Part shown: positions 1 through 64,000 of the stretch, piece after piece
Layout of the letters: each line of letters starts with the position of its first letter
How positions within the stretch are numbered: the stretch's first letter is position 1
NCBI GenBank assembly: GCA_964345045.1
Contig: CAYFPM010000003.1
Span: forward strand, 70,038 to 134,037
DNA: 64,000 nucleotides
Origin: an uncultured Gammaproteobacteria bacterium
Lineage (GTDB): Bacteria > Patescibacteriota > Patescibacteriia > Magasanikbacterales > UBA922
Direction: 5' to 3'
Position numbers and translations under genes: made by a program
Notes under the pieces: model-generated
Databases searched by the model: none
The model's input: only the letters and a program-made list of their open reading frames with translations
What the model was told of the DNA's origin: nothing

Positions 1-431
1 AACGCCGAACCCAATATGATAAGTGGAGCACTAACCAAACCAATATATTTTTTGTTGGTTAATGAAAAAGAAAACAAGTAAATAAAAAATGCTAACAAAG
101 TTATAATAATGAATCTAGCTACCATAACAGCTTCTATGGCAGAGATACCAAACAATTTACCAAAATTAGCAATAATATTTGGAGAAAGCGGTGGAAACAA
201 ATACGGTTCTTCTTTTAGGTCGGCAAAAAAAGGATTGCCCAAATCACTATACCCATCGTAAACCTCTTGCACCTGAGCTACATAGTGCGCTTCTGTATTG
301 TGTTTTAGCATGTCTACCCCCTTGTAATTATCACTAAAACGAAAAATTACAGGTGGCAAAGCTATCAACAATCCAATAAACACAGATAAAACAATTGCCA
401 AAAAATGCTCTCTAAAAAAATTTCTAATCAT
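1..431 (-). CDS. Membrane protein, partial (the 3' end lies beyond the window start). The N-terminus reads MIRNFFREHFLAIVLSVFIGLL...
   Basis: Manual reverse-complement translation of 3..431 is open with an ATG at 429-431. It is hydrophobic with multiple predicted TM segments. It sits 1 nt downstream of the stop of the preceding gene, giving an operon-like arrangement. It is not in the ORF track because it is truncated. Confidence 0.45.
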   Translation of the reverse strand, partial: MIRNFFREHFLAIVLSVFIGLLIALPPVIFRFSDNYKGVDMLKHNTEAHYVAQVQEVYDGYSDLGNPFFADLKEEPYLFPPLSPNIIANFGKLFGISAIEAVMVARFIIITLLAFFIYLFSFSLTNKKYIGLVSAPLIILGSA

Positions 432-432
432 A

Positions 433-2568
433 TTATTTTTTTTCAAAAATCACATAGGATCCTTTTTGATCCGACCTATTATAGTACATTTCTAATTTTG
501 TTGCATTGTTATTTAGATATTGATTGGCAGTAGGTTCTCCAGAGATTATGTAGTCTGGCAAATTGCCCGTAGCAAATATATCTTCGCCAAAAGCAATATA
601 AGGATTCATTTGCATACGTTGTGATATATCTTGGCCTTTTAGCAAAAACCATAATTCTGGTTTGTCCACTACAAAAATACTTTTGTCAAAATGTGAACTT
701 GAAATTTCTTGAGCCAATTCTCTTGGAATTGGATTGTAATAAAGTTTATTGTCTCTTTGGGCTATCAAATGTATGGATTGTACCAAAACCAAAGCTAACA
801 CTATATAAGTACCAAACTTGAGCAAATTTCTTTTGTGATAGGCTGATAAGACAGTAAAAATCGAAATTGGGAAAAACAAAAGTAAAACCAAATGAGCTGG
901 AAATAAATATCGAAACCAACCCGAAGTACCTAAGAAAAATTTTATATTAAATAAAACAAAAATAAACAGAAGCACTTCTACCTGTTTTATTTTTTTATTT
1001 TTTGTTTGCAAAATAATAAAAATCGAGAAAAAGAAAGTTAGAATTGTAAAATGTAATAAAGTTGAATCCAAAATAAAATTGGACAAAGCAATTTTTTCTT
1101 CTGTTCCTACATTGTAGGGATTTGAATAATATTGCCAAATCTGTTGCAAATCTTGAGAAACAAATCCCTCTGGAAGAAGTGTTCTAAGCCACACCAAAAG
1201 TGGCAAGGCTGCCCCAAAAGCTAGATACAACCATCTTTTTATAAAAAGTTTTTTATAATAAATAGCTCTAATTATTTCCGAAAAACCAAGTGCTCCCAAG
1301 ATAACAAGATAAAAAACTTTGGTGCTGGCCGCCAAACCAAAAAATAGACCCGCCAAAAATATCTGCCAGTTCTTTTCTTTTTTAAAAAAAATCAAAGCAA
1401 GCAATAAATAAAATAGTCCCGGCACTTCTCCCAAGCCCCCACTAAGACCATTGCCATAAAAAGGCAAAAAGGTTACTACCAGAGCTAGCATTGGCAAAAC
1501 AAATTTTGTTCCATATGTTTCTTTTATCAGCTTGGCAGAGGCCCACAAAAAACCGAGCAAAAACAAAATCATGATTATCTGTGCTTGCCACAATCCCACC
1601 CCAAACAATTTAAAAGACAAAATTACAAAACCAATCAGCGGATAATTGGTACTAATAAAAAGCGGCCTACTTTCTATATATTGATCTTGTGAAAGTCGTA
1701 AGCTATAAACTCCATCTTCTACATAAGTTTTGGCCAAGCCCAGATTTACTCCATTATCAAACCAAGGGGATGGGCTGTCTGGGAACCCCCAAAAAACTGC
1801 TATCAAAAAAGTACTGATAACGGCTAACCAAGCTAATAATTTGATTTTACCTAGCTTGGCCAATCTCAATGAAAAAAATAAAACCACCAAATCTTTAATA
1901 GTACGAGGAATTCTTTTGGAAATATTGTAAGTGGTTTTTCTTCTCTCTTCACACACTACCGGAACTTCTTGGGTTTTTAACCCGGCGTGTTGGGCTCTCA
2001 ATACAAATTCTGTATCAAAAATTTCTTTCTCAGTCTTGCATTCTTTTATTATGGGTTTTATTTTTTCAGTTACTATTAATTTCATACCATGAGTATCGGT
2101 GCCAGAAAAATCAAAAGCTTTTTGCAAAAGCCAATTAAAAGTTTTGGTAATTGATCTACGCAAAAAAGGTCTGGTATCTTCTGCCCCCGGAGCTGTTTTT
2201 GACCCCACAATCATATCCAAATTTTCTTTGTATAGTAAATCCAAAGCTTTTTTTACAAATGGTACGTCCCAAAAATCTATATTAAATAAGACTGTATATT
2301 TGGAATTATTTTGTAACAAACCTTCTTTCAAAGCTTTGCCATAACCAGCTTCTGGCAAATGAATTGTTCTAACTTTGGGGAATTTATCAACCATTTTTTC
2401 CGCTATACTCTTGGTACGATCAAAACTACCATTTTCTACCAAAAAAATTTCATAATCCAAATCTGAAAAGTTTTTCTCCATTTCCAAAAACATTCTCTCT
2501 ACTTCTTTTTCGAGAATAGCTTCTTCATTATAGATTGGGACTACTAATGATAGTTCTTTCATATCCAT
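433..2568 (-). CDS. Bifunctional glycosyltransferase. The N-terminal GT2 domain resembles polyprenyl-phosphate sugar synthases of the Dpm1/Ppm1 type. It is fused to a C-terminal multi-TM GT-C-like (GT39/83-type) domain.
   Basis: The N-terminus (LSLVVPIYNEEAILEKEV...FLVENGSFDRTKSIAEKM...) is a GT-A/GT2 signature. The C-terminal roughly 450 aa form many hydrophobic helices typical of GT-C. Confidence 0.8.
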   Translation of the reverse strand: MDMKELSLVVPIYNEEAILEKEVERMFLEMEKNFSDLDYEIFLVENGSFDRTKSIAEKMVDKFPKVRTIHLPEAGYGKALKEGLLQNNSKYTVLFNIDFWDVPFVKKALDLLYKENLDMIVGSKTAPGAEDTRPFLRRSITKTFNWLLQKAFDFSGTDTHGMKLIVTEKIKPIIKECKTEKEIFDTEFVLRAQHAGLKTQEVPVVCEERRKTTYNISKRIPRTIKDLVVLFFSLRLAKLGKIKLLAWLAVISTFLIAVFWGFPDSPSPWFDNGVNLGLAKTYVEDGVYSLRLSQDQYIESRPLFISTNYPLIGFVILSFKLFGVGLWQAQIIMILFLLGFLWASAKLIKETYGTKFVLPMLALVVTFLPFYGNGLSGGLGEVPGLFYLLLALIFFKKEKNWQIFLAGLFFGLAASTKVFYLVILGALGFSEIIRAIYYKKLFIKRWLYLAFGAALPLLVWLRTLLPEGFVSQDLQQIWQYYSNPYNVGTEEKIALSNFILDSTLLHFTILTFFFSIFIILQTKNKKIKQVEVLLFIFVLFNIKFFLGTSGWFRYLFPAHLVLLLFFPISIFTVLSAYHKRNLLKFGTYIVLALVLVQSIHLIAQRDNKLYYNPIPRELAQEISSSHFDKSIFVVDKPELWFLLKGQDISQRMQMNPYIAFGEDIFATGNLPDYIISGEPTANQYLNNNATKLEMYYNRSDQKGSYVIFEKK

Positions 2569-4406
2569 TTGTTATACCACATTTGAAAAACTAATAAATT
2601 CCAAATTTTTCTACCATTATCTTTTTGCAAACTCATGTGCTCGTCAATAATATTCTTTACTTCTTTTTCATCAAAAAAACCAGTGTTTTTTATGTTTTCA
2701 TTAGACAAAGTCTCTAGTGTAAAATCTTTTAATTCCTTGGTAAACCACTTGGAAAGTGGTACCCCAAAACCTTGTTTTTTTCTATATATAATTTCCTTGG
2801 GCAATTTGTCCTTCATTAACTCTTTCAAAAGATGCTTAGTTTCAAAACCCTTTAGATGATAATTATATGGGAGAGACGTTACCAAGTCAACGAATTGATA
2901 ATCTAAAAAAGGAGCTCGTACTTCTAGTGAATTAGCCATACTAGCTCGGTCAACCTTTACCAAAACTTGATCCATAAGATATGTTCGCATATAAACTTTT
3001 GCCAACTGCTGCAATCGAGGAGCATCTTTTACCGAAAAAAAATAATTTTCAATCTCTTTGTAAATATTATTTTCTTCTTTATTTTTTATTAATTTATTTC
3101 TTGAATTTTTTGAGAAAGATCCCATCCAATCGTGATGAATATGTTCGTCTTCACTAGACAAGCCTGCCAAAAGTCTATCTAGTTTAAAACCAAAATTAAA
3201 ACGATCATGCGATGTGCCAATCATTTTTCTAACTTGTTTTAAAAAAACTTCTCCTAACTTATGGTTAAAAAATGGCAACATTTGTTCGGCAAAAAAAGTT
3301 GGATAACCAAAAAACAATTCGTCTCCCCCATCTCCTCCCAAGGCCACGGTTACTTTTCCCCTAGTAAATTTGGAGAGCAAATATGTAGGGATTACCGAAT
3401 AATCGGCTACTGGTTCATCAAATATATCTGGAACTTTTTCTACTACATCCAAAGCTTCTTTGGCCGACAAAATATGTTCATAATGATCTGTTTTCAAAAA
3501 ATCTGCTACTTGCCTAGCATAATTACTTTCATCATAACTTTTTTCTTCAAAACCAATACTAAAAGTTTTTATTTTTTGATTGGAATTTTTTTGGGCGTAG
3601 TAAGCAATAGTTGAACTGTCTAGCCCTCCGGAAAGAAAAATTCCAAGTGGCACATCTGCTACCAATCTTTTTTTGGTAGCCTCCGACAAGCAGTTTTCGA
3701 GAAGTTCCAAAGCTTCCTCTTTGTTACATTCTTTTTTTTGTTCAAAACTTATATCCCAAAACTTTTTCTTGTTTATCTTACTATTTTTTAATTGTAGGTA
3801 ATGTCCTGGTTCCAATTTGTAAACATTTTCAAAAATAGTATTTGGAGTTGGGATATAATCAAAAGCCAGGTATTGTTCCAATGATCTAAGATTGATTTGT
3901 TTTTTGAAACTTGGGTGTGCTACCAAAGATTTTAATTCTGAACCGAACATAAAAGTTTGTCCAAACATAGCCCAGTACAATGGCTTTTTGCCCATTTTGT
4001 CTCTAGCCAAAATTAGATTTTTGTTTGCTTTATTATAAATTGCCAAAGCAAACATTCCGTTAAATTTGGCAAAACAGTCTACACCAAAGATTTTGTAAGC
4101 TGCCAAGACCACTTCTGTATCACTTTGACTTTTAAATTTGTAACCAAATTTTATTAATTCTTTTTTTAATTCTTGAAAATTATATATTTCACCGTTGAAA
4201 ACTATTACCAAATTTTGATCCAAAGATACCATAGGTTGATGCCCAAGTGTGCTGGTGTCTATAATAGAAAGCCTTCTGTGTCCCAAGCCAAGATTATTTT
4301 CTACAAAAAAACCAACATCGTCTGGCCCACGATGTTTTATAGAATTAGTCATGCTCTCCAAAATTTCTCTTGTACCTTGACCAAAATAGCCGGCAATTCC
4401 ACACAT
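2559..4406 (-). CDS. asnB: Glutamine-hydrolysing AsnB-family amidotransferase (asparagine synthetase family). In this context it is probably a sugar amidotransferase.
   Basis: MCGIAGYF is the N-terminal nucleophile (Cys2) motif. The SGGLDSS PP-loop is present. I chose the start at the Met of MCGIAG (4406) rather than the longer ORF-track start. Confidence 0.85.
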   Translation of the reverse strand: MCGIAGYFGQGTREILESMTNSIKHRGPDDVGFFVENNLGLGHRRLSIIDTSTLGHQPMVSLDQNLVIVFNGEIYNFQELKKELIKFGYKFKSQSDTEVVLAAYKIFGVDCFAKFNGMFALAIYNKANKNLILARDKMGKKPLYWAMFGQTFMFGSELKSLVAHPSFKKQINLRSLEQYLAFDYIPTPNTIFENVYKLEPGHYLQLKNSKINKKKFWDISFEQKKECNKEEALELLENCLSEATKKRLVADVPLGIFLSGGLDSSTIAYYAQKNSNQKIKTFSIGFEEKSYDESNYARQVADFLKTDHYEHILSAKEALDVVEKVPDIFDEPVADYSVIPTYLLSKFTRGKVTVALGGDGGDELFFGYPTFFAEQMLPFFNHKLGEVFLKQVRKMIGTSHDRFNFGFKLDRLLAGLSSEDEHIHHDWMGSFSKNSRNKLIKNKEENNIYKEIENYFFSVKDAPRLQQLAKVYMRTYLMDQVLVKVDRASMANSLEVRAPFLDYQFVDLVTSLPYNYHLKGFETKHLLKELMKDKLPKEIIYRKKQGFGVPLSKWFTKELKDFTLETLSNENIKNTGFFDEKEVKNIIDEHMSLQKDNGRKIWNLLVFQMWYNKWI

Positions 4407-4408
4407 AA

Positions 4409-5545
4409 TTAATCTAAAAATTTCAAAATGTTTTCCACCCTTTTGTCCCAAGTGTAAGCTTTCACTTTTTTAGAGGCTTCTTCTACAATATCTTCTATTG
4501 ATTTTCCTCCAACCAAAGCTATTTTTATCCCTATCGCCAAAGCTTCGGGATTGTCTGGTTCTACCAAAACAGAATTTTTTTCATCTAGTATTTCTCTTAT
4601 AGATGGCAAATCAGAAGCTACAATTGGTCTATTGGCAGCCATATATTCAAACAATTTCATTGGCGATGTATATTGTTTGGATATTTTGCTTTCTCCACTA
4701 TTTGGCAAAACCAAAACATCGGCAGCACACATATATTCTGGGATAGTCTCATATTTTTTATGTCCAAGAACTAATACATTTTCAAATCTTCTTGTTTTTA
4801 TTTTTTGTGTGAAGCTAGCAATATCTTTGTCTGTTCCACCGACAAACACGAGAATTTCGTCTTTAAAAAAATTAGAAGCTTCTAACAAAGTATGTGCTCC
4901 TTTCCATTTGTATAAGTGGCCTGTGTAAAGAATTAATTTTTTTTCTAGTGGGAGATTAAGTTCTTTTCTACATCCTTCTTTTGTTTTTTTTATAGAAAAT
5001 TTATTGATATCTACAGCATCAGGAGCTACAAAAATTTCTGCATTTTTATTTTTATCCAAAAACTTTTGCTTTAATGGCTCTGTTATCACTATTATCTTGT
5101 ACACTTTTAGCAAAAGTTTTGTGTAAATCTTGCTTTTTATTTTTGGAAAATTATGAGCTTCAAAAACCATTCTTCGTTTTTTGGATAAAAAAAATATTGG
5201 TAGTAAATCTCTGGTATAAACAAAATCATATTCATGATTGTGTTTTTTTGTATAAATAAAAACTGACAAAGCAAAACTTAAACTCTGCAAATAAAAAGCA
5301 AATCTACCAAATACTTTATCTAACTTAATTACATCCCAACAAAATATTTTTTTGACTCCAAAAGTTTTGGGGATATTATAATAATCAAAAATATCAGTGT
5401 GTATATTGTTTTTTCTTTTTGGCAAAAGTAAAGTAACTTCTCTACCAGAGTTGGCAAAAGCTTCACACATTTTGGCAATCTGAATACCATGCGCTTTTTC
5501 GGTAGGCATCCTAGCATTTGCTATGTACAATATTTTTTTATTCAT
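4409..5545 (-). CDS. Glycosyltransferase family 4 (GT-B fold).
   Basis: A C-terminal GT4 signature is present (...LVEPDNPEALAIGIKIAL...). It is tightly packed in the operon. Confidence 0.8.
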   Translation of the reverse strand: MNKKILYIANARMPTEKAHGIQIAKMCEAFANSGREVTLLLPKRKNNIHTDIFDYYNIPKTFGVKKIFCWDVIKLDKVFGRFAFYLQSLSFALSVFIYTKKHNHEYDFVYTRDLLPIFFLSKKRRMVFEAHNFPKIKSKIYTKLLLKVYKIIVITEPLKQKFLDKNKNAEIFVAPDAVDINKFSIKKTKEGCRKELNLPLEKKLILYTGHLYKWKGAHTLLEASNFFKDEILVFVGGTDKDIASFTQKIKTRRFENVLVLGHKKYETIPEYMCAADVLVLPNSGESKISKQYTSPMKLFEYMAANRPIVASDLPSIREILDEKNSVLVEPDNPEALAIGIKIALVGGKSIEDIVEEASKKVKAYTWDKRVENILKFLD

Positions 5546-7232
5546 TTGTGTTTAGCTTAATAATATAAACATCTGGCCCCAAATATTTATCTTTTGATTG
5601 CCATATTTTGGCAAAAGAAAGCCCTGATCCATCGGTTGGAATATCATTTACAGGATCATCATTTACAAATCCATTATACACCTTAATTACCTCTCCCAAA
5701 GAATCAATGTCCACATTTACACCCTTGGTCTTGGCAAAATCTGGATCAAGAACCAAATATTCAAAATTATTATTTTTTAAATAATCAGCAAAATTGCTAT
5801 AAAAATCTTTGGCAACTACTTCATTTAGATTAAGAGCAAAAAAAATCTTATTATTTCTATATTCTTTAGCCAGTCTTTTTTCAGCCAAATCTATTTTACG
5901 AATTGAAGCTGGTTCTATTTTTTCTTTTTCTAAGACAGCTTCTCTGTTGGCAGGCAATCTGGTAAGTGGAGCAAGCACTACTACTTTGGTGTCCTCCTCT
6001 ATGTTTTGCAAAAAATAATTTCTAGCTGCTGTTCTAGAATCTTCTAACTGACTAAAAAACATACTGGTTGGCAAAATCAAAGCTAGCCAAACAATTACAG
6101 TAATCGCAGCTTGAAGTTTCTGAGATTTATTTGGCAAAACTTGTAAAAAATTATTCAAACTATATCCGGCGACTAGTGCAAAAAGTGGATAAAGAATCAA
6201 AATAAAACGACTGACATCTAAAAAAAGATAATAAAAAATAGCGATATAAAAAATTACAAAAGAAAATATGGCTAAAAAATAGCCTCGTTTTTTCAAAAAC
6301 AACATCAAAAAACCAGCTATTATAAAAAATAAAAATACAGGTTCTCTATTTAATATGTCTATCAAATAAAAATTGTAACTACCAAAAAGACCTACCAAAG
6401 TTTTGCCTTTTGTTATAGCTTCGCTTGCTCCTTCTGCTACATAGAATCCTCGTGGCCAAACCAAGTAAGCTAGCCCAGAAAGAGAAAAAAATCCTAACAA
6501 AGCTTGCCAAGACCAAGGCTTCTTTAATTCTTTTGTTATAGCAAGTTTATCTACAAACAAAAACCAAAACAAAATAAAAATTGTCAAAAGACCAACTTGG
6601 AGACTAATACCAATTCCTAGGCCGGCAAGAAGACAAGCCAATAAATATTTTTTTTCTTTGCCCCAAGTTTTGTGAGACAAAAAATAAATAATTAAAGAAA
6701 ATACAAAAGTTGCCGGCACCCAATGTCTCGCCCAATGTGAGAACAAAACATGCAAAATACTAAAAGACAAAAAGGCGGCTGACAAATAAGCTATTCTTTC
6801 ATTTTGAAAAATATTCTTGGCAGTTTTGTAAACTACCAAAATGGTAAGTACCCCCAAAATTACACTAATTAGGCGGGCAGATATAAATAAAGTAGATAAA
6901 TCTAAAATTGAATAATCCACAAATTGCTGCAAGCTGCCCGAAAAAAATAAAAATTTTGCTCCAAGAATAATTACAAAAGGAAGTAGATAAATATAAGAAA
7001 TATAAGGTGTGTAATAAAAAATTCCTTTAAAAACTTCGTCGTGTAACGACGGAAGCAATGTTTTTAGCTCAATCATTTTTAATGAACCAAATATAAAAGA
7101 AGGTTCATCGGCAATTAACCAGAGAGGCAAACCATAAGAAATTCCAAGCAATCTATAGATAATCCCCAAAAACAAAATTATTCCAATTGGAGTTGAGATA
7201 AATTTAAATATATCTTTTATTTTTGTTTTCAT
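5538..7232 (-). CDS. GT-C family membrane glycosyltransferase (ArnT/PMT-like, GT39/GT83-type).
   Basis: It is a 564-aa polytopic membrane protein with an N-terminal cluster of TM helices and a soluble C-terminal domain. It overlaps the neighbouring genes by a few nt. Confidence 0.7.
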   Translation of the reverse strand: MKTKIKDIFKFISTPIGIILFLGIIYRLLGISYGLPLWLIADEPSFIFGSLKMIELKTLLPSLHDEVFKGIFYYTPYISYIYLLPFVIILGAKFLFFSGSLQQFVDYSILDLSTLFISARLISVILGVLTILVVYKTAKNIFQNERIAYLSAAFLSFSILHVLFSHWARHWVPATFVFSLIIYFLSHKTWGKEKKYLLACLLAGLGIGISLQVGLLTIFILFWFLFVDKLAITKELKKPWSWQALLGFFSLSGLAYLVWPRGFYVAEGASEAITKGKTLVGLFGSYNFYLIDILNREPVFLFFIIAGFLMLFLKKRGYFLAIFSFVIFYIAIFYYLFLDVSRFILILYPLFALVAGYSLNNFLQVLPNKSQKLQAAITVIVWLALILPTSMFFSQLEDSRTAARNYFLQNIEEDTKVVVLAPLTRLPANREAVLEKEKIEPASIRKIDLAEKRLAKEYRNNKIFFALNLNEVVAKDFYSNFADYLKNNNFEYLVLDPDFAKTKGVNVDIDSLGEVIKVYNGFVNDDPVNDIPTDGSGLSFAKIWQSKDKYLGPDVYIIKLNTNE

Positions 7233-7789
7233 ACTTTGAAAATATCGGCTTCTTCTCTAGACAACCATGCTTTTAATGACTCGGCATTTTGATCGCGAAG
7301 AGATAAAGTTGGATTTTCTATTGGCCAATTTATATCTAAGTCAGGATCATTCCAAGCTATATTTGATTCACCATTTTGGTTATATAGCGCAGTATACTGA
7401 TACTCTACTTCGGCCAAGTCCCCCAAAACACAAAAACCAGAAGCAAAGCCTGGTGGAACATAAAGTAATTTTTTGTTGTGACTGCTCAATTCAAATCCCA
7501 ACCATTCTCCAAGTGTAGCGGAATTCTTGCGAATGTCTGCCGCTACTACAAAAGCATCTCCGTTTATAATTCTAATCAATTTGCCCAAAGGCTGATCGTA
7601 TTGAAAATGTAAACCACGTAATATTTTGCCAACAGAACGACTGTGATTGGTTTGGACAAAATTAAGACGAAGACCTGCTTCGGCAAAATAATCTTGCCGA
7701 AAAACTTCCATAAAAAAACCTCTTTCATCTCCCTTTACTTCCGGCTCTATCAAAAACAAACCCTTCAATTTTGTTTCTTTTACATTCAT
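7229..7789 (-). CDS. rfbC: dTDP-4-dehydrorhamnose 3,5-epimerase.
   Basis: The RmlC cupin motifs are classical (FIEPEV.GDERGFF, RGLHFQ, YVPPGFAHGF-like). The start is set at MNVKET (7789). Confidence 0.9.
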   Translation of the reverse strand: MNVKETKLKGLFLIEPEVKGDERGFFMEVFRQDYFAEAGLRLNFVQTNHSRSVGKILRGLHFQYDQPLGKLIRIINGDAFVVAADIRKNSATLGEWLGFELSSHNKKLLYVPPGFASGFCVLGDLAEVEYQYTALYNQNGESNIAWNDPDLDINWPIENPTLSLRDQNAESLKAWLSREEADIFKV

Positions 7790-7844
7790 ATATAAAAACT
7801 TAGGCAAAAAACCAACTACTAATCCCCTAAAAACTAGCACCTAG

Positions 7845-8909
7845 TTAATACCATTGTCCTTTTGATTGCTTTTCGTAATGATCTAAAAATTCTTTTTTAG
7901 TTTTTATTTTTTGCCACCACTCTCTGTTGTCTAGATACCAATCTACTACAGCTCCCAAACTTTTTTCCAAACTATGCGCTGGTTGCCAACCAAGTTCTGT
8001 TCTTAATTTGGTAGAATCCGGGGCATATCTGGTATCTGCTCCAGGCCTATCGTTTATATGTTCTTTGTGTAAATCCAAATCAATATTAAGTTTGTTTGCA
8101 ATCAGGCTCAAAACTTCCAAATTGGTTTTTTGTTCTCCGGAAATATTGTAAGTTTCAAATAATGGAGCCCGGTGCATTACAGTATCAACCGCATTACAAA
8201 AATCTTGCACATGAATCCAAGTACGCACATGATCTCCCTTGCCATGTACTGGCACTTTTTTACCTTCTATAAAATTGGAGATAGCCAATGGAATTAATTT
8301 TTCCGGATATTGGTAAGGACCATAATTGTTTGATCCACGCACAATTATAGCCGGTACTTCGTGAGTTCTAATAAAAGATTGCACTACCAAGTCAGCAGCC
8401 GCTTTGGAAGAAGAATACGGATTAGATGGTTTTAGCGGAGAATCTTCGGTGGAGACACCATCTTCTACACAACCATAAATTTCGTCGGTAGAAATGTGCA
8501 CCAATCTCTCACTACCATATTTGCGAACGGCTTCTATAATAGATCTGGTACCCCCAATATTAGTACGAATAAAATCGTTCATACTAATAATAGAACGATC
8601 GACATGAGTTTCGGCTGCAAAGTTTACTACGATATTGAATTTATGTTTTTGAAAAAGAATATCGAGCAATCTATCATCACAAATATCTCCATAGATAAAA
8701 TGATATCTTTTGTCTTTGGCATGCACCCCAGATTCTAGTGTTTCTATATCTGTTAGGTTGTCTTGGTTGCCGGCATAAGTAAGCAAATCCAAATTATAAA
8801 TTTCGTACTCCGGATAACTGTGGTAAATATGGCGTACAAAATTAGAGCCCATAAAACCATACCCTCCGGTAATTAATATTTTTTTTCTGGTTTCAGTATT
8901 AACGTTCAT
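7845..8909 (-). CDS. rfbB: dTDP-glucose 4,6-dehydratase.
   Basis: KILITGGYGFMGSNFVRHI is a Rossmann motif. An extended-SDR YxxxK is present and the similarity to RmlB runs along the whole length. Confidence 0.9.
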   Translation of the reverse strand: MNVNTETRKKILITGGYGFMGSNFVRHIYHSYPEYEIYNLDLLTYAGNQDNLTDIETLESGVHAKDKRYHFIYGDICDDRLLDILFQKHKFNIVVNFAAETHVDRSIISMNDFIRTNIGGTRSIIEAVRKYGSERLVHISTDEIYGCVEDGVSTEDSPLKPSNPYSSSKAAADLVVQSFIRTHEVPAIIVRGSNNYGPYQYPEKLIPLAISNFIEGKKVPVHGKGDHVRTWIHVQDFCNAVDTVMHRAPLFETYNISGEQKTNLEVLSLIANKLNIDLDLHKEHINDRPGADTRYAPDSTKLRTELGWQPAHSLEKSLGAVVDWYLDNREWWQKIKTKKEFLDHYEKQSKGQWY

Positions 8910-10128
8910 ATTTTTCCAAAAATTCTACAAACACGCTTTTAACATATTCCAAATGTTTGCTATTTAGTCCGTGGTGACAACCAATTACAAAACCATTTCT
9001 CATAATATGGTTGGTAACTGGGTAATCTGATTTCATTTTATTATTTTCCGAAAGTTTGGCAAAAGCCGGTTGTTTCAAAATATTGCCGGTAAAAATTGGT
9101 CTGGTTTGAATATTTTTCTCTTCCAAATATTTTTGCAATTCGTTTCTACCAAACGGACAATCTGGTTGCAAAGTAAGTGGAAAAGCCAACCAGTTTGTTC
9201 TTACTCTTTCGTCTTGTTTTGGCAAGATAAAATACTTTTCAAAATTAGAAAAGAAATCTAATAAATCTGCAAAATTACTACGTCGTCTTAGGGTAAACTG
9301 CTGCAAACGACTTAACTGAACCAAACCAAAAGCTCCTTGCATTTCGGTTGGTTGAAAATTATAACCAACTTCTGTAAAAATAAATTTGGCATCATAAGTC
9401 TCTCCATCAATTTCACCGGCAAATCTTTTTTGGATATCTTCTGATTTTTCGTAAGAACCAAACAAGGTGGATTGTCTGCCCCAGTTACTCATAACCAAAC
9501 CTCTTTCTTGTTGTGCTGGCAAGTTCATACATACCATCCCCCCACCTCCGGCAGCAGTAACAATATGAGAAGCATAAAAACTGGTAGTTGAAAAATGAGA
9601 ATAACTACCGGTTGGGATACCGGCAAAAGTAGCCCCGAGGGTGTCACAAGAATCTTCTATAAAAATTAAGTTGTATCTATAAGCCAAGTCGCGCAATTTT
9701 TCCATATCCGGAATATTGCCCAAAAGAGATGGTATCATCAAAGCCTTGGTCTTTTCTGTAATTTTTTCTTCTATTTTTTCTACATCTATTTGGTAAGTAC
9801 CCGGGGCAACATCTACAAAAATAGGCACCAAACCTTTTTGCAAGATTGGAGCTACAGTGGTAGAAAAAGTCAAAATTGGAGTGATCACTTCTGAACCTTT
9901 TGGTAAATTTGCCAATTCAAAAGCAATTAAATTTGCAGAAGAACCGGAATTAACCATGACTCCATACTTTTTTCCAAAAAGTTCGGCAATCTTTTTTTCA
10001 AATTCACGTACAGCAGGACCGGCAACAATCTTTTTGGGATTTTTCAAAACATTGAGTACAGCTTCTATTTCTTTTTGATCATATATAGCCGAAGCGTATG
10101 GTACACTAATTTTTTCTCTTTCGTTCAT
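8899..10128 (-). CDS. DegT/DnrJ/EryC1/StrS-family PLP-dependent sugar aminotransferase/dehydratase. It may be RfbH/E1-like.
   Basis: The aspartate-aminotransferase fold V signature fits (...SGSSANLIAFELANL..., FIEDSCDTLGA). It overlaps rfbB by 11 nt. Confidence 0.85.
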   Translation of the reverse strand: MNEREKISVPYASAIYDQKEIEAVLNVLKNPKKIVAGPAVREFEKKIAELFGKKYGVMVNSGSSANLIAFELANLPKGSEVITPILTFSTTVAPILQKGLVPIFVDVAPGTYQIDVEKIEEKITEKTKALMIPSLLGNIPDMEKLRDLAYRYNLIFIEDSCDTLGATFAGIPTGSYSHFSTTSFYASHIVTAAGGGGMVCMNLPAQQERGLVMSNWGRQSTLFGSYEKSEDIQKRFAGEIDGETYDAKFIFTEVGYNFQPTEMQGAFGLVQLSRLQQFTLRRRSNFADLLDFFSNFEKYFILPKQDERVRTNWLAFPLTLQPDCPFGRNELQKYLEEKNIQTRPIFTGNILKQPAFAKLSENNKMKSDYPVTNHIMRNGFVIGCHHGLNSKHLEYVKSVFVEFLEKYER

Positions 10129-10133
10129 AACTT

Positions 10134-11180
10134 TTACATTCTACTTTGGTAATAATCTATAGTTTTCTTTAAACCTGTCTCTAGGCTATGTTTGGGAGTC
10201 CAGCCCAATTTTTTGGCCAAACTGGTGTCGGCCTGCCACAATTTACTATCATAGGCCAAAATTGGCTTATCTCCCCATTTTACATTACTTTTACTACTTA
10301 TTAGCTCCAAGGTCAAATTTACCAGGGTTTCTATACTTACAGGCTCTCCGCTGCCAGCATTTACCACTACCCCCGGGTTCTCCCTTACTTTACCTGCCAC
10401 AGCAAGATAAAGATCCATCAAATCTTCTACATATATAAAATCTCTAGAAACTTCTTTGTTGGTTACCTCTATATCATCTCCTCGCAAAGCTCTGTTTATT
10501 ACTTCGTAAACCAACCTCCCGGGCTGAACCATGGGCCCATAGGGGGTAAAAATCCTAAGCGTGGCAATTGGCTTGTTTTCTTTTTTTGCAACTGCTTGCC
10601 CGTATAGAGTAGCCCCCAATTTGCTAATGCTATAAAGCTCGGTTGGCTCGCATATTTCACTTTCTTTTACAGCATGGTTCTTTGGGCCATACTCCATAAA
10701 ACTACCGGTGTTTACAAAAAATTTATAATCAATTTCTTTTAGACTATCTATTAGATTTTTGGTACCAAGCAAATTTGTAAGCAAAACTTCTTGATCTGGA
10801 GCAGTAACTCCACTCGCAATATTTGATGCTGCCAAATGAAACACTCCATCTGGTTGCAATTCTTTCATTACTTTTTTTAGCTCTTCTATATTTTTCAAAT
10901 CTGCTTTTACCAAATTAATTTTATTTTTTATATCTGAGCAACACTTAGAATAATGTTCACTGTTTTTCTGTTTAGAAATCAAACTCGCTTCGCTCTCGCA
11001 AGTTTTCTTACTGCAAATACAGTGGGCATTATAATCTAGACATTCCAAATTTTCCAAACGCCACAAATCAGTAGAGTCTTTTACCAAAATACTCACAGAA
11101 TAATTTTCTGTGAGTAATCTACGTACCAAATGTGATCCAATGAAGCCAGCTCCACCTGTAACCAAAACCCTCTCCGACAT
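10134..11180 (-). CDS. NAD(P)-dependent sugar epimerase/dehydratase (extended SDR). It carries an unusual roughly 45-aa Cys-rich insertion.
   Basis: VLVTGGAGFIGSHLVRRLL is a Rossmann motif. The insertion (CLDYNAHCICSKKTCESE...SKCCSD) lies between the first beta-alpha units. Confidence 0.8.
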   Translation of the reverse strand: MSERVLVTGGAGFIGSHLVRRLLTENYSVSILVKDSTDLWRLENLECLDYNAHCICSKKTCESEASLISKQKNSEHYSKCCSDIKNKINLVKADLKNIEELKKVMKELQPDGVFHLAASNIASGVTAPDQEVLLTNLLGTKNLIDSLKEIDYKFFVNTGSFMEYGPKNHAVKESEICEPTELYSISKLGATLYGQAVAKKENKPIATLRIFTPYGPMVQPGRLVYEVINRALRGDDIEVTNKEVSRDFIYVEDLMDLYLAVAGKVRENPGVVVNAGSGEPVSIETLVNLTLELISSKSNVKWGDKPILAYDSKLWQADTSLAKKLGWTPKHSLETGLKKTIDYYQSRM

Positions 11181-11182
11181 AA

Positions 11183-11965
11183 TTATTTTTTTATTTCAAA
11201 TTTTTCGTATTTTTTAATTCCCATACGATGCAAGATACACTTGGACATTACATCCAAAGTCATAAAACCATAAACCACGCTTTGACGAAAATTTGGTGAT
11301 TTTGATTCTTCGGTATAACGAGTTGGGATCCCGATTTCTGTTACTTTAAAATCCCCCAAGGAAAGCTCGGCCAACATCTCGGTGTCAAACACATAATTGT
11401 TGGAATTTTTTTCGAATGGAACTTTTTGCAAAAACTCTTTGGTATAAGCACGGTAGCCAGTATGATACTCACTCAATCCCAGATGAAGAACTGCTTCTTC
11501 TATTTTGGTAAGCGCAATATTGGCAACAAATCTCCACCACGGCATACCACCTTTTCTAGCTTCGCCCTTTACGTGCATGCGAGAACCAAAACAGGCTGCT
11601 GTTTCTGTACTTGCCAATTTTTCCACCATTTTTGGAAGTAAAGTAGGATCATATTGAAAATCAGAATGTACCATTACCACAATATCTGCCCCTAGTTTGA
11701 TAGCTTCTGTATAACCGGTTTTTTGGGCAGCTCCATAGCCTTTGTTTACTTCGTGATTAACCAAATGCACATCTAGATTTTTGGCAATTTCCTCTGTCTT
11801 GTCACGACTACCATCGTTGACTACCAAAATAGTATCTATTATATCCTTTGGCAAAGCCTTTACTGTTTTTTCCAAAGTTAATTCTGTATTGTAGGCTGGT
11901 ATAAAAACCACCACTTTTTTATTTTGAAACATACTACTTTTAAGGAGTAATTTAATTTTATACAA
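11183..11965 (-). CDS. Glycosyltransferase family 2 (Dpm1-like polyprenyl-phosphate sugar synthase type).
   Basis: VVVFIPAYNTELTLEKTV...VVNDGSRDKTEEIAK is a GT-A signature. An alternative ATG start at 11932 (MFQNKK) is possible. Confidence 0.8.
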   Translation of the reverse strand: MYKIKLLLKSSMFQNKKVVVFIPAYNTELTLEKTVKALPKDIIDTILVVNDGSRDKTEEIAKNLDVHLVNHEVNKGYGAAQKTGYTEAIKLGADIVVMVHSDFQYDPTLLPKMVEKLASTETAACFGSRMHVKGEARKGGMPWWRFVANIALTKIEEAVLHLGLSEYHTGYRAYTKEFLQKVPFEKNSNNYVFDTEMLAELSLGDFKVTEIGIPTRYTEESKSPNFRQSVVYGFMTLDVMSKCILHRMGIKKYEKFEIKK

Positions 11966-12063
11966 AATCTATTCTTTTTTATAAATAAATAATCTGCGTA
12001 GTCCTTTCAACAAAATCAGTGAAATCAGTGCTCATTAAAACAAAAATATTCTTTGGTGTCAAC

Positions 12064-13458
12064 TTACAAAACTCTGGTTAGCCTATCCAAAACTGTTCCA
12101 AAATTTATAAAAAAATCCAACAAAGAAACTAGAATTAAAAATGAAAAAGTGTACAGAAGACTTTTTTCTTTGTACCATTTTTTATTCTGCATACTTTTGT
12201 AAATCATGTAACCAGCAAAAAGTACTAAAAAAGGATAAATCTGAAACCTGTACCTAGATTGAACCACCGTTGGCAAAAGTACTAGTGGTGAGGTAGCGGC
12301 CATAACTGCTAGGTAATAAAAAATGGTTTTTTTCTTTTTGAGAAGCTCTACCAAACCAGAAAACCCAGCTAGAAAAACTCCGGCAATCCACACTAAGGAA
12401 CTAAAGACTACCGCACCTTCTCCCAAACCACTTTGGTAAAACCAAAAACCCATTGGCCTAATTAAACTAAAAAAGCGGATAAACCTAAGAAAGGTTAATT
12501 TGATAAAAACAAATGGATGGTTTAATAAAAACATTTTGAATTCCATACCTGCTTTTTCTTTTAGACCAAAAAAACCATTTTCATTTACATATTCTCGCAA
12601 AGGATTGTAGCCGTCTGCCAATTGGCCGCCATCGGCTTGTAGAGTATTCCCCACCCAAATATTAAACTCTCCGATCATGGTGGTAATGATAAGCTGATTG
12701 TAAATTAAGTAATTGCGAATTACCCATGGTGAAAGAGCGGCAAGAGCGGCAAACAAAAATACTGCCCCAGCTTTGTAAGATTTTTTTTGTATGTATAAAA
12801 ATAAAAAAATTGGAATAAAAAGTAAGATTGGAGGTCTCGTTAGCACCGCCAAACCGGTTATTAACCCAGATACCAGTGCAAGACAAATGTTTTTGTGGTC
12901 TTCATAGACTTTTACAAAAAGAAAAAGCGTCAACACTGTAAAAAATAAATACAAAGTTTCTGTCATGAGCATGGCCGAAATTTCGATTAAGTCTGGCCAA
13001 AAAGCAAATAAAGCTGCTGAGATTAGGGCAATATTTTTCGCCCCCTCCCCTGTCATCCCGAGCATAGCGAGAAATCTTTTTCTAATGTCTTTTTTCTCAT
13101 CAAGCTCTATATTTGAAAAAACCCTCAATGCAATCAAATATATTAACCAAACTGAAACGGTGTGAAGCAAAGCTTGGATAATCCAAACTACTTCGTAATG
13201 GTGACCAAAAATTTTGTAAACTCCCGCCAAAAAATACTCATAGCCTGGGCCAGCCCTCACTATAGCATTGTCCCACTCGTAGCTTAGGCTGCTATCTTCG
13301 CGAAAGCCAAAACCATCGACAATATTTACAGCAATTACGTCGTAAGCCTGTGCGTCCACCACCGGATGGATACGGAAGTAAAACGAATATATTAATGGCA
13401 GCAAAAAAGACAGGACCAAAATCCAAGCTAAAGTTTTGTTTTGTTTTAGTATTTGCAT
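12064..13458 (-). CDS. GT-C-like polytopic membrane glycosyltransferase (ArnT/PMT-like).
   Basis: It is a 464-aa protein with many TM helices. It is a paralogue in architecture to 5538..7232 and 17410..19053, and it follows a GT2 synthase gene. Confidence 0.65.
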   Translation of the reverse strand: MQILKQNKTLAWILVLSFLLPLIYSFYFRIHPVVDAQAYDVIAVNIVDGFGFREDSSLSYEWDNAIVRAGPGYEYFLAGVYKIFGHHYEVVWIIQALLHTVSVWLIYLIALRVFSNIELDEKKDIRKRFLAMLGMTGEGAKNIALISAALFAFWPDLIEISAMLMTETLYLFFTVLTLFLFVKVYEDHKNICLALVSGLITGLAVLTRPPILLFIPIFLFLYIQKKSYKAGAVFLFAALAALSPWVIRNYLIYNQLIITTMIGEFNIWVGNTLQADGGQLADGYNPLREYVNENGFFGLKEKAGMEFKMFLLNHPFVFIKLTFLRFIRFFSLIRPMGFWFYQSGLGEGAVVFSSLVWIAGVFLAGFSGLVELLKKKKTIFYYLAVMAATSPLVLLPTVVQSRYRFQIYPFLVLFAGYMIYKSMQNKKWYKEKSLLYTFSFLILVSLLDFFINFGTVLDRLTRVL

Positions 13459-13511
13459 AATTTTATAACAAAATTTTATCTTAAATTAGCAGAAAAATCA
13501 ACTTAAGCAAA

Positions 13512-13540
13512 TTGACATCCCTCCCTTTTTTTGCTAGGTT
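13512..13540 (+). promoter_or_regulatory. Sigma70-like promoter: TTGACA, a 17-nt spacer, then TAGGTT. It lies upstream of the high-GC cassette.
   Basis: Reading gives TTGACAtccctccctttttttgcTAGGTT. The -35 region TTGACATCCC is shared with the promoter at 54067. Confidence 0.4.
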
Positions 13541-13628
13541 AAAACTGCGCTCCAAAGAACCAAAATGGCTGTCTCTTCCTTAGAGACAACCATAAAATTC
13601 TTTGGAAAGGATAGGAAAGAAAGTGTCG

Positions 13629-14426
13629 AGTAATTTTGTAATCGCCACCACTACTTACTGCAGAGACCCTGCAGATGTCCAGGCTAGACTAACTGTGAGA
13701 ACAGTAAAAGAAGCCCGAAGCAGATTCACCCAAATTGTGGTGGCCGATCGTGGCAGCTCTCCTCAATTTGTAGCTATGCTCAAATCTGCCGGAGCAACTG
13801 TCTGTACTGCAGAAGGATCGCCTGGTCAGGCAACTCGTCTGGCTCTAAAAGAAGCTATGGACAGGGCCACCGGTGGCCACTGTGTAGTCTGGATGCCTTC
13901 GTGGATGTATAAGGCAGTAAGCGCAGCGCGCCAATTGGCCGAGAGAATCCACCACAACAAATTCGACCTTTGCCTGGCTTTTCGGACAGCAAACTCTATG
14001 AAAAGCCACCCCGCAGCTCAAATAGCAGCCGAGACTAGAGTCAATCAGTTTTTCAGAGGGTTGTTACCAGCTCCCAAGGAAGGTAGAAGGGTCAAAAGCT
14101 TCACTCCCCTATTCAAACTAGATCAGTGTGACCCAACCCTTGGCGTGTTTGCTATCGGAGCCAGAACTCTTCCGTTTTTTCTAGAGTATGCGGGCAACTA
14201 TGGCGACAATGTTTGGGATGCGATTCTTGTTCCTATCATGCAAATCATTGCTGACTCAAGCATGAAAAAACGGACTCTTTCAGCTAATCGATACAAGTTC
14301 CCCGAAGAGCTGCTTGGCTTGGTGGAGAAAAGAAAACTTTGGCTGGAACTGGCGGATGTAGAAGAAGCCCTAGTAGAGGAGGCAATCCGACTAGGTTGGA
14401 GGGATTCTCATGACAGACTGTGGTAA
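13629..14426 (+). CDS. Hypothetical GT-A-like nucleotide-diphospho-sugar transferase fold protein. It lies in a compositionally foreign high-GC cassette.
   Basis: The ORF is 13602..14426. I chose the GTG at 13629 because an AGGAAAG Shine-Dalgarno lies 5 nt upstream. The N-terminal VIATTTYCRD...IVVADRGSS resembles the GT-A beta1 strand and a DxD-like region. G+C is about 50% by eye against about 30% in the flanks. Confidence 0.55.
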   Translation, partial: SNFVIATTTYCRDPADVQARLTVRTVKEARSRFTQIVVADRGSSPQFVAMLKSAGATVCTAEGSPGQATRLALKEAMDRATGGHCVVWMPSWMYKAVSAARQLAERIHHNKFDLCLAFRTANSMKSHPAAQIAAETRVNQFFRGLLPAPKEGRRVKSFTPLFKLDQCDPTLGVFAIGARTLPFFLEYAGNYGDNVWDAILVPIMQIIADSSMKKRTLSANRYKFPEELLGLVEKRKLWLELADVEEALVEEAIRLGWRDSHDRLW

Positions 14427-14452
14427 GTACCACCAACCGCTCTTTTCCAAAA

Positions 14453-14479
14453 GAGGATTCACAATCCTCAACCCCTTCC
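14453..14479. repeat. Copy 1 of a short repeat element: a GAGGAT(T)/ATCCTC hairpin followed by AACCCCTTCC, then an AAATTTTAAA tract.
   Basis: gaggattcacaatcctcaaccccttcc lies directly 3' of the first high-GC gene. A second copy is at 15377..15402. Confidence 0.5.
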
Positions 14480-14547
14480 TTGTGTTTTTAAATTTTAAAG
14501 ACAAAAGGAAGTGGTAAAAAACACTTCAGAAAGACAAGAGACATTTC

Positions 14548-15183
14548 GTGAATAATTTCTCTTTTCCTGCCAGAATTTCTTGCCACGGAAGATTCAACTC
14601 CATTCGACTAATCCGAGCTACGGTCCCGATCATACCCGACGAGACAAATGCACTGATCGAATTGCGATGGCAAGAAGAGCTAGCAAGGAATCCTAAACTC
14701 CACAACGGCTCACTTGCAGCCCTGCATGCGCTGAATGCAAAGTGTGATCAACTAGAAGTTCGGTGGTGCGAAAGCAACTACCGAGAGTACCTGGGTGCCA
14801 GTCACCCTAACATCCCAAACGAACACCGACGACTACCTATGAGTGTAGGACTCCTCGTCCGAGTCAACTACTCTAGCTACCTAGTCGCAACTCGCAGTCC
14901 AGGGGTAGACTGGCCACTCATGCGTCACCTCAGCGCAGCTGGCGGAGTCAAAGCCGGTGAAAACCCCTTCGACGTAGTCCTGAGAGAGGCCAAAGAAGAA
15001 CTGGGGCTAGACCCTCATGAACTAGAGCCCCTTTCTTGCCTGGGTGTAGTCGAAGATCTGGTGAGGCCGCAGTACATGTTCGTCTTCGTGGCCGATGTAC
15101 AAATCTCCGAAGCAGAACTGATCAAGAGAGCCGCCGCGGCCCCCTCTGCAGAAGAAAACTGCCAACTTACTTTCCTGGATTAG
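14548..15183 (+). CDS. NUDIX hydrolase (high-GC cassette gene).
   Basis: The Nudix box is canonical: GGVKAGENPFDVVLREAKEELGL matches Gx5Ex7REUxEExGU. The ORF has a GTG start. The true start may be the internal Met at MSVGLL. Confidence 0.75.
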   Translation: MNNFSFPARISCHGRFNSIRLIRATVPIIPDETNALIELRWQEELARNPKLHNGSLAALHALNAKCDQLEVRWCESNYREYLGASHPNIPNEHRRLPMSVGLLVRVNYSSYLVATRSPGVDWPLMRHLSAAGGVKAGENPFDVVLREAKEELGLDPHELEPLSCLGVVEDLVRPQYMFVFVADVQISEAELIKRAAAAPSAEENCQLTFLD

Positions 15184-15376
15184 TTTTCTCTGAAGGCAAA
15201 CATGTCAGCCGATCCACGCTCTTTTGTGCCCGCCGCTTGGGCTGGCGCACAAATGGTCTTGGCAGCACATGACAACAAGCCCCTAGTAGAATGGGATACA
15301 GGAGATAAAGTCAACTATCCTACCTATATGGGTCGCCGCTTGGCCATGGTCAAGCCTTAAATTTATCGTTCATTTC

Positions 15377-15402
15377 GAGGATCTCCATCCTCAACCCCTT
15401 CC
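15377..15402. repeat. Copy 2 of the same repeat element.
   Basis: gaggatctccatcctcaaccccttcc lies 3' of the NUDIX gene region and is followed by caaaattttaaa. Confidence 0.5.
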
Positions 15403-15473
15403 CAAAATTTTAAACATTGATTACGCTGATTATTATAGATTACACCGAAATATGATTTAAAACTTTGGCAAAC

Positions 15474-15503
15474 AAAAAACATCCCACAAAGGGATGTTTT
15501 TTG
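15474..15503. terminator. Bidirectional intrinsic terminator.
   Basis: aaaaaaCATCCCacaaaGGGATGtttttt is a GC stem flanked by an A-run and a T-run. It sits between the + cassette and the 3' end of the minus-strand GT2 gene. Confidence 0.6.
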
Positions 15504-15539
15504 TCATTGTCAGCTTGATTGGAAATTCAGTAAAACAAT

Positions 15540-16250
15540 CTAAGAAACAAAAGCGTACTTTACAATCGCATAAATGGCTCGGAAACCATCTTTCCAATTA
15601 ATCTTTTTGCCCTCGGCATAACTACGACCTCGGTAAGAGATACCTACTTCGTAAATTCTAATACCTTTGATTTTAGAAATTTTGGCAGTTGCCTCGGGAT
15701 CAAATCCAAATCTTTTTTCTTTTAACTCTATTTTTCTCAAAAATTCTGTTTTGAAAACTTTGTAGCAAGTTTCCATGTCTGTAAGATTCAAATTAGTAAA
15801 CATGTTGGACAAAGTGGTAAGAAATTTGTTGCCCAAATAATGCCAATAGTACAATACTCTATGTGGACGATTGCCCATAAAACGAGAACCATAAACCACA
15901 TCGGCATCGCCCTCTAGTATAGGCGCTAACAAAATTTTGTATTCGTCTGGTGAGTACTCTAGATCTGCATCTTGCACAATCACAATGTCTCCAGTGGCTT
16001 CTTTGAAACCTCTGTGAAGTGCTGCTCCTTTGCCCATGTTTTCTGGCTGGTCAAAAACTTTTATGCTGTATTCTTCTTTTAGTCTTTCCAAAATATCTCT
16101 ACTCTTGTCTTTGGATTTGTCGTTGACTGTAATAATTTCTTTTTCCAAACCCAAAGTATCAGAATGATGTACTTTTTTAATTATTTTTTCCAAAGTATTT
16201 TCTTCGTTGTAAACCGGGATAACAATCGAAACTTTTTTTAGATCGTGCAT
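15540..16250 (-). CDS. Glycosyltransferase family 2 (Dpm1-like polyprenyl-phosphate mannose/glucose synthase type).
   Basis: [21 protein letters not shown]...[16 protein letters not shown]...[13 protein letters not shown] carries a DxD motif and has GT-A signatures. Confidence 0.85.
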
Positions 16251-16391
16251 ATCTACTTAATTATAATTTTAAACTTATTAGTTTTAATATTAGCTCTAAC
16301 AAATTTCACTTTGTTTAATTTGTCACTCCCAAAACAAAATCCAAATTCAAACCTCAATCTTATTCTCAATCTTAATCCTAAATACTATTCA

Positions 16392-17420
16392 CTATCCACT
16401 ACAACCTACTATCTTATCTATCACATTTTTTAAATTATGCTTGGCTACTACACTAGCTCTGCCATCTATATTTAAGCCAGAATTTTTTTGCAAAACTTCT
16501 TCTATTTTTCGAGCTAGCTCGTCTACTTGATTTGGTTCAAACTTGTCTACAGAATTTGCAAAATATCCATAAGCTTCACTAGAACTAATTACCCAAAGTC
16601 CTGTGGCCAAGGCTTCCAAAACCACTTTGTCCAAACTCCCAGTTCTACTGGTGTGGACTAATATACTATGCTTTTTATAAATTTCTGGCAAATCTTGGTA
16701 TTTTTTGGCTCCTACAAAACTAACTCTATATTCTAGGCCAAGTTTTTTTACCAAATCTTTTATTACACTCAAATATTCTTTATCTTTTTTCTGGATTGGT
16801 TCTCCTACAATGTCGAGGGTAAAATCTTTCTCTATTTTTTTAAGTGATAGAACCACAGTTTCCAAATCTTTTACTGGACTTATCCTCCCTACCCAAAGTA
16901 ATTTTTTATTACTTGCAGCACTCGCATCTTTTAGATCAAACAAATCAGTATCTATACCATGACCAACTACTTGTAATTTTTTTGTTTTTAATCGAAAGCT
17001 TGTTTCCGAAGCTGTAAAAATTTTGTTTACTACCATAGTGGCTAGACGCAAACGCAAATTTACCGCTTTATGGGTATACCACAACAAAGTTTTTTTACCG
17101 AGTAGCCACCACAGTTTCCAACCCAAGATTATGTATTCTGGATTCATGTGTACAAAAACCGCCTCGTAATTTTTTCTTTCGGTCCAAATGTATTTGTAAA
17201 AATTTAGACCTCTTTTAACTTTTCCAGCTCCAGATTCTTTGCCCAAAGAAAGTACTTTTACATTGCTCGGCAAATTGTACTCCCTTTTTTGTAAACAAAT
17301 CACAGTAAGAGAATCCACCTTTTTTGCCAATTCTGTTAGCCAAGTATGAAAAAATCCCAAATTACTATCTGTTTTGTCTACTATTTGAGTTGTAACTAAC
17401 AATTTCATACTACTTTGCAA
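16392..17420 (-). CDS. Glycosyltransferase family 4.
   Basis: It has a GT-B C-terminal domain (VGRISPVKDLETVVLS...), with LVHTSRTGSLDKVVLEALATG resembling the EX7E region. Confidence 0.8.
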   Translation of the reverse strand: MQSSMKLLVTTQIVDKTDSNLGFFHTWLTELAKKVDSLTVICLQKREYNLPSNVKVLSLGKESGAGKVKRGLNFYKYIWTERKNYEAVFVHMNPEYIILGWKLWWLLGKKTLLWYTHKAVNLRLRLATMVVNKIFTASETSFRLKTKKLQVVGHGIDTDLFDLKDASAASNKKLLWVGRISPVKDLETVVLSLKKIEKDFTLDIVGEPIQKKDKEYLSVIKDLVKKLGLEYRVSFVGAKKYQDLPEIYKKHSILVHTSRTGSLDKVVLEALATGLWVISSSEAYGYFANSVDKFEPNQVDELARKIEEVLQKNSGLNIDGRASVVAKHNLKNVIDKIVGCSG

Positions 17421-19053
17421 ATATTATTATGTTTGGCCCCATAGCTCTATACCGCCACAAGTTTATAAACATTGGTAACCAAGTATTGTCTGGGATAGAT
17501 CCCCAGGCGGTGTAACCTAGCTTGAAACTAGACAAAATTTCTTTTTCTTTTTTGTAGCCCAACCTTTTTAGTGCCGCCTCATTTTTATCAAAACTATCTG
17601 TTTTCTCCAAAATTAAAAACTTTGGTGTTTGGTCTATTTCTTCTACCTCTTCAAACTCAATTATATACCTAGATTTATTATTTTCTAAATTGTTTTGCAA
17701 AATTCTTTCTTCGGATTTGCCAATATTGTGCACTCTTGTCTCTTGCAAAGATTCTTTGTTTGCAACTAAGCCTAGCAAATGAAAGTCTATGCTGGTCGCA
17801 ATAGAGTCCCCTTTTTCTGTATTTTCTAATACATACTGGGCAGCCAATTGCCTAGTGTCTGGTCTATAGGCTTGTTTAGTTATAGCCAATATCCCTACCG
17901 CTTGCAAAGCAATTAGCAAATACAAAGCATACTTAAGATAAACGCTTTTGTCAATTTGCAAAAACAGTCTAGAGGTTACAAAAAAAGCCGCTGGCAAAAC
18001 TACCAAAGCAAAACGGCCGGTAATGACATCGCTAAAACCAAATACCAAAATAAATAATATAACCTGTGCTAGAGCAATCTTGTCATAAATTTCTAGTCTA
18101 ACTTTTTTATTGTAAAAAAGATAAGAAAAAATTACTAGAGAAAAACCCAAAACAATTTCTGTTCTCCATAAAAAGACTTTGGCAAATTGAAACAAATTGA
18201 CTAGTGCAAAAGTTGGTCTTTGGTGCGAGCTGCTAAGTAGCTGAGTCCCCCCTCCACCGAGGTTAAGTAAAGAAAAAACAAACTGCGGATAGCCTACCAA
18301 AATTGCAAGTAATCCAGATACGAGTAGGCTAAACCAAAACTTTTTATTACTTATTCTTGCCTTGAATTGAAGTTTTTCTTGCTCATAAAAATGAGCTAAA
18401 ACTGGCAAAATGAAATTTACTATTCCACTTTGCGATAATGCTAACGTAAAACCTGCGGCTCCAAAAGCCAGAGCATAATTTTGCCAAGATTTTTTCTCTA
18501 CCAAATGAAATGAAAAATAAAGTGTAAGCGCTGTTCCAAAAAATGCCAAGCTATGAATGCGCGGCATGACCGAAAAAAAAGTTGTATAGTAGCTAGTCCC
18601 TGCCAATAGCAACAGTATTAAGCCAGCTTTTTTTGAATTTTTTGTAAATTTTATTGTTAATTTGTACAACAAAAAAACAGAAACTAAATTTGCAAACAAA
18701 ACAAAAAGTCTTATCCAAAAAAACAAATTAGTTTCTCCCAAAGCATAACTATTGGCAAAATGATCTGGTGAAACAAAATTCCCAAACAGATAATAAAATC
18801 CAATCACCGGCACATACAGATAAGAACCCAAAAGCGGATACTTGTGATCACTAGCCAAAAAACTTAATAGCTCTCCACCTTGCAAGGATTGTAAAAATGA
18901 AAAAGCCGCAGGAACATTGGTATCCCAAATTCTTTGTGCATCTAGTCCATTTGTAAGAAGAGCTATTCTTGGGAGCAAAAATAGGATTATGATAAGCAAT
19001 AGACTAATTTTTTCTTTTATTTTCATATCTTTAAATTGTACCGAAAAAATCAC
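17410..19053 (-). CDS. GT-C-like polytopic membrane glycosyltransferase (ArnT/PMT-like).
   Basis: It is a 547-aa protein with 12 or more hydrophobic helices and a C-terminal soluble domain. It overlaps GT4 by 11 nt. Confidence 0.65.
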   Translation of the reverse strand: MIFSVQFKDMKIKEKISLLLIIILFLLPRIALLTNGLDAQRIWDTNVPAAFSFLQSLQGGELLSFLASDHKYPLLGSYLYVPVIGFYYLFGNFVSPDHFANSYALGETNLFFWIRLFVLFANLVSVFLLYKLTIKFTKNSKKAGLILLLLAGTSYYTTFFSVMPRIHSLAFFGTALTLYFSFHLVEKKSWQNYALAFGAAGFTLALSQSGIVNFILPVLAHFYEQEKLQFKARISNKKFWFSLLVSGLLAILVGYPQFVFSLLNLGGGGTQLLSSSHQRPTFALVNLFQFAKVFLWRTEIVLGFSLVIFSYLFYNKKVRLEIYDKIALAQVILFILVFGFSDVITGRFALVVLPAAFFVTSRLFLQIDKSVYLKYALYLLIALQAVGILAITKQAYRPDTRQLAAQYVLENTEKGDSIATSIDFHLLGLVANKESLQETRVHNIGKSEERILQNNLENNKSRYIIEFEEVEEIDQTPKFLILEKTDSFDKNEAALKRLGYKKEKEILSSFKLGYTAWGSIPDNTWLPMFINLWRYRAMGPNIIIFAK

Positions 19054-19061
19054 CTAAAAAC

Positions 19062-19097
19062 AAAAAACCCGGGCTGACCCGGGTTTTACTTTTTGTT
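19062..19097 (-). terminator. Intrinsic terminator.
   Basis: aaaaaACCCGGGctgaCCCGGGTtttacttttt is an 8-bp GC stem. On the minus strand it is followed by a T-run, directly after the stop of 19096..19965. Confidence 0.7.
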
Positions 19098-19965
19098 AAG
19101 CGGCTTTTCTCATGCCATTGTCTTCTTCTCTTCCATCGGCCTTCATAGCAGCATATAATTCTTCTAGTGCTTGTAATCTTTTTGCTACCGACTGATCACC
19201 TGATGTTTGGGATTCTTTTTGTAGTAATCCTATAACTTGTTCTAATTTTGTTTCAAAAAGTTCTACCGCTTCTGCAATAGAGGTCGCCTCTGGAGGTAAT
19301 TTTAACAATTCAACAGAGATACCTTCTATTATTTTTCTTACATCCCCTTCTCTAGAAGCTACTGCCAATTTAGTTTCGTTAGATAGTCCTCCCAAATGTT
19401 TAACAACTTCTGCCGTCAAAGTTTCTCTATAATCTCCTAGATCTGGAACCTCTTCTATATCCAAAATAGGCTCTCCTTTTTTTGCAAAAGCACCTATCTT
19501 TTCTGGAGGGGCATCTGGTACTCCCGAAGCATATTCTCTCTCTGGGGCTGTCTCTGGTACACCCCACACAGAACCAACGGGATCTTTTGGATCAAAAGCT
19601 TCTAGTGTTGTTTCACCTGCTACTTGTCGAGCAGGTTGCCCAGACTGAGCTTCTCCATGTACACCAACATCTAAACTTTCTGGAGATTCACCTAGATCAA
19701 AAGTTTTACGTCCCAATCTTTCATCAACTTTTTCAGCATCACCACGAGATCTAACATCATCTGGCACCCCATAACGAGGGCCAGGTGTTCTTGGTTCACT
19801 TAACTTAACGTCTTGACCTTGACCAAATTGATCTTCAAAAACTTCATGCCCCATTCTTTCAGTTGTTTCCATAGCTTCTTCACGACTCATTTTATCATCT
19901 GGAACTCCATAATCTGGCTTACGGCCAAAAGTCTCGGCCATTCTTCTTCTAAAATGTCCTAACAT
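19096..19965 (-). CDS. Hypothetical acidic soluble protein with internal YGVPDD-containing repeats.
   Basis: The protein is 289 aa with no TM. The repeats read KPDYGVPDDKMSREE...RYGVPDDVRSRGDAE...SGVPDAPPE. G+C is moderately elevated. A terminator lies downstream. Confidence 0.6.
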   Translation of the reverse strand: MLGHFRRRMAETFGRKPDYGVPDDKMSREEAMETTERMGHEVFEDQFGQGQDVKLSEPRTPGPRYGVPDDVRSRGDAEKVDERLGRKTFDLGESPESLDVGVHGEAQSGQPARQVAGETTLEAFDPKDPVGSVWGVPETAPEREYASGVPDAPPEKIGAFAKKGEPILDIEEVPDLGDYRETLTAEVVKHLGGLSNETKLAVASREGDVRKIIEGISVELLKLPPEATSIAEAVELFETKLEQVIGLLQKESQTSGDQSVAKRLQALEELYAAMKADGREEDNGMRKAA

Positions 19966-20106
19966 ATTTTTTCACTTAAAAATACTTATTAAAATAATAA
20001 CATGAAACAGATAAATATACACTATTTTTGCCATTTTGTCAAGCCCTTGAATGTCACCCCCTTTACAAAAACCATAAAGTATTGTAAAAAAAATATGGGG
20101 GTATAA

Positions 20107-20292
20107 ATGGATTTAAGAGGCGTAATCCTCTTCTTGGCTACTGCGATCGTCGTCGTTATCTTTGTGGTGATGCTACAATCTGGCGTCGATATAACCAACC
20201 TACAGCAAGTACTAGAGGAAATAAGAAAGTGGCCTGCCCAAATAATCGGCCTAACTATTCTGTTCAGCGCTATTCTTGCCTGTTTCAAATAA
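20107..20292 (+). CDS. Small single-TM membrane protein (61 aa).
   Basis: A GGGGG Shine-Dalgarno lies 6 nt upstream of the ATG. The hydrophobic helix is VILFLATAIVVVIFVVML. It is preferred over the overlapping antisense 96-aa ORF. Confidence 0.4.
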   Translation: MDLRGVILFLATAIVVVIFVVMLQSGVDITNLQQVLEEIRKWPAQIIGLTILFSAILACFK

Positions 20293-20340
20293 CGGTCAGA
20301 CAGACAACCCAAGGGGAACTGACCAAAAAATCAAATTTAA

Positions 20341-20372
20341 AAAAAGAGCTTTTTGGCTCTTTTTAATTTAAA
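20341..20372. terminator. Bidirectional intrinsic terminator.
   Basis: aaaaAGAGCtttttGGCTCTttttaattt. It serves the + small ORF and the convergent minus-strand asnB-like gene. Confidence 0.55.
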
Positions 20373-22207
20373 CTAACTTTAAACTTTTTAAACCATATTT
20401 GAAAAACAATCAAAGCCCAAAGCAAGTTCATGTGGTAAGCCCGCATCTCTATATGATCGTCCAACATTTTTTTAATCTCTACAAAATCAAAAATCTCTTT
20501 AGTTTCAATATTATAATCCGGCGACAAAACCTCGTAAGCCAAATTCTTTAGTTCTCTTCTAAGCCAAGCAGAAGTTGGAGAAAACCAACCTCGCTTGGGC
20601 TGATTGAACAAATACTCTGGGATATAATCTTGCAAGGCTTCTTTAAAAATAGCTTTGGTATTTTTACCGTCTATTTTCCAATCGGTTGGTATTTGCAAAG
20701 ACAATTCAACCAATCTATGATCCAATATGGGCACTCTTTGCTCCAAACCATGTGCCATAGTCATCTTGTCACTACGCAACAAAGACTCATCGGGCAACCA
20801 AGACCTTACATCGGCCCACATAAAATTTTTCTCAAAATCTTTGTCCAATTTTGCAAAATACTGATTATTATAAAAATCACTAGTAATGTTTAAATTATTT
20901 TTATTTTTTTTCAAAAATCTTGCTACATTTTTTTCTTTCTGTGCCATAAATGTCAAATATCTTTCTACCCCCGGTTCCAGCTCAAATTTATGCAAAGAAG
21001 TTTTGTATTTGGCAAAAAAAGACAAAAGAGGCTTAGCTGTACTTTTTATAACTTTTGGCAATTTTTGGTAGTCACTGATTAATTTACTAAGTCTATAACG
21101 TTCGTATCCACCAAAAAGCTCGTCACCACCATCTCCTCCCAAAACCACAGTTACATCTTTTACAGTTTCTTTGGCTAGTAAATAAGTAGAAATCTGAGTA
21201 GCATTGGCCACGGGTTCATCCATGTGGTATACCACTGACTCCAGATTATCTAGAGCGTCTTTGCCTGTTATATATATTTCTTTGTGATCAGTGTCAAAAT
21301 ATTTGGCAGTTTTTTGTGCCAATTTGGCATCAGCATTAAACTTATCCGGATTAACATCATAAGCTGCCGAAAAAGTCTTTACTTTGTTTTTTGTATTTTC
21401 TGTTACCAAACCGGTAATAATAGAAGAGTCAATTCCTCCACTAAGAAAAACTCCTACTGGCCTATCGGAAATAAGCTGCATATTTACCGACTCTTTCATT
21501 AGGCTTCTTATATTTTGTTTTGCGTCTTCTTGGCTAGAAAGATTGGTAAACTTACTTGGCTGCCAATATTTTTTAATTGTTAATTTTTTATCTTTGAAAA
21601 TTAAACAAGAACCAGGTTCTAGTTTTTTTATCCCTTCAAACATAGTGAGAGGGGCTGGCACATACAACATTCGCAAATAAATATTCAAAGCTTCCAAATT
21701 TAATTTCTTGGGGATGTCGTGTTCCAAAATAGATTTTATCTCCGAAGAAAACAAGAGCTTACCCTTGTCATAAAAATAATAGAGTGGTTTTACTCCTATT
21801 CTATCTCTCCCTATAAACAAAGTTCCCTTATTTTTATCCCAAATTGCAAAAGCAAAAATTCCATTTAAATACTCTACACATTTTTCACCATACTCTTGAT
21901 AAAGTGCCAAAATAACTTCTGAATCAGTTTGTGATTGAAATTTGTAACCTTTGTTTTGCAAATCCTTTTTTAACTCCTCAAAGTTATATATTTCTCCATT
22001 GTACACCAATACCAAATTTTTGTTGTCAAAAAACATTGGTTGGTGACCTTTGTCACTAAGATCAATAATAGAAAGTCTAGTATGGCCAAGTGAAATTTTT
22101 TCATCAACAAAAAAACCATCGTCATCTGGTCCACGATGTTTTAATTTTTCATTCATGGTTTTTATCAAATTTTCATCTTGAAAATTAAAACCATTTATTC
22201 CACACAT
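20363..22207 (-). CDS. asnB: AsnB-family glutamine amidotransferase, second paralogue.
   Basis: The protein starts MCGINGF. SGGIDSS is present along with a C-terminal synthetase domain. Confidence 0.85.
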   Translation of the reverse strand: MCGINGFNFQDENLIKTMNEKLKHRGPDDDGFFVDEKISLGHTRLSIIDLSDKGHQPMFFDNKNLVLVYNGEIYNFEELKKDLQNKGYKFQSQTDSEVILALYQEYGEKCVEYLNGIFAFAIWDKNKGTLFIGRDRIGVKPLYYFYDKGKLLFSSEIKSILEHDIPKKLNLEALNIYLRMLYVPAPLTMFEGIKKLEPGSCLIFKDKKLTIKKYWQPSKFTNLSSQEDAKQNIRSLMKESVNMQLISDRPVGVFLSGGIDSSIITGLVTENTKNKVKTFSAAYDVNPDKFNADAKLAQKTAKYFDTDHKEIYITGKDALDNLESVVYHMDEPVANATQISTYLLAKETVKDVTVVLGGDGGDELFGGYERYRLSKLISDYQKLPKVIKSTAKPLLSFFAKYKTSLHKFELEPGVERYLTFMAQKEKNVARFLKKNKNNLNITSDFYNNQYFAKLDKDFEKNFMWADVRSWLPDESLLRSDKMTMAHGLEQRVPILDHRLVELSLQIPTDWKIDGKNTKAIFKEALQDYIPEYLFNQPKRGWFSPTSAWLRRELKNLAYEVLSPDYNIETKEIFDFVEIKKMLDDHIEMRAYHMNLLWALIVFQIWFKKFKVSLN

Positions 22208-22233
22208 ATAATTACAAAAGCAAACAATCGAGA

Positions 22234-23442
22234 TTAATTTATTTCTTCTATAGCTTTTTTAACAGTATTATCCAAAACTTCGATAGAAAATTGTTTTTTA
22301 CTCTTTGCTTTAGCATTTTCCGAAAGCTTTTTTCTTTTTTCAGTTGAAATCAATTCTTCCAAAGCATCTACAAAATCGTTTGGAGTAACTCCAACCAAAA
22401 CGTCTTCTCCCGGTGTATAATCATAATCTGCTACTCCACGCTCGTGCGTAATAGTTGGGAATCCTCTGGCCAAGGGTTCGAATATTTTTTGTTGCATCCC
22501 AGCCCCCCGCAGCGAAGGAACAATTGCAATGTCCATCTGTGCCAAAAAATTTTCGATATCATCTACAAATCCTTCGTACACCACATTGTCTACTAAATAA
22601 TTTTTCAAATCTTCTGGGAATTTATTGCCAGTAATATGAAACTGAAATTGATTCCCAAATTTTTTGTAAACCATGGGGGCTACTTCTTTTATAATAAATT
22701 CCAAAGCATGACGATTGTGACTAACATTATAAGTAGAACCTGAAAAAAATATATGCAATTTTTCTTTTTCTTTTGGGGTGTGAGTATCCAATTTTTTGTA
22801 CATGGCTCGAATTGGCAAATTGTATATTTTTTCTCTGCGTAATTTTTTATAAGTTTTTAATTCTTTTGGAGTGATAGAAAACAAAACATCGGCAACTTTG
22901 GCAGTAATCACTTCGGTAAAATATTTTGGAATGAATTTGAGATAATTTATCAAAGATCTACCATCTTCATCCAAAAAATGAAAAGCTTCAAAATTAATCG
23001 ATCGAACTAAAATTGGGGTACTCCTTTTTTTGGCAAATTTGTATAGTGGCCAAAGATAAGTATAATCCAACCAAACATAATCTGGTTTAAAATTATCTAA
23101 TTCTTTTTCAAAAATCTTTTGGACATTTGGTTCGGTATATTCCAAAACCGAACCATCTACATACCAAGGATGAGTTAGTACGTATAAATACTTTTTAAAT
23201 TTATTGGGAGCAAATTTTGTTCCATATATGTATGGAACCGGAATTATTTCTACATTTTCTTTTTTCCAAAATTCAACTACTTCTTCTTGATTTTGCCAAT
23301 CAAAAAATTTACCAATTACTTTTACTTCGTAGCCAAGTCTTTTTAATTGTCGAATACCATCGGCTCTATCTTGTTCACAAGCTCCAGCTTCTGGATAAGG
23401 AAACCTAGGAGTAACCAATAATATTTTCTTTTTTTCTTGCAT
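22234..23442 (-). CDS. Glycosyltransferase family 4-like (GT-B).
   Basis: C-terminal region ...IAIVPSLRGAGMQQKIFEPLARGFPTITHERG.... Confidence 0.7.
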   Translation of the reverse strand: MQEKKKILLVTPRFPYPEAGACEQDRADGIRQLKRLGYEVKVIGKFFDWQNQEEVVEFWKKENVEIIPVPYIYGTKFAPNKFKKYLYVLTHPWYVDGSVLEYTEPNVQKIFEKELDNFKPDYVWLDYTYLWPLYKFAKKRSTPILVRSINFEAFHFLDEDGRSLINYLKFIPKYFTEVITAKVADVLFSITPKELKTYKKLRREKIYNLPIRAMYKKLDTHTPKEKEKLHIFFSGSTYNVSHNRHALEFIIKEVAPMVYKKFGNQFQFHITGNKFPEDLKNYLVDNVVYEGFVDDIENFLAQMDIAIVPSLRGAGMQQKIFEPLARGFPTITHERGVADYDYTPGEDVLVGVTPNDFVDALEELISTEKRKKLSENAKAKSKKQFSIEVLDNTVKKAIEEIN

Positions 23443-23445
23443 ATT

Positions 23446-24363
23446 TTAAATCCTTTTTAACCAATATTTATACATATCTGCAAAAGTTTGTTCGTGTGAA
23501 ATTTTTGGTTGCCAATCAATTAGTGATTGCAAGTAAGATGTGTCTCCATACAAATCCATTACATCATTTTTGCGCACAAATCTAGGATTTACTCTCACTT
23601 CTACGTCTTTCAAATTAGCCAATTTTTTACCAAACTCAATTACTTCTTTTAGAGAAATAGATTTTCCACTACACACATTTACCTTTATACCAAATTTGTC
23701 TTGTTCCAACAGAAGTCTATATGCCAAAACAAAATCTCTTACATCGGACAAATCTCTTTTTACTTCTGTATTACCAAGTTCAAGATAATCTCTTTTTCCT
23801 TGCCCAATTTCTGCAATTTGTTTAATAATTTTTGACATTACAAAAGTTTCGGGTCTACCAGGTCCGGTATGATTAAAACTTCTGGTAACAATTATGGGGA
23901 CTTTTTCTTTGTATTTGTCGCAAAGTTCTTCTTGATTTATTCTAGTTTCCGAATAAACCCCCACTCCATACAAAGGATGTTTTTCGTCTATAGGTAAATA
24001 TTCTGGTCTACCATAAACATGTACCGAACCTGCTACCAAAATCTTGGGAACTGATTCCAAATTGGAGGCTGCTCGCAAAATATTTTCTGTACCTCCCACA
24101 TTTATATCTCTTGCCACCTGTGGGTTCTGTTCACATTCTCCAAGCGAACTAATTCCTGCCAAATGAAATATGTGAGTTGGTTTTAATTTATCAAAGATAC
24201 TTTGCAAATTATCTATTTGCCTAATATCACATTGATAATAATTTTTTTCATTACTATCACCTCTACCAATACCAAAAACTTCATAGCCATCCCCCTCTAA
24301 TTCTTTTTTTAAATACGGAGCCACAAAACCTTGTGCCCCAGTAATAATGGCTTTTTTTGACAT
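23446..24363 (-). CDS. GDP-4-keto-6-deoxy-D-mannose reductase-like SDR (Rmd/GDP-6-deoxy-D-talose synthase-like).
   Basis: AIITGAQGFVAPYLKKELE is a Rossmann motif. It is about 305 aa long and lies adjacent to gmd. Confidence 0.7.
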   Translation of the reverse strand: MSKKAIITGAQGFVAPYLKKELEGDGYEVFGIGRGDSNEKNYYQCDIRQIDNLQSIFDKLKPTHIFHLAGISSLGECEQNPQVARDINVGGTENILRAASNLESVPKILVAGSVHVYGRPEYLPIDEKHPLYGVGVYSETRINQEELCDKYKEKVPIIVTRSFNHTGPGRPETFVMSKIIKQIAEIGQGKRDYLELGNTEVKRDLSDVRDFVLAYRLLLEQDKFGIKVNVCSGKSISLKEVIEFGKKLANLKDVEVRVNPRFVRKNDVMDLYGDTSYLQSLIDWQPKISHEQTFADMYKYWLKRI

Positions 24364-24380
24364 AAGACTTTTTAGAAATT

Positions 24381-25358
24381 CTAAGCCTCTAATTCTTTCA
24401 AATCATGTTCAACCATGATTTTTACAAGATCCTTAAATTTAACTTTTGGTTCCCAATTTAATTTTTCTTTTGCTTTGGCCGCGTCCCCAATAAGCAAGTC
24501 TACTTCGGCCGGACGAAGATAACGTTCATCAAAACCAACATAATCTTGCCAGTTTTCGATTCCAACTACAGCAAAAGCTTCTTTTACAAAATCTCTTACA
24601 GTGTGGGTTTCTCCTGTAGCAATTACATAGTCATCTGGCTTGTCTTGCTGCAACATTAGCCACATAGCTTCTACATATTCTTTGGCATATCCCCAATCAC
24701 GCTTGGCATCCAAATTACCCAAAATCAATTTATCTCTTTTGCCTTTTTTGATCTCGGCTACAGCTTTGCTTATTTTTTTGGTTACAAAATTTTCACCACG
24801 TCTTGGTGATTCGTGATTAAACAAAATTCCAGAACAAGCAAACATTCCATAACTCTCACGATAGTTGACTGTTTGATGATGGGCAAAAACTTTGGCACAA
24901 CCATATGGACTACGTGGATGAAACGGAGTTTCCTCATTTTGAGGAACCGCTTTTACTTTACCAAACATCTCACTACTAGAAGCTTGATAAAACTTGGTTT
25001 TTATATTGCTTTCTCTAATAGCTTCCAAAATTCTAACTACACCAAGGGCGTCTATATCTGTGGTGTAAGCCGGGATATCAAAACTAATACGCACATGGCT
25101 TTGGGCAGCCAAATTATAAACTTCGTCCGGTTGAATTTTGTAAAGCAACCTAGACAAGTTGGTGCCATCGTTTAGATCTCCATAATGAAGATGTAATTTG
25201 TGTTTTTCTCCGGGTTTGGACAAATGATCCAACCTAGAACGAATCAAGGTACTATTTCTACGTACAATTCCGTGGACTTCGTAACCTTTTTCTAATAACA
25301 ATTCTGCCAAGTATGATCCATCTTGACCAGTAATACCTGTTATAAATGCTTTTTTCAT
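24381..25358 (-). CDS. gmd: GDP-mannose 4,6-dehydratase.
   Basis: [35 protein letters not shown] is a near-invariant Gmd N-terminus. The start is taken at MKKAF. Confidence 0.9.
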
Positions 25359-25462
25359 ACAAATCAATTAAAGAAAAAATTCCAAAAGAAAAATATTTCA
25401 CTCCCCTCCAAAACTAATTTTGGAGGATTAGATTCACTTTTCTTAAGAATTTAATTGCTAGA

Positions 25463-26398
25463 TCATGAATAATTATATTTTTTACTTAACTGGCTAAACC
25501 AACTTTTGTAAATCTCTTTTATCATGTCGTTATAAGAAATTTCTGCTTGCCAATTTACAGTTTCTTTTAGCCTACTATTATCTCCATACAGATCCAATAC
25601 ATCATTAGGGCGAACAAAATCAGGATTTACTCTTACCTCTACAGCTTCTAATTGGGCTAGTACTCTACCACTTTCAATTATATCTTTCAAGGAAATAGAA
25701 ACCCCTCTACAGACATTAATAATTTGCCCAAATTTAGCTTCTTCCAAGAGCATTCTGTAAGCTTTGACTACGTCACGCACATCTAATATATCCCTTTTTA
25801 TTTCTGTATTTCCCATTTCCAAAAAATCTCTCTTGCCAAGCTTGATTTCACAAATTTGTTTAATTATTTTGGAAACTACAAATGAATCAGTCTGTCCAAC
25901 CCCGGTATGATTGAAACTTCTGACAATTATTATATCTAATTTTTCAAAGTATTCTTTGGCCATTTCCTCCATTTCTATTCTCACTTTAGCATAAACATTT
26001 TTGCCATTAAGCGGATGATCTTCGTCTATCGGCAAATATTCTGGAGCACCATAAACCGTGCTAGAGCTAGCGAGCAAAACTTTTGGTTTTACTTGCGAAT
26101 CAAGAGCTGTTAACAAAATATTTTTTGCTCCAGTTACAGTAACTGCTCTGGCATTTTCTTCATCCTTTTGGGCAGCTCCGGGGATTCCTACAGCCGCCAA
26201 ATGAAAAACAAAGTCCGGTTTTATTTTCTCAAAAACTTCTCTAACCTGATTACTATCTGTTACATCCATCACAAAATAATTTTTTCTTGTGTCTTTTTTT
26301 CTTCCTGTTACAAAAACTTCATAACCTTTTTCTTCTAATTCATGCACCATGTGTGGAGCCACAAAACCATGAATACCCGTAACAAGCGCTTTTTTCAT
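25463..26398 (-). CDS. Second Rmd-like GDP-4-keto-6-deoxymannose reductase paralogue.
   Basis: ALVTGIHGFVAPHMVHELEEKGYEVFVTG. It is collinear with 23446..24363 along its whole length. Confidence 0.7.
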   Translation of the reverse strand: MKKALVTGIHGFVAPHMVHELEEKGYEVFVTGRKKDTRKNYFVMDVTDSNQVREVFEKIKPDFVFHLAAVGIPGAAQKDEENARAVTVTGAKNILLTALDSQVKPKVLLASSSTVYGAPEYLPIDEDHPLNGKNVYAKVRIEMEEMAKEYFEKLDIIIVRSFNHTGVGQTDSFVVSKIIKQICEIKLGKRDFLEMGNTEIKRDILDVRDVVKAYRMLLEEAKFGQIINVCRGVSISLKDIIESGRVLAQLEAVEVRVNPDFVRPNDVLDLYGDNSRLKETVNWQAEISYNDMIKEIYKSWFSQLSKKYNYS

Positions 26399-26399
26399 A

Positions 26400-27380
26400 C
26401 TAAACTTTTTTAATTTTCTCTACCCAAGCTTCTCTATTTTCTATTGGGACTATTTCTACACGCTCACTTTGCTTTAACTCAAAATTAGCCACCCCCACGT
26501 CATTCATTATTATTTTTGTCCCAGCAGCATTTGCTTCCATAGCTACCAAACCATACCCTTCGCTAGAGCTTGGAAACAAAACACAATCTGCTGTTTTGAT
26601 ATAACTAATATGCTCGTCAGTCCAATTTTCGAATTTAATATTTTTGCTAAAATTTACTTGTCTTAACAATTTATTTTTTTGGCTCCCCTCTCCTACTACA
26701 AGCAATAATGAATTCCCCAAACCAGACTGTTTTTGAAAAATATCCAATAAAAATTGAATATTTTTTATTCTTTCTATTCTCCCCAAAAACAAAAATATTT
26801 TTTCAAAAGTAGGATATTTTTTATGCAAATCTATTTTTGGATTATAATTTTTAATTTTCTCTATGTCCAAAGATATTGGTTTAATCGTTATGTTTTTTTC
26901 TTCTACACCTAAATTAACTAAACTTTTTTTTATTCTTTGCCCTACTACTCTCAATTGATCTGCCTTGAAAACAATTCTTTTACCAATTTGGTATTGCAAC
27001 CAATTTTTAAAACCACTTTTTTTATAATAACCTGAACTAAAAAAATCTCCATGAAGTTGCACCTCCAAACTTTTTCCTGTTTTTTTCTTTAGACAAAAAC
27101 CAATTAAACCCAGAAAAAAAGGATCTTGAGTGGTGATACTTTTTATATTATTTTCTTTTATAACTTTTAACCCTATTTTTTTGAGACGAAAAAACTGTTG
27201 CAACTTGTTACCACCAGTGGAAACAATATGAACTTGAGGGCTAAGCTTAAAATTCTTTTTTTCTTTGCTTGGTACCAAAACAAAAAGTTCTTGTTCTTCT
27301 CCATAAGAAATCATCCGCTTGGCCACAGAAGAGTCTTTGTCCAAAATCTTTTTGTCTAGACTAATCATCAACTGCGACAT
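26400..27380 (-). CDS. Glycosyltransferase family 4.
   Basis: The C-terminal sequence EGYGLVAMEANAAGTKIIMNDVGVANFEL is an EX7E-type motif. Confidence 0.7.
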   Translation of the reverse strand: MSQLMISLDKKILDKDSSVAKRMISYGEEQELFVLVPSKEKKNFKLSPQVHIVSTGGNKLQQFFRLKKIGLKVIKENNIKSITTQDPFFLGLIGFCLKKKTGKSLEVQLHGDFFSSGYYKKSGFKNWLQYQIGKRIVFKADQLRVVGQRIKKSLVNLGVEEKNITIKPISLDIEKIKNYNPKIDLHKKYPTFEKIFLFLGRIERIKNIQFLLDIFQKQSGLGNSLLLVVGEGSQKNKLLRQVNFSKNIKFENWTDEHISYIKTADCVLFPSSSEGYGLVAMEANAAGTKIIMNDVGVANFELKQSERVEIVPIENREAWVEKIKKV

Positions 27381-28519
27381 AAATTTGTTATTACCTTCTT
27401 GGTATCTTCTACCATTTTTGTAAGTGCAAATTTTTCAAAAAAATCATCCTTTTCTTTTTCTGACCAATCGAGATTATTTTTCGAAATCATTTTGATAATT
27501 TTTTCTTCCATTTCTTTTTCATTATTGTAAGCAAAAAGTTCGCCATTCCCCCCTTTAATAATTAATTCACTATTGCCACCAACATCACTGGCAAGTACAG
27601 GAAGATCGGCAAAAATTGCTTCGAGTAGCACATGAGACAATCCTTCGTAACTACTATTTAATACAAAAACAGAACTTTTTTTCATTTCTTTCAAAACTTC
27701 TTCGTGTCCCACATTACCAAAAAATTTAACTTTTTTTTCTATTTGTAAATTGGCAGTTAACTTTTTTAAGTTTTTCATTTCTGGTCCGTCCCCCACTATT
27801 TTTAATGTAGTCTCCGGCATTTCTTTGTTTACCCCTCGAAAAACTTTTATAAGAGTATCTACTCCTTTCCAAGGCACCAAACGTCCAACAAAAATAATTG
27901 AATTATCTCTTTCTACTTTTTTTGGCAAATTTTTTTTAAATTCTGCAGTATTATAAACCACTTCTATACAATGTCTATTTGCCCCCCAATTTTTTACAAT
28001 CTTTTTCAAATATTCACTTGGAACAATTACAGTGTTAGCTTGTTTACAAACAAAATGTTCGACCCATTTTAAAAATTTTATTTTAAAAGGCAAAGCAATA
28101 TTTTTTTTCTGAAAATCATCAATAGAAACAAATTTAGAATCATTAACTTTTGATTCCAAATTCATATACTGTTCCCAAGCATAATCCCCCACCACTTTTA
28201 CTACAAAAGTTTTTCGAAATAATTTGGCGAGTAACATAGAAGGGAAACCAGCGTTTACCGGCCCCATGGCATAGACCACATCTGTAGCAATAATATTTTT
28301 TAGAAGTAGCCAAAAATAATGTAAATACTTCAAAAATTTATTATTGAATCTAACCGCTGACAATGAACAATTTATCATTGATTTGTCCGAATTGGAATTA
28401 AGTGACACTACTCTTACATCATCACCTAATTTTGTAAATTCATTGGCCAAAGTAACCACATAAGTAGCCGGACCTCCAACTTGTGGTGGAAAAATATCTG
28501 CTGCCAACAAAATTTTCAT
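27368..28519 (-). CDS. Glycosyltransferase family 4.
   Basis: The protein starts MKILLAADIFPPQVGGPATYV, and EGLSHVLLEAIFADLPVLASDVGGNSELI is present. Confidence 0.8.
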   Translation of the reverse strand: MKILLAADIFPPQVGGPATYVVTLANEFTKLGDDVRVVSLNSNSDKSMINCSLSAVRFNNKFLKYLHYFWLLLKNIIATDVVYAMGPVNAGFPSMLLAKLFRKTFVVKVVGDYAWEQYMNLESKVNDSKFVSIDDFQKKNIALPFKIKFLKWVEHFVCKQANTVIVPSEYLKKIVKNWGANRHCIEVVYNTAEFKKNLPKKVERDNSIIFVGRLVPWKGVDTLIKVFRGVNKEMPETTLKIVGDGPEMKNLKKLTANLQIEKKVKFFGNVGHEEVLKEMKKSSVFVLNSSYEGLSHVLLEAIFADLPVLASDVGGNSELIIKGGNGELFAYNNEKEMEEKIIKMISKNNLDWSEKEKDDFFEKFALTKMVEDTKKVITNLCRS

Positions 28520-28521
28520 AT

Positions 28522-29688
28522 TTAACGAGTCATTCTATTAAAAACATCCAACATCTTGCTTGAGACATCTTGCCAAGTATATTCTTTTTCTACCATTTGT
28601 TTGGATTTTTGTATTACACTTTCTACTTCTTTTTCATTTTTTTCATCTATAATATACATGATTTTTTCTGCTATCGACCTGGCATCATTTACATTACAAA
28701 ACCAACCTGTTTTTCCTTCTTTCAAAAAATCCACTATACCCCCAACTGGTGTAGCAACTACCGGGATACCAGCGGCCATAGCTTCTAAAAAAGAATTTCC
28801 CAAACCTTCGGTCAAACTAGGCCTACAAAAAACATCGGCGATATGTAAATAATTGGGAATTTCATGATGAGGAACAGAACCAACAAAATGTACTCTATCG
28901 AGGGAACTTAATCTTTTGGCCAATGTTTGTAATTCTTGACACAAAGGACCAGAACCAACTACCAAAAGATGAACATGTCCAGGCAAAAGAGCTATGGCAG
29001 ACACAAGATGACCAATGCCATTTTTCTTGACTAATCTAGAAGTAGTTACTACTACTTTGGCATCTCTAGGTAGATTAAACTTATCTTTTATTTCTTTTTG
29101 TAATCTAAAATCTAAATTCTGAAATTTCTTTATATCCACGGCATTGGGAACAACTTCTATATTTGCCTGACTCCCCAACCTTTTGGCCCAATCTGCCAAA
29201 TAATTACTAATAGCTTGAATAGAATCAGCCTTTTTGAAAATATCTTTAAATTTATTTTTTATAAAAGGAATATCTACTTTTCCTTCTACTTCGGACAAAT
29301 TATCACCTTCTTGTAATGTTAAAAGAAATGGAATTTTTGGATATAAATTTTTGAAGTGCAATGCCCCAAAACCAGAAAAACTGGCCATAATAGACCAGAT
29401 CAAACTATAATTATTTTTTTTGTGAAGTTGTCTTGCCAATTTGACCGAACGAAATGGAAAAAGTAGTTTGTCTATTTTGCCGGCACAACAACCCAATCTA
29501 TATACATATACATTGCCTATTTTTTCTACTTTTGGATCTTTTTTACTCAATCGTACAGTCAACAAATCAAAATCATACTCATCGGACAAACGTTCTGTAA
29601 TTTTGGCTACAGCCACTTCTGCTCCGCCAACATGTGGCAAATAAGCTGTAGAGAAAATTAAGATCTTTTTTTTCTTATCCTTTTTCAT
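28522..29688 (-). CDS. Glycosyltransferase family 4.
   Basis: GGAEVAVAKITERL and EGLGNSFLEAMAAGIPVVATPVGGIVDFL are present. I chose the ATG at 29688 (MKKDKKKK) over the TTG at 29712. Confidence 0.8.
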   Translation of the reverse strand: MKKDKKKKILIFSTAYLPHVGGAEVAVAKITERLSDEYDFDLLTVRLSKKDPKVEKIGNVYVYRLGCCAGKIDKLLFPFRSVKLARQLHKKNNYSLIWSIMASFSGFGALHFKNLYPKIPFLLTLQEGDNLSEVEGKVDIPFIKNKFKDIFKKADSIQAISNYLADWAKRLGSQANIEVVPNAVDIKKFQNLDFRLQKEIKDKFNLPRDAKVVVTTSRLVKKNGIGHLVSAIALLPGHVHLLVVGSGPLCQELQTLAKRLSSLDRVHFVGSVPHHEIPNYLHIADVFCRPSLTEGLGNSFLEAMAAGIPVVATPVGGIVDFLKEGKTGWFCNVNDARSIAEKIMYIIDEKNEKEVESVIQKSKQMVEKEYTWQDVSSKMLDVFNRMTR

Positions 29689-29695
29689 ATAGGAT

Positions 29696-30634
29696 TTACA
29701 ATCTACTAGCAAAATTTTCTATTGTTTTTTGTAATCCATTTTCCAAATCAATATTAGGTTCCCAATCCAATATGTTTTTTGCTTTGGTTATGTCGGGTCT
29801 TCTTTGCATCGGGTCGTCTTCTCGAAACTCACCAGTATATTCTATTTTGCTACTACTTTTTGTTTGTTCTATAATTTTTTCTGCCAAGTCTTTGATAGTA
29901 AATTCAATTGGATTACCTAGATTTATAGGACCACTTACTTTTTTTTCAGAATCCATCATTTTTAGTAGTCCTTCTACCAAATCGTCTACATAACAAAAAC
30001 TTCTGGTTTGGCTACCGTCACCATCTACTCGCAGAGGTTCATTTTTCAAAGCTTGTAAAATAAAATTAGAAACTACTCTACCATCATTAAAAGCCATCCT
30101 TGGACCGTAAGTATTAAAAATTCTAATTACTTTGATATCCATCCCATGCATTCTATGATAATCAAAGCAAAGCGTTTCTGAACATCTTTTACCTTCGTCA
30201 TAACAAGCTCTTGGCCCAATAGTATTTACATTTCCTCTGTATTCTTCGGATTGTGGATCTACATTTGGGTCACCATAAACTTCCGAAGTTGAGGCTTGCA
30301 AAATAGTGGCACCATGTTTTCTAGCCAATCCCAACATGTTTATCATTCCAATTGTATTGGCTTTGATAGTTCTAACTGGATTTTTTTGATAATGTTCTGG
30401 AGCAGCCGGACAAGCCAAATTGTAAACTTGATCTATTTTTTCATCTATAAAAAAGGGTTCAATTATATCGTGTTCTATAAACGTAAAATTGTCTTTGGAA
30501 AGAAGATGTTCGATGTTATCTTTTGAACCTGTAAAAAGATTATCCAAACAAAAAACATGATGCCCCTCGGCCACCAATTTTTCTACCAAATGTGAACCAA
30601 TAAAGCCGGCTCCGCCGGTTACTAATATATTCAT
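29696..30634 (-). CDS. UDP-glucuronate decarboxylase (UDP-xylose synthase).
   Basis: The N-terminus reads MNILVTGGAGFIGSHLVEKLVAEGHHVFCLDNLFTGSKDNIEHL. The YNLACPAAPEHYQ and STSEVYGDP motifs are typical of UXS/ArnA decarboxylases. Confidence 0.85.
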   Translation of the reverse strand: MNILVTGGAGFIGSHLVEKLVAEGHHVFCLDNLFTGSKDNIEHLLSKDNFTFIEHDIIEPFFIDEKIDQVYNLACPAAPEHYQKNPVRTIKANTIGMINMLGLARKHGATILQASTSEVYGDPNVDPQSEEYRGNVNTIGPRACYDEGKRCSETLCFDYHRMHGMDIKVIRIFNTYGPRMAFNDGRVVSNFILQALKNEPLRVDGDGSQTRSFCYVDDLVEGLLKMMDSEKKVSGPINLGNPIEFTIKDLAEKIIEQTKSSSKIEYTGEFREDDPMQRRPDITKAKNILDWEPNIDLENGLQKTIENFASRL

Positions 30635-30703
30635 AATTATGAATTTTATAGAAAAAGCTCCCTACTGTCAAACGAACTAGAGAGTATTTTAGCCTTAATT
30701 TAG

Positions 30704-32464
30704 CTAAAATTCATAGATTAAAAAGGCTTTTTCTCCATTTTTTTTATTAATCTTTTTAGGAATAATCTCTCTCTCTTTCAAATAATTCTCTAGAAGTAAT
30801 CCAGAATCTCTTCTATTTGGAACCTTTCGAAGAAGCTCTTCATTATCTGCCGCAATGTAAATAAATTTTTCTACTCCCTGTTCTTTGTAAAATTTATCAA
30901 AAGTTTCGTTTGTAATATCTGCAAATTCTATATCCGAAAGAACTGGCCAACCATCATAAATAAGATGTCTTTGGAAATACCACAAACTAGGCAAAAATTT
31001 TAAATCCTTTTCAAAAATAATTACGATTGGCAAAGGTTTATCTCCTTTTTTTATTTTTTCTTTAATTCTTTTAGTTTGTAAATCTGCCAAAAACTGGTAC
31101 TCTGCTTGTCCGGCAAAATAAGTTACTCTGTTTTCCAAAATATCTTCCAAATATTCTCCTACTTCATTAAAACCAAAATTTTGTGTTTCTTCGTTTATTT
31201 GGGCATACGTTATATTTACTACTCCCCAACTATCTAATCGCAAAAATGAATTATACGAAAATAAAAATTCTACCAGAAAAATTATACTCAACACAGCAAA
31301 ACTTACAACTTTACCAAATTTAAAATTTCTAAAAAACTCAGAAACTCTCATTAAAGTAAAAGAGATCAACAAAATAAAAAATGGCACAATCATAGAAACA
31401 AATCTATAATTGGATCCAATTACAAAAAACCACAAGTAAAAAATAAAAGTACTCCCAAATAAAAATAACAAATTTTTATTAATATCTAACTTTTTTATCT
31501 TAGCTAGCTTGGTAATAATTTTGGAAGAAAAAAGAAGCCTAGCAGAAACAACCCAAATAGAGACTACGGTAAGGAGACCAAACAACAAATTAGTAGCATA
31601 ATGCATGGCTGCAAAAAAATAAGTAAACCTGGTTTCGAGTCCACCAACCAAATTTCTTCCCAACCTTACCTGCCACTCCGGTACATTTTGCCCAAAAGCC
31701 GCCGAAAGCTGAAAATCAAAATGTCCTCTAGAATTGTAAAGAGCCAAGTTATATATAGAAGAAGGAGCCGTCACCAAAAAGAAGACAATCAAACCTTGCC
31801 AAAAATTTTTATCTTTATAAAATTTTATTTTGAAAAGTAAAATATACCAAAGAAGAATCGGCATAATCACCAAAATTGTATACTTGGTTATAATCCCTAC
31901 CCCAAAACACAACCAAAACCAAAGCCAATTTTTGGAGTTATCTTTTGTCTGCAAAAGAAAATAAAAACTGGCCAAGATTAATAAAATGACTACGCTTTCT
32001 TGAAGCCCCAGTCTTGACACAAAAAGATTGTAAGAATTAACAGCTAATAAAGCCGCCGACAAAAGTCCTACTTTTTTACCAAATAATTTTTTCCCTACCA
32101 AAAATATCATGACGATACTGGCCAAACCAGCCAATATAGATGGAAATCTTACTGCAAACAAAGTCACCCCAAATATTTTTATTGATAAATTTTGCAACAA
32201 AAAAAAGAATACAGGATGATCATGAAAAGAAAGATGTGCCCACCAAGGAACTTCTTCAAACCATTGCCAAGGAGTTGGTTGTTGTGGAGCAGCATCATAA
32301 TCTATCATTTCTATAGCTCGAAAAGCCAAAACTGTTTCGTCCAAATAACTATCGTGCCAACTAATATGATAAAATCTTAAGCCTGCTCCCAAAAACAAAA
32401 TTAAAGATAAACTGATAAAAATCTTCTTTTCAGACTTAATTTTTTGCCAAAATTTATTGATCAT
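30704..32464 (-). CDS. GT-C family membrane glycosyltransferase (ArnT/PMT-like).
   Basis: It is a 586-aa protein with an N-terminal polytopic domain and a C-terminal soluble domain. It is the fifth GT-C paralogue in the window. Confidence 0.7.
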   Translation of the reverse strand: MINKFWQKIKSEKKIFISLSLILFLGAGLRFYHISWHDSYLDETVLAFRAIEMIDYDAAPQQPTPWQWFEEVPWWAHLSFHDHPVFFFLLQNLSIKIFGVTLFAVRFPSILAGLASIVMIFLVGKKLFGKKVGLLSAALLAVNSYNLFVSRLGLQESVVILLILASFYFLLQTKDNSKNWLWFWLCFGVGIITKYTILVIMPILLWYILLFKIKFYKDKNFWQGLIVFFLVTAPSSIYNLALYNSRGHFDFQLSAAFGQNVPEWQVRLGRNLVGGLETRFTYFFAAMHYATNLLFGLLTVVSIWVVSARLLFSSKIITKLAKIKKLDINKNLLFLFGSTFIFYLWFFVIGSNYRFVSMIVPFFILLISFTLMRVSEFFRNFKFGKVVSFAVLSIIFLVEFLFSYNSFLRLDSWGVVNITYAQINEETQNFGFNEVGEYLEDILENRVTYFAGQAEYQFLADLQTKRIKEKIKKGDKPLPIVIIFEKDLKFLPSLWYFQRHLIYDGWPVLSDIEFADITNETFDKFYKEQGVEKFIYIAADNEELLRKVPNRRDSGLLLENYLKEREIIPKKINKKNGEKAFLIYEF

Positions 32465-32569
32465 AGACTGTTATTTTACCCCAATCTTAACTTAAAATAA
32501 ATAGAAAGCTATATGGACAAATCGGGTAAAAATATCTATACTAAGCTAAATTATATTTACAAAACGATG

Positions 32570-33712
32570 TCTATTAAAATACTATACGTAATTACCCAAA
32601 ACCATTGGGGTGGGGCCCAAAAATACATCTACGATCTGGCTACAAATTTGCCAGACTCTTTTGAAATTCATGTGGCAATTGGAGCAAAATCCAAGAACGA
32701 ATCTGCTGGACTAATAGAAAAAATAAAAAATAGTAATTATAAAATAACCCTCCACCAAATAGATAATCTAATTAGATCTATCTGCCCCAAAAAAGACATT
32801 GCCGCTATAAAAGATCTAAGAGATTTATACAAAAAACTAAAACCAGACATAGTCCACTTAAATAGTTCCAAAGCTAGTGTAATTGGGAGTTTGGCAAAAT
32901 TAGAAAATACAAAAATTGTTTATACTGCTCATGGTTGGGTTTTTAATGAACCTATGCCAAAAATAAAAAAGTCTATTTACAAAATGGCAGAAAAACACAG
33001 TGCCTCTAAAAAAGATCTTATAATTACTCTTTCGGATAAAGAATACAACCAAGCAATAAAAATACTAAAAATAAAAAAAGAAAAATTGCAAAAAATACAC
33101 ATTGGTGTGCCAGAAAAAAAATTATTATCAAAAACAGAAGCTAAGCAAAAATTAAAGTTAGACAAAAATAAAAAATTAATCTTTGGAACTATTGCTAATT
33201 TTTATCACACCAAAGGATACGATCTTCTATTAAAAGCACTAAAAAAAGAAAAAAATAATTTGAAAGATGCCCAGTTTTTATTTATCGGTGACGGACCAAA
33301 AAAAAATGAGGTAGAAAAATATATAGAAAAAAATAATTTAAAAAATCTGGTTACTATCACCGGATTTGTAAACGATGCTTCTAGCTTTATTAAGGCTTTT
33401 GATTTTTTTGTATTACCTTCTCGCAAAGAAGGGCTCCCCTACACGATCTTGGAATCTATGGTGGCCAAAGTACCCATTATTGCTACCAATGTAGGTGGGA
33501 ACAGTGAAATAATTGAAAATAAAAAGACGGGATTACTAATCCCGCCGGAAAGTATAAATGATTTATCTCAGGCTATTTTGTTTGCTTACAAAAACAAAGA
33601 ACAAATGGAGAAAATGGCAACTACTCTGTACAATGCAAAAAAAGAAAATTATTCTCTTGTAAAAATGTTGGATACTACTGTTCAATCGTACTATTCAATA
33701 CTGAAGCCCTAA
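32570..33712 (+). CDS. Glycosyltransferase family 4.
   Basis: MSIKILYVITQNHWGGAQKY and EGLPYTILESMVAKVPIIATNVGGNSEII are present. The start is set at MSIKIL rather than the ORF-track Met 19 codons upstream. Confidence 0.8.
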   Translation, partial: SIKILYVITQNHWGGAQKYIYDLATNLPDSFEIHVAIGAKSKNESAGLIEKIKNSNYKITLHQIDNLIRSICPKKDIAAIKDLRDLYKKLKPDIVHLNSSKASVIGSLAKLENTKIVYTAHGWVFNEPMPKIKKSIYKMAEKHSASKKDLIITLSDKEYNQAIKILKIKKEKLQKIHIGVPEKKLLSKTEAKQKLKLDKNKKLIFGTIANFYHTKGYDLLLKALKKEKNNLKDAQFLFIGDGPKKNEVEKYIEKNNLKNLVTITGFVNDASSFIKAFDFFVLPSRKEGLPYTILESMVAKVPIIATNVGGNSEIIENKKTGLLIPPESINDLSQAILFAYKNKEQMEKMATTLYNAKKENYSLVKMLDTTVQSYYSILKP

Positions 33713-35705
33713 TTTGATTCTCAACATTTAAACCTTCTTCTGTAAAAGATACCTTTTTCTCTTTGGCTTCGTCCAAAATTTCTATAGATTTTTCTTTGTT
33801 TCCAATTGCATTTTCAAGGAGTGCCAATCTCCACCAACCCTCACCGATTCTTGGATCATCGTCTATAGATTGTTGATATAGGGCTCTGGCTTCATCTACT
33901 TTTTGTAGTTGGACTTTAATTCCAGCCAAAGTAAATATTAACTGTTGTCTTTTTGGAGAAATTTGCAAAGCTTCTTCTGCAACAGACTCTGCTTCTAAGA
34001 GATGAACTTTGTTGCCAGACAAATTAGCTACTGTTTGCAACATTATAGATTGCTGAGCATGAATTCTTACATCTCCTGGATGTAATTCTTTATTTTTATT
34101 GTAGCCTTCATTCGCTACTTCAAACAAATTCTGTGCCAATGGAGATTTATTGGCCTGTACATATTTGTGCAAATTGGCGCTTACAGCTCTACCATAATCA
34201 TTTCTTATATCATCTATATGAGGGGTTGGAATGCTGGTGGCGTAGTCATAAGCCCCTCTAGAATCAAACAGAGAATGTGTTTCTCGTATCGCTACAATAG
34301 TGGCCATATTAGCTCTGGCTGGATTAATATTGGTGCTATAGATAAGCAGCAAAATCACCAAAGTAGTTGTAGCAGTAACTCCAACCGATAAATCTACTTT
34401 GGCACTGCCCACCGAATTAGTTATTTTTTCTTTGCTAATCTGTGAGTTTAAAAACGCCAAAGTAAAAAAGAAATAAAGATAAGAAGTAGGGTTTTCGAAT
34501 ACCGATACAGTTTGCACAAGATGAGCCAAGAAAAAAGCGGTGCCAACTGCAACTATATGAATATCTATTTTTTCTTTTTTGTAAGCTTGCCACAAATAAT
34601 AAATCGTTACACCATATATCCCAAAAAATATTACAACCCCGAGCAAACCTCTTTCGGCCAAAGTATTCAAAGCAATATTGTGAGCATTATCAAACCAGGT
34701 TTCACCATAACCAAATCGTAAAAATTCCGGTCTATAATGCGTATTGAACGCGTAATAAAAATTAGAAGGCCCCCAACCCAAAATAGGTTTTTCTGTCCAA
34801 CTTTTTATAGCTATCCCCCACGCCATGGGTCTGGTACTAGTAGCTTTTAGAGGATCTCTTACCAATCTGGCTACAGCCGATGGCATTTTGTCTACAAAAG
34901 TAGAATCTCTAAACATCCAAAGAGCCCCAAAAGCAACTGCCCCCAAAATTACAAAAGCAAAAAAACCTTTTTTAAGTTTTTCGTTCTTTTTGTTTGCAAG
35001 TACATAAGAAAGCAAAAGAAAGAAAATACCAGCAGCAAAACCCAAAAAGGCACCTCTAGATCCACTAAAAAATATTCCCAAAACACCCAATAGCCCGGCA
35101 AAAGCGGCAAACCATTTCCAATAATCATGGTTCTCTTTTACATAAAGGAGCCAACCAATAGCAGACATAAACAGCCCATAACCACCAACATAAATTGGGT
35201 TACCCAAACTAGACGAGGTTCTCGAGCCACTTTTGTTCAAGAAAAAATCCGGATCTATCCTCTGCATAGCCGCAATCAACATCACCAAACTTCCGCCTAT
35301 CATAAAAAATCTCATCAACCATTTCCAATCTTTCCATTCTGTAACCACAGAAGACAATATGTAGTAATAGATTACATAATGCAAAACCGAAAACAACCCC
35401 AACATACGTTCGTGGTTGTCCCAAAAACTTCTATAAGAATCTACTCCAAAAAAAGTAGAAATAGAAAAACTTAATATAAAAAGACCAACTATAATATTTA
35501 TAGGTGTGAGTTTTGGTTTGAAACGACTCCAATGTAAAGAAAGCAAGATTGTGTATGCTCCAAGCAAAACCAAGACCAATATTCTAAAAGCAATTACTTT
35601 TGGAACAACAAAAGGAAAGATAAAATATCTAGGTAAAAAAAGTAAAGGTATAAAAAAAGTAAATACTGTAAAAAATTTTATTAAAAACTCTAATCTCTTT
35701 TTCAT
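33675..35705 (-). CDS. O-antigen ligase (Wzy_C) family polytopic membrane protein fused to C-terminal TPR repeats.
   Basis: The N-terminal roughly 430 aa are multi-TM with a Wzy_C-like loop. The C-terminal roughly 200 aa are TPR-like helical repeats. Confidence 0.8.
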   Translation of the reverse strand: MKKRLEFLIKFFTVFTFFIPLLFLPRYFIFPFVVPKVIAFRILVLVLLGAYTILLSLHWSRFKPKLTPINIIVGLFILSFSISTFFGVDSYRSFWDNHERMLGLFSVLHYVIYYYILSSVVTEWKDWKWLMRFFMIGGSLVMLIAAMQRIDPDFFLNKSGSRTSSSLGNPIYVGGYGLFMSAIGWLLYVKENHDYWKWFAAFAGLLGVLGIFFSGSRGAFLGFAAGIFFLLLSYVLANKKNEKLKKGFFAFVILGAVAFGALWMFRDSTFVDKMPSAVARLVRDPLKATSTRPMAWGIAIKSWTEKPILGWGPSNFYYAFNTHYRPEFLRFGYGETWFDNAHNIALNTLAERGLLGVVIFFGIYGVTIYYLWQAYKKEKIDIHIVAVGTAFFLAHLVQTVSVFENPTSYLYFFFTLAFLNSQISKEKITNSVGSAKVDLSVGVTATTTLVILLLIYSTNINPARANMATIVAIRETHSLFDSRGAYDYATSIPTPHIDDIRNDYGRAVSANLHKYVQANKSPLAQNLFEVANEGYNKNKELHPGDVRIHAQQSIMLQTVANLSGNKVHLLEAESVAEEALQISPKRQQLIFTLAGIKVQLQKVDEARALYQQSIDDDPRIGEGWWRLALLENAIGNKEKSIEILDEAKEKKVSFTEEGLNVENQIRASVLNSTIEQ

Positions 35706-35731
35706 AAACCTTTCTTTATTTACTTTTTAAA

Positions 35732-36406
35732 TTATTTTTTATAGTGGCCCCATTTTTGTTGATAAACTGAGTTATCTGGATATTTATCTAATAGTTCCTC
35801 TGCCACTAGTTTAGCCTTATCTTTCATATCAAATTTTTCATAAAATCTGATAGCGTGCACCAACAAATCTTGATTATTATCAGTTGCGTTAATCCCTTTT
35901 ACAATAGTTTCTTCTGCTTCGTCTACTTTGTCCATTAGTCCATACTGCATTCTGGATAAAACTATATAGATATCAGCATTTACCGAATTAACTTCGGAAG
36001 CAAGTCTATAGTATTCTTCTGCTTTAGTATAATCTTTTAAATTACTTCTATATACTTCGGCGATATTTCGGTAGCCCAAAATATTGTTACTCTGTAATAC
36101 CAAAGAATTTTGGAAAGCTTCTATAGCTCCTTCGTAATCCTCAAGCAAAATTCTAAAATTACCTATTTCTATCCAAGCTTCCCAAGCATTGGGATTTTCG
36201 TTATAAAATTTCTTAACTTTTTCTAATTTTTCCAAAGTAACTCTTTTTTCATCCTCACCAAAACTGGTGGGGACCTCAAAACCGATAAAAGGATCTTTAC
36301 CCAGACTATTTCCTCCATTATTTAGGCTTTGTCTATATTGATAAAAAATAAACAAACCTGCCATCAAAATAACCAGTAATATACCAATATATAATTTTTT
36401 ATTCAT
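35732..36406 (-). CDS. TPR-repeat protein with an N-terminal membrane anchor.
   Basis: The N-terminus MNKKLYIGILLVILMAGLFIFY is a TM segment. Several TPR-like repeats follow (AWEAWIEIGNFRILLEDYEGAIEAFQNSL...). Confidence 0.7.
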   Translation of the reverse strand: MNKKLYIGILLVILMAGLFIFYQYRQSLNNGGNSLGKDPFIGFEVPTSFGEDEKRVTLEKLEKVKKFYNENPNAWEAWIEIGNFRILLEDYEGAIEAFQNSLVLQSNNILGYRNIAEVYRSNLKDYTKAEEYYRLASEVNSVNADIYIVLSRMQYGLMDKVDEAEETIVKGINATDNNQDLLVHAIRFYEKFDMKDKAKLVAEELLDKYPDNSVYQQKWGHYKK

Positions 36407-36454
36407 AAATATAAATTTTTAAGCCCCTCGATTATATCACGTAGACCTAGGCAA

Positions 36455-36500
36455 AACAACCCCAAAAACAAAACCACCCCGATTTATAACCGGGGTGGTT
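36455..36500 (-). terminator. Intrinsic terminator downstream of the large surface-protein gene.
   Basis: AACCACCCCGatttataacCGGGGTGGTT is a 10-bp stem. On the minus strand it is followed by ttgtttttgggg. Confidence 0.7.
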
Positions 36501-36540
36501 TGTTTTCACTAAACTACCGTTTCTAAGTAAGAAAATTTAC

Positions 36541-39500
36541 TTAGAGAGATAGAACTGCAGGTGTACTTGAGTTGGAGTTCAATCCAGAAACAAGGTAACC
36601 GTTGGTCCAGTCGTTAGTTGTAGTTGCGTGAGTTCCTAGGTGACGGTCAGACCAGATGAAGTCATCGTGTAGACCACTATCGATGTTAGTTACTGTAGAC
36701 ATCAATGTAGCACCTAGAGAGGTTGAACTACCGTTGGTTGATGAAGCATCTGCAAAAGCAGCGTCACCACCAAGACGAGTAGAAATAGAGTCACCAGAGC
36801 TAGCTCCGGAAACAGTACCACGAAGAACGAAGGTACGAGGAGCAGTCTTAGATACACGTACTTCTCTAGCACCTTGGCTTAGACCACCTTCTTCGCTGGT
36901 GTTCAAGTTAACTTCTAGGAATCCGCCTCCACCAATTGAAGTGCTGTCTGCAGATTGTGAGAACAACAAGTCGTCTGGTGAATTTGTAATGTCGTAAACT
37001 TCGAAGTTAGTTACTGTTACAGATGAAGTTGTAACATCGAATGTGAATTTAGCCACACCGATATCACCTGTGTTAGCAGTTACTTTAAACTTGAACAAGT
37101 CGTTTACACCGTTTGTAAGTGTAGAACCAATTGGAAGCTGTGTAATTGTAGGTACAGCAGCGTACAAGTAGTGAGTATTTCCGTTAGGAGCATCGCTACC
37201 TAGGTATTCTACACTACCACTTCCGGTTAGATCACCCTTACCTTCGATGTCTCCGGCAGCGGCGATGTTGAAACCAACAGCATGACCACCAACTGTTACG
37301 TTTTGGTTGCTGGCAACCACGCTTAGGTCAGCTTTTAGGTATACAATCATACCGTCTGTATCATCTTTGTCTACAACGAAAGCGTCGTTGGCAAATTTGA
37401 TAACAGGGGTTGTACTTGTAGGTTGTACGCTTCCCAATCTTACACCATCTTCGTCTTCAAGATACAGCAAGCTGTAATCGTTGTAAGATGAACTGCTGGT
37501 GTCTGTTACACGTTGTGTAAACATGATTTGTTCGATTTCTACATCTTCTGTAGATGTAGCTAGGAATACGAATGATGCCAAAGTAGCACCAGTTGTACCA
37601 CCTGCGAACAATCTGGCAGTTGGGTTAGCACTGTCAGAAGAAACCTGAACAGTACCACCAGAAGTACCAACAGTCATAGCTTGACCACTAGCAGAGTCGA
37701 TAACTTCGCTCACGCTAGAATTGGTGTCTACACCATTGGCAGTTACTTGGTTGGCAGAAGCAGTAGCAAAAGTGTGAGTACCGGCAGTAGCACCACCAGC
37801 GATGTCTACACGTACTTCTACTACAAGCTTAGCACCTTTTTTAACAACGAATTGATCGTCACCACTTAGGTTGAAGGTGAAGTTTTCGTCATTACCGGCA
37901 GTAGCGTCACTACCATTTTGAACTTCGGCTAGTACTTCTACAGTACCAGAACCGTTGAAAGAGTCACCATCTTTGTCAACCCAAAGACGGATGTTTTGTA
38001 GATCTTGAGTAATGGCTGTAGCACTAGTTGTGTCGCTTACGATCAACTGAGTAACTTTCATGTCCTCAGAAGAACCGGCAGCGTCCAACTGAACTTTGGC
38101 TACCAATACTCCACTTGTACCAGGAGCATAAGTCTGTGCTGGAGGTGTAGACAAAGTTGTTACACGCAAAGCAGCAGTCTTAATGGTTTGAGCATTAGCA
38201 CTTACTGCTGACTGTGGAGTAGCATAAGTACCTAGAGTAATAGTGTCACCACTATCTACACCAGTAGCGTCAAAGTTTGTAGTATTACGCATGTCGATAG
38301 CAAATGTAACTGTGTCATCTGCTACAGGAGTAGAATCAATATTGGCCTTTAGGGTTACAATATTGTCTCCTGGTTGTAGAGTAATAGTGTCTGTTGAAGT
38401 GGCATAACCAACTCCAGCAGTAGAACCTACACCATCAACACCACCAGTAAGAGCATTTCCTTCTGCATCGTACAGAATCAAACTGTCAAATGCTTCTGGA
38501 GCAGCAGTACCAGTAGTGGTAATTCTAAAGGTCAAGGTAGAAATATCTACAGCTTCACCAGTTACGTGGAAGTTCCAAGAAGCCAAAGCAACATTGCTTA
38601 CATCTTCTGGAACGTCTTGAGTTTGTACGTCATTTACCTTGGTAACGTTAATTTTACCTTGGGAAATAGTAATAGTGTTAGTCAAAGCACTAGCACTGTT
38701 GGTTGGAGATCTGTAGTAGTTACTATTTAGATCTTTGGCCAATACGTGTGAAACTCTCTTAACGTCCAAGTTAACAGTTCTAGAAGAACCGGCAACTAGG
38801 TCACCGTATACGTCAAAGGTTCTGTTTTTACCTTTTTCTAGCATACAGTCGCTACCACAGGCAGACAAATCAAAGTTGATGTATTTGTCTTTCAATTCTC
38901 CGGTGGCAATAACATTGTTATTGTAGCGAAGTTCGATGTTTTGTACATCGTCATCACTAGAAGTACCAGAGTTGTTCAACATGATACGTTCAATTTGGAA
39001 GTCTTCTGTAGCAACAGTTACTTTCAAACTAGCCAAGTGTACGTCTGTGGTACCTACTTGTTTTGTAGAATTACCAACAGAAGTACCTTCTGCTACAATA
39101 ACAGTACCCAAAGTTACACCAGAGTTCATAGTTACAGCATTACCATCTAGTGGCAAGTTGCCTACAACTGTAGAGTCGGTGTCAATGCTGTAAAGTTCTA
39201 GACTTGGGATGTTTCCACCACCAACAGAACTAGCCATGTCACCTACCAAGGTGTAAGTTTCGGTTTGTCCACTCTTGATAGTAATGTCTTCTGTGAAGGT
39301 TACAAGACTATCAGAGTTAAGAGTTTTACCAGATTCATTCAATAGGTCACCGTTTTCGTCAACTACGTTGATTTTACTAAAATCAGAGTCAACAGCGATG
39401 TTTCCACCACGTTTAACCATGAATGATTTGATAACTACATCACCACCGCTAGCAGTAAATCTAACTTTGGTGAAAGGAACACGAACAGCACTTTTTACTG

Positions 39501-40329
39501 CAAATGTTCCACTTGGTGTGTCGGCAGCCAAAGCAACAGTCAAAGTACCGCTAGAAACAGTACCTTCACCTTCTTCTTCGCCAGGACCTACTACTCCGTC
39601 ACCAGCACCCTGTGTAGGATCACTGTAAACGCTAGCAGCAGTTTTTGAACCAGAAGCTTCTGGAACGCTGTCTAGAACAGATTGAGAGACAGTTTGAACT
39701 TCTGAACTTTTTACAGTTCCGTCAACCATCATTCTTTCACCATTCTCTACATAGTATACGTCACTGCTACCACTGGTTTTTACAAACATACCATCGTGTG
39801 GAGTTGATTCTGTCAACTCATCACCACGAGATACGTAGTTTGGCCAGAATGGATCAGCGATGTCATATACTTTTTTAGCCCAATCGCTTCCGTATAGTTC
39901 GCGAGCTACTTGCTCACTACCAATTTTTGAGATTTTGTTGCCTGGTTCTACAACGTATACGCTTGGTGAAATTTGTACTTTTACCAAAGCTGAACCAGCT
40001 CTGAAGTTGACACCGAAAGGAGCACTTGAAGGTGCTGGGTAAGCGTCAACACAGGTTGTTGGGATTTCTTGTACACCAGAGAAATCTTCGTACCATGTAC
40101 GATATACTTCTGATTTAGGGAAGTACATGCGTTCCATGTCAGAGTTTAGAAGGTATACAGCACTGTTACCAGGAACTTTGAACAAGTCACCGGCTTCTAG
40201 TGTAGGACATTCTTCTGCAGCATGAGCTACCATTGGCACAAGGGCAGCAATACCCATGCTCCAAAGGATAGTTGTTACTACAACTGACCATGTGAAAGCT
40301 TTCTTTCCCATTTGAATTGCATTCGCCAT
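36541..40329 (-). CDS. Large secreted surface protein (1262 aa), S-layer/adhesin-like. It is Thr/Ser/Gly/Val-rich with repeated beta-sandwich (Ig/BIG-like) regions.
   Basis: A signal peptide is present (MANAIQMGKKAFTWSVVVTTILWSMGIAALVPMVAHA|AEE). Complexity is low and there are many short repeats such as TVTxxDV. It has its own terminator and a 230-nt leader. Confidence 0.85.
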   Translation of the reverse strand: MANAIQMGKKAFTWSVVVTTILWSMGIAALVPMVAHAAEECPTLEAGDLFKVPGNSAVYLLNSDMERMYFPKSEVYRTWYEDFSGVQEIPTTCVDAYPAPSSAPFGVNFRAGSALVKVQISPSVYVVEPGNKISKIGSEQVARELYGSDWAKKVYDIADPFWPNYVSRGDELTESTPHDGMFVKTSGSSDVYYVENGERMMVDGTVKSSEVQTVSQSVLDSVPEASGSKTAASVYSDPTQGAGDGVVGPGEEEGEGTVSSGTLTVALAADTPSGTFAVKSAVRVPFTKVRFTASGGDVVIKSFMVKRGGNIAVDSDFSKINVVDENGDLLNESGKTLNSDSLVTFTEDITIKSGQTETYTLVGDMASSVGGGNIPSLELYSIDTDSTVVGNLPLDGNAVTMNSGVTLGTVIVAEGTSVGNSTKQVGTTDVHLASLKVTVATEDFQIERIMLNNSGTSSDDDVQNIELRYNNNVIATGELKDKYINFDLSACGSDCMLEKGKNRTFDVYGDLVAGSSRTVNLDVKRVSHVLAKDLNSNYYRSPTNSASALTNTITISQGKINVTKVNDVQTQDVPEDVSNVALASWNFHVTGEAVDISTLTFRITTTGTAAPEAFDSLILYDAEGNALTGGVDGVGSTAGVGYATSTDTITLQPGDNIVTLKANIDSTPVADDTVTFAIDMRNTTNFDATGVDSGDTITLGTYATPQSAVSANAQTIKTAALRVTTLSTPPAQTYAPGTSGVLVAKVQLDAAGSSEDMKVTQLIVSDTTSATAITQDLQNIRLWVDKDGDSFNGSGTVEVLAEVQNGSDATAGNDENFTFNLSGDDQFVVKKGAKLVVEVRVDIAGGATAGTHTFATASANQVTANGVDTNSSVSEVIDSASGQAMTVGTSGGTVQVSSDSANPTARLFAGGTTGATLASFVFLATSTEDVEIEQIMFTQRVTDTSSSSYNDYSLLYLEDEDGVRLGSVQPTSTTPVIKFANDAFVVDKDDTDGMIVYLKADLSVVASNQNVTVGGHAVGFNIAAAGDIEGKGDLTGSGSVEYLGSDAPNGNTHYLYAAVPTITQLPIGSTLTNGVNDLFKFKVTANTGDIGVAKFTFDVTTSSVTVTNFEVYDITNSPDDLLFSQSADSTSIGGGGFLEVNLNTSEEGGLSQGAREVRVSKTAPRTFVLRGTVSGASSGDSISTRLGGDAAFADASSTNGSSTSLGATLMSTVTNIDSGLHDDFIWSDRHLGTHATTTNDWTNGYLVSGLNSNSSTPAVLSL

Positions 40330-40560
40330 AATTAATTTAATTTCTTTACGTCCCCACGCAATCTGAGTATTCAGACGTCAGGGAGATAAAGTTAGTTTTA
40401 CAACGCACATAACGGCTCGGACCGAACCTCGACCTTTGCTACGCGCTTATGCCCGATTTTATCCTCGTTTAGAGGAACCACCATTACTGTATGGCATTAG
40501 AGAGTCCAATTTGAACTAACTAATGCCACACAGTAAAGTGTTCGGACAAATTAATAAAAA
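40330..40560 (-). promoter_or_regulatory. Long, relatively GC-rich structured leader/promoter region upstream of the surface-protein gene.
   Basis: The 230 nt are non-coding. On the minus strand they contain a 9-bp inverted repeat (TGGCATTAG...CTAATGCCA) and other hairpins. The exact TSS is unknown. Confidence 0.4.
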
Positions 40561-41991
40561 TTAATTTTCTAAATTATTTTCTTCTACAACAGTATCTTCC
40601 ATTTCTTCTTTTACCTCGTCAAAGCTCGCCTCAGGACGAGCGTCGACGGGTTCCTCTTTATTTTCTAGATTTTCAATTTCTTCTACTACTTTGGCAGCAT
40701 CGTTTACTACTTGTTTTACTTCTACTACCAATTCTTTAACTGTCTTTTTTACCTCTGCTAATTCTTGTACCTTTTGCAAAGCACCTTCTAGATCATCATT
40801 TTCTATTAAGCTATCCACTTCTACCAAAGTTTCACCAGCCTTTTTAGTAGCTTCTACTGTTGTTTCTCCTACTTCGTCTACAGTTTCTTTTACAGTCTTT
40901 TCTTTATCATTATTCTTAATTTCCTCTTCATTTATATTTTCTTCTACATTATTTTCTTCTGGTTCTTCGGAAGAATTCTCTTCTACAACTTCTTCGGTTA
41001 CTTCTTCTGTTTCAGCTTCTTTTACTACTTTGGCTACCGGAATTGTACTAAGAGTAGAACTGGAAGAAACCAAAATTCCTGTTTCTTCTAGTTCTGTATC
41101 CAAGGCTTCTATTTCGGATACGATTCTATCTATTCTTTTTTCTATTTTTTCTTTTACTTCTTCTTTGTTTACACCAGCTTCAGCATCTTCTTTCTTTTTT
41201 ACCAATACTTCTACGGCTTTTACACCGGTGTCTTGGATCAAGTTTTCTACTTCTCCCACTTCTTTGGTCAAATCTTTTGATTCTTGTTCTTCTTCTGCTA
41301 TTTCTTCTAGGTTTTCTGTTTCTTCATCACCAGCTTCTGTTTCCTTTTCCAATTCTGTAGGTTCGATAATATCTTTTTTCTCTCCCAAAGCTAGTAATAT
41401 CTCTTCTGTTTTTTCTTCTACTACTTTGGCTATGGCTACAGCTTGTTTTGGAGATTTTGATTCTGTTTTTTCCAAACTTTTGTTAGCAGATTCTATTTTC
41501 TTTTTCAAAGACTTTATAGAAGCAGCGGCTTGTTTGGTATTTGTAGCTTTTTTAAATTCTTCTACTTTTACAGCTGCATGTTTTAGATTGGTGGCAGCCT
41601 TTCCTTCTTCCGAACCAATTACAGTAGCTACCAAAAGTTCTGTGGTTTCGGCTGCTAATTTTACACCATATAGAGCTTCTCCAGGCAAACTATCTTGTGA
41701 AGCGCTAACACTAGCAATCCAACCTCCTACAGCCACAATTCCTACCAAAAATACTGTTAGACTAAATCTAGTTGCCAAAAGTAATTTGTTTGGAACAAAA
41801 ATGTGTAAAATTCCTGAAAGACTTTCCAATAAACCATTTGCACTAAAAGAGGTTTTTTCTTTTGTTTCTTGTGAAGTTGTGATTGTGCTTAACAATTGTT
41901 TTTTGTTTTCCAAAACCCAAGAAGGATCAGGGTTTACCTGACTTTTTGATTCTCTAATTGCTTTTAGTTGTGCAGCGAGTTCTTTACTCAT
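40561..41991 (-). CDS. Putative anti-sigma factor. It has a single TM and a DUF5667-like extracytoplasmic domain with an acidic, Glu-rich C-terminus.
   Basis: It lies immediately downstream of the ECF sigma gene with an 8-nt overlap. The TM is RFSLTVFLVGIVAVGGWIASV. The C-terminus is E/K-rich, repetitive and predicted coiled-coil. Confidence 0.6.
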   Translation of the reverse strand: MSKELAAQLKAIRESKSQVNPDPSWVLENKKQLLSTITTSQETKEKTSFSANGLLESLSGILHIFVPNKLLLATRFSLTVFLVGIVAVGGWIASVSASQDSLPGEALYGVKLAAETTELLVATVIGSEEGKAATNLKHAAVKVEEFKKATNTKQAAASIKSLKKKIESANKSLEKTESKSPKQAVAIAKVVEEKTEEILLALGEKKDIIEPTELEKETEAGDEETENLEEIAEEEQESKDLTKEVGEVENLIQDTGVKAVEVLVKKKEDAEAGVNKEEVKEKIEKRIDRIVSEIEALDTELEETGILVSSSSTLSTIPVAKVVKEAETEEVTEEVVEENSSEEPEENNVEENINEEEIKNNDKEKTVKETVDEVGETTVEATKKAGETLVEVDSLIENDDLEGALQKVQELAEVKKTVKELVVEVKQVVNDAAKVVEEIENLENKEEPVDARPEASFDEVKEEMEDTVVEENNLEN

Positions 41992-42541
41992 ATTTATCTT
42001 CCAAAAGTTCTTTTAACTTATTTATAGCTCTATGTAGTGTTACACGCACACTACTGGCTTTTTTATCCAGAACTTCGGCGATTTCTTTGGTACTAAGACC
42101 TTCTACATGTCTTAGATGAATAACATCTTGGTATTCTTGTTTTAAAGATTTTATAGTTTCTAATAACTGCTCGGCATCCTGACTAACTGCAGTCTCGTGA
42201 TGTAAATCGGTTTTTGAATTTATTCCAACCGCTTCTTCTATTGGCAGCTCTTTTCTTTTGGCTCTGTCTCTGTAAACATCTACAATCTTGTTGCGAGCGA
42301 TAGCGTAAACCAAGGCTCTAAAGCTTTTTATCTCTATATCCTTATTCTTGGTTAAATAATCCCAAGCTTTTAGAAAAACCTCACTAGTGACATCCTCGGC
42401 CTCTTCTTTGTTGGATATTTTGAAATAAACGAACCTATATATTGGTTCTACGTATTTGTCGTACAAAACAGCATAAGATTCGGCATCTTTGTTGTTGCGA
42501 ACCTTGTACAAGAACAATTTTTCTTTAATATTGCTGTTCAT
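41984..42541 (-). CDS. RNA polymerase sigma-70 factor, ECF subfamily.
   Basis: Region 2 reads YVEPIYRFVYFKISNKEEAEDVTSEVFLKAW and region 4 reads LSTKEIAEVLDKKASSVRVTLHRAINKL. I chose the start at the ATG (MNSNIKE) rather than the upstream TTG. Confidence 0.85.
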   Translation of the reverse strand: MNSNIKEKLFLYKVRNNKDAESYAVLYDKYVEPIYRFVYFKISNKEEAEDVTSEVFLKAWDYLTKNKDIEIKSFRALVYAIARNKIVDVYRDRAKRKELPIEEAVGINSKTDLHHETAVSQDAEQLLETIKSLKQEYQDVIHLRHVEGLSTKEIAEVLDKKASSVRVTLHRAINKLKELLEDKYE

Positions 42542-42908
42542 AAGAGTAGACGAGAAAATAGGAAAAGTGTTACACCTAAATATCAAAATGCCTATAACGG
42601 CGCTTATTATACATTATTATTATATGTTTGAAAACGTACCTTATCAGGACAAATTCAGTCTTTGTTCCAACTTTTTTACTTCTTTTTATCAAATTTTAGA
42701 ACGGCATATTTATACCAAATTATCTACAAAAAGTCAACCCCAACGACCACCTTTTGTATAGACTATTGTATACAAATACAGGAATTTTTAGTCTTTTTTA
42801 GTAGAAATTTAGAGCCAAAAACAATTCTAAAAACTTAATTTTTTAAATTTTTGAATACCAAAATTATTCTCTATAAATGTTTTTTGCCAAAATATTAGAC
42901 AAAAAATC

Positions 42909-42937
42909 TTGACAAAATCGCTTAAAAATGATAAATT
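42909..42937 (+). promoter_or_regulatory. Sigma70-like promoter: TTGACA, a 17-nt spacer, then TAAATT. It lies upstream of the HTH gene.
   Basis: cTTGACAaaatcgcttaaaaatgaTAAATT. TATAAT also appears a few nt downstream. Confidence 0.45.
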
Positions 42938-42971
42938 GTATACACTATAATATACAAAAACAGTCAAAAAT

Positions 42972-43283
42972 ATGACTGAGGAACACAAAGAAATAGTCCG
43001 AATCTCCATTTCAGAAGCAGCTCGATTGTTTGGGGTAAATGCCCAAACTATTCGTAGAGCTATCAAAAATGGTGAAGTGACCTACGTAGTAGTGGCTGGC
43101 CGATACAAGCTTAATTTTGAAAGCGTTTTGAAATGGTCTCAGAAAAAAACCACTGTCAAAAACAAAACAAATAGATATGGAATTGGCCAATATGTAGACA
43201 AATGGAAAATATCCAATACTCTCTACTCGCCAAACAAAAAAAGCGTCCGGCCTGTGGACGAAAACGAAACAGACAAACAATAA
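42972..43283 (+). CDS. Excisionase-family (HTH_17-like) helix-turn-helix DNA-binding protein.
   Basis: ISISEAARLFGVNAQTIRRAIKNGEV is a typical excisionase/MerR-type HTH. The protein is 103 aa. Confidence 0.7.
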   Translation: MTEEHKEIVRISISEAARLFGVNAQTIRRAIKNGEVTYVVVAGRYKLNFESVLKWSQKKTTVKNKTNRYGIGQYVDKWKISNTLYSPNKKSVRPVDENETDKQ

Positions 43284-43320
43284 ACCCCGATATAAATCGG
43301 GGTTTTGTTTTTGTTATTTT
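43283..43320 (+). terminator. Intrinsic terminator.
   Basis: AACCCCGATataaATCGGGGTTttgtttttgttatttt. Confidence 0.7.
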
Positions 43321-43328
43321 GGAATGAA

Positions 43329-43377
43329 GGTTGGCCCGCGTCCTGCTACAGCCGAAGCTGGAGGACGCGAGCCAACC
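43329..43377 (-). terminator. GC-rich 15-bp inverted repeat. It is a probable terminator or boundary hairpin for the foreign small gene.
   Basis: GGTTGGCCCGCGTCC, then 19 nt, then GGACGCGAGCCAACC. It lies directly 3' (minus strand) of 43395..43703. No clean U-run is present. Confidence 0.4.
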
Positions 43378-43394
43378 TATGGCCGCGAGGAGTA

Positions 43395-43703
43395 CTAGCT
43401 ACCCTCGATCTCGAGGTGGCCGGCACGAGTGTTGGCGTTGTAGAAGCACTGCATCGACATCTCGTTCTGGCCCACCCGCAGGTAGCCCTTGATACAGAAC
43501 ATGCCCGGCGAGCCCGACTCGTACTCGAGTCCGGTAACCCTCACCTGCAGCTCCCGCACGCTGGCTCCGGACGCCATTGGTATGGCGTGGAACGTGAGCA
43601 GCCAGGGCCGCTCCGTGTCGTCGAAAGCCCGAGTGAACGCGTTGATCACGTCCGGGGCACTGGGGTTCTTGCAAGTCTCCTGGATATCGTAGCGAGTGGT
43701 CAT
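43395..43703 (-). CDS. Hypothetical 102-aa protein encoded by a compositionally foreign gene (about 60% G+C by eye).
   Basis: A strong GAGGAGGG Shine-Dalgarno lies 5 nt upstream of the ATG at 43703. The sequence is not low-complexity. The two overlapping longer ORFs are treated as GC shadow frames. Confidence 0.6.
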   Translation of the reverse strand: MTTRYDIQETCKNPSAPDVINAFTRAFDDTERPWLLTFHAIPMASGASVRELQVRVTGLEYESGSPGMFCIKGYLRVGQNEMSMQCFYNANTRAGHLEIEGS

Positions 43704-43756
43704 AAGACCCTCCTCTGTGGCTGTTTTCAAATAGCTGGTGCCACATAACCAGACCA

Positions 43757-43790
43757 AAAAAAATATCACAAAAAAACTCCCCTGTCAAGA
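43757..43790 (-). promoter_or_regulatory. Putative sigma70-like promoter for the 43395..43703 gene.
   Basis: The minus strand reads cTTGACAggggagtttttttgtgaTATTTT, about 55 nt upstream of the SD and ATG. Confidence 0.3.
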
Positions 43791-43881
43791 GGTTTATCCC
43801 AAATTTTGTTATATTAATTCATCCTCCCTCTCAGCACTTGTTTCTACAGGCAAAAAAAAGTATAATTGCCACACATAAACT

Positions 43882-45717
43882 ATGAAATTTTTTGAAAAAC
43901 ACGCCAACAAACACCATCTAATCCATGCCCCACACAAGTGGTTTCTGGCATTTTTAGTCTCCCCTATTCACTACGCAGAGATGCGTTACAAAAAACACTA
44001 TCATCTCAACTTTGCTCACGCCAAAAAATTATTTATTTTCGATAGCTTACTTTTGTTATCTACCTTAATTCTAATATTTGCCACTGTTTTTTGGTTTACT
44101 TTTGATCCGACTGTTACCGACTATATAGAATTAAAAATAAGCGCCAATGGAGAAAGAATCGAAAGTGGAGACAAAATAGATTTCAAAATTAATTTTGAAA
44201 ATAATAGTGACATCGCTATCGAAAATGTAGATTTGCTATTAGAACTACCAGCAAATTTTGTAGCCGAAGAATCATCAAAAGAACCCAGCCAAGACGGAGG
44301 CTTTACCAAGTACGATTTACCAAATATCCTACCCGGACAAAAAGGAAATATAGAGTTAACCGGCCGATATTATCACACCCCAAACAATGAAACAGAATTT
44401 CTAGCGAGACTCTTTTACAAACAAGCAGATAGACAAAGTATCGAACAAAAACTAGAAAAAATAATCTTAGTCTCGAGAGATTCCAAACTAAAAATTGATT
44501 CAAATTTACCGGACAAATTATTGGGTACTGGACAAAAAAATGTCACTCTAATTCTTGAAAACCAAGGTGATCTAGAATTAAACAATATAATAATTCCTTT
44601 GAATCTAACTGCCGGTGTAGAACTAAAGCAACAGACAGAAGAAAATACAAAGGAAATTAAATTGGAAAAACTTTCTCCAGGAGAAATAGTAGAATTGGAT
44701 CTGAATCTAGAAACTAATCTACCAAAAAGCAAAGATCAACTGGAAATCACTGTAAATCCTAGTATAGAAGTATTGGGAGAGAACATCGCCCAAAAATCAC
44801 TAACCAAAAATATAGAATTGGTTCATCCCGAAGCGAGTATTACGGCCTCTTGGAAAAAAGAAAATCAAAATATAAGTCCAGGAGAACAAATTCTATTAAA
44901 TATAAATGTAGAAAACAGAAGTAATGTAAACCTCCAAAATATAGAAATTTTGCTTCCAGTCCCAACTAGTCTGGTAGACGCATTTGGCTTGCAACGAAAC
45001 AATCCTGGTAAGTTACAAAACAATACCTTTGTCTTAAACAAAAATTATTACAAATCGCTAGAGAGTTTAACCGCTGGAAGCTCTACTAATATTGAATTAA
45101 ATATTCCTATAAGAAAAAAAATTACTGCCGGAACCAATGTACAACTTAGCTTATCACCACAGTTAATTGCCGAGATAGAAGGTATACCAGAAGCTAAATA
45201 TAAAAATAATTTTACTTCTAGCAACTTATCTATTGGGACTAATCTATCTATCGATTCTGAATTACGCTACTACACCGATGACTCTGATCAACTTGGTAGA
45301 GGCCCACTACCACCACAAGTTGGAAAAGAAACCAAATACTGGGTGATTTCTAATTTGCAAAATTCCACCAGCCATATTAGTAATCTGAAATTAGAAGCCA
45401 AACTGTCGCCAAAAGCCAAATGGACCGGTAAAAACAGCGTTAGTCATGGCAATGCAGCAGTATACAATGCAAATACTAGAACAGTCACTTGGTCTGTAGA
45501 ACAACTTTTTGCTCACGAAGCTGCCGGTGTTTATTTTGAAATTGGTTTTACCCCCGAGGCTAGCGATATTGGCCAAACCCCAAAACTGATAGAATCTATA
45601 AAAATATCTGCCTACGATGATTTTATAAAAGAAAATTTACAAAAATCTACTGCTAGTTTGGATACTTCTTTACCAAAAGATTCTATTGCCCAAAACAAAG
45701 GAGTGATTGTAAGATGA
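43882..45717 (+). CDS. Membrane-anchored extracellular protein with repeated beta-sandwich (DUF11/CARDB-like) modules.
   Basis: The N-terminus is His-rich and followed by a TM (LLLLSTLILIFATVFWFTF). Modules recur with the patterns IENVDLLLELPANF, NIIIPLNLTAGVEL and NIEILLPVPTSLV. Confidence 0.75.
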   Translation: MKFFEKHANKHHLIHAPHKWFLAFLVSPIHYAEMRYKKHYHLNFAHAKKLFIFDSLLLLSTLILIFATVFWFTFDPTVTDYIELKISANGERIESGDKIDFKINFENNSDIAIENVDLLLELPANFVAEESSKEPSQDGGFTKYDLPNILPGQKGNIELTGRYYHTPNNETEFLARLFYKQADRQSIEQKLEKIILVSRDSKLKIDSNLPDKLLGTGQKNVTLILENQGDLELNNIIIPLNLTAGVELKQQTEENTKEIKLEKLSPGEIVELDLNLETNLPKSKDQLEITVNPSIEVLGENIAQKSLTKNIELVHPEASITASWKKENQNISPGEQILLNINVENRSNVNLQNIEILLPVPTSLVDAFGLQRNNPGKLQNNTFVLNKNYYKSLESLTAGSSTNIELNIPIRKKITAGTNVQLSLSPQLIAEIEGIPEAKYKNNFTSSNLSIGTNLSIDSELRYYTDDSDQLGRGPLPPQVGKETKYWVISNLQNSTSHISNLKLEAKLSPKAKWTGKNSVSHGNAAVYNANTRTVTWSVEQLFAHEAAGVYFEIGFTPEASDIGQTPKLIESIKISAYDDFIKENLQKSTASLDTSLPKDSIAQNKGVIVR

Positions 45718-45720
45718 TAT

Positions 45721-45805
45721 AAGCAGATTAAGCAGAGTATGAATTAAGCAAACACTACCTTGCTTACTCTGCCTAATCTGCTTATTGCTTATTCTGCTTA
45801 TTTTT
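45721..45805 (+). terminator. Long hairpin terminator.
   Basis: AAGCAGATTAAGCAGAGTA...TACTCTGCCTAATCTGCTT is a 19-bp stem with 1 mismatch. It is followed by attgcttattctgcttattttt. Confidence 0.6.
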
Positions 45806-45826
45806 AGTCTTAATTCTACAAAATAC

Positions 45827-47320
45827 ATGCTTAACAAATACAAATTAGAACTAATTGTTTTTACTACCGGAGCCTGCGTTATGATTATGGAGTTAGTAGG
45901 TTCTAGAGTTTTGGCTCCTTATTTGGGGACATCTATTGTAGTGTGGACCAGTATTATTGGTATAATTTTGGCTTGTCTTAGTTTGGGATATTGGTATGGA
46001 GGCAAACTAGCCGACCAAAAACCAAATTGGCAAAGTTTTGCTACAGTTATTTTTCTTTCCGCTATATATATTGGACTAGTCGGATTTCTAAAAGAATGGG
46101 TTTTGGGACTTATCCAAGTTTTTACTTCAGATCTTAGAATTGGTTCTTTTTTGGCTACTATTATCTTGTTTGCTCCTCCCAGTGTTTTGCTAGGGATGGT
46201 ATCTCCTTATGCTGTAAAATTAAAATTAAAAGATTTACAAAGCTCTGGTTCCACCGTGGGAGAACTTTATGCTATGTCTACTTTGGGTAGTATTGTTGGT
46301 ACATTTGTCACCGGTTTTGTACTAGTAGGTCATATTGGCAATACCAAAATACTTTTTCTTTTATCTATAATTTTAATTTTGATTTCTATTTATTCTGCCC
46401 CCAAGGATGTTATTAATTTTAAAAAAATTACTACATTTTTGTTTTCTATTTCTTTTGCTTTTTCTGGGAGTATAGATGCCTTTGCTATTGGCAAAGATAT
46501 AATTGCTATAGATACTCAATATTCTCATATTCGAGTAGAAGAGACTACTTATCACAAAAACGAAAGACCGATCAAATCCATGCGAACGGATCCATTTGTA
46601 GTTCAATCTGCCATTTATACAGATGGAGACGATGATTTGGTTTTTGATTACACCAAATTTTATCGCCTAGCAGATCATTTTGTACCGAACCCAAATAGAG
46701 TTTTACTTATCGGCGGAGCGGCTTACACTTTTCCAAGAGACTTTGTAAAACGTCATCCAAACTCGGTGATCAATGTAGTAGAAATTGATCCGGGTATGAC
46801 AGCGGTAGCCAAAGAACATTTTGGACTAGAAGAAGATAATAGAATTAATTCTATCCACGAAGACGCCAGAACTCTTTTAAACAGAACCGCCGGTGGTTAT
46901 GACACTATCTATGTAGATGCCTATCACAATATTTTTTCTGTTCCTTATCAATTAACTACCCAAGAAGCTGTAGCAAGTATGGAAAGAGCTTTGAACCAAA
47001 ATGGTATAGTAATGGCCAATTTGATCTCGGCTCTAAAAGGACCTAAATCAAAATTTTTGGCTAGCGAAATGGCTACTTACAAATCTGTATTTAAAAATGT
47101 CCATCTCTTTCGAGCCAGTCCAGAAAGAGAGTTAGATGAACCCCAAAATGTAATTTTGCTAGCTTCTAATGGAGACAATGTAAACAATTTTGAATCAGAA
47201 GATGAAACTTTTAACCGATATTTGTCTTCTATTTGGAAAGAGAGCCTAGACGAAGAAGCTATTATCCTAACAGATGATTTTGCCCCGGTAGATCAATTTG
47301 TCCTAAATTTTATGGATTAG
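45827..47320 (+). CDS. Fusion protein: an N-terminal polytopic membrane domain and a C-terminal spermidine/spermine synthase-like aminopropyltransferase domain.
   Basis: VLLIGGAAYTFPRDFVKRHPNSVINVVEIDPGMTAVAKEHFGL...IYVDAYHN matches the spermidine synthase fold. The first roughly 200 aa contain 6 or more TM helices. The start is taken at MLNKYK, since the upstream ORF-track start overlaps the terminator. Confidence 0.8.
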   Translation: MLNKYKLELIVFTTGACVMIMELVGSRVLAPYLGTSIVVWTSIIGIILACLSLGYWYGGKLADQKPNWQSFATVIFLSAIYIGLVGFLKEWVLGLIQVFTSDLRIGSFLATIILFAPPSVLLGMVSPYAVKLKLKDLQSSGSTVGELYAMSTLGSIVGTFVTGFVLVGHIGNTKILFLLSIILILISIYSAPKDVINFKKITTFLFSISFAFSGSIDAFAIGKDIIAIDTQYSHIRVEETTYHKNERPIKSMRTDPFVVQSAIYTDGDDDLVFDYTKFYRLADHFVPNPNRVLLIGGAAYTFPRDFVKRHPNSVINVVEIDPGMTAVAKEHFGLEEDNRINSIHEDARTLLNRTAGGYDTIYVDAYHNIFSVPYQLTTQEAVASMERALNQNGIVMANLISALKGPKSKFLASEMATYKSVFKNVHLFRASPERELDEPQNVILLASNGDNVNNFESEDETFNRYLSSIWKESLDEEAIILTDDFAPVDQFVLNFMD

Positions 47321-47337
47321 ACCAACCAAAAACACCT

Positions 47338-47368
47338 CAAAAAACCGCTAAAATAAGCGGTTTTTTCT
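47338..47368 (+). terminator. Intrinsic terminator.
   Basis: aaaACCGCTaaaataAGCGGTtttttc. Confidence 0.65.
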
Positions 47369-47405
47369 TATATTAGTTTTTAATCAAAAGTAGCCCTTTT
47401 AGACC

Positions 47406-47434
47406 TTGACAAATCCTCTAAAATATGGTATATT
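47406..47434 (+). promoter_or_regulatory. Near-consensus sigma70-like promoter: TTGACA, a 17-nt spacer, then TATATT.
   Basis: cTTGACAaatcctctaaaatatggTATATT lies about 85 nt upstream of the GT4 gene start. Confidence 0.5.
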
Positions 47435-47520
47435 TTTATGTTATTTTAGTGCCATATTCTTGGCTAAAAATAGACTAATTTTGCTATAAATTTAGATAAA
47501 ATACAAACCTTAATTAATAT

Positions 47521-48684
47521 ATGAAAATCGCCATGATCGGACAAAAAGGTCTGCCTGCCAAATTTGGTGGAGTAGAAAGACATGTGCACGATCTATCGAC
47601 AATCTTGGTAGAGCGCGGTTTTCAGGTATCTGCATATTCTAGACCTTGGTATGCAAAAAAAAGCAAACCAAGCCAAATAGATGGAGTTGATCTGGTATAC
47701 CTACCAAGTCTTCATTCCAAACACTTGGATACTATCTCTCACACTTTTTTGGCCACTCTTCATGCTATAAAAAGTAATGTAGATGTAATCCACTATCACG
47801 GAGTAGGCCCTTCTTTGTGGTCTTTTATCCCAAAGATATTTTCTCCTAGAACCAAAGTCATTGCCACTTTTCACTCTATTGATCGTAAACACGAAAAGTG
47901 GGGTCTTTTTGCCAAGCTAGTTTTGCTATTGGGCGAATGGGCTACTTGTAAAATTCCAGATCAAACCATCTCTGTATCGAATACTATCAAACAGTATGTT
48001 AGAGATGTTTATGATTGTGAAGCAATCTATATCCCAAATGCAGTTCCAAATTACAAGAGAACCAAAGATACTTCTTACATTAAAAAATGGGATCTAACTA
48101 CTAATTCTTATGTAGTTATGATCAGCAGGCTAATCCCTCACAAAGGGGCGCACTACTTGGTAGAGGCCTACAATTCTCTAACCAAAACCAATCCCAAACT
48201 AGCAGAAAAAAACAAACTAGTAATTGTTGGTGGAGGTCACTACACAGATAATTATGTAGAAAAACTAAGAAAAATGGCAAAGAAAAATCCAAATATTATT
48301 TTTACTGGTTTTCAAACAGACTCCGAGCTAAGACAGCTATATTCTCATGCCAAACTATTTGTACATCCATCCGACAAAGAAGGGATGCCTATTTCTGTGC
48401 TAGAAGCTATGAGTTATGGATTGCCTACTCTACTTTCGGATATTCCAGAGCACATAGAGTTTGTAAAAAATTCTGAGTATCTATTTTCTCATGGTCAAAG
48501 CAAATCTTTGAAAGATCAACTTGTGAAACTATTGCAAAAGAAAAATATAGAACTTAAAGAGCACGGAAAAACTAACAAACAACTAATTGAATCCGAGTAC
48601 CAGTGGGACAATATAATCGATAAAACTATTGATGTTTACCATATCCCCAAAGGAAAAGTAGAAGTAAAAATAGTAAACGCCTAA
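47521..48684 (+). CDS. Glycosyltransferase family 4.
   Basis: MKIAMIGQKGLPAKFGGVERHVHDL and EGMPISVLEAMSYGLPTLLSDIPEH are present. Confidence 0.85.
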   Translation: MKIAMIGQKGLPAKFGGVERHVHDLSTILVERGFQVSAYSRPWYAKKSKPSQIDGVDLVYLPSLHSKHLDTISHTFLATLHAIKSNVDVIHYHGVGPSLWSFIPKIFSPRTKVIATFHSIDRKHEKWGLFAKLVLLLGEWATCKIPDQTISVSNTIKQYVRDVYDCEAIYIPNAVPNYKRTKDTSYIKKWDLTTNSYVVMISRLIPHKGAHYLVEAYNSLTKTNPKLAEKNKLVIVGGGHYTDNYVEKLRKMAKKNPNIIFTGFQTDSELRQLYSHAKLFVHPSDKEGMPISVLEAMSYGLPTLLSDIPEHIEFVKNSEYLFSHGQSKSLKDQLVKLLQKKNIELKEHGKTNKQLIESEYQWDNIIDKTIDVYHIPKGKVEVKIVNA

Positions 48685-48713
48685 AAAACCTCCGCATTAA
48701 CGGAGGTTTTTTG
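48683..48713. terminator. Bidirectional intrinsic terminator.
   Basis: aaaaaaCCTCCGcattaaCGGAGGtttttt. Confidence 0.7.
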
Positions 48714-48775
48714 ATACAAATTATTTGATCAAACTACCCACTACTCCCTACTCACTATACCCTAGTCCCTACTAT

Positions 48776-50809
48776 TTAAATTCCAGAAGATAGTCCGATA
48801 ATATCATCTGTCCCATCAAAATCCACATCTGCACTACGCACATCTATACCGGTTTTAAGAAGAGTTTTGTAAGCTGTTATATCTTTGTATAATTTTTTAC
48901 CACTAGCCTCAAATACTTTTATAATAGGGCCTTTGCCACTGCCCGCTCCCACTATCACCTCATCTTTGCCAACCCCGTCTACGTTACCAGCAGCTACATT
49001 TACCCCACCACGAAAACTTCGTTCAAAACCAAACCAACGATAAAGTCTACTTAGTGAATATCCCCCACCAACTTTAAAAATATTAATAGACGATTCACTA
49101 TTTTTGCCAGTACCAATTAGGATTTCATCATTACCATTGCCAGCTACATCGCCGAGCGCAATGCTATAACCATTTTTGTAATTGGTGCCAAATGGATACC
49201 ACTCTTCTACCAGTTTAAAACCATCTCTAGAATAAATTTTGATAGGAGCATTATAGCCATTACCAGGAGCAGTTACTATTTCTTTTTTACCATCGGCATT
49301 GATATCTCCTACAGCAATTTTTATTTCTCCCTTAAAATTGACCCCATACGGAAAAATTTTCATATAAAGTTCTCCATCGTCTCGCCAAGCGTAGAGCCTA
49401 TTTCTTTTCAAAGCTATCAAATCTCTTTTGCCATTACCATCTAGGTCAACATGAGCAATTTTGTCTCCCCCTTTATAATCATCTTCGAAAACAAAAAATC
49501 CATTTCTAACTTTGGTACTATCTGGACTTAAAAATCTCACAAAATCTCCATTGGTAAAGACCACATCTTCTAAAGTAGCAAAGGTTTTTAACATTACTCT
49601 ACCATCATAAGGCGCCAAAGTTTCTTCGGAAACAATGGCCCCATCGTTTATACGTGTATCTTGGGTGCCTCTTATTTTTTCGTACTCTCCTCCCAAACTT
49701 ACAGTTTGAGTACGATTGGAACTATTTACCACAGCCAAACCATGCTCATAGTTTCTCTGCCACACCCCAGCTTCAAAATCTTTTGCCCCATCCCCAGCTA
49801 CAGCCTGACCAAGACTACCCCCAAGGTCTGCATCGTATTCATCGTAATACCAAGTTTGTCCATGATCTGTATCACCAAAATCAAAAGAATAATAACCACC
49901 CACCAACAAAGCACTAGTAAGACCAAAACGCATTTTTTGATAGTCTACTTGTGAACCTTGATTAAAAGTATTGGCATTGAGAATATTTACTCTTGGGTGG
50001 GGACCTGCTTCGTGAAAATATTTATAAGTTCTCATGGTAGGACTCCAAGCTGCCGGCAAAAAATTTTCAATCATCTGGCCATTGAGTTTGTCTCTATAAA
50101 ATCTGGTAGTTCCATTTCCTACCAACCAATATTTGTCTCCAACCAATCTTCTGGTTTCGTCATAAAGAAAATTCATACCATCTCGCCAAGATTGATCTGG
50201 ATTGTTGTCTTTTTTTCTATTTAGATCCAAATCAATATCTGCCCCGGTAAACCAAGTAATCGAATCAAAAGTGTTGTCGTAAAAAACACCATCCCACAAA
50301 CCTGTAGAAAGTAATTCATAAGCTACAAACTCGGCCAAGGCTTTGTTCATTTTTTTGCCTTCTAGAGTAGGTGCCGAGGTACTCATGTTTAGCAAGTGTG
50401 CTCCTGGCCAAAAACTTAATTTTTGCCCTCTGGTATTTACAGCATACCAACGAGGATCTATTCTGGCAGCCAATTTTTGTCTCATTCTGCTTTTGCTAAT
50501 TGGTGCATTTTTTTCTATTTCTTGTGAAGTAATATACACCAACATTTTTATGTCGGGATTCAAACTTTTGATTAAATCTAATTGTCTACGACTGGTTACT
50601 TGGGTTTCCATGTCCAAAATAAGCAAATCCCATTTAGCCAATTGTCTGGCCGTGCTATCGTTTATTTGCCAATGTAAAAAATAATTAGCCTTTTGTAGAG
50701 AAGAATTATTGGCAGAAACAAAACTTGGTTGAAACAAAAAAGAGATAATTAAAGCCATTACTATAATTATCCTCTTTTTAATTTTGTTTTGATGAAAAAA
50801 TAGTTTCAT
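48776..50809 (-). CDS. Secreted protein. It has an N-terminal putative glycoside-hydrolase-like (GHL-type TIM barrel) domain and C-terminal FG-GAP/VCBS beta-propeller repeats.
   Basis: A signal peptide is present (MKLFFHQNKIKKRIIIVMALIISFLFQPSFVSA). The FG-GAP-like repeats include VGDINADGKKEIV, LGDVAGNGNDEILIG, AGNVDGVGKDEVIVG and ADVDFDGTDDIIG. Confidence 0.7.
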   Translation of the reverse strand: MKLFFHQNKIKKRIIIVMALIISFLFQPSFVSANNSSLQKANYFLHWQINDSTARQLAKWDLLILDMETQVTSRRQLDLIKSLNPDIKMLVYITSQEIEKNAPISKSRMRQKLAARIDPRWYAVNTRGQKLSFWPGAHLLNMSTSAPTLEGKKMNKALAEFVAYELLSTGLWDGVFYDNTFDSITWFTGADIDLDLNRKKDNNPDQSWRDGMNFLYDETRRLVGDKYWLVGNGTTRFYRDKLNGQMIENFLPAAWSPTMRTYKYFHEAGPHPRVNILNANTFNQGSQVDYQKMRFGLTSALLVGGYYSFDFGDTDHGQTWYYDEYDADLGGSLGQAVAGDGAKDFEAGVWQRNYEHGLAVVNSSNRTQTVSLGGEYEKIRGTQDTRINDGAIVSEETLAPYDGRVMLKTFATLEDVVFTNGDFVRFLSPDSTKVRNGFFVFEDDYKGGDKIAHVDLDGNGKRDLIALKRNRLYAWRDDGELYMKIFPYGVNFKGEIKIAVGDINADGKKEIVTAPGNGYNAPIKIYSRDGFKLVEEWYPFGTNYKNGYSIALGDVAGNGNDEILIGTGKNSESSINIFKVGGGYSLSRLYRWFGFERSFRGGVNVAAGNVDGVGKDEVIVGAGSGKGPIIKVFEASGKKLYKDITAYKTLLKTGIDVRSADVDFDGTDDIIGLSSGI

Positions 50810-50810
50810 T

Positions 50811-51875
50811 CTATTTGCTATCTTGCTTATATATTTTTAATAATTCTTCTATGTTTTTGTCCAAAGAAAAATTATCTTGGGCATATTTTTTGGCATTTTT
50901 GGCTATTTGTTTGGCCACATCGCGGTTGTGATGGATCAAACGAATCGCACTGGCCAAAGATTCGGCTTGTTCGGTAGGCACTACAACTCCGGTTTTCATA
51001 TTTTGGATCAAATCTTCTCCAGCTGCCACAGTACCAATTACTACTTTCCCAGCTGCCATAGATTCCATTATTGCCAAACTCATACCTTCCCAGAGAGAAG
51101 GTTGCACAATTATATCTATATCTAGCATAAATTTGGGCAAATTGTCAACTGTTCCGTGCCACTTTATTTTTTTGTCTATTCCTATGGATTTGGCTCTTTT
51201 TTGTAGTTTATCTTTTAAACTACCATCACCAAAAATATGTAATTCCAGAGGAATCTCTGGCAACTGAGCCAAAGCCAATAGGAGCACTTCGTGGCCTTTT
51301 TGTTTTTCCAATCTACCAATAGTTGCCAATTTTAATTTTTTATTTTGAAAGAGTTTTCCATTTAATTTGGACCAAATATTCAAAGCAATGGCATTTTTTA
51401 ATAAAATAATATTTGAATCTTCTATAAAAAAATCTTCTTCTAACTCTTTTTTTATACCTTCGGAGACTGTTATAACTTTGTCGGCTTTTTTTAGAATTAT
51501 TTTTAAATATTGTTGGCGAAAAAAATTCACTTCCTCGGATATTAGATTGTGCTGGGTGCTAAGCCAATTGATATTTTTTAATTTTTTCTTTAGTTTGTAG
51601 GCAGCCACATCTGCCGAAAACACATGAGAATGTATTATATCTGGTTGCCACTTTTTTATAAATTCTTCCAAATCTTTTAAATTTTTTTGAAAGTTGTTTG
51701 TACCTACTTTTGTTTCAATTTCTGCGTCTTGAAAAAGTTTGGCCATCTCTCCCCCACCTCGCACACTAGCAACCACCACTTCGTGCATTTGCATCTGCAA
51801 AATCTTGGCTTGCTCCAAAATAAGGTGCTCGGCTCCACCATGGGTAAATCTTGGTATTATATGAAGAATTTTCAT
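50811..51875 (-). CDS. Glycosyltransferase family 4.
   Basis: MKILHIIPRFTHGGAEHLILEQAKIL and EGMSLAIMESMAAGKVVIGTVAAG are present. Confidence 0.85.
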   Translation of the reverse strand: MKILHIIPRFTHGGAEHLILEQAKILQMQMHEVVVASVRGGGEMAKLFQDAEIETKVGTNNFQKNLKDLEEFIKKWQPDIIHSHVFSADVAAYKLKKKLKNINWLSTQHNLISEEVNFFRQQYLKIILKKADKVITVSEGIKKELEEDFFIEDSNIILLKNAIALNIWSKLNGKLFQNKKLKLATIGRLEKQKGHEVLLLALAQLPEIPLELHIFGDGSLKDKLQKRAKSIGIDKKIKWHGTVDNLPKFMLDIDIIVQPSLWEGMSLAIMESMAAGKVVIGTVAAGEDLIQNMKTGVVVPTEQAESLASAIRLIHHNRDVAKQIAKNAKKYAQDNFSLDKNIEELLKIYKQDSK

Positions 51876-51886
51876 AAAAATAAATT

Positions 51887-52003
51887 CCTCCCCTAGCAGG
51901 GGAGGCTAGGTGGGGTCAAATTATAATTCAACGCTTCCAATTCATATTGCCCCCCTCCCCGATACTTCGATCGAGGCAGGCTAGCTCCCCCTCTCAGGGG
52001 GAG
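51887..52003. repeat. Pair of related GC-rich hairpins in a divergent intergenic region. Each has a C-rich arm, a short loop and a G-rich arm.
   Basis: CCTCCCCTagcAGGGGAGG is at 51887-51905 and CTCCCCCTctcAGGGGGAG is at 51985-52003. Both are followed by a GGCTAG motif. This is unusual in an AT-rich genome. Confidence 0.45.
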
Positions 52004-52074
52004 AAAATTTATACAAAACAATTATTCTGCTATAATTAGCTAACAATATTATCTCATAAATTAGCCAAAAATCA

Positions 52075-53481
52075 ATGTTCGCAAGTGTAAACAAACAAAC
52101 AAAAAACTTAGTTATGATTATTAGTCTGATTTTGGGACTAGGAATTTTGGTAAATCCAAATGCTGGTGTAGATATTGGACTTACCGGTATTTTGGTTTTG
52201 CTCATTGCTCATATTTTTCTAAAAGAAAAAGTTATTCTTTTGTTTTTGCTAATCCGACCAACTTTGGACTGGTGGCGTGATTTGATTTTGTTTATCTATA
52301 GAGACAATGTTATCAATCTAAACGCTGCTTTTGCTATTCTTTTTTTGTTCTGGGCTAGTTTTACACTTTTTTCTTATAGACAATATTTCAAAAAACTACC
52401 TTTGAAAATTCCTATTTTGCTATTTTTTTTAGTAGTTGTAATTAGTGGTTCCCTCGGGATAAACCCTATAAACTCGGCTATAGAGGCTATCAAACTAGCC
52501 GATCTTATCCTTTTCTTTTGGCTTAGTTACATTTTGGTTTATGCAAGAAAAATTAGTAAAGCTCTATTTGTAAAAACTATTTTTGTGGCAGCAGTTTTGC
52601 CAATGTTGGCCGCTCTTTACCAACTCTTGCTAGGTTCTGGCCTGGCTACTTTTGATATTCGTGGTCGTATTTTTGGCACTCTCGGCCACCCAAATGTTTT
52701 TGCTTTTCTGGTGCTTAGCATAATTATTTTGTTTACCGATAAAAGTGTAATTAACGCCAATGACTTTTGGGAAAATAATAAATTAACTAGATTTATCATT
52801 TACTGTTTATTATTTACTTTACTCTTATTCACCTACACCAGAGTAACTCTTATTGGCCTAGCTATTTTCTTGGTTATCATTGGTGTTTACAAGTACAAAA
52901 AAATGCTTACTTGGCTAGTGGTTGGTACTGGACTTTTTTATTTAACTTTTTTTCCACTTAATAATTGGCTGGTAGACAATGCCAATGTTGATTTGTCGGC
53001 TATTCCCCTAGTTGGTCGTATTACTACCAGAAACGACGAAGCTGATTCTATTTCTTGGCGATTGTCTTTGCTCCGAGAAAACATGCCTATTATTCGTTCA
53101 CGCCCGGCTCTTGGTTATGGTTTTGGTAATTTTGAAGAAGTTTGGCGAGAGAACCGTAGTATAGAGCACCAATGGGACGACAGTGACGAAGCTCACAATG
53201 ACTATCTTAGGATCGCCCTTGAATTGGGTTTAACTGGCTTTATTGTTTATATTGCTTTTTTACTTAATCTACTTTATGTAGTTTCCAAAAAAGCTTTTGT
53301 AGATAAAAAATCTTTGCAAAAAAATATTCATCTTTTGGCTTGGGTTTTTATTTTCTTGGTGGTTAGTTTGTCGGACAACATGATCCGCCACACTCCGGTA
53401 ATGTGGATTACATTTAGCTACTGGGGAGCAGCTCTCGCCAAGAAAAAAACAGTTGATCCGGGGAGTTTTTTGAATAGTTAG
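52075..53481 (+). CDS. O-antigen ligase/polymerase (Wzy_C) family polytopic membrane protein.
   Basis: The 468-aa protein has about 12 TM helices. A periplasmic loop with ...GHPNVFAFLV..YTRVTLIGLAIF... is typical of Wzy_C. Confidence 0.8.
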   Translation: MFASVNKQTKNLVMIISLILGLGILVNPNAGVDIGLTGILVLLIAHIFLKEKVILLFLLIRPTLDWWRDLILFIYRDNVINLNAAFAILFLFWASFTLFSYRQYFKKLPLKIPILLFFLVVVISGSLGINPINSAIEAIKLADLILFFWLSYILVYARKISKALFVKTIFVAAVLPMLAALYQLLLGSGLATFDIRGRIFGTLGHPNVFAFLVLSIIILFTDKSVINANDFWENNKLTRFIIYCLLFTLLLFTYTRVTLIGLAIFLVIIGVYKYKKMLTWLVVGTGLFYLTFFPLNNWLVDNANVDLSAIPLVGRITTRNDEADSISWRLSLLRENMPIIRSRPALGYGFGNFEEVWRENRSIEHQWDDSDEAHNDYLRIALELGLTGFIVYIAFLLNLLYVVSKKAFVDKKSLQKNIHLLAWVFIFLVVSLSDNMIRHTPVMWITFSYWGAALAKKKTVDPGSFLNS

Positions 53482-53494
53482 TTTTTCAAAAACA

Positions 53495-53530
53495 AAAAAT
53501 CCAGAGATAATCTCTGGGTTTTTTGTTTGG
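53495..53530 (+). terminator. Intrinsic terminator.
   Basis: aaaaaatCCAGAGAtaaTCTCTGGgttttttgtttgg. Confidence 0.7.
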
Positions 53531-53589
53531 CATTGTTTTCTTTTGCAAAAAAACAATGTGTGAAGTGAGCTGTATATATTTGGTCAAGG

Positions 53590-53991
53590 TTAGTACTCAA
53601 GACTAATCCCCCGTTGTCCTTTTTCCCCCACATACGGCATAGGGCGAAAATAAGGTTGCGAGGTTGCAGCTGGAGGTTTTTTGCAGGTATACCACGGCTT
53701 TGGGCTATTGCCACAACGATAGATACGTGCTCCTGGCCACCTGTTACAGACCCTATTTCTATAGGTAGTAAATGCCTCCCCTTTTCTTGGAGTCATACTG
53801 ATCTTGGTAGAGTATCCTCTACTATCCCCCACATACACAGCAAAAGAACAAATGTGTGGTTTGGGCAAATGGCTTAGCGCCAATTCGTCGACACAGTGTG
53901 GTAGCCAACCGTGCAACCAATACAGTACTCCCAAAACCAAGAGCACATGGATACCTCGGATCTTTAGAGCCTCTTTGGCCAATCTGTTCAT
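53590..53991 (-). CDS. Small secreted cysteine-rich hypothetical protein (133 aa). It is the first gene of the high-GC block.
   Basis: An AAGGGAG Shine-Dalgarno precedes the ATG. The N-terminus has a signal/TM segment (GIHVLLVLGVLYWLHGWLP). The mature part contains 6 Cys. Confidence 0.55.
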   Translation of the reverse strand: MNRLAKEALKIRGIHVLLVLGVLYWLHGWLPHCVDELALSHLPKPHICSFAVYVGDSRGYSTKISMTPRKGEAFTTYRNRVCNRWPGARIYRCGNSPKPWYTCKKPPAATSQPYFRPMPYVGEKGQRGISLEY

Positions 53992-54066
53992 GTTACTCCC
54001 TTTCTTCTATCGAAGACATAGTAAAATATCAATAATTTGAGCAAATGTCAAGTATTATTTTGAAAC

Positions 54067-54095
54067 TTTTTTGGCTTGACATCCCCGCAATATAG
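54067..54095 (+). promoter_or_regulatory. Sigma70-like promoter: TTGACA, a 17-nt spacer, then TAGACT.
   Basis: TTGACAtccccgcaatatagtgcTAGACT. The -35 context TTGACATCCC is identical to the promoter at 13512. Confidence 0.45.
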
Positions 54096-54158
54096 TGCTA
54101 GACTGATCAGTCTTTCATAATTTATAGTGAAAGTAAGTTCTTTTTATTTCTACTAGCC

Positions 54159-54209
54159 GGTTGAACACGAGTTTCTAGCTTGAAGGAGGTTAGAACCTCG
54201 TGTTCAACC
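54159..54209 (+). promoter_or_regulatory. Leader hairpin with a 13-bp stem. Its loop contains a GAAGGAGG Shine-Dalgarno that precedes a 15-codon GTG uORF (54200..54247). The uORF stop overlaps the main ATG as ATGA.
   Basis: GGTTGAACACGAG...CTCGTGTTCAACC followed by aaaaaattttt. This is a possible attenuator or translational-coupling element. Confidence 0.35.
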
Positions 54210-54243
54210 AAAAAATTTTTCCAAATAGAAAAGGAAAAGAAGC

Positions 54244-55737
54244 ATGAATCACAGCTACGAAATTTGGTCCAGGCAACTGATAAACGCGGCAGACAAGGCC
54301 CTCCAAGATGTCGCTGCCCAACGAAAGCCCAACATGGGCTGGTGGCAAAGCTACTTGAAGCAATACAAGTTGCTAGGTGGAAAAACAGAAAAACTAGAAC
54401 GCTCTCCGGTGCTCGAGGCGGCCAACAATGTCTTTCATGTTTGGATAGCTCTTACCAACAGTATTCCGCTGTTGGTAGGGGTAGAGACAGGTATGGCCGA
54501 TCGCCACTACCTAGAAGCCTTTGTCCCAGACGAGTTCTTGGCGGCTATGACCGCCATCTTCTACGACATCTTGCCCCCTCACCAGAGGAATATCCTCATC
54601 AACAACCTGATTACGGCTCGTTTTCAAGAGGCTGCGACACCCTGGATTGCAGACCAGCGACAGCAGGCTCCGCAAACTCTAGAAAACACAAATATAAACA
54701 AGAGAGAAAATCTCTATCGAGAAATTCAAGCTCTTGCTAGGCTTTGGTTTGCTTCCACCAAGTTCGATCCTTTACCTCAGGCCGCTATCCAGTTCGGGCC
54801 ACAGGGGATCGAGCTAGATGCCACTCGATCGGAAAAAGTTGCTCACAATCTTTTGGCCAGTGAATTTGGTTTTGGTCCGGGTGGAGACCCCGAACCAGAA
54901 CACCGTCGCTGGGCCAAAAGGGTGATTGCCCAGTGTCGACACCGGCATCCTTGGGCTAGACCAGAGCGACTCGAGCGCTACACCGATGCCTTGCAGACGG
55001 TTCGAGACTACTATATTGGCGAGGATTCTGGAGAAGCTAGCGAGAAAATCCGTGATCAGGCCGAGAGGATGATGAGTTCTTTTGGTCTAGATGACGATTT
55101 TGCCTTGATCATGATCTTGGCAGAAGCTTTGGCACTAGCCACTGACTTTTTCTTGCACCCCAATATGTCGAACGAAGACAGGCTACGGGTGGTAGAGCAC
55201 ACCACTTACCAGCAGCTAATTCACAATGAGCTGAACCAACACGAGTGGCGAGTGATCTTGCATACTTTCTTGAGCATTGCCAGCAAAGGATCTCCTCTGG
55301 GAGTTCTTCGTATCGAACAGCTAGATCCGGATCTAGAAGAGGCATTGCAAACCAGGTTCAGAGCTATGGCTCTCATGTTCATGAAGGATCATGACTACAC
55401 GGTCAAAGAACCTCTGCACGTCTTGGCCGAACAAAAAGCCAACAGCCGTATGGCCAAAGCCAAACGTTTGGCAATGAGCAGCTTCTGGTGGGTCTTGCGC
55501 TTTGTACCGGTCTTGCTTTTCTCACGCGACCGAGCCAAGTTTGCTGCCAAGTGGCAGGAACTGCGCTCTATCTGGGGTCTACCTCCCAAGCCAGTCGAGG
55601 AAGTGGTAGAGACAGAGGCTTTGCCAGAGTCGGCCGACAAGACTGATCCTACAACAGAGGATGTAGAGACCACCGGCGATGTTGCCGAGGTCATCCCCAT
55701 GCGTTCTGCGGTTGGGGATCGTCCTTCCGAAAAATAA
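54244..55737 (+). CDS. Hypothetical soluble 497-aa protein of no recognisable family (elevated G+C).
   Basis: The long ORF is in a different frame from the Arg-rich overlapping ORF 54180..54740. Tandem terminators follow it. Confidence 0.65.
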   Translation: MNHSYEIWSRQLINAADKALQDVAAQRKPNMGWWQSYLKQYKLLGGKTEKLERSPVLEAANNVFHVWIALTNSIPLLVGVETGMADRHYLEAFVPDEFLAAMTAIFYDILPPHQRNILINNLITARFQEAATPWIADQRQQAPQTLENTNINKRENLYREIQALARLWFASTKFDPLPQAAIQFGPQGIELDATRSEKVAHNLLASEFGFGPGGDPEPEHRRWAKRVIAQCRHRHPWARPERLERYTDALQTVRDYYIGEDSGEASEKIRDQAERMMSSFGLDDDFALIMILAEALALATDFFLHPNMSNEDRLRVVEHTTYQQLIHNELNQHEWRVILHTFLSIASKGSPLGVLRIEQLDPDLEEALQTRFRAMALMFMKDHDYTVKEPLHVLAEQKANSRMAKAKRLAMSSFWWVLRFVPVLLFSRDRAKFAAKWQELRSIWGLPPKPVEEVVETEALPESADKTDPTTEDVETTGDVAEVIPMRSAVGDRPSEK

Positions 55738-55751
55738 TTAGCTAGTAGTTT

Positions 55752-55848
55752 GGTACGAATAGTATTCGTACCTCCCATTCCTTTTGTTCTAAAATTTTTA
55801 GACCAAAAGCAAATAAAAAATCCTGAGTTACACTCAGGATTTTTTATT
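55752..55848. terminator. Tandem terminators between convergent genes.
   Basis: GGTACGAATagtATTCGTACC with a T-rich tail is at 55752-55790. aaaaaaTCCTGAGTtacACTCAGGAttttttatttc is at 55815-55848 and is bidirectional. Confidence 0.65.
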
Positions 55849-55980
55849 TCTCACTAAAACTTTTTTGCAAAGTTTTACTGGGAAGGTACGCCGGGCCGGA
55901 GCAGCTACTCGAGTTTCATCCGAAGATGATCCAAGAGAAGTGCTCCGGCCCTGGTTTAGGCGCGGACGATGAGAAGCTTG

Positions 55981-57957
55981 CTACGGACAGCCGTCGTCAG
56001 GCACACCGTTGCAGTCGTTGTCGTACCCCAGGTCGGCCGGGTTGGCGGGATCGCTCTCGCACCACTCGACCGCCCCAGGATGGTTCTGGAAACCCGTCGG
56101 GGTATCGTCGCAGTCACCACCGAGCAACTGAGAGACCGGAATCGAGCTGTTGCTAGACCCTCGACAAGGCGACACCTCGCAGTAGCCGTCCCCGTCGTCG
56201 TCCCAATCGTCCGCCGTGCCGTCGCTCTGCGGACCACCGTTGGCACCACTGGCACCATACGGCGTCCTACCGCGCTGATCCACGTAGGGCGCGCACAAGT
56301 TGCACGCCCAGTACGAACCGGCGGGGCAGGTCTGCTGCTGGGTGCAGCTACCACCCGTGGCCACGCACATGTCGGTGACCTCGTCGCAGACCTGACCGGC
56401 ACTGCAGGTGACCACAGTGCCCGACTGGCAGGTACCGCTCTGGCACGTCTCCGTTCCGTTGCAGTACGAACCATCGTCACAGTCCGCGTTCACCGTACAC
56501 TGCGGCGGAGCCGCGGCGCAGTCGGGATCGTCTCCGTCGACGAGCCCGTCGGCGTCATTGTCCCAGTTGTCCGTGCAGTTGCCAAAGGCCTGGGTCTCGG
56601 GCTCGAAGGCCCCATCCCCGTCGTTGTCCTCGGCGCTGGTACAGACGTGACCCGTGGGCGTGGTCGTCGCAGTGTTGGTCGACGAACAGCCCCAGAGGAA
56701 GCCGGCCGGCAAGTTCGCCGGGGTGCGGTTCTCGAGGGGAGATCCGTTCCCGGTGATACCAGTCGGCGTCTGCATGCATTCTGCGTCCGAGGTCGGACCG
56801 TTGCAACAGTCGGGAATCCAGGACTGAACGCACTGACCGTTGACCGCCCCGTGCGTGGTGCACGCGTTGTTGTCGGCACAGTCCACGCACTGGTTGCTCT
56901 GGCAGGCGAAGCCCACCGCACAATCCGCATCCGTGGCACAGCCCAAGCACGTACCGGCCGTCACCCCCGAGATGTCCGAACACACACCGCTGGCGCAGTC
57001 GTTGTGATCGTCACAGCAGAGGGGGTTGGTGCTGGCCGTGTTCACGCAAGCGTGATTCACGGCGTTGTCGGTGGTACAGGCGTCGCCGTCGTCGCAGTCG
57101 AGAACCGTACAGATGTTCGCGGTGCAAACTTCGTCGGTACGACAGTGGGCGTCCACGAGACACTGCTCGCAGGTACCCGCCGCCGAGGTCGAGGTCTCGG
57201 TACAGAACAAGCCGTCTTGGCACGGAGCCGAGGCAGGCGCGGCGTTGCAACAGTTGGGAATGGCCTGGTTCACGCACCCCATCGTCCCGACGGTGTCCGT
57301 GGTGCAGGCGTTGCCATCGTCGCAGCCGGTGCAGGTGTCGGTGGTATCATCGCAGTACTCGGTAGCGAGGCAGGCACTGGCGCCGCTCTGGCAGGTACCG
57401 GAGACCATGTCGCAGGTCTCGGCACCGTTGCAGAAGAGGCCGTCACTGCAGTCCGCGTCCGAGAGACAGCTGACGCAGCGATCGCCCGCCTCGTCGCACA
57501 TCTCGGTGGCGGCACACGGAGGCGCGGTCACTTGGCAGGTACGTCCGGTGGTGGACGTCCCCACGCAGGTGGCGCTCCCGTTGCAGAAGAGGCCATCGGC
57601 CCCGCAGTCCGCGTCGGAGAGGCACTGACAGCTGATCCCCTCGTCGACATTGCCATCGCAGTTGTCGTCGATACCGTTGCAGATCTCGGTGGCGCCGGGG
57701 TAGACGTTCGGGTTGTGATCGTCACAGTCCGGAGGCCCATCGACGATGGCTCCATCGTTGCAGTTGTTGTCGTAGTACGTCTGATTCGGAGAACCGTCGC
57801 CGTCGCTGTCGATGGAGTTCTTGTCATCGCAGATGTGGACACGGACAGTGCCCGAAACGTTGACGAAGTCGGTACCGCAAGCCGTGAGGCCCGCGGTGAG
57901 CAGGAAGGTGAAGAGAGACAGACAGAGTCGCTTGGCTTGCGCCATGGTGACCTCCAA
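55981..57957 (-). CDS. Cys-rich repeat lipoprotein (658 aa). It carries Myxococcales-type cysteine-rich repeats and MopE-like putative metal-binding motifs. G+C is very high, roughly 65-70% by eye.
   Basis: A GGAGG Shine-Dalgarno lies 6 nt upstream. The lipoprotein signal is MAQAKRLCLSLFTFLLTAGLTAC. Recurring motifs include DCDDHNPNVYPGATEICNGIDDNCDG, CxSDADCxDGLFCNGxETC and CDDGNACTTDxxxxxxC. Confidence 0.8.
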   Translation of the reverse strand: MEVTMAQAKRLCLSLFTFLLTAGLTACGTDFVNVSGTVRVHICDDKNSIDSDGDGSPNQTYYDNNCNDGAIVDGPPDCDDHNPNVYPGATEICNGIDDNCDGNVDEGISCQCLSDADCGADGLFCNGSATCVGTSTTGRTCQVTAPPCAATEMCDEAGDRCVSCLSDADCSDGLFCNGAETCDMVSGTCQSGASACLATEYCDDTTDTCTGCDDGNACTTDTVGTMGCVNQAIPNCCNAAPASAPCQDGLFCTETSTSAAGTCEQCLVDAHCRTDEVCTANICTVLDCDDGDACTTDNAVNHACVNTASTNPLCCDDHNDCASGVCSDISGVTAGTCLGCATDADCAVGFACQSNQCVDCADNNACTTHGAVNGQCVQSWIPDCCNGPTSDAECMQTPTGITGNGSPLENRTPANLPAGFLWGCSSTNTATTTPTGHVCTSAEDNDGDGAFEPETQAFGNCTDNWDNDADGLVDGDDPDCAAAPPQCTVNADCDDGSYCNGTETCQSGTCQSGTVVTCSAGQVCDEVTDMCVATGGSCTQQQTCPAGSYWACNLCAPYVDQRGRTPYGASGANGGPQSDGTADDWDDDGDGYCEVSPCRGSSNSSIPVSQLLGGDCDDTPTGFQNHPGAVEWCESDPANPADLGYDNDCNGVPDDGCP

Positions 57958-58437
57958 TCAAAGCCAGCTTCTCGAAAGATGCTGACGAGTTACAAGTTCT
58001 GGCGCCCCGGAATGGAGCTCCACAATCGTGGTGCCTTGTCCCAGGCGCCTCGGGTCGTTGGGCAGCTAGGTAGCCATCCGCAGAGTTTGGTTTTTTTGTA
58101 GTCATAGAGAGTGCTAACGAAAGATCCAAGTGGTAATAGAAAAAGATACTTCTAATCCACTGCTTTACGCTCAGTATGACTAATTAACAAAAACAAACTC
58201 TGCAGACAACTTGCCTAGCAAAATCTTCTCATCGATTGTAATGAACAATCGTGTCTACTGTTTGAGTAGTGACACATAAAATATTTAGTAAACAACTAAC
58301 TATTTTATCTATCACAACTTTTTTACAAACTCTCTTTTGCCTTCAAACTTTTTTTAAAAGCACAAGAGAATTCGAGGTGTGGGCAGGGCACCTCTTCGAA
58401 CCGAAGTCCGAAGAGGGCCTGCCCACTGAAGCAAGAA

Positions 58438-58851
58438 CTACTGATCGATCGTGACCGTGGTCTGACCACTGTCGCGATTGACGTAGGCGTCGAGGTCGAG
58501 CTCGACCTCGGTCTTGCGGTCGAACCCACCGTTGGCCGCAATGGCTCCCACGGTGATGGCACCGGCGAGCAACAACACGCCGATGCCGATCGCGATCCCG
58601 ATGGTCGTGTTGTGCTCGCGCACGTCACGAGCCACGACGTCCTCGGCCTTGCGGCTCTTCCTGACCCGCTCCACGCACTTGCCGTACTCGGCCTTCTCGG
58701 ACGGATCCGAGAGGTTGAGCGGCACGCACACCGCCTCCGGGCTGGGGAGCCCGGCGGTCGGCGAACGCGGCGTGGTGGCGCAGCCCGAAGCGAAGACCAG
58801 CATGCAGACGAAGATAGAGACGAGACTGTAGAAGAAGTTGTTGTTCTTCAT
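58438..58851 (-). CDS. Glycine-zipper (2TM-type) lipoprotein.
   Basis: An AAGGAG Shine-Dalgarno lies 7 nt upstream of the second ATG. The lipobox is LVFASGC. The C-terminal IGIAIGIGVLLLAGAITVGAIAANGG is a glycine zipper. The start overlaps the stop of the upstream gene. Confidence 0.7.
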   Translation of the reverse strand: MKNNNFFYSLVSIFVCMLVFASGCATTPRSPTAGLPSPEAVCVPLNLSDPSEKAEYGKCVERVRKSRKAEDVVARDVREHNTTIGIAIGIGVLLLAGAITVGAIAANGGFDRKTEVELDLDAYVNRDSGQTTVTIDQ

Positions 58852-58868
58852 GATCTGGTTCTCCTTAT

Positions 58869-59837
58869 TCATCGCACGCCACCACGAACCGCAGTCCGCA
58901 TGCTTCGACGCTCGGCTTCGGCCGCGGTGGCCTTCTGCTCGAGGTTGTCGATGCGGATGTTGTCCCGGTTGTGACCGCTACGCAACAGAGTGATCGCATC
59001 CATGATCGACACGGTATCGGCAGCCCTGGCGGTCGCCTCGTCGACGAACGTCTTGTCCACGGCCGCGGCTCGCGCCTTGGCCGCCTTGGCGTTGGCAGCG
59101 ATCTTGGCCGTATTGGCCTTGATCTCGGTGTCGAGCGCGGTGTGAACCGTCGCCACGTCGCCACGAACCACCGCTTCGCGGGTGTCCGTGTAGGTCTTGG
59201 CGACCCGCTCCGTCTTGTCGATCTTCTGATCGGTCTCCATGTCGTGGAGCTTGCCCGCGAAGTAGGAAACCGTGAAGCCGAACGCGACGATGCCAGCCAG
59301 AGCGCCGATGACGCCCCAGCTCTTGCCACTCGACCACGAGTTCTTCATCTCGGCGCGGGTCTGCGCATCGATGAAGTCCCCGCGCAGGTCTCGCACCTCG
59401 TCGCCGAGGCGCTCGACCTGTCCGATGCGGTGCTGCGACAAGGTGTCGAGCTCCACGCCGTCGCCACCATTGCGCCCGTAGCGCTGCTGGGGACGGCTGG
59501 CCGCATCGAGCTGGTCGCCGAGCGCCCGCTCGGCCACGCCGATGTAGCGCCCGGCCAAGTCCGCGGTCAAGCGGTCGTGGCGCGGCTCCGGCACCTGCAG
59601 ACGAACCTGCGGCAAGTCCACGTCGACCGTGGGCCGCTGGGGCTCTCGGTCGACCACCACCGGCTCACGCCGCGTCGGCCGCTCGCCGACGTAGGTCTCG
59701 TCGATCTGGTCACGGTAGACCGGACCGCCGAAGTGGTGGTGATGCTGGTGCTCGTGTAGCCCTTGGCGTCGAGCGTCGTCGAAGGGATCCTGCCGGGTCC
59801 CGGGGTTCATGTTCAGTTCGGTTGCGTCACCGGACAT
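58869..59837 (-). CDS. Hypothetical bitopic membrane protein. It has a His-rich disordered N-terminal domain, one TM, and an Ala/Lys-rich coiled-coil C-terminal domain.
   Basis: An AGGAGGAA Shine-Dalgarno lies 6 nt upstream of the ATG at 59837. The His-rich tract is HEHQHHHH. The TM is WGVIGALAGIVAFGFTVSYFAG. The gene is co-transcribed with the downstream lipoprotein, overlapping it by 4 nt. The longer ORF-track N-terminus runs into AT-rich promoter DNA. Confidence 0.65.
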   Translation of the reverse strand: MSGDATELNMNPGTRQDPFDDARRQGLHEHQHHHHFGGPVYRDQIDETYVGERPTRREPVVVDREPQRPTVDVDLPQVRLQVPEPRHDRLTADLAGRYIGVAERALGDQLDAASRPQQRYGRNGGDGVELDTLSQHRIGQVERLGDEVRDLRGDFIDAQTRAEMKNSWSSGKSWGVIGALAGIVAFGFTVSYFAGKLHDMETDQKIDKTERVAKTYTDTREAVVRGDVATVHTALDTEIKANTAKIAANAKAAKARAAAVDKTFVDEATARAADTVSIMDAITLLRSGHNRDNIRIDNLEQKATAAEAERRSMRTAVRGGVR

Positions 59838-60364
59838 GGTGTTCCTCCTAGTCCGATCAAGTGCCCGAGAAAAAATCTCAGGCCAGGTTGTAAGTACTAG
59901 CGAAAAATCCGCGCTGCAGGGCATGCCTAGCAGACATGCTTGTCTGGCTACTGCCAGGCATCCCCACAACGGGGGTCCTCTACAAACACGGTTATTAGCT
60001 ACAAAATTTGCAACCAATATTCCGTGTTTGTAAAAGTAGTTCTTGCTTCTTGTAAAGAACCGTGTCAACTATATTTGTGACACCTGAGATATACACCAAA
60101 TTGATATATATTTCAATAGGCACAAAAAACCAATAAAGCATTTTTTAACATCATATAATAGCACATTTTAACAAATTTGTCAAGACTCTTATTAACTAAT
60201 TATTATATTTGTGTGTCTTAATTTTTGTTAAAAATTTGCCTAATTTTAGCTATTTTTACAAGACCTTTTGTCCACAATAATTATTCTGAACAAAAGGAAG
60301 TGGCGGCACTCTGTAGTATCTCTACTATAGAGTGCCGCAAAAAAATGAAGCAGTGTGTGAGGCT

Positions 60365-62617
60365 CTAGCTAGAGCTACCCCCACGAGACGGCCACGGAGA
60401 CCTAGAACCCAATCCAGTCCCCCTAGAGCTATGCTCATCCAAGGCGGCCTGGGACTCCGGATCCAGATCCGTCGACAGACTCACCTCTCCGTTACTCGGA
60501 GCAGAATCGTCGGTATCCCACGAGGGCCTAGGCGTCACCACCGTCTCGGGCAGATCCCGAGGCAGAGCCTCTCGCAAGGGAGGCTCCGGGTCTTGCCCAG
60601 CGTCTCCCGACGATGAGGGCAAGTCCTCGGTGGTTACCTCCGGGTCAGTCTCCTCTGCCGGCGAGGGCAGACGGAACTCCGGAGCATCCAGCCCGAAGGT
60701 ACCTTCGAAGTTACTGATACCGGCAAGCAAGACATCGATCTCGTCGCCAGTACTGCGTTTGAGCTGCTTGGGCATCTCACCAGTCCAGCCCTGGCTCCGC
60801 AGCCAGTCCTCGTTCGGTACGCAGCCGTTCTGGGCCTCTTCGCGGCTGGGCCACGAGAGCGGCCAGCGCGGCAGCTTCTGATCCCCGGCCAAGGCCATGG
60901 CCTCCATGGCGAACACCCTGGAGAGAACATCGGCCAACGAACCTTCGTAGCACTGCTGAGCGTACCGCCGAATGAGGTCGTAGGACACCCCCGGACTCTT
61001 GGACAGAGCTCGGTAGACCGGGTTCAGAAGGCACATCTGAACCGCCTGAAGCATGGTTGGGTAGACCTTGGTACGCAGTTTATCCACAGCCTTGCGAGCG
61101 CGCTCGATGGCCTCCGTGGGATCGACCCAATCGAGAGACTCGAGAGTCTCACGATCGAGATGCCAGGGCCTCTGCCCCAACGTCTCGAGAGGATCGCTCT
61201 TGACCGGCAGGTCGCTGCGCCACGGGGGCACATGGTAGCCGTCGGCCTCCAGCTCTTGCTTGGCCAGGAGAAGCTTCCGTAGGACATCGCCCGGGCCGTC
61301 TTCTCGTTGCCAGTGCTCCGAGAAGGCCTGCTCGAGCTGTGCCGTAGTCTGGCAGTTGCCTTGCGGCGACTGCTGCCCGACCCGACCGATGCGCCACTCG
61401 TGGTAGTTCATGAGAGCCTTCGAGGCTTCTGCCTGGAGGGTCAGATACTTCTTCTCCTCCGGACTCATGAACAGGTACTTCCAAGTCATGGCCTTGTAGA
61501 CCAAGAGCAGAAGCACCACCGCCATGGCGAGGCCAAGGATGACCCAACGGGTCTCTTGGTCTACCTTGCGCAGCTCGGTGAGAGCCTCACTCGTGTCGGA
61601 GTAGCCCCCCTGGTACCAACGCTGATCCGGCTTCTCGGCCTTTACCAGTGCTGCCAAGTCCATGGCCTTGAGCTCTTCGAGCTTGGCCTGGAACTCGGCT
61701 TCCAGCTTGGCCAGAGCCTCTCGCTTGTCCTTGGTATGCTTCTCCTCGAGACCGGGCGTCTCGGCGTCGAAACCAGCCAAGATCGACTCGGTCTGGCCTT
61801 CGTAACTGTCTTGACTCCCGGCTGCGGCACCCGCTGCTCCAGAGAGAGCGGCAGCCGCCGCGGCTCTGGCCGAAGCGATCGAGGCGATAGTGCTGGTACG
61901 GGTACCAGCCCAACGCGCCGAGCGCATGGTCCGACGAGCCCGACGACCTCGAGCCTTGGCACCGGCTCGCCGACGCCGCTCGATTTGGTCCTTGGTAGCT
62001 GCTCGATCCGACTGAAAGGCGGCCTTGGCACCAGCAAGCTGGCCCTCGGCCGCCGTGATCTGGGGCTCGTACTCGGCCTTGATCTTGGCTTCGGCCGCCG
62101 TACGGAGTTCGAGCTCGATCTTGTCGTTCTGAGCGGTCATCCAGCGATCGATGTCGCTTTGGAAGATGGCCATCTCGAAGTACTTGGCAAACCCAAACTG
62201 GATGATGAACACCACAGCGATGTAGACCAGATACTTGAACTTGCTTCCCGAGCTTACTCGCCAACTGTCTGGGCTGGCGATGTAGATGGTTCGGTGCAGA
62301 GCGGCGATGGCAGCTGCCACGAGCAGGCCTGCCAGAATGGCAATGGCCAGCTGCGTGTACAGCCCGTACTGATCCAGGAAGAGGCTCACGTACTTCGCGG
62401 CTCCCACCGCATCATACGCAAACAAGACGGCGAGAATGATGGTGGCGCCCACGAGGACACCTTCCATCTTCTCGGTGATCTTGTCGAAGCCTTTCCGAAG
62501 GAGGAACGGGTCAAAGGGCTTCTTGCCCAAGTTGTCGGTGTTGTTGGTATCCACGAAAGAACCTCCCTTTCTGTGGAGATCGGTGCAGTAGAGACAAATC
62601 GCCTCAAACTGCTTCAT
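60365..62617 (-). CDS. Large hypothetical membrane protein of about 750 aa. It has N-terminal TM helices, a long Ala/Arg/Glu-rich coiled-coil, an internal TM, a C-terminal globular domain and an acidic Pro/Ser-rich tail.
   Basis: The ORF is 60365..62803, with a GTG at 62803 in AT-rich DNA. I chose the first ATG (MKQFEAI, 62617) but the start is uncertain. G+C is above 60% by eye. Confidence 0.6.
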   Translation of the reverse strand: MKQFEAICLYCTDLHRKGGSFVDTNNTDNLGKKPFDPFLLRKGFDKITEKMEGVLVGATIILAVLFAYDAVGAAKYVSLFLDQYGLYTQLAIAILAGLLVAAAIAALHRTIYIASPDSWRVSSGSKFKYLVYIAVVFIIQFGFAKYFEMAIFQSDIDRWMTAQNDKIELELRTAAEAKIKAEYEPQITAAEGQLAGAKAAFQSDRAATKDQIERRRRAGAKARGRRARRTMRSARWAGTRTSTIASIASARAAAAAALSGAAGAAAGSQDSYEGQTESILAGFDAETPGLEEKHTKDKREALAKLEAEFQAKLEELKAMDLAALVKAEKPDQRWYQGGYSDTSEALTELRKVDQETRWVILGLAMAVVLLLLVYKAMTWKYLFMSPEEKKYLTLQAEASKALMNYHEWRIGRVGQQSPQGNCQTTAQLEQAFSEHWQREDGPGDVLRKLLLAKQELEADGYHVPPWRSDLPVKSDPLETLGQRPWHLDRETLESLDWVDPTEAIERARKAVDKLRTKVYPTMLQAVQMCLLNPVYRALSKSPGVSYDLIRRYAQQCYEGSLADVLSRVFAMEAMALAGDQKLPRWPLSWPSREEAQNGCVPNEDWLRSQGWTGEMPKQLKRSTGDEIDVLLAGISNFEGTFGLDAPEFRLPSPAEETDPEVTTEDLPSSSGDAGQDPEPPLREALPRDLPETVVTPRPSWDTDDSAPSNGEVSLSTDLDPESQAALDEHSSRGTGLGSRSPWPSRGGSSS

Positions 62618-62899
62618 TGTGAAATCGGACGGAAAACCGCCCCGAATTGGGAATCCGAGGTAACGGCTTCCACAATTTTTGGCTTGTAATCCACATAAGC
62701 CAAAAATTGTAAAAGCCGATCGGTAAAAAACCGTCCAAACATTATAAAGAACTCCGCTTTGGGTACAATTGTCCCACTTTAAGCGAACGGATAAAGATAC
62801 CACAAAATCAAACTTTTGTCAAGATTTTTTGCTAAATTTAGCTAAAATAAGCAAAAAACGCCCAAAGTAGGACGTTTTTATACTTGTTTAAATTGTTTT

Positions 62900-64000
62900 C
62901 TAGGCTGCTTTTGGCAAAGCAGGCTCTTTTCTAACCAATTGCATCTTGTCGTCTACCACCTCTACTTCGGCCAAAAATGATTCTGTCCCATCTACTGATT
63001 CTACCAAAAATCCTGTTTCCCCTGCCGGAGCCGGTTTGAAATTGTAGTTTTTGTCGTAGAAAAAACTTTCTCCTACATTTTTATCCCAAAACTTAATGGC
63101 ATGAGATCCTTCTGGAACAGCAAAATAAGGATCATCTTCGGTTACGCCTCTTAAGAAAATTTTAGATTCTGCATCCAAGTTTTTGAACGTTGCCAGCAAA
63201 TTTTCTGTTGGACTTTTGCTAGTATCGATTTGCATTCCAGTAAATACTGAATCCTCACCCAAACTTAATTTTTGGAAACGTAGAGCTTGTTCAAAACTTT
63301 CGGCAATTGATTTGGCTTTGTCACTAGCATTTAATTTTATATCTCTAAAGGTAGCCATATCGTTGTCTACTTTGGATATATAAGCTTGTTCGGCTTGGCT
63401 GTAACCAGATGCCATCTCTGCCCCAGAAGCAGCTGCTGGTTCGGCCGGCTCGGCTGCTGCTTCGGCTTTTGGAGTAGCAGTTTCAACTATTTTTTCGGTG
63501 CCATATACTCCACCACTACTTTGTGCCAAATCTGTTGTATCTGCAGCAAGAAAATCTTTTTCTTTGGCTTCGTCCAAACTAACTTCTTCTTGACCTACCT
63601 TTACCTCTGCTTCTCCGAGAGGTTCTTTGACAATTAATTCCGAACCGCCGGTTAATTCTAATTTTGTTCCATCGGCACTTAATTTCAAATGACCAATTAT
63701 ACTACCGTCTTTGGCAAAGGCAGCCCAATCGGCTTGGTCTACAGCGCCAACTCTGCCACTGTATAATCTACCAACCTGATCAATCCCCGCTTCGGTAGGG
63801 ACAAATCTAGCAATTCCATCTGTTCCTACTTCTTGGTTTACAGCAATTCCGTTGGCAAATTCTTGTGGAATTTTGTCTCCTTTGTATACAAAATTAGCGC
63901 CTCTTGATTCATCTGGTAATATAATTTTTTTATCACCTTGAACAATTGTATCCCTATAAAATTGTTCGGACAGATCTCCTTTTAGATCTAGATTACCGCT
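62900..64000 (-). CDS. Hypothetical protein, partial (the 5' end lies beyond the window end). It is low-GC and host-like.
   Basis: The reverse-complement frame is open from 64000 down to the stop at 62900. The ORF-track start at 63688 is only an internal TTG. The product is hydrophilic with Ala/Glu/Pro-rich linker regions. Confidence 0.6.
   Translation of the reverse strand, partial: SGNLDLKGDLSEQFYRDTIVQGDKKIILPDESRGANFVYKGDKIPQEFANGIAVNQEVGTDGIARFVPTEAGIDQVGRLYSGRVGAVDQADWAAFAKDGSIIGHLKLSADGTKLELTGGSELIVKEPLGEAEVKVGQEEVSLDEAKEKDFLAADTTDLAQSSGGVYGTEKIVETATPKAEAAAEPAEPAAASGAEMASGYSQAEQAYISKVDNDMATFRDIKLNASDKAKSIAESFEQALRFQKLSLGEDSVFTGMQIDTSKSPTENLLATFKNLDAESKIFLRGVTEDDPYFAVPEGSHAIKFWDKNVGESFFYDKNYNFKPAPAGETGFLVESVDGTESFLAEVEVVDDKMQLVRKEPALPKAA

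Follow-up and report, generated by a model that had tools for sequence, protein, structure and literature searches.

Gene content of the locus

The 64-kb stretch of DNA analysed here (the window) comes from a tiny uncultured bacterium of the Patescibacteria/CPR, close to Magasanikbacteria. The open reading frames of an earlier sequence-only reading are all present on the minus strand at their coordinates (Table 1), and those from 13458 to 1 form a tight operon with overlaps of 4 to 43 nts. That reading had counted five GT-C membrane transferases and three Dpm1-like GT2 synthases, including one fusion of the two, which was confirmed by Pfam, hhalign, Foldseek and PDB matches. At least nine GT4 glycosyltransferases are also encoded in the window.

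Table 1. Predicted features of the locus and the evidence for their assignment
Feature	Position	Strand	Evidence
Multi-TM protein, start of gene only	1..431	-	Sequence; begins 1 nt past the fusion stop codon
GT2::GT-C fusion, 711 aa	433..2568	-	Pfam GT2 64.6 bits; AF2; Foldseek
AsnB-like glutamine amidotransferase 1	2559..4451	-	Pfam Asn_synthase 336 bits; NCBIfam
GT4a glycosyltransferase	4409..5545	-	Pfam
GT-C, 5538 family	5538..7232	-	PMT_2 42.9 bits; invariant W38..D42-E43-P44 after TM1 (alignment A3)
Deoxy-sugar nucleotide genes: RmlC, RmlB, RfbH-like PLP enzyme, SDR	7229..11180	-	NCBIfam
Stand-alone Dpm1-like GT2	11183..11965	-	Pfam; PDB 5mlz E 5e-10; NCBIfam best PpgS, AglJ
GT-C, 12064 family	12064..13458	-	PMT_2 47.4 bits; alignment A4
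Two opposite-strand genes, unknown and NUDIX	13602..15183	+	Pfam; ~45% GC (GC profile)
Stand-alone Dpm1-like GT2, canonical DAD motif	15540..16250	-	Pfam 123.6 bits
GT4b glycosyltransferase, overlaps GT-C 17410	16392..17420	-	Pfam
GT-C, divergent paralogue of 5538 family	17410..19053	-	PMT_2 23.3 bits, below gathering score
Cytoplasmic glycan-assembly block	20363..30634	-	Pfam; NCBIfam
GT-C, 30704 family	30704..32464	-	PMT_2 85.2 bits; invariant H37-D38..D42-E43 (alignment A5)
GT4g glycosyltransferase	32513..33712	+	Pfam; convergent neighbour of Wzy_C-TPR, conserved (synteny)
WaaL-fold Wzy_C membrane protein, extra TM helix, C-terminal TPR domain (Wzy_C-TPR)	33675..35705	-	Wzy_C 74.6 bits
Membrane-anchored TPR protein, 224 aa	35732..36406	-	Pfam TPR; N-terminal TM; position conserved
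Surface protein, 1262 aa, secreted or anchored	36541..40329	-	Sequence; 22% Ser+Thr
ECF sigma factor and single-pass anti-sigma-like protein	40561..42586	-	Pfam; sequence; conserved upstream of surface gene

The deoxy-sugar genes occupy the gap between GT-C 5538 and GT2 11183. Two of them exceed their NCBIfam cutoffs (rmlC, 207.7 bits for 155.75; dTDP-glucose 4,6-dehydratase, 391 bits for 365) and the RfbH-like enzyme falls below its own (347 bits for 423). The glycan-assembly block comprises AsnB2, GT4c, an SDR, GMD (NCBIfam gmd, 523 bits, above cutoff), a second SDR, GT4d, GT4e, GT4f and a UXS/ArnA-like SDR. Its gene set is found again, locally rearranged, in loci L017, L023 and L028, as part of a larger recurring set (GT4f, GT4e, GT4d, GT4c, GT4b, GT2, GMD, two GT-Cs, GT2, AsnB and GT4a). 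The gene pair at 13602..15183, which sits between GT2 15540 and GT-C 12064, is missing from syntenic loci and is probably an insertion. Neither a flippase (GtrA or Wzx) nor, in domain profile searches, an initiating phosphoglycosyltransferase was found in the window.

GT2 and GT-C enzymes

Judged by its sequence, each of the three GT2s is a polyprenyl-phosphate glycosyltransferase of the DPMS/GtrB/ArnC type. Their top PDB sequence match is the Dol-P-Man synthase of P. furiosus (5mlz; E-values of 1e-8, 2e-23 and 5e-10 across the three), followed by ArnC and GtrB, and the match of GT2 15540 (2e-23) covers the entire catalytic domain. No TM helix is predicted in either stand-alone GT2, and the true start of 11183..11965 is likely an internal ATG at 11932.

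The five membrane proteins are GT-C transferases by profile and structure matches; they are old and highly divergent paralogues with pairwise identities of at most 25%. Each is predicted to have 7 to 10 TM helices and carries, not far past TM1, an acidic residue that is invariant in the four families with homologues, 17410-19053 being a single sequence; in the 12064 family D35..Y39 is invariant and D40 nearly so. The PMT_2 gathering score is 26.1 bits. GT-C 17410 lies under this threshold, but hhalign connects it to the 5538 family with 99% probability (E 7e-18, 504 columns), and its true start is likely an internal ATG at 19026. The 5538 and 30704 families are themselves linked at 96.9%. The sequence-only reading had asked for an HMM classification and had considered the case of ArnT in an organism with an outer membrane. 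The host is a Patescibacterium, and the best ArnT equivalog score, obtained for GT-C 30704, is 29.8 bits for a cutoff of 567, so that an ArnT identity was rejected. A bona fide PMT identity was likewise rejected, since Pfam searches detected no PMT_4TMC domain in any of the five and PMT_2 outscores PMT in every case. YfhO (PF09586) is also unmatched in all five.

In the fusion protein, residues 1 to ~215 form the DPMS/GtrB/ArnC-like glycosyltransferase, helices 216-259 the linker and TM1, and residues ~241-711 an ArnT-fold GT-C, whose loop-1 motif P266-W269-D271-G273 is invariant across the fusion family. The C-terminal half has no Pfam match of its own, and its homologues carry PF13231. Foldseek matches this half of the AF2 model to ArnT (5ezm; E 2e-7, TMt 0.58, 554 columns) and ALG12, and the GT2 half to 5mlz, GtrB and ArnC, while hhalign links the GT-C half to the 30704 family (92.9%). 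Because an intact 711-aa copy is present in an independent assembly (P0068), about 30 full-length homologues exist (~24 at 45-59% identity and five more distant) and the model is confident (pLDDT 87, pTM 0.79), the fusion is real and an assembly artefact is ruled out.

Sister genomes have the orthologous pair as two genes: in L002 these stand 3 nts apart, the GT2 being 60% and the GT-C 48% identical to the fusion halves, and they are likewise split in L013. Stand-alone homologues of the C-terminal half (~480 aa) adjoin a GT2 of ~240 aa in nearly all genomes examined, with the GT2 gene upstream, downstream or divergent. In addition, this GT-C family includes two GtrA(PF04138)::GT-C fusions (P0155, P0195), and in 10 loci a stand-alone GtrA gene is present no more than 10 kb away. 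The neighbouring GT2s, the split and fused orthologues and the GtrA::GT-C fusions argue for functional coupling of GT2 and GT-C, upholding the pairing of polyprenyl-phosphate sugar synthase with GT-C that had been proposed, and the comparison supports a GtrA/GtrB/GtrC-type three-component mechanism. The two-enzyme logic is already known, and fusion is an uncommon version of it (~7%, about 10 of the best 150 family clusters). It is the fusion that is uncommon and not, as previously suggested, its GT2-first order: GT2::PMT_2 fusions arose independently in L004, L077, P0062 and P0150 with the same order, which is the sole one fitting a cytoplasmic GT2 and a GT-C with a cytoplasmic N-terminus.

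The surroundings of the fusion are also conserved. AsnB 1, which overlaps its start by 10 nts, keeps this upstream position in L001-L003 and L006. A sixth multi-TM gene, starting at 431 and continuing beyond the window edge, has homologues of 570-630 aa that are always directly downstream of the fusion or split pair (L001-L006); it has neither a Pfam match nor a profile link to the fusion family. A Wzx gene (Polysacc_synt_3) lies near the fusion counterpart in the syntenic L006 and L002.

Orthologues of GT-C 12064 adjoin those of GT2 15540 in L014, L017, L023 and L028, and GT2 11183 is kept in a module with sugar genes and GT-C 5538 in L006. The ancestral pairs appear to be 15540 with 12064, 11183 with 5538, and the fused pair. 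This departs from the pairing proposed earlier, and GT-Cs 17410 and 30704 are without a partner GT2.

The surface-protein cassette and the role of the modules

The surface protein has no Pfam domain, and homologues were found in 27 loci. Its gene, described earlier as 20 kb away, is at a distance of 17.5 kb from coordinate 19053, and the closest GT-C is 4 kb off. It belongs to a cassette (sigma, anti-sigma, surface protein, in some loci the TPR protein, Wzy_C-TPR, GT4g) conserved over metagenomic loci of 27-52% GC, often with GT4f, GT4e and GT4d next. The Wzy_C-TPR gene comes after the surface gene in 18 of the 19 informative loci. Its product was modelled by AF2 (pLDDT 87, pTM 0.86) with WaaL as the top Foldseek match (7tpg, TMt 0.68), has invariant R266, R292 and H342, and lacks a PglL_A domain in Pfam. 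It is a candidate glycan ligase or O-oligosaccharyltransferase, and its sequence would equally fit a protein O-oligosaccharyltransferase, a ligase with another acceptor or a Wzy polymerase.

The sequence-only reading had linked the GT-Cs to the surface protein and suggested checking their co-occurrence across genomes, which was not observed. Strong homologues of GT-C 30704 are near the surface gene in 2 of the 19 informative loci, and the distant genomes L108 and L109 hold the cassette with no GT-C inside 10 kb, implying that the GT-C modules are not obligatorily tied to the surface protein. The presence of GT-C genes instead follows that of GT4 and sugar-nucleotide genes. They are variable accessories, and could serve another wall polymer. 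What stands of the link is the synteny of the surface gene with the glycan locus across many genomes, but its invariant neighbour is Wzy_C-TPR and GT-Cs are near it in few lineages.

Taken as a whole, we give a little better than even odds (roughly 0.55) to a locus resembling those for S-layer glycosylation, in which the genes discussed here form the distal part of a ~50-kb surface-glycan locus with three GtrB/GtrC-type modules, glycan attachment by Wzy_C-TPR and the surface protein as acceptor. The folds and families, the fusion and the conservation of gene pairs, locus and cassette are direct observations. In the pathway that we infer, from lipid carrier and sugars to flippase and acceptors, a small cytoplasmic GT2 would load polyprenyl phosphate with a single sugar taken from a nucleotide sugar. 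The lipid-linked sugar would then be flipped, and the GT-C would deliver it outside the cell. A GtrA-type protein may do the flipping in relatives, and syntenic genomes have a Wzx gene shortly after the fusion. The modules would in this way add extracytoplasmic sugars, one of them acting as a single polypeptide in which the GT2 domain is joined to TM1 of the GT-C. The GT-C acceptor is most likely the glycan that the locus builds with its GT4s and sugar-nucleotide enzymes, and the finished glycan is most likely linked by Wzy_C-TPR to the surface protein, which is probably the glycosylated product.

Direct O-glycosylation, in which one or more GT-Cs pass single sugars from polyprenyl-phosphate-sugar to Ser/Thr residues of the surface protein or other secreted proteins, as in actinobacterial Ppm1/Pmt and streptococcal GtrB/PgtC2 and PgfS/PgfM1, was the main idea of the sequence-only reading; it is possible, though unlikely and not the favoured reading. 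The Ser/Thr content of the surface protein, the proximity of GT-C 30704, whose homologues occupy the matching position in L084 and L096, the PMT-like D-E motif in loop 1 of the 5538 and 30704 families and PF02366 scores at or above gathering for three GT-Cs all point to it, and streptococcal GT2 and GT-C enzymes modify Ser/Thr-rich regions of cluster-encoded targets (PMC11092751). However, the profile scores that separate the five from PMT, the scarcity of GT-Cs near the surface gene, their co-variation with glycan-assembly genes and the invariant Wzy_C-TPR partner all weigh against it. The absence from the window of a WecA/WbaP-type initiating enzyme despite the many GT4s could instead mean that the GT2s are the initiators, making a sugar-phosphate-polyprenol that GT4s elongate and Wzx flips, with the GT-Cs polymerising the units and attaching the resulting chain to protein or to a wall polymer, as in the lactococcal pathway with the GT2 WpsA, the GT-C polymerase WpsH and the GT-C ligase WpsJ (PMC10821137). 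GT2 15540, directly after a GT4 and amid a GT4 run in conserved loci, and the nearby Wzx are consistent with this combination, which we nevertheless rate as somewhat less probable again: the GtrA genes and GtrA::GT-C fusions fit monosaccharide donors better, fusion would be a strange arrangement for an initiator and a final ligase that act many cytoplasmic steps apart, a WpsB/GacJ-like small activator was not identified, and an initiating enzyme may sit beyond the window. Least probable of all is that the modules decorate a glycolipid or a wall polymer unrelated to the surface protein, teichoic-acid-like or another secondary one, and lie near the cassette merely because a small genome keeps its envelope genes together. 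Among the bacterial GT2/GT-C modules characterised so far, most act on LPS, teichoic acids or rhamnopolysaccharides (PMC7389260, PMC10821137), and the GT-C-free cassettes of L108 and L109 agree with this reading. But the gene set of the whole locus is kept in near-identical order (Wzy_C-TPR, GT4g, GT4f, GT4e, GT4d ... GT2, GT-C) in divergent Patescibacteria, suggesting one pathway and not chance clustering.

Comparison with known systems

The modules resemble the three-component systems GtrA/GtrB/GtrC of Shigella phages, CsbB/GtcA/YfhO, GacI/GacK/GacL, ArnC/ArnEF/ArnT, PpgS/Rv3779 and RgtE/RgtA-D in combining a small DPMS/GtrB/ArnC-related GT2 with a polytopic GT-C bearing a catalytic Asp past TM1, encoded by adjacent genes, and in relatives this GT-C family is accompanied by, or fused to, a GtrA-type flippase. 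Unlike in these systems, one module is a single polypeptide, five very divergent GT-Cs share one locus, the window holds no GtrA, the host belongs to the CPR and the acceptor is only predicted. GtrB and ArnC end in TM helices that the stand-alone GT2s do not have at their C-termini, and the GT-Cs are far from the ArnT equivalog threshold.

Similarly, GT2 and GT-C systems acting directly on proteins exist in monoderm bacteria (PMC11092751). Actinobacterial Ppm1/Pmt (GT39), PgfS/PgfM1/PgfM2 of S. mutans and GtrB/PgtC2 of S. pyogenes share the donor logic, a candidate Ser/Thr-rich extracytoplasmic target encoded nearby and, for two families, the D-E loop-1 motif; of the NCBIfam families, PgfS scores highest for the fusion GT2 domain, though its 45.8 bits are far short of the cutoff of 500. 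They differ in the PMT_4TMC and YfhO domains, absent here, in the ranking of PMT_2 over PMT and in the lack of co-occurrence between GT-Cs and surface protein. The lactococcal Rha-CWPS/PSP pathway (WpsA/WpsB, WpsG, WpsH, WpsJ) shares a polyprenyl-monophosphate GT2, a series of cytoplasmic GTs, several GT-Cs per locus and, as judged from the syntenic loci, a Wzx; it differs in its WpsB/GacJ-like partner, not found here, and the fused GT2 and the GtrA association favour monosaccharide donors.

Finally, the locus resembles the S-layer glycosylation clusters of Gram-positive bacteria. In contrast to PglL-type O-oligosaccharyltransferases and the slg clusters of Geobacillus stearothermophilus and Paenibacillus alvei (WsaB/WsfB), the cassette lacks a PglL_A domain, and the window lacks an ABC transporter, Wzx and a WsaP-like initiator; an ECF sigma/anti-sigma pair heads the cassette, protein glycosylation is a prediction, and the GT2/GT-C modules are not described for the slg clusters in the passages of PMC2943079 drawn on here. 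Published slg clusters contain rml genes and an AsnB homologue together with a Wzy_C O-oligosaccharyltransferase that either carries TPR itself or is accompanied by a small TPR protein (PMC2943079). The locus matches them in its surface-protein gene beside a Wzy_C-domain TPR protein and a small TPR protein (compare WsaA for the latter), and it likewise contains rml genes, many GTs and homologues of asparagine synthase.

The locus and its host

The locus is best explained as one for the glycosylation of a surface glycoprotein, with Gtr-like GT2/GT-C units, and this reading is the best supported of those compared below. From 433 to about 53.5 kb, nearly all genes belong to glycan biosynthesis, and they lie mainly on the minus strand (see the table); the gene coordinates of the sequence-only reading were all correct. 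The window has a GC content of about 33%, with a single high-GC island near its right end in the GC profile. No RNA genes were found in the window by Rfam and ARAGORN, and the presence of an ECF sigma factor gene marks the DNA as bacterial. The great majority of the homologues of the GT2::GT-C fusion and the Wzy_C-TPR protein belong to Patescibacteria, above all to Candidatus Magasanikbacteria. Several TPA_asm contigs labelled "uncultured Gammaproteobacteria bacterium" (loci L001, L005, L006, L012, L013, L017, L028 and others) have the genes and the synteny that typify Patescibacteria, and these labels look wrong.

Patescibacteria (CPR) are ultrasmall, mostly uncultured episymbionts, whose cell surface mediates attachment to the host. 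To our knowledge, the chemistry of that surface is essentially unknown, and a literature search on GT-C enzymes or glycosylation in Patescibacteria/CPR found no relevant work.

Within the high-GC island, the coding stretches reach 58-66% GC and the spacers about 38-45%, compared with 33% for the genome, and rRNA or tRNA genes are absent. The island may have been acquired horizontally from a bacterium of high GC content, or the assembly may be chimeric there.

Main features of the window
Coordinates	Strand	Feature	Remarks
1-431	-	Start of a multi-TM protein	Begins 1 nt past the fusion stop codon
433-2568		GT2::GT-C fusion	711 aa
433-~53.5 kb		Glycan locus	At least 9 GT4 glycosyltransferases, 2 AsnB-like amidotransferases, 2 Wzy_C proteins; sugar-nucleotide genes for RmlB, RmlC, an RfbH-like PLP enzyme, GMD and several SDR enzymes
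5538-7232		GT-C 5538	
11183-11965		GT2_11183	
12064-13458		GT-C 12064	
13602-15183	+	274-aa unknown protein and NUDIX hydrolase	~45% GC; no counterparts in syntenic loci
15540-16250		GT2_15540	
17410-19053		GT-C 17410	
19096-19965	-	Acidic 289-aa protein	~45% GC; interrupts the glycan operon; no counterpart in syntenic loci
30704-32464		GT-C 30704	
33675-35705	-	Wzy_C-TPR protein	
36541-40329	-	Surface protein	1262 aa
43882-53481		Region upstream of the sigma factor	
52075-53481		Second Wzy_C protein	Without TPR
54500-62800		High-GC island	
55981-57957	-	658-aa lipoprotein-like secreted protein	Cys/Asp-rich; MopE metal-binding motif
60365-62803	-	812-aa protein	Ala/Arg-rich low-complexity segment; no Pfam match

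GT2 and GT-C enzymes and their coupling

The description of five GT-C membrane proteins and three GT2s agrees with Pfam PMT_2, hhalign, Foldseek and PDB searches. PMT_2 (gathering score 26.1) matches GT-Cs 5538, 12064 and 30704 with 42.9, 47.4 and 85.2 bits, respectively. GT-C 17410 scores 23.3 bits, under the threshold, and aligns with the profile of the 5538 family over 504 columns (hhalign, 99% probability, E 7e-18), while the C-terminal half of the fusion has no Pfam match. PF02366 (gathering score 22.7) gives 23.3, 26.3 and 34.6 bits among the GT-Cs, in each case below the PMT_2 score, and the four stand-alone GT-Cs have no significant match among PDB sequences. The five share at most 25% pairwise identity and are thus ancient paralogues rather than recent duplicates. 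In alignments, each family keeps an acidic motif soon after TM1, and the acidic residues of loop 1 are invariant in the fusion (D271), the 5538 family (D42-E43), the 30704 family (D38/D42-E43) and the 12064 family (D35, with D40 near-invariant). This loop-1 acidic residue is the putative catalytic site of these polytopic enzymes.

No PMT_4TMC domain was detected in the five GT-Cs by Pfam at E<=0.01, and for that reason none is considered a true GT39 enzyme. An Asp-Glu motif in loop 1 is shared by GT-C families other than GT39; here it does not vary within the 5538 family or the 30704 family, and the fusion, 12064 and 17410 carry Asp only. The sequence-only reading would have been abandoned had the GT-Cs been ArnT enzymes of an organism with an outer membrane. 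The ArnT equivalog PRK13279 matched GT-C 30704 only, scoring 29.8 bits (cutoff 567), and the likeness of the fusion to ArnT 5ezm is at the level of the fold (TMt 0.58, 12% identity), so that none of the five qualifies as ArnT. Patescibacteria, to which the relatives belong, are not known to have LPS.

The best solved relative of all three GT2s, in PDB sequence and fold matches, is the Dol-P-Man synthase DPMS (5mlz), followed by ArnC and GtrB. GT2_15540 carries a DAD motif. GT2_11183 and GT2_15540 lack TM helices, like eukaryotic DPM1 and mycobacterial PpgS. The NCBIfam equivalog scores of the three stay under cutoff, and sugar specificity is not readable from these models. The closest relatives of the fusion GT2 domain outside CPR (P0053, P0054, P0057, P0059) are fused to an FAD-dependent oxidoreductase or to a YdjC-like domain (PF04794); the latter arrangement recalls Francisella FlmF2/NaxD/FlmK and hints at a HexNAc donor.

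A model of the fusion built from a 29-sequence alignment (pLDDT 87, pTM 0.79) matches 5mlz, GtrB and ArnC in its N-terminal domain (E about 1e-9), and ArnT 5ezm (E 2e-7, 554 columns) and ALG12 in its membrane domain. Against the 30704 family, hhalign places D271 on the Asp of the "LDE" motif. A 60,841-bp contig of ENA assembly ERZ930070 (P0066/P0067), from a near-identical strain or assembly, has the fusion gene frameshifted inside the GT-C half, near residue 387; the frameshift is due to sequencing error or marks a pseudogene variant. An origin of the fusion itself as a frameshift artefact was ruled out: an independent assembly includes an intact copy, and where its other copy is frameshifted, the break falls within the GT-C half instead of the junction. 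In the syntenic locus L002, a GT2 60% identical to fusion residues 3-235 ends 3 nt before a GT-C 48% identical to residues 247-679, and from this split orthologous pair it follows that the window gene is a read-through fusion of an adjacent pair.

When a profile of the fusion GT-C half was searched against 1.84 billion representatives, about 10 of the best 150 clusters were GT2-fused, 2 were fused to another domain and about 130 stood alone; hence the GT2-fused state is a minority in this family. Independent GT2::PMT_2 fusions were found in two other loci, L004:295-2685 (797 aa) and L077:11580-13358 (593 aa). Their GT2 belongs to the subtype of GT2_15540, unlike that of the window fusion, which implies that GT2 and PMT_2 genes became fused repeatedly within Patescibacteria. 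The GT2-first, GT-C-second order had been called uncommon, a claim that its recurrence in L004 and L077 does not bear out. GT2 enzymes use cytoplasmic nucleotide sugars, and GT-Cs of the ArnT/PMT/PglB type have a cytoplasmic N-terminus and a C-terminal domain outside; this order is therefore demanded by topology.

When a single genome was scanned for each species, 78 loci emerged, which were annotated locally by phmmer with the window proteins as queries. In nearly every one of them, stand-alone homologues of the fusion GT-C half (about 480 aa) directly adjoin a GT2 of about 240 aa, located upstream on the same strand (L002, L004, L005, L007, L008, L011, L013), downstream (L017, L021, L023, L028, L059, L075) or divergently (L010, L014, L015, L018). 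In the Magasanikbacteria locus L023, a UbiA-family prenyltransferase (12144-13139) comes right after the GT-C/GT2 pair, an arrangement reminiscent of how decaprenyl-phosphoribose is made for the GT-C arabinosyltransferases of mycobacteria. In the window, one pair is fused, one is 99 bp apart and the third shares an operon with one GT4 in between; from 13458 down to the left edge, genes overlap or are separated by at most 99 bp. This adjacency and the fusions across genomes support the proposed logic of a polyprenyl-phosphate sugar synthase working with a GT-C. GT2_11183 forms a conserved module with dTDP-sugar genes and GT-C 5538 (L006). GT2_15540 orthologues adjoin GT-C 12064 orthologues in L014 and L028, with GMD or GT4c between them in L017 and L023; in the window, a pair of genes on the other strand, with about 45% GC and missing elsewhere, parts the two. 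These genes and that of the acidic 289-aa protein are probably insertions, the first of which would split an ancestral GT2/GT-C pair. Neither GT-C 17410 nor GT-C 30704 has a partner GT2.

Of the two clusters fused to another domain, P0155 is a Pfam-confirmed fusion of a GtrA flippase domain (PF04138) to a GT-C of the same family as the window fusion, and P0195 is assigned to the same type by 47% identity to the N-terminal region of P0155. This is a second Rosetta-stone fusion, joining flippase to transferase. In 10 loci, GtrA genes standing alone are found no more than 10 kb from GT-C family members. GT2 adjacency, the GT2 and GtrA fusions and the nearby GtrA genes tie all three Gtr-type components to this GT-C family. 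As Rosetta-stone evidence, the two kinds of fusion suggest that proteins annotated as "family 39" in Patescibacteria are GtrC-like and fed by polyprenyl-phosphate sugars. No GtrA, Wzx or SMR-type gene was found in the window by Pfam and tblastn; Wzx is present in the relatives L006 and L002.

The partial gene 3′ of the fusion encodes a multi-TM protein that always follows the fusion or the split pair in the closest relatives, where it has 570-630 aa and 10-11 TM helices (L006:12139-13863, L003:12197-13909, L002:12158-13930). Its first loop contains an invariant N-x-E-x-H-Y-x-A-x(3)-E-x(2)-D motif. It belongs to no Pfam family, its 143-aa fragment retrieved a single homologue of 185 aa, and hhalign matched it to the fusion family only at the level of TM helices. 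Its role could be that of a transporter or of one more enzyme of GT-C-like kind. A wider proposal is that the fusion and this protein make, flip and use the polyprenyl-phosphate sugar without a GtrA or Wzx flippase, the intermediate being channelled in one complex, and that the superlocus, controlled by the ECF sigma factor, assembles the main S-layer-like glycoprotein of Magasanikbacteria-type CPR cells and gives it its multiple decorations; as a whole, this seems unlikely.

The surface-protein cassette and the acceptor of the sugars

When metagenomes were scanned with the 1262-aa protein, 27 loci were found, in organisms whose GC content ranges from 27 to 52%, and these loci were annotated locally. 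A cassette is strongly conserved among them, comprising the ECF sigma factor, an anti-sigma-like protein that spans the membrane once, the surface protein, the Wzy_C+TPR protein, often preceded by a small TPR protein, and a convergent GT4, and the GT4f-GT4e-GT4d run often lies next to it, downstream. Nineteen loci reach far enough past the surface gene to show what follows it, and 18 of them have Wzy_C-TPR there. The region upstream of the sigma factor encodes a DUF11 repeat surface protein, GT4h, a GHL15 glycoside-hydrolase-like protein with FG-GAP repeats and GT4i, conserved in many genomes; the window further has a membrane-bound spermine-synthase-like protein and the second Wzy_C, which may be the polymerase.

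The Wzy_C-TPR protein matches PF04932 with 74.6 bits (gathering score 31.7), and no PglL_A domain was found in it by Pfam at E<=0.01. Its model (pLDDT 87, pTM 0.86) has WaaL 7tpg as top Foldseek match (E 4e-7, TMt 0.68) and ends in a TPR superhelix like that of OGT; a separate TPR protein is encoded alongside. One extra TM helix past the WaaL-like core would, by topology, set the TPR domain outside. R266, R292 and H342, which may be the equivalents of the WaaL/PglL catalytic residues, are invariant in 30 homologues.

The earlier suggestion that the GT2/GT-C set O-glycosylates this surface protein is upheld in part: the conserved cassette does occur with glycan genes, but the GT-Cs are rarely near the surface gene, a strong GT-C 30704 homologue being found there in only 2 of the 19 loci. 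The distant genomes L108 and L109 keep the sigma factor, anti-sigma, surface protein and Wzy_C, their downstream glycan genes differ (Wzx, LicD, methyltransferase, GT2, GT4), and neither has a PMT_2 gene within 10 kb. This lack of co-occurrence speaks against direct glycosylation of the surface protein by a GT-C in the manner of PMT or Pgf, which is nevertheless possible; GT2+GT-C systems of that kind exist in monoderm bacteria (PMC11092751). A serious rival is a scheme like that of the lactococcal PSP, in which a GT2 initiates the chain and GT-Cs polymerise and ligate it (PMC10821137). GT2s, GT4s and several GT-Cs are all in the window, a phosphoglycosyltransferase is missing from it, and Wzx occurs in syntenic loci; neither the small activator (WpsB/GacJ) nor Wzx was found within the window. 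Under the best-supported reading, the locus would glycosylate the surface glycoprotein with a glycan whose chemistry varies by lineage: the GT2/GT-C modules would act as Gtr-like units adding single sugars outside the membrane, most probably to the locus's own glycan, and Wzy_C-TPR would be the enzyme that links this glycan to the surface protein.

Comparison with known systems

The outcome is a testable model for the CPR surface, in which a conserved cassette of sigma factor, anti-sigma, surface protein and WaaL-fold Wzy_C-TPR is followed by lineage-variable glycan genes, with up to five GT-Cs among them. For CPR surface biology, this cassette is a more useful lead than the fusion, which would offer a handy single-polypeptide subject for the biochemistry and cryo-EM of synthase/transferase coupling. 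The locus overturns no concept. The underlying GT2/GT-C logic is well established in other bacteria, and the fusion adds a new form to a mechanism that is well known, without making it a system of a different kind.

According to PMC3643930, PglL homologues often adjoin their target genes. In the S-layer glycosylation clusters described in PMC2943079, the O-OTases WsaB and WsfB carry Wzy_C, a TPR motif occurs in WsfB and PglL, the gene for WsaA, a small protein with TPR, lies ahead of wsaB, and rml genes are present together with a homologue of asparagine synthase. With its Wzy_C, TPR, AsnB homologue and rml genes, the window closely parallels the arrangement of these clusters.

Follow-up and report, generated by a model that had tools for sequence, protein, structure and literature searches.

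We interpret the two plus-strand genes that interrupt a surface-glycan locus of this Patescibacteria host as a horizontally acquired, decaying islet with a shared 3′ module, a reading to which we assign a probability of roughly 0.6. The islet occupies positions 13512–15414 of the window (the whole 64,000-nucleotide stretch of DNA analysed here), where it fills a variable slot bordered by a GT2 and a GT39 gene. Names carried by GT39 homologues suggest a host that resembles Magasanikbacteria. As both of its genes look damaged, it would be an ordinary acquired islet, save for its shared two-hairpin tail: in the window, foreign genes of very different composition share a covarying 3′ two-hairpin module as well as host-consensus promoters.

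The composition of the islet is foreign. Its G+C content is 49–53% and its GC3 0.46–0.60, against 30–38% and 0.22–0.36 in the surrounding minus-strand glycan cluster; G+C and GC3 are 0.488 and 0.455 for ORF1 (13602/13623–14426), 0.525 and 0.524 for the NUDIX gene (14548–15183), and 0.528 and 0.604 for the stretch 15203–15361. The original prediction of foreign composition is upheld, although the 50–55% G+C that it read by eye comes down to the above values on calculation. Equally sound was its description of a plus-strand gene pair breaking into a minus-strand, AT-rich glycan cluster: between 433 and 32464 all long ORFs lie on the minus strand, with the islet genes as the sole exceptions. On the right, a canonical bidirectional host terminator read from the sequence as AAAAAACATCCC-ACAAA-GGGATGTTTTTT (15477–15505), of a type also found at other host genes, closes off the islet and terminates the GT2 gene that lies upstream on the minus strand. 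A 10-bp direct repeat (CAAAATTTTA, plus strand) lies at 13469–13478 on the left and at 15403–15412 on the right, its only exact copies in the window. With a chance probability of about 0.03 for a 10-mer shared between both flank windows, a junction repeat is possible, as is mere coincidence. Consistent flanking repeats were not found at the other G+C-rich units.

Comparison with a syntenic locus (L120), a distant relative at 59–74% protein identity, points to acquisition. The GT2 and GT39 genes of L120, 74% and 59% identical to those flanking the islet, have a 675-bp methyltransferase gene between them, on the same strand; the corresponding gap in the window measures 2,078 bp and holds no methyltransferase remnant, and the islet is absent from L120. 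Searches for a donor, for close homologues of ORF1 and the NUDIX gene, and for phage or plasmid matches to the islet genes found none. Patescibacteria commonly carry islands and genes transferred one by one, which make up as much as 13% of genome length (PMC12455944). Like the islets reported there, ours is small and of atypical composition, sits in an AT-rich, streamlined CPR genome within a variable locus for cell-surface glycans, is missing from a syntenic relative and adjoins no mobility gene. Unlike them, it has two genes that both look inactivated, and it shares with its neighbours the two-hairpin 3′ module and precise host-type promoters, features of which a keyword search of that paper returned no mention. 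Taken alone, the islet would be one more acquired and decaying islet in a CPR glycan locus, illustrating turnover by gene replacement.

The first gene, ORF1 (plus strand, 13623–14426), encodes 267 aa from a GTG at 13623, or 274 aa from a TTG at 13602. It anchors an unnamed GT-A family of about 250 aa with the signature E-P-E-K and at least 113 cluster representatives, the number recovered at E ≤ 1e-3 by an exhaustive HMMER search (best match 33% identity, E 1e-20). Its members, soluble and uncharacterised proteins, occur in Patescibacteria and DPANN archaea and also in MAGs of Bdellovibrionales-type or predatory bacteria. ORF1 is predicted to have a GT-A fold of the GT2/GpgS-like kind, in keeping with its original assignment as GT-A-like: the AF2 model, which was built on a 72-sequence family alignment and mirrors that alignment as much as ORF1 itself, reached pLDDT 91 and pTM 0.90, and its best PDB matches by Foldseek were GpgS, MpgS and mannosylglycerate synthase (MGS; E about 3e-7, TM 0.5–0.6), with GpgS, MpgS, MGS and GtrB together spanning E 3e-7 to 1e-5. 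The Rossmann-like GT-A fold is thereby common to ORF1, GT81 GpgS, MpgS, GT78 mannosylglycerate synthase and the GT2 enzymes DPMS and GtrB, but identity to these enzymes is only 11–16% and ORF1 has P-S-W at the motif. The HMM search against GT families that had been proposed as a check gave matches for part of the family and none above threshold for ORF1. On the one hand, 22 of 72 relatives matched Pfam Glycos_transf_2 at E ≤ 0.01 (best E 5e-8), one of them (P0004) at 20.4 bits, under the cut-off of 23.3. On the other hand, ORF1 itself had no match in Pfam and reached NCBIfam PpgS at E 0.0074, with 15.7 bits against a cut-off of 370, so that no curated GT family model was matched above threshold.

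ORF1 reads P92-S93-W94-M95 where the family has E-P-E-K, the first E being present in 93%, the second in 99% and the K in 96% of relatives. In the family profile E-P-E aligns to the D-A-D of DPMS (5mlz), and by this alignment the acidic E-x-E(K) motif, the apparent equivalent of the metal-binding DXD, is lost in ORF1. In all, ORF1 breaks 13 of 36 conserved columns, compared with a family median of 2, and is the most degenerate member among those examined, ‘degenerate’ being meant in the sense of motif loss. GT-A proteins lacking a DXD motif can remain active or bind ligand.

The second gene carries a NUDIX domain, as predicted. Its N-terminal 211 codons (plus strand, 14548–15183) match Pfam NUDIX PF00293 over residues 98–184 (E 1.4e-8; 35.3 bits, cut-off 21.1), and the Nudix box GGVKAGENPFDVVLREAKEELGL is intact at residues 131–153. 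This ORF covers profile positions 4–95 of 134 and ends at an in-frame TAG (15181–15183), beyond which the frame continues on the plus strand (15184–15361) for 58 codons and a TAA (15359–15361), encoding the C-terminal part of the domain. If the TAG is read as an amino acid, the match grows to residues 98–227 and profile positions 4–131 of 134, with a small gain in score (35.3 to 36.2 bits). The continuing frame is the only stop-free one of six (p about 0.07), and its codon-position G+C pattern is the same as that of the upstream part. TAG is the terminal codon of 16 of the 47 tabulated ORFs of the window, 12 of these being host genes; the NUDIX domain is cut by a codon that the host reads as stop, and no single reading frame holds a complete NUDIX fold. 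Suppression of the TAG could bridge the cut, as could assembly of two NUDIX pieces after a restart at ATG 15203, which has a Shine-Dalgarno-like GAAGG 5–6 nt upstream. Both the TAG in the NUDIX frame and the wider spread of the 3′ element had been missed in the original prediction. With NUDIX hydrolases at large (PF00293; CoA pyrophosphatase 1nqy, MutT) the islet gene shares the canonical box GX5EX7REUXEEXGU; it differs from them in its extreme divergence (the homologue search returned only the gene itself), in a 97-aa N-terminal extension of unknown type and in its TAG-interrupted domain.

These features suggest relaxed selection on both genes, which would be decaying or, at most, put to a new use and would hardly work as a nucleotide-sugar enzyme pair. 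A working accessory pair, made up of a GT-A protein that binds or transfers a sugar and a NUDIX enzyme acting hydrolytically on a nucleotide-sugar or by-product, had been the functional claim for the islet, and we regard it as unlikely. It would fit the strong, consensus-type promoter of the islet, the intact Nudix box, the restart codon with its GAAGG, and the glycan or sugar-nucleotide genes (RmlD/epimerase, GDP-mannose-dehydratase-like, DegT, GT2 and GT39) that surround ORF1 relatives in 5 of 11 loci, as well as a Parcubacteria locus (L017) where the ORF1 relative is immediately followed by a NUDIX gene. However, L017 is the single case of such adjacency in the 11 related loci, and its NUDIX is not orthologous to that of the islet, sharing the Nudix box alone (E 0.004) and having a different N-terminal domain; a tblastn search of 18 related loci found no relative of the window NUDIX beside an ORF1 homologue. 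Moreover, ORF1 is without E92, E94 and K95, which 93–99% of its relatives keep, and the NUDIX domain is interrupted at profile position about 95 of 134.

The islet is driven by a promoter of the recipient's own consensus type (plus strand, 13512–13540), which consists of TTGACA, a 17-nt spacer ending in TGC, and TAGGTT, a consensus extended −10 promoter. The promoter shared with a distant high-GC block, as claimed earlier, is real in that TTGACATCCC occurs exactly twice in the window (0.08 expected), at 13512 and 54076, each time upstream of plus-strand G+C-rich genes; yet most of the likeness is genome consensus, and the second site had been placed 9 nt off, at 54067. The pattern TTGACA-N14-TGN-TANNNT has 8 sites against 0.07 expected, among them host-gene sites near 42909 and 47406, and six G+C-rich units carry a promoter of this type of their own. 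What sets the sites at 13512 and 54076 apart is an additional TCCC, four bases long, together with some of the TGCTAG −10 region. Between the islet promoter and the ribosome-binding site lies a structured 5′ leader with a nested hairpin (plus strand, 13551–13606; RNA fold of 13535–13625, −25.2 kcal/mol, z = −3.6).

The 3′ repeat that had been noticed after each islet gene proved genuine. The first copy (14453–14499) reads GAGGAT-TCACA-ATCCTC-AACCCCTTCC-TTGTGTTTTT-AAATTTTAAA and the second (15377–15414) GAGGAT-CTCC-ATCCTC-AACCCCTTCC-C-A-AAATTTTAAA, with loops of 5 and 4 nt and with the 10-nt TTGTGTTTTT missing from the second. CTCAACCCCTTCC occurs exactly twice in the window, and the chance expectation of the full 26-nt pattern is 0.00. 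The further copies that had been expected at other high-GC genes exist as well: a related module follows 6–7 of the 8 G+C-rich units in the window, but none of 19 host genes, which have canonical stem-plus-T-run terminators. Members of the set consist of a variable hairpin, then (C/A)TTCC and often then a conserved, AT-rich second hairpin; there are four long and three short copies, all from one genome.

In its full extent copy a (plus strand, 14453–14522) comprises hairpin 1 (14453–14469), the C-rich AACCCCTTCC (14470–14479), and hairpin 2 with an A-rich tail reaching 14522; the RNA fold of 14427–14547 has −31 kcal/mol (z = −4.9). Copy b (plus strand, 15377–15414) retains the copy-a stem, AACCCCTTCC and AAATTTTAAA, with the 5′ arm of hairpin 2 deleted. 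Copy c (plus strand, 55752–55825; fold z = −5.2) follows a 497-aa G+C-rich orphan gene (54244–55737), the one with the TTGACATCCC promoter at 54076. On the minus strand, copy d (60250–60338) follows a G+C-rich gene at 60365–62803, and copy e (58318–58426), in which TTCTC replaces TTCC, a G+C-rich two-gene unit at 58438–60068. Two further short variants, likewise on the minus strand and after G+C-rich genes, are f (43321–43377, after 43399–43704), with a G+C-rich hairpin, TTCATTCC and AAAATAAC, and h (55855–55951, after 55981–57946), with a G+C-rich hairpin, ACCTTCC and then a TAAAACTTT/AAAGTTTTA hairpin. CCCNTTCC is found four times in the window, three of them within modules. Covariance model R1 finds only the four long copies at 63–68 bits (a, 67.8; c, 62.6; d, 63.5; e, 62.9), the next independent match scoring 21.9 and copy b 9.3.

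All module statistics refer to 4–7 copies within a single window of 64 kb. Identity among the four long copies is 68% over about 55 nt; of the 15 pairs in their hairpin 2, 6 are changed on both sides, and 85% of cells are paired, a result reached by only 1–3 of 500 shuffles, while slid controls pair at 45–58%. An [AC]TTCC within 100 nt downstream of the stop codon accompanies 6 of the 8 G+C-rich units, compared with 1 of 19 host genes (Fisher p = 6e-4, for a motif defined post hoc from the same data). No copy turned up in other genomes or viruses, in searches that reached part of the module variation, or in the metagenome, in a single scan with a flawed pattern.

The two halves of the module would differ in origin. 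Hairpin 1 is specific to each unit, with a G+C content that tracks its gene, and would most simply be the end of the imported segment; (C/A)TTCC and the AT-rich hairpin 2, being common to units of GC3 about 0.5 and about 0.75, would not have been supplied by the donors and may come from the recipient or from a common vehicle. Hairpin 2 retains its pairing through compensatory changes and has sense-strand G-U pairs. Its most likely site of action is the transcript, where it would be a 3′-end, processing or stabilising structure rather than a classical terminator; copy a would have to be read through if the NUDIX gene is transcribed at all. As judged from sequence comparison, a role of the module at the RNA level is probable, and it would also point to one shared route by which the foreign genes have been installed. 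Like REP/BIME and terminator-like repeats, it is a short palindromic element just downstream of genes, in the transcribed 3′ UTR, and by this analogy a role in mRNA stabilisation is plausible; unlike them, it occurs only after G+C-rich foreign units, and its first hairpin differs between copies.

It is rather improbable that the module is a variant intrinsic terminator, its copies alike by convergence or low-complexity AT sequence and carrying no signal of acquisition. Such a terminator would account for the position right after stop codons and for the pyrimidine-rich tract (CCUUCCUUUUGUUC) after hairpin 1, with several copies running into T-rich sequence. Yet a consensus terminator scan did not call the module copies (a and b included), which have a C-rich spacer of 3–10 nt between the stem and the T-rich sequence; the T-rich tract is absent from the short variants b, f and h, copy b having no T-run at all. 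Host terminators are clearly different, copy a is internal to what is presumed to be a two-gene transcript, and 68% identity over about 55 nt together with covariation exceeds what convergence would be expected to give.

Integron cassettes are promoter-less and expressed from Pc, their attC sites are bounded by R″ (RYYYAAC) and R′ (GTTRRRY), and IntI and attI lie near. We consider it quite unlikely that a site-specific capture system, be it an integron analogue or one based on another hairpin-recognising recombinase, mobilises the G+C-rich units as cassettes and uses the two-hairpin module as recombination site. The likeness is considerable: both integron cassettes and the islet units have a 3′ imperfect hairpin set in gene orientation and conserved in structure over sequence, here after each of the two islet genes, and both carry cargo of foreign composition with many orphans in partly arrayed units, five of ours forming a contiguous array at 53.5–62.9 kb. 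Furthermore, the imported segments themselves look promoter-less (G+C-rich DNA runs from near the 5′ UTR or start codon to hairpin 1), the 10-bp direct repeat flanks the islet, and around the islands single-run assemblies are broken, a pattern compatible with variation between strains.

Against this, Pfam and NCBIfam scans of ORFs over about 100 aa in the 64-kb window, part of a 229,673-bp contig, found no integrase, transposase or recombinase, and no reverse transcriptase was found among the long ORFs scanned (over about 100 aa). Inspection of the proximal and distal ends of the four long module copies (distal ends GTGGTAAAAAAC, CTTGTAAAAATAG, TTTGTAAAAAAG and CAAATAAAAAATC) revealed no RYYYAAC or GTTRRRY core; hairpin 2, at about 45 nt, is shorter than a typical attC, and its G-U pairs favour a role in sense-strand RNA. 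Unlike integron cassettes, the units have their own long AT-rich leader and consensus promoter and are dispersed over both strands, without consistent flanking repeats and with no module copy in the other genomes and viruses searched for part of the module variation. The cassette-like reading in the original prediction does not survive these observations.

An undescribed gene-capture route, in which promoter-less, transcript-length foreign segments are installed at the two-hairpin site, is a long shot. Each segment would bring a 5′ UTR, a coding sequence and its own terminator hairpin, and the site, encoded by recipient or vehicle, would start at (C/A)TTCC; the route would then amount to a cassette system, integron-like or RNA-mediated, that lacks a known integrase, and in the islet the GT-A gene and the NUDIX gene would each form one cassette with a site copy of its own. 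Finally, a chimera of assembly or binning, with foreign reads joined into a Patescibacteria contig, would explain the sharp jump in composition and the fact that the G+C-rich 56–59 kb region is found only in short contigs of single-run assemblies, but it can practically be dismissed, as an ENA contig (60,841 bp) and a Logan contig (3,743 bp) reproduce the islet with its two junctions at 100% identity, a third assembly has the left junction at 99.8% identity, and AT-rich host-type promoters and terminators interleave with every G+C-rich gene.

Should the link between module and foreign genes hold genome-wide, the decaying islet and its neighbours would reveal either the way in which imported genes are wired into an ultra-small symbiont or a new cassette mechanism. 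As for the ORF1 family, its genes are G+C-richer than their flanks in four other Patescibacteria loci (L004, L006, L008, L013), and in several CPR genomes its members are G+C-rich single-gene islets.

The plus-strand, two-gene cassette at 13512-15414, which lies in a glycan locus of a Patescibacteria genome, is most likely an islet acquired by horizontal transfer, a type of feature known from such genomes (PMC12455944). Against a background of ~30-38% G+C across the AT-rich window, with a few richer blocks, its first gene (ORF1, 13602/13623-14426) has a G+C of 0.488 and a GC3 of 0.455, its NUDIX gene (14548-15183) 0.525 and 0.524, and the stretch at 15203-15361 0.528 and 0.604. The foreign composition claimed in the original prediction is thus borne out, with cassette GC3 at 0.46-0.60 vs 0.22-0.36 in the neighbouring genes (G+C 0.30-0.38), as is the interruption of a minus-strand cluster: among long ORFs between 433 and 32464, those at 13602-14426 and 14548-15183 are the only ones on the plus strand, all others being minus. 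An assembly artefact as the source of the cassette is ruled out by the agreement of independent assemblies, as two contigs from different runs, one of 60.8 kb (ENA) and one of 3.7 kb (Logan), are 100% identical to it across the cassette and both junctions, and a third assembly also covers the left junction.

The host is a CPR bacterium, judging from the GT39 gene on one flank (12064-13458), for whose homologues the source names include Candidatus Magasanikbacteria and Patescibacteria group bacterium. L120, the best syntenic relative, has orthologues of the upstream GT2 and of GT39 that are 74% and 59% identical, respectively; between these two, on the same strand, lies a single 224-aa methyltransferase gene, in DNA that is uniformly 30-35% G+C. 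DNA alignment pairs L120 4643-5337 with window 16240-15543 and L120 6013-7211 with window 13464-12203, leaving unaligned an interval of 675 bp in L120 vs 2,078 bp in the window; no methyltransferase remnant was found in the 2,078-bp interval. A methyltransferase immediately precedes GT39 in two further relatives as well, which together with the L120 comparison indicates that the cassette occupies a variable slot of the glycan locus. The upstream GT2 gene now ends in a canonical host terminator (15477-15505), and GT39 is preceded by a minus-strand promoter-like site (TTGATT-17-TAAAAT, 13501-13473) where the cassette interval borders on it. In the relatives, GT39 lacks a separate promoter and overlaps with the methyltransferase gene that precedes it; a new promoter seems to have arrived with the insertion or to have been forced by it.

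Flanking the cassette is a 10-bp direct repeat, CAAAATTTTA, at 13469 and 15403, its sole two copies in the window (p ~0.03), and nothing equivalent flanks the other G+C-rich units of the window. A candidate terminal inverted repeat, CTTTTACAA ... TTGTAAAAA, was dropped, as 9-mers of this kind occur 131 times in the window. The window holds no tRNA or tmRNA genes as possible integration sites, phage and plasmid collections gave no match to the cassette DNA or the NUDIX protein, and profile scans for defence systems (PADLOC) and phage proteins (PHROGs) yielded nothing useful.

A word-indexed homology search with ORF1 returned only ORF1 itself, and exhaustive HMMER found 113 cluster representatives (E <= 1e-3), all ~240-270 aa, the best at 33% identity and E 1e-20. 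Related loci occur in Paceibacterota, Saccharibacteria, Anderseniibacteriota and other Patescibacteria, as well as in Nano- and Woesearchaeota, Bdellovibrionales and Oligoflexia. Strong motifs of the family are VIATTT.Y, VVVD.GS, MG..RRQA, W.EPEK, R..SL.SYP..Q...E..GN, LD.WFGPR, YGD.WDSI.IP, HP.EQ and KR..QL. Three lines of evidence show that ORF1 was rightly called GT-A-like: Pfam Glycos_transf_2 is matched by 22 of 72 family members; the family profile matches dolichol-phosphate mannose synthase 5mlz, with E-P-E aligned to the D-A-D of that enzyme; and the AF2 model, unusable from the single sequence (pLDDT 40) and at pLDDT 91 with the family alignment, retrieved GpgS, MpgS, mannosylglycerate synthase and GtrB in Foldseek (E ~3e-7 to 1e-5, TM 0.5-0.6). 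Among the genes neighbouring the family are those for RmlD/epimerase, GDP-mannose-dehydratase-like, DegT, GT2, GT39, Mur ligase and FtsW proteins, and a glycan role is plausible for intact members. ORF1, however, has P-S-W-M at the site of the E-P-E-K kept in 93-99% of its relatives, and of the 36 columns that are >=80% conserved it deviates in 13, vs a family median of 2 and 8 in the next worst member. We infer that its catalytic metal site would have been lost under relaxed selection.

Elsewhere, an uncultured Saccharibacteria contig (L013) carries an intact ORF1-family gene with WMEPEK (374-1162) as a single-gene islet of 52% G+C vs 37% in the flanks, with a perfect TTGACA-17-TATAAT promoter and the terminator stem GGGAAGGA/TCCTTCCC. 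At three other loci (L004, L006 and L008), ORF1-family genes are likewise G+C-richer than the flanking DNA.

The NUDIX gene has a canonical Nudix box and a Pfam NUDIX match over residues 98-184 (profile positions 4-95 of 134). Its ORF ends at a TAG (15181-15183), beyond which 58 more codons are open in the same frame; with the TAG read as an amino acid, the match grows to residues 98-227 (profile 4-131 of 134). This post-TAG frame is the sole stop-free one of six (p ~0.07), and its codon-position G+C pattern is like that of the upstream part. Recoding of TAG in the host is rejected: TAG terminates 16 of the 47 window ORFs tabulated; 12 of these are host genes, in most of which other stops follow within a few codons, and the genetic code of the host is standard. 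Since match and open frame continue past the TAG while the host uses TAG as a stop, the gene looks split, probably by a nonsense mutation, programmed read-through being the less likely account. Translation could restart at an ATG (15203) preceded by GAAGG, giving a 52-aa C-terminal piece. The homology search found no NUDIX homologues besides the protein itself, and tblastn against 18 related loci found no relative of it beside an ORF1 homologue. Only one locus (L017) has a Pfam NUDIX gene directly downstream of its ORF1 homologue; that protein has only the Nudix box in common with ours (E 0.004), and its N-terminus is zinc-ribbon-like. Both cassette genes, as read from their sequences, appear inactivated, which leaves unsupported the proposal that the GT-A and NUDIX pair serves in quality control.

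Each cassette gene was predicted to be followed by the same 3' repeat, and both copies are present beyond chance: CTCAACCCCTTCC occurs exactly twice in the window, and for the long pattern chance predicts 0.00 occurrences. Copy a (14453) reads GAGGAT-TCACA-ATCCTC-AACCCCTTCC-TTGTGTTTTT-AAATTTTAAA and copy b (15377) GAGGAT-CTCC-ATCCTC-AACCCCTTCC-C-A-AAATTTTAAA. The string CCCNTTCC is found four times in the window, in three cases (14472, 15395 and 55774) just after a hairpin 3' of a G+C-rich plus-strand gene. Reading downstream of every G+C-rich unit in gene orientation revealed a common plan, consisting of a unit-specific hairpin (hairpin 1) whose G+C tracks that of its own gene, a short spacer and (C/A)TTCC, or TTCTC in one copy. 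Four long copies (a, 14466-14522; c, 55768-55825; d, 60250-60309 minus; e, 58318-58384 minus), 68% identical, then carry a conserved AT-rich hairpin 2 with arms TTCCTT(G/T)TG(T/C)T.. and ..G(A/G)C(A/C)AAAAG(G/A), followed by (T)GTAAAAAA; in variants b, f and h, hairpin 1 and TTCC are retained but hairpin 2 is not intact. Of the cells in the 15 pairs of hairpin 2, 85% are paired, and 6 pairs have changed on both sides; only 1-3 of 500 shuffles reach the same, and slid controls are 45-58% paired with 0-1 such pairs. Several sense-strand G-U pairs favour its action as an RNA-level structure. Scanning the window with a covariance model of the module (R1) recovered only the four long copies (63-68 bits), the remainder being their opposite-strand palindromic echoes (26-30 bits) and a next best match of 21.9. 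Copies at other high-GC genes had been suggested as a check, and [AC]TTCC lies <=100 nt from the stop in six of eight G+C-rich units, vs a single host gene out of 19 (Fisher p = 6e-4, for a motif chosen post hoc). Host genes have classical stem-plus-T-run terminators at their ends. A hairpin-energy filter on C[AC]TTCC sites did not discriminate, as any G+C-rich 70-mer folds.

A known RNA family is rejected for the module on Rfam, where no family reached the gathering threshold in the window and the cassette gave chance-level matches only; nor is the module a canonical terminator. Nor did the integron-like cassette once proposed find support: there are no attC core sites, no integrase among the ORFs scanned, and each unit has its own promoter. 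The exact 26-nt element (GAGGAT-N4-5-ATCCTCAACCCCTTCC), of which further copies had been envisaged, had no match in GTDB species genomes, IMG/VR or JGI metagenomes. The metagenome pattern TTCCTTTTGTTC-N6-30-GACMAAAAG matched 93 stretches, none module-like, and in effect tests c-type sequence only, since it contains an extra A relative to copies a and d (corrected pattern, TTCCTTKTGYTY-N6-30-GRCAAAAGR). A degenerate pattern gave 18 matches in IMG/VR, none fitting the covariance model, and R1 found nothing in 18 CPR/DPANN loci and three syntenic-relative loci.

At the 5' side, TTGACA-N14-TGN-TANNNT occurs eight times in the window vs 0.07 expected, with six sites preceding G+C-rich units and two preceding ordinary host genes (42909, 47406); three additional sites match without the TG. 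Of the promoter said to be shared with the distant high-GC block, one part stands, as TTGACATCCC is found exactly twice in the window, at 13512 and 54076 (0.08 expected). Because consensus sites also front host genes, however, this likeness is mainly the recipient's consensus promoter, the extra being TCCC and part of TGCTAG. Across units, no common 5' leader sequence was found beyond promoter consensus elements. The leader of the 54244 gene (54100-54243) is long and highly structured (-46.8 kcal/mol, z = -5.2), with a 13-bp stem enclosing GAAGGAGG; the cassette leader (13551-13606) is structured too (z = -3.6).

The module follows genes with GC3 ~0.5 (a, c) and 0.71-0.77 (d, and the two-gene unit ending at e), and because the linked genes differ so widely a single donor is unlikely. 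Hairpin 1 is probably the end of each imported segment, and the TTCC-hairpin 2 part was probably contributed by the recipient or a vehicle. The hairpin 1 stem is identical in a and b, which would have arisen by local duplication or belong to two cassettes of common source. That the G+C-rich units are products of a new cassette-capture route we consider very improbable; the two-hairpin 3' module itself is common to foreign units of diverse composition.

Five G+C-rich expression units, separated by AT-rich spacers, form a contiguous array at 53590-62803: 53590-53991 (minus), 54244-55737 (plus), 55981-57946 (minus), 58438-60068 (minus, two overlapping genes) and 60365-62803 (minus). Their G+C is 0.47-0.65 and GC3 up to 0.81, most have the consensus promoter, and all products but one lack Pfam matches. 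The exception, encoded at 55981-57946, looks secreted (N-terminus MAQAKRLCLSLFTFLLTAGLTA) and matches a Cu-binding_MopE / putative metal-binding Cys-rich motif (E 1.4e-12); its gene has internal 34-nt-register repeats (56442-57597) and a GC3 of 0.81 vs ~0.27 in the host. Single-run assemblies give the G+C-rich 56-59 kb region only as contigs of 842-2,975 bp (L115-L117, window ~56284-59258), unlike the AT-rich part of the window, which assembles to 60.8 kb; strain-level variation or uneven coverage of islands would fit this fragmentation.

A lone orphan gene of 101 aa and 59% G+C (43399-43704, minus) is served by a separate TTGACA-17-TATTTT promoter (43788-43760), has a G+C-rich terminator hairpin of 15 bp and lies just downstream of an HTH_17 (excisionase/MerR-like) gene (42972-43283). 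Adjoining this HTH gene and islet is a pair at 40561-42586, in which an ECF-type sigma factor gene (41984-42586, minus) overlaps a repeat-rich 476-aa gene without a Pfam match (40561-41991) whose product may be an anti-sigma factor. Finally, a 1,262-aa ORF without a Pfam match (36541-40329, minus) has a G+C of 0.43 that is raised at codon positions 1 and 2 only; its GC3 stays at 0.30, so that amino-acid composition is a likelier cause than foreign origin.

What the first reader, a model, noticed from the sequence alone, without database searches (positions are those of the whole stretch)
36541..42541. S-layer-like giant surface protein under a dedicated ECF sigma and anti-sigma module with a 230-nt structured leader
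The gene order on the minus strand is ECF sigma, then an overlapping single-TM anti-sigma with a Glu-rich DUF5667-like ectodomain, then a 230-nt GC-richer leader with inverted repeats, then the 1262-aa secreted S/T/G-rich protein, then a strong terminator. This suggests envelope-stress-controlled expression of the main surface protein. The leader may carry the ECF-dependent promoter or a stabilising 5' stem-loop, as seen in S-layer mRNAs.
Basis: partly seen in the sequence, partly recalled or inferred. Interest (0 to 1): 0.55.

Follow-up and report, generated by a model that had tools for sequence, protein, structure and literature searches.

The report
ECF operon with structured RNA spacer
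In an uncultured ultra-small bacterium (Candidatus Magasanikbacteria), a stress-type sigma factor, its membrane anti-sigma factor, a previously undescribed folded RNA spacer of about 200 nt and a giant secreted surface protein form one conserved gene cassette that probably acts as a single operon, which suggests how these cells control their outer coat.

Summary
On the minus strand lie an ECF sigma gene (41984-42541), an overlapping single-pass anti-sigma gene (40561-41991), a 231-nt non-coding gap (40330-40560), a 1262-aa secreted protein gene (36541-40329) and a strong terminator (36471-36501). The same order is found in all 23 related Magasanikbacteria loci that hold upstream DNA.

The gap is a conserved structured RNA. 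It folds with z = -8.5, its helices covary, its loops are invariant, and it matches no Rfam family. It keeps its sequence signature even where the protein has fallen to about 30% identity.

A BldN-like TGTAAC-N16-CGTCT motif occurs once per locus, 6 nt upstream of the sigma ATG, which implies a leaderless mRNA. A housekeeping-type extended -10 promoter lies further upstream.

No promoter of either type and no terminator separates the anti-sigma gene from the big gene, whereas 21 of 22 loci have a terminator just after the big gene. The best reading is therefore a tricistronic, autoregulated operon. The RNA probably uncouples surface-protein output from regulator output by processing, stabilisation or translation control.

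"S-layer" and "envelope stress" remain unproven.

The parts
42709..42737 (-). Candidate housekeeping (sigma-A type) promoter of the operon: TTGACT, 17-nt spacer, (TGG)TATAAA with an extended -10.
   Evidence: Read from the sequence. An extended -10 matching TGnTATAAT at 7 of 8 positions or better lies within 260 nt upstream of the ECF -35 in 21 of 24 loci, against 14.5% of random 260-nt windows.
42548..42574 (-). ECF-type promoter TGTAAC-N16-CGTCT: -35 at 42569-42574, -10 at 42548-42552. CGTCT ends 6 nt before the sigma ATG, so the transcript would be leaderless.
   Evidence: This is the only match in the window, with 0.04 expected by chance. There is one copy per locus in 24 of 24 loci, and CGTCT-N6-ATG holds in 22 of 24. 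PWM scores are 19-30 here against at most 15.6 anywhere else in 455 kb. The motif resembles the BldN motif CGTAAC-N16-CGTTGA (PMC2375139).
41984..42541 (-). ECF (group IV) sigma factor, 185 aa, closest to the BldN family.
   Evidence: Pfam Sigma70_r2 and r4_2. TIGR02937 scores 90.9 bits, above the 42.9 cut-off. TIGR02952 (BldN family) is the best hit at 125.9 bits but falls below its 206 cut-off. The closest solved chain is 6dxo_A, E = 4e-18. The public gene call agrees on this start.
40561..41991 (-). Putative anti-sigma factor, 476 aa. It has a cytoplasmic N-terminus of about 70 aa, one TM segment, and then a DUF5667-like, Glu/Lys-rich ectodomain. It is translationally coupled to sigma by an 8-nt overlap.
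   Evidence: TM segment, 23% Glu. DUF5667 is below threshold in the window protein but is hit by 17 of 22 orthologues. No relative has a solved structure.
40330..40560 (-). Conserved structured intercistronic RNA (whole gap), non-coding.
   Evidence: z = -8.5. All 24 orthologous gaps have z between -3.3 and -13.9. No Rfam family matches. There is no conserved small ORF. RNAalifold on five relatives recovers P1, P3 and P4.
40479..40540 (-). Helix P1, a long hairpin. Its base is an 11-bp sequence-conserved duplex, UACUGURUGGC (40525-40535) paired with GCCAUACAGUA (40485-40495). The tip varies in length (29-86 nt between the arms across loci).
   Evidence: The 3' arm is nearly invariant. Changes in the 5' arm are mostly transitions that keep G-U or U-G wobble pairs on this strand.
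40405..40446 (-). Helix P3: an 8-9 bp outer stem and a 5-6 bp inner hairpin, separated by the invariant unpaired loop AAAGGUCGA (40429-40437).
   Evidence: On 19 sequences, 87.9% of cells are paired against 63% in shuffles. Twelve of 13 pairs show compensatory double changes. The covariation score is 0.717 against 0.27, with 0 of 500 shuffles as high. Covariance model R1 hits exactly one site per locus.
40344..40391 (-). Helix P4: a stem of about 12 bp closed by a conserved internal loop (G-AY on the 5' side, NCG-C/U on the 3' side), with a variable inner hairpin. It ends 14 nt before the AUG, followed by an AU-rich spacer with no Shine-Dalgarno sequence (40330-40343).
   Evidence: At least 9 of 12 ungapped pairs form in 23 of 28 non-redundant loci, with 4-6 standard pair types per position. 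The distance from the P4 stem to the AUG is 13-18 nt in the main clade and 21-23 nt in the distant clade.
36541..40329 (-). 1262-aa secreted protein. It consists of a signal peptide, a conserved N-terminal module (aa ~40-235), a Gly/Glu linker, tandem Ig-like beta-sandwich domains and a conserved C-terminus.
   Evidence: There are 170 homologues of about 1250 aa; every one that carries a taxon name is labelled Magasanikbacteria, most are unnamed, and none has an S-layer or other informative Pfam domain (no Pfam hit for the window protein). AlphaFold on aa 1-640 gives pLDDT 84.6, and Foldseek matches integrin-leg and adhesin Ig arrays. The N-terminal module has pLDDT 95.9 and weakly resembles EccB repeat domains, E = 4e-4. 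That module occurs in 3689 protein clusters, fused to MBG, S-layer (PF07752) and SBBP domains.
36471..36501 (-). Intrinsic terminator that ends the transcription unit.
   Evidence: An equivalent GC-rich stem plus T-run lies 23-91 nt after the big gene in 21 of 22 loci. No canonical terminator lies in 20 of 24 anti-sigma/big-gene gaps.

Best explanation
The four elements form one conserved transcription unit in Candidatus Magasanikbacteria: [sigma-A-type promoter + ECF promoter] -> ECF sigma -> anti-sigma -> structured RNA -> giant surface protein -> terminator.

The BldN-like ECF sigma recognises TGTAAC-N16-CGTCT directly in front of its own start codon. This gives a leaderless, positively autoregulated mRNA. 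The single-pass DUF5667-type anti-sigma factor holds the sigma factor in check.

No promoter of either type and no terminator lies between the anti-sigma gene and the big gene. Transcription therefore reads through, and the surface protein is the output gene of the module.

The intercistronic RNA of about 200 nt (helices P0-P4, with the invariant loop AAAGGUCGA, a sequence-fixed P1 duplex and a conserved P4 internal loop placed about 14 nt from the AUG) is a cis-acting element. It sets the expression of the downstream cistron independently of the two regulator cistrons. The most likely mechanism is processing and 5' stabilisation of the surface-protein mRNA, and/or control of Shine-Dalgarno-independent translation initiation.

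Shown here: the synteny, the promoter motif with its uniqueness and spacing, the absence of terminators and promoters in the gap, the RNA structure with covariation, and the secreted multi-Ig architecture.

Inferred: co-transcription, a leaderless start, anti-sigma function, the RNA mechanism, and the protein's role as a cell-surface layer.
For: - Synteny: the order holds in 23 of 23 genome loci. The RNA pattern scan of metagenomes gave 15 hits. Of these, 13 lie 100-120 nt upstream of a big-gene homologue, including ones at 29-35% identity. The other 2 are chance hits in unrelated DNA, and model R1 rejects them.
- ECF promoter: one copy per locus, always at sigma, with fixed N6 spacing to the ATG. 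No second copy lies upstream of the big gene.
- Housekeeping promoter: an extended -10 is found in 21 of 24 loci upstream of sigma, but in only 3 of 24 in the gap plus 150 nt.
- Terminators: none in 20 of 24 gaps, and a strong one after the big gene in 21 of 22 loci.
- Position of the RNA: in several loci P1 starts 4-11 nt after the anti-sigma stop codon, which leaves no room for an intergenic promoter.
- RNA structure: z = -8.5; P3 covariation; P1 wobble pattern; P4; RNAalifold consensus; model R1 is specific.
- Sigma and anti-sigma.
- Translation context: the genome makes essentially no use of Shine-Dalgarno sequences.
Against: - There are no transcript data, so co-transcription and the leaderless start are inferred from sequence only.
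- A weak, non-extended -10 promoter in the AT-rich stretch before P1, or inside the 3' end of the anti-sigma gene, cannot be excluded. -10-like hexamers can be picked out by eye in several loci.
- Placing a presumably abundant structural protein third in a regulator operon is unusual.
- The window anti-sigma protein itself misses the DUF5667 threshold and has no recognisable anti-sigma domain.
- The sigma factor falls below the BldN-family cut-off.
- No S-layer domain was found in the big protein, and its abundance is unknown.
Confidence: 0.6

Rival explanations
1. The big gene is a separate transcription unit. It has its own strong, non-ECF promoter at the 3' end of the anti-sigma gene or the start of the gap. 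The structured RNA is simply a long 5' UTR that stabilises an abundant mRNA, as in Lactobacillus S-layer genes. The ECF pair is only a conserved neighbour.
For: S-layer mRNAs are known to owe their long half-lives to long structured 5' UTRs (PMC3666127). AT-rich stretches with -10-like hexamers precede P1 in many loci. Structural genes that need high output usually have their own promoters.
Against: No conserved extended -10 lies before the big gene (3 of 24 loci), whereas 21 of 24 have one before sigma. The TPR gene, which starts the next unit, has a perfect TGATATAAT. No terminator follows the anti-sigma gene. In L004, L005, L016 and L045 the RNA starts 4-11 nt after the stop codon. Invariant loops are not needed for a mere stabiliser.
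Confidence: 0.25
2. The RNA is a sensor: a riboswitch or a protein-binding riboregulator. It gates translation of the surface protein in response to a metabolite (for example a cell-wall or glycan precursor) or a protein (for example the surface protein itself or a ribosomal or RNA-binding protein). This can coexist with the operon model.
For: The RNA has a multi-helix architecture with invariant unpaired nucleotides (AAAGGUCGA, G-AY/NCG-C) and a sequence-fixed duplex. These are conserved across lineages whose proteins share only about 30% identity. P4 lies at a fixed distance from the AUG. The motif is exclusively associated with one gene family.
Against: No recognisable expression platform is present: there is no terminator and no Shine-Dalgarno sequence to sequester. 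No alternative mutually exclusive fold was found. The motif sits upstream of a single gene family, which is more typical of protein-mediated autoregulation than of a metabolite riboswitch. No Rfam relative exists.
Confidence: 0.3
3. The gap encodes a stand-alone small RNA. It would be either an ECF-dependent sRNA processed from the 3' end of the sigma/anti-sigma mRNA, or an independent gene, and it would act in trans.
For: ECF regulons in other bacteria include sRNAs (this is general knowledge and was not tested here). The RNA is highly structured and conserved.
Against: No terminator or conserved 3' end lies before the big-gene AUG. P4 keeps a fixed distance to the AUG. The RNA is never found away from the big gene in 455 kb + 99 kb of related DNA or in the metagenome scan.
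Confidence: 0.07
4. The inverted repeats act at the DNA level, as an operator for a transcription factor such as the neighbouring HTH_17 protein, or as a repeat or mobile element, and not as RNA.
For: The P1 arms are sequence-conserved inverted repeats. Their half-sites CTGTA/TACAG resemble the TGTATACA palindromes in the HTH-sigma divergent region.
Against: The spacing between the arms varies from 29 to 86 nt. P3 and P4 covary with compensatory changes and G-U pairs, which only make sense in RNA of this strand. There is one copy per locus and no other copies.
Confidence: 0.03

Closest known systems
Sigma-BldN / RsbN of Streptomyces, an ECF sigma factor that drives the chaplin and rodlin surface-sheath genes
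   Same: - The window sigma's best family match is the BldN family (TIGR02952), and its closest solved chain is 6dxo_A.
- The promoter GTAAC-N16-CGT is shared: BldN uses CGTAAC-N16-CGTTGA (PMC2375139), and here it is TGTAAC-N16-CGTCT.
- The anti-sigma factor is a single-pass membrane protein without a canonical anti-sigma domain (PMC6101532).
- The output is a secreted cell-surface structural protein.
   Different: - The sigma factor scores below the BldN cut-off (125.9 against 206 bits).
- The anti-sigma factor shows no sequence similarity to RsbN and carries DUF5667 instead.
- The target gene lies inside the same operon, behind a structured RNA, rather than in a dispersed regulon.
- The promoter abuts the ATG, which implies a leaderless mRNA.
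- The host is a CPR bacterium with a reduced genome.
Long structured 5' UTRs of S-layer mRNAs (Lactobacillus acidophilus/crispatus slpA)
   Same: A long, stable secondary structure lies upstream of a very large secreted surface-protein gene. In lactobacilli this structure is credited with transcript half-lives of about 15 min (PMC3666127).
   Different: - Here the structure is intercistronic, not clearly at a primary 5' end.
- It has conserved single-stranded loops and a sequence-fixed duplex across a whole class.
- There is no sequence or Rfam similarity.
- The Lactobacillus genes have their own tandem promoters.
Autoregulated ECF sigma/anti-sigma operons (such as sigW-rsiW and rpoE-rseA)
   Same: The sigma and anti-sigma genes are translationally coupled. 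An ECF promoter sits in front of the sigma gene (positive autoregulation), and an additional housekeeping promoter lies upstream.
   Different: - There is no zf-HC2, RsiW or RseA-type anti-sigma domain.
- The operon is extended by a 3.8-kb structural gene.
- The geometry is leaderless.
- Within the 455 kb of related DNA held here, the promoter motif occurs only once per locus; whole genomes were not scanned, so the true regulon size is unknown.
Gram-positive S-layer proteins built from a wall-anchoring module plus Ig-like arrays (such as SbsB and Sap/EA1); recalled from knowledge, not tested by fold match
   Same: Both have a signal peptide, an N-terminal module that behaves as a portable surface anchor (3689 clusters, fused to other extracellular domains), and then a chain of beta-sandwich domains.
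   Different: - There is no SLH, CWB2 or PF07752 domain in this protein.
- The N-terminal module only weakly resembles EccB repeat domains.
- Lattice formation and abundance are unknown.
Intercistronic processing and stability elements in operons (such as B. subtilis cggR-gapA and E. coli papBA); recalled from knowledge
   Same: A regulator gene is placed upstream of a highly expressed structural gene in one transcript. RNA structure or cleavage between them gives differential stability.
   Different: No cleavage site has been mapped here. The element is much larger and more conserved than known examples.

Membership tests
ECF (group IV) sigma-70 factors | [quoted passage not shown] | tested here: met
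   Pfam Sigma70_r2 (E = 3e-11) and Sigma70_r4_2 (E = 1e-13), 185 aa. TIGR02937 scores 90.9 bits against a cut-off of 42.9.
ECF (group IV) sigma-70 factors | An autoregulatory promoter of the AAC-N16/17-CGT type upstream of its own gene. | tested here: met
   TGTAAY-N16-CGTCT occurs once per locus in 24 of 24 loci. Its function as a promoter has not been tested.
BldN family (TIGR02952) | A score at or above the curated cut-off of 206.45 bits. | tested here: not met
   This is the best hit, but it scores only 125.9 bits. The sigma factor is a relative, not a member.
Membrane anti-sigma factor | Encoded directly downstream of sigma and coupled to it, with a single TM segment between the cytoplasmic and extracytoplasmic parts. 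| tested here: met
   There is an 8-nt overlap with the sigma stop codon, and one hydrophobic segment at aa ~70-98. This is conserved in 22 loci.
Membrane anti-sigma factor | A recognisable anti-sigma domain (zf-HC2, RsiW, RskA, RseA or RsbN-like), or demonstrated binding to sigma. | tested here: not met
   No Pfam or NCBIfam hit, and no relative in the PDB, including RsbN. Binding cannot be tested here.
DUF5667 (PF18915) | A score at or above the gathering threshold of 27 bits. | tested here: inconclusive
   The window protein scores 16.2 bits (E = 0.015), and only on its N-terminal fragment. Of 22 orthologues, 17 match, with a best E-value of 3.6e-11.
S-layer protein | A known S-layer or anchoring domain (SLH, CWB2, PF07752 and similar). 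| tested here: not met
   No Pfam or NCBIfam family is found in the 1262-aa protein.
S-layer protein | The most abundant envelope protein, forming a 2-D lattice. | not testable with these tools
   This needs proteomics and cryo-ET.
Any Rfam RNA family | A covariance-model match at the gathering score. | tested here: not met
   There are no matches in the whole window. In E-value mode only generic miRNA-hairpin hits below threshold appear.
Riboswitch / cis-regulatory structured RNA | A conserved secondary structure supported by covariation, at a fixed position upstream of one gene family. | tested here: met
Riboswitch / cis-regulatory structured RNA | An expression platform (terminator/antiterminator or RBS sequestration) and a ligand. 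| tested here: not met
   There is no terminator in the gap and no Shine-Dalgarno sequence to sequester. A ligand cannot be tested here.
Leaderless mRNA | The transcription start coincides with the A of the start codon. | not testable with these tools
   Only the geometry is shown: the -10 element CGTCT ends 6 nt before the ATG in 22 of 24 loci.

The most novel reading that the evidence does not exclude
The intercistronic RNA is a new class of riboregulator. It is a ligand- or protein-sensing RNA, or a structured ribosome-recruitment site, in a lineage that has dispensed with Shine-Dalgarno sequences. It gates production of the cell-surface coat of Magasanikbacteria. It is embedded in a self-amplifying, leaderless ECF operon whose anti-sigma ectodomain monitors that same coat.
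Probability: 0.3. Interest if true: 0.8.

Novelty: new variant of a known kind. Interest (0 to 1): 0.62.

Why it matters
CPR/Patescibacteria are ultra-small, uncultured, mostly episymbiotic bacteria. Their envelope mediates their whole lifestyle, yet almost nothing is known about how they regulate genes.

This locus offers a concrete and testable regulatory circuit in such an organism:
- a BldN-like ECF sigma factor with a sharply defined promoter motif;
- a probable leaderless start;
- a conserved partner anti-sigma factor;
- a giant surface protein that is probably glycosylated, as the output gene;
- a new structured RNA family with clear covariation that no database describes.

The RNA is conserved more strongly than the protein it precedes, which marks it as functionally important. 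It gives RNA biologists a new motif for structure probing and ligand or protein fishing. It gives CPR biologists a candidate major surface-protein locus to look for in metaproteomes and by cryo-ET.

Tried and rejected
- ECF promoter in the leader. The window's P4 contains GACGTCT, with TGTAAAAC 19 nt upstream. This looked promising, but the spacing is wrong (19, not 16). The PWM score in the leader is at most 1.5, and CGTC is not conserved in other loci, where only GAY is kept. Rejected.
- Rfam identity. The only hit is mir-8 and similar miRNA hairpin models below threshold. This is a generic-hairpin artefact.
- Small leader peptide. No conserved ORF lies in the gap.
- Attenuator or terminator in the gap. 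None found.
- Alignment. MAFFT alignment of the P4 region was out of register, so RNAalifold missed P4 on the 19-sequence set. I replaced this with anchor-based pair counting and with a five-sequence alignment of close relatives.
- Locus search. The search for related loci failed with the 24-sequence alignment because it had no conserved stretch. It worked with 13 closer sequences.
- Structure prediction. The C-terminal half was not modelled.
- Word-indexed search with the N-terminal module returned only fragments of the same family. The exhaustive HMMER search was needed.
- Literature. Searches for DUF5667, for Magasanikbacteria with S-layer, and for ECF sigma with Patescibacteria found nothing relevant.
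- Covariation between the last base of the AAAGGUCGA loop (A or G) and the P4 loop (AC or AU) was looked for by eye. None was seen.

Full report
**Observation**

The minus strand of the window carries five elements in order:
- an ECF sigma gene (41984-42541);
- a 476-aa gene that overlaps it by 8 nt (40561-41991);
- a 231-nt gap (40330-40560);
- a 1262-aa gene (36541-40329);
- a 14-bp GC-rich hairpin with a T-run (36471-36501).

The sigma factor has Pfam Sigma70_r2 and r4_2 and passes the NCBIfam ECF superfamily threshold.

The 476-aa protein has one hydrophobic segment (aa ~70-98), and its ectodomain is 23% Glu. It has no Pfam hit at full length. Its N-terminal 147 aa give a sub-threshold DUF5667 hit (16.2 bits). 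However, 17 of 22 orthologues match DUF5667, down to E = 3.6e-11. 'DUF5667-like' is therefore fair.

The gap has GC 0.40 in a genome of about 0.33. It folds to -89.2 kcal/mol against -51.6 +/- 4.4 for shuffles, giving z = -8.5.

The big protein has a signal-peptide-like N-terminus and is rich in Thr, Ser, Val and Gly. Public gene calls on the source contig give the same gene boundaries.

**Organism and conservation**

The big protein has 170 homologues of about 1250 aa. Every one that carries a taxon name is labelled Candidatus Magasanikbacteria (a CPR lineage), though most are unnamed, and none has a known function.

A scan of species-representative genomes returned 31 loci. In every locus with upstream DNA (23 of 23), the order is sigma, anti-sigma, a gap of 168-521 nt, then the big gene.

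The surrounding genes are also syntenic across 14-27 loci, depending on the gene:
- upstream, a divergently transcribed and very conserved HTH_17 gene, a DUF11-like gene and a GT4 glycosyltransferase;
- downstream, a TPR gene and a Wzy_C (O-antigen-ligase-like) plus TPR gene.

This looks like a cell-envelope locus. The Wzy_C neighbour and the Ser/Thr richness make glycosylation of the big protein plausible, but that is inference.

**The promoter**

Aligning the DNA upstream of the sigma genes revealed GTGTAACAyTTT-N11-CGTCT in all 24 sequences. There is exactly one copy per locus. CGTCT lies 6 nt before the ATG in 22 of 24 loci and 3 nt before it in the other two.

In the window the site is at 42548-42574(-). 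It is the only match in 64 kb, with 0.04 expected by chance.

A PWM built from these sites scores 19-30 at sigma. It scores at most 2 anywhere in the 700 nt upstream of the big gene in every locus. It scores at most 15.6 anywhere else in 455 kb.

The motif is the classical ECF type and is nearly the published BldN motif, CGTAAC-N16-CGTTGA (PMC2375139). This matches the sigma factor's best family hit (the BldN family, below cut-off) and its closest solved chain, 6dxo_A.

With the -10 element ending at about -7 relative to the A of the ATG, the ECF-driven transcript should be leaderless. This is inferred from geometry only.

A housekeeping-type promoter lies further upstream. In the window it reads TTGACT-N17-(TGG)TATAAA at 42709-42737(-). 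An extended -10 matching at 7 of 8 positions or better is present in 21 of 24 loci, against 14.5% of random 260-nt windows.

**Nothing separates the anti-sigma gene from the big gene**

The same extended -10 scan finds a match in only 3 of 24 gaps, even with the last 150 nt of the anti-sigma gene included. By contrast, the next gene (TPR) has a perfect TGATATAAT right after the terminator.

No canonical intrinsic terminator lies in 20 of 24 gaps. The four weak hits are parts of the RNA helices. Yet 21 of 22 loci have a strong terminator 23-91 nt after the big gene.

In several loci the conserved RNA begins only 4-11 nt after the anti-sigma stop codon.

Together these results favour a tricistronic operon fed by two promoters in front of sigma. 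A weak, unrecognised promoter cannot be excluded without transcript data.

**The RNA**

The gaps share a common architecture.

- P1 is a long hairpin. Its base is an 11-bp sequence-conserved duplex, UACUGURUGGC paired with GCCAUACAGUA, and its tip varies in length. The 3' arm is almost invariant. The 5' arm changes mostly by transitions that leave G-U or U-G pairs on this strand.
- P2 is a variable hairpin. In the close clade, a closing helix P0 is also present.
- P3 is an 8-9 bp stem and a 5-6 bp hairpin, separated by the invariant unpaired AAAGGUCGA. On 19 sequences, 87.9% of cells pair, against 63% in shuffles and 37-47% when partners are slid. Twelve of 13 pairs show compensatory double changes. 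The covariation score is 0.717 against 0.27, with 0 of 500 shuffles as high.
- P4 is a stem of about 12 bp closed by a conserved internal loop (G-AY ... NCG-C/U). It has 4-6 standard pair types per position across 28 non-redundant loci. Its stem ends 13-18 nt before the AUG in the main clade and 21-23 nt in a distant clade.

RNAalifold on five close relatives independently recovers P1, P3 and P4. All 24 gaps have z-scores between -3.3 and -13.9. There is no conserved small ORF and no Rfam family.

A covariance model of P3 (R1) hits exactly one site per locus, always in the gap, across 455 kb of related DNA.

A strict sequence pattern (5' arm, 3' arm, AAGGTCG) scanned over the metagenome collection gave 15 hits:
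- 13 lie 100-120 nt upstream of a big-gene homologue, six of them at only 29-35% protein identity;
- the other two are chance matches in unrelated DNA, and R1 does not recognise them.

The RNA is therefore specific to this gene family and is conserved more tightly than the protein.

**What the RNA may do**

The genome makes essentially no use of Shine-Dalgarno sequences: 37 gene starts were inspected. The RNA therefore cannot work by sequestering a Shine-Dalgarno sequence. It has no terminator, so it is not a classical attenuator.

In an operon, the two regulators are needed in small amounts and the structural protein in large amounts. Given this, the most economical role is a processing and 5'-stabilising element and/or a translation-initiation platform for the third cistron. 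This is analogous to the stabilising long 5' UTRs of Lactobacillus S-layer mRNAs (PMC3666127).

The invariant loops and the sequence-fixed duplex go beyond what a stabiliser needs. They leave room for a specific protein or ligand partner. This step is inference.

**The protein**

AlphaFold on aa 1-640 (pLDDT 84.6) shows a compact N-terminal alpha/beta module (aa ~40-235), a disordered Gly/Glu linker, and then beta-sandwich domains. Foldseek finds only generic Ig-like arrays, such as integrin legs and Gram-positive adhesins.

Modelled alone, the N-terminal module has pLDDT 95.9 and weakly resembles EccB repeat domains (E = 4e-4, low TM-score).

An exhaustive HMMER search finds this module in 3689 protein clusters. 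It sits at N- or C-termini of proteins of 200-2200 aa, including ones that carry MBG, S-layer (PF07752) or SBBP domains. It therefore behaves as a portable surface-anchoring module that has no Pfam family.

This architecture fits an S-layer-like or adhesin-like surface protein. It does not prove a lattice-forming S-layer.

**Comparison and verdict**

The closest known system is sigma-BldN/RsbN of Streptomyces, an ECF sigma factor whose regulon is the chaplin and rodlin surface sheath (PMC6101532). The two share the sigma subfamily neighbourhood, the promoter type, a non-canonical single-pass anti-sigma factor and a surface-structure output.

They differ in four ways:
- family membership (the sigma factor is below the BldN cut-off, and the anti-sigma factor is unrelated to RsbN);
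- the in-operon target gene;
- the leaderless geometry;
- the novel intercistronic RNA.

I rate this a new variant of a known kind, with a new RNA family inside it.

The link between the ECF module and the surface protein is real and conserved, and the leader is structured. But the ECF promoter is not in the leader, and 'envelope stress' and 'S-layer' remain hypotheses.

Noticed in passing
window 43395-43703 (-): A 102-aa ORF of about 60% GC with a strong Shine-Dalgarno sequence (AGAGGAGG). It sits in a 33%-GC genome whose other genes have none. It has no Pfam hit and is absent from all 31 related loci, so it looks like a foreign insertion between the HTH_17 and DUF11-like genes.
   Followed up: partly
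window ~54000-62800: An island with GC 0.47-0.66 in a genome of about 0.33. It has long overlapping ORFs on both strands, and none has a Pfam hit. It may be foreign DNA or a chimeric assembly.
   Followed up: partly
window 42972-43283 (+) and the 430-nt divergent region 42542-42971: An HTH_17 (excisionase/MerR-like) 103-aa gene is transcribed divergently from sigma. It is 52-78% identical across 22 loci, which is more conserved than sigma or the big protein. The palindrome TGTATACA occurs twice in the divergent region (42767 and 42937). The whole window has 3 copies against 0.79 expected, and similar palindromes are present in other loci. This is a candidate operator and an extra regulator of the operon.
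   Followed up: partly
window 42709-42737 (-): A near-consensus sigma-A-type promoter, TTGACT-N17-(TGG)TATAAA, lies about 135 nt upstream of the ECF promoter. An extended -10 is conserved in 21 of 24 loci. The simple promoter scan missed it because its last base is A.
   Followed up: yes
window 33675-36406 (-) and 36431-36439: A TPR gene and a Wzy_C (O-antigen-ligase-like) plus TPR gene follow the big gene in 27 of 27 loci. They have their own perfect extended -10, TGATATAAT, right after the terminator. This may be a glycosylation or assembly partner of the surface protein.
   Followed up: partly
whole window: None of the 37 gene starts inspected has a Shine-Dalgarno sequence at a functional distance, so this lineage appears to initiate translation without one. 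The window also holds no tRNA and no Rfam family in 64 kb.
   Followed up: partly
big protein aa 36-245 (window 39595-40224, -): The N-terminal module has no Pfam family but occurs in 3689 representative protein clusters. It sits at either terminus of proteins of 200-2200 aa, including ones with MBG, S-layer PF07752 and SBBP domains. It is probably an undescribed surface or cell-wall anchoring domain.
   Followed up: partly
L002, L003, L007, L008, L021, L026, L034-L042 (the part of the gap upstream of P1): Many loci, though not the window, carry extra conserved hairpins between the anti-sigma stop codon and P1. These include a small GUGC-loop-GCAC hairpin. In those species the structured RNA therefore extends right up to the stop codon.
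   Followed up: no
L018, L020, L023, L028: A divergent clade (big protein 37-39% identical) keeps the AAAGGUCGA loop but lacks the P1 consensus and the P4 loop signature. Its gaps are 373-521 nt long with different upstream helices.
   Followed up: no
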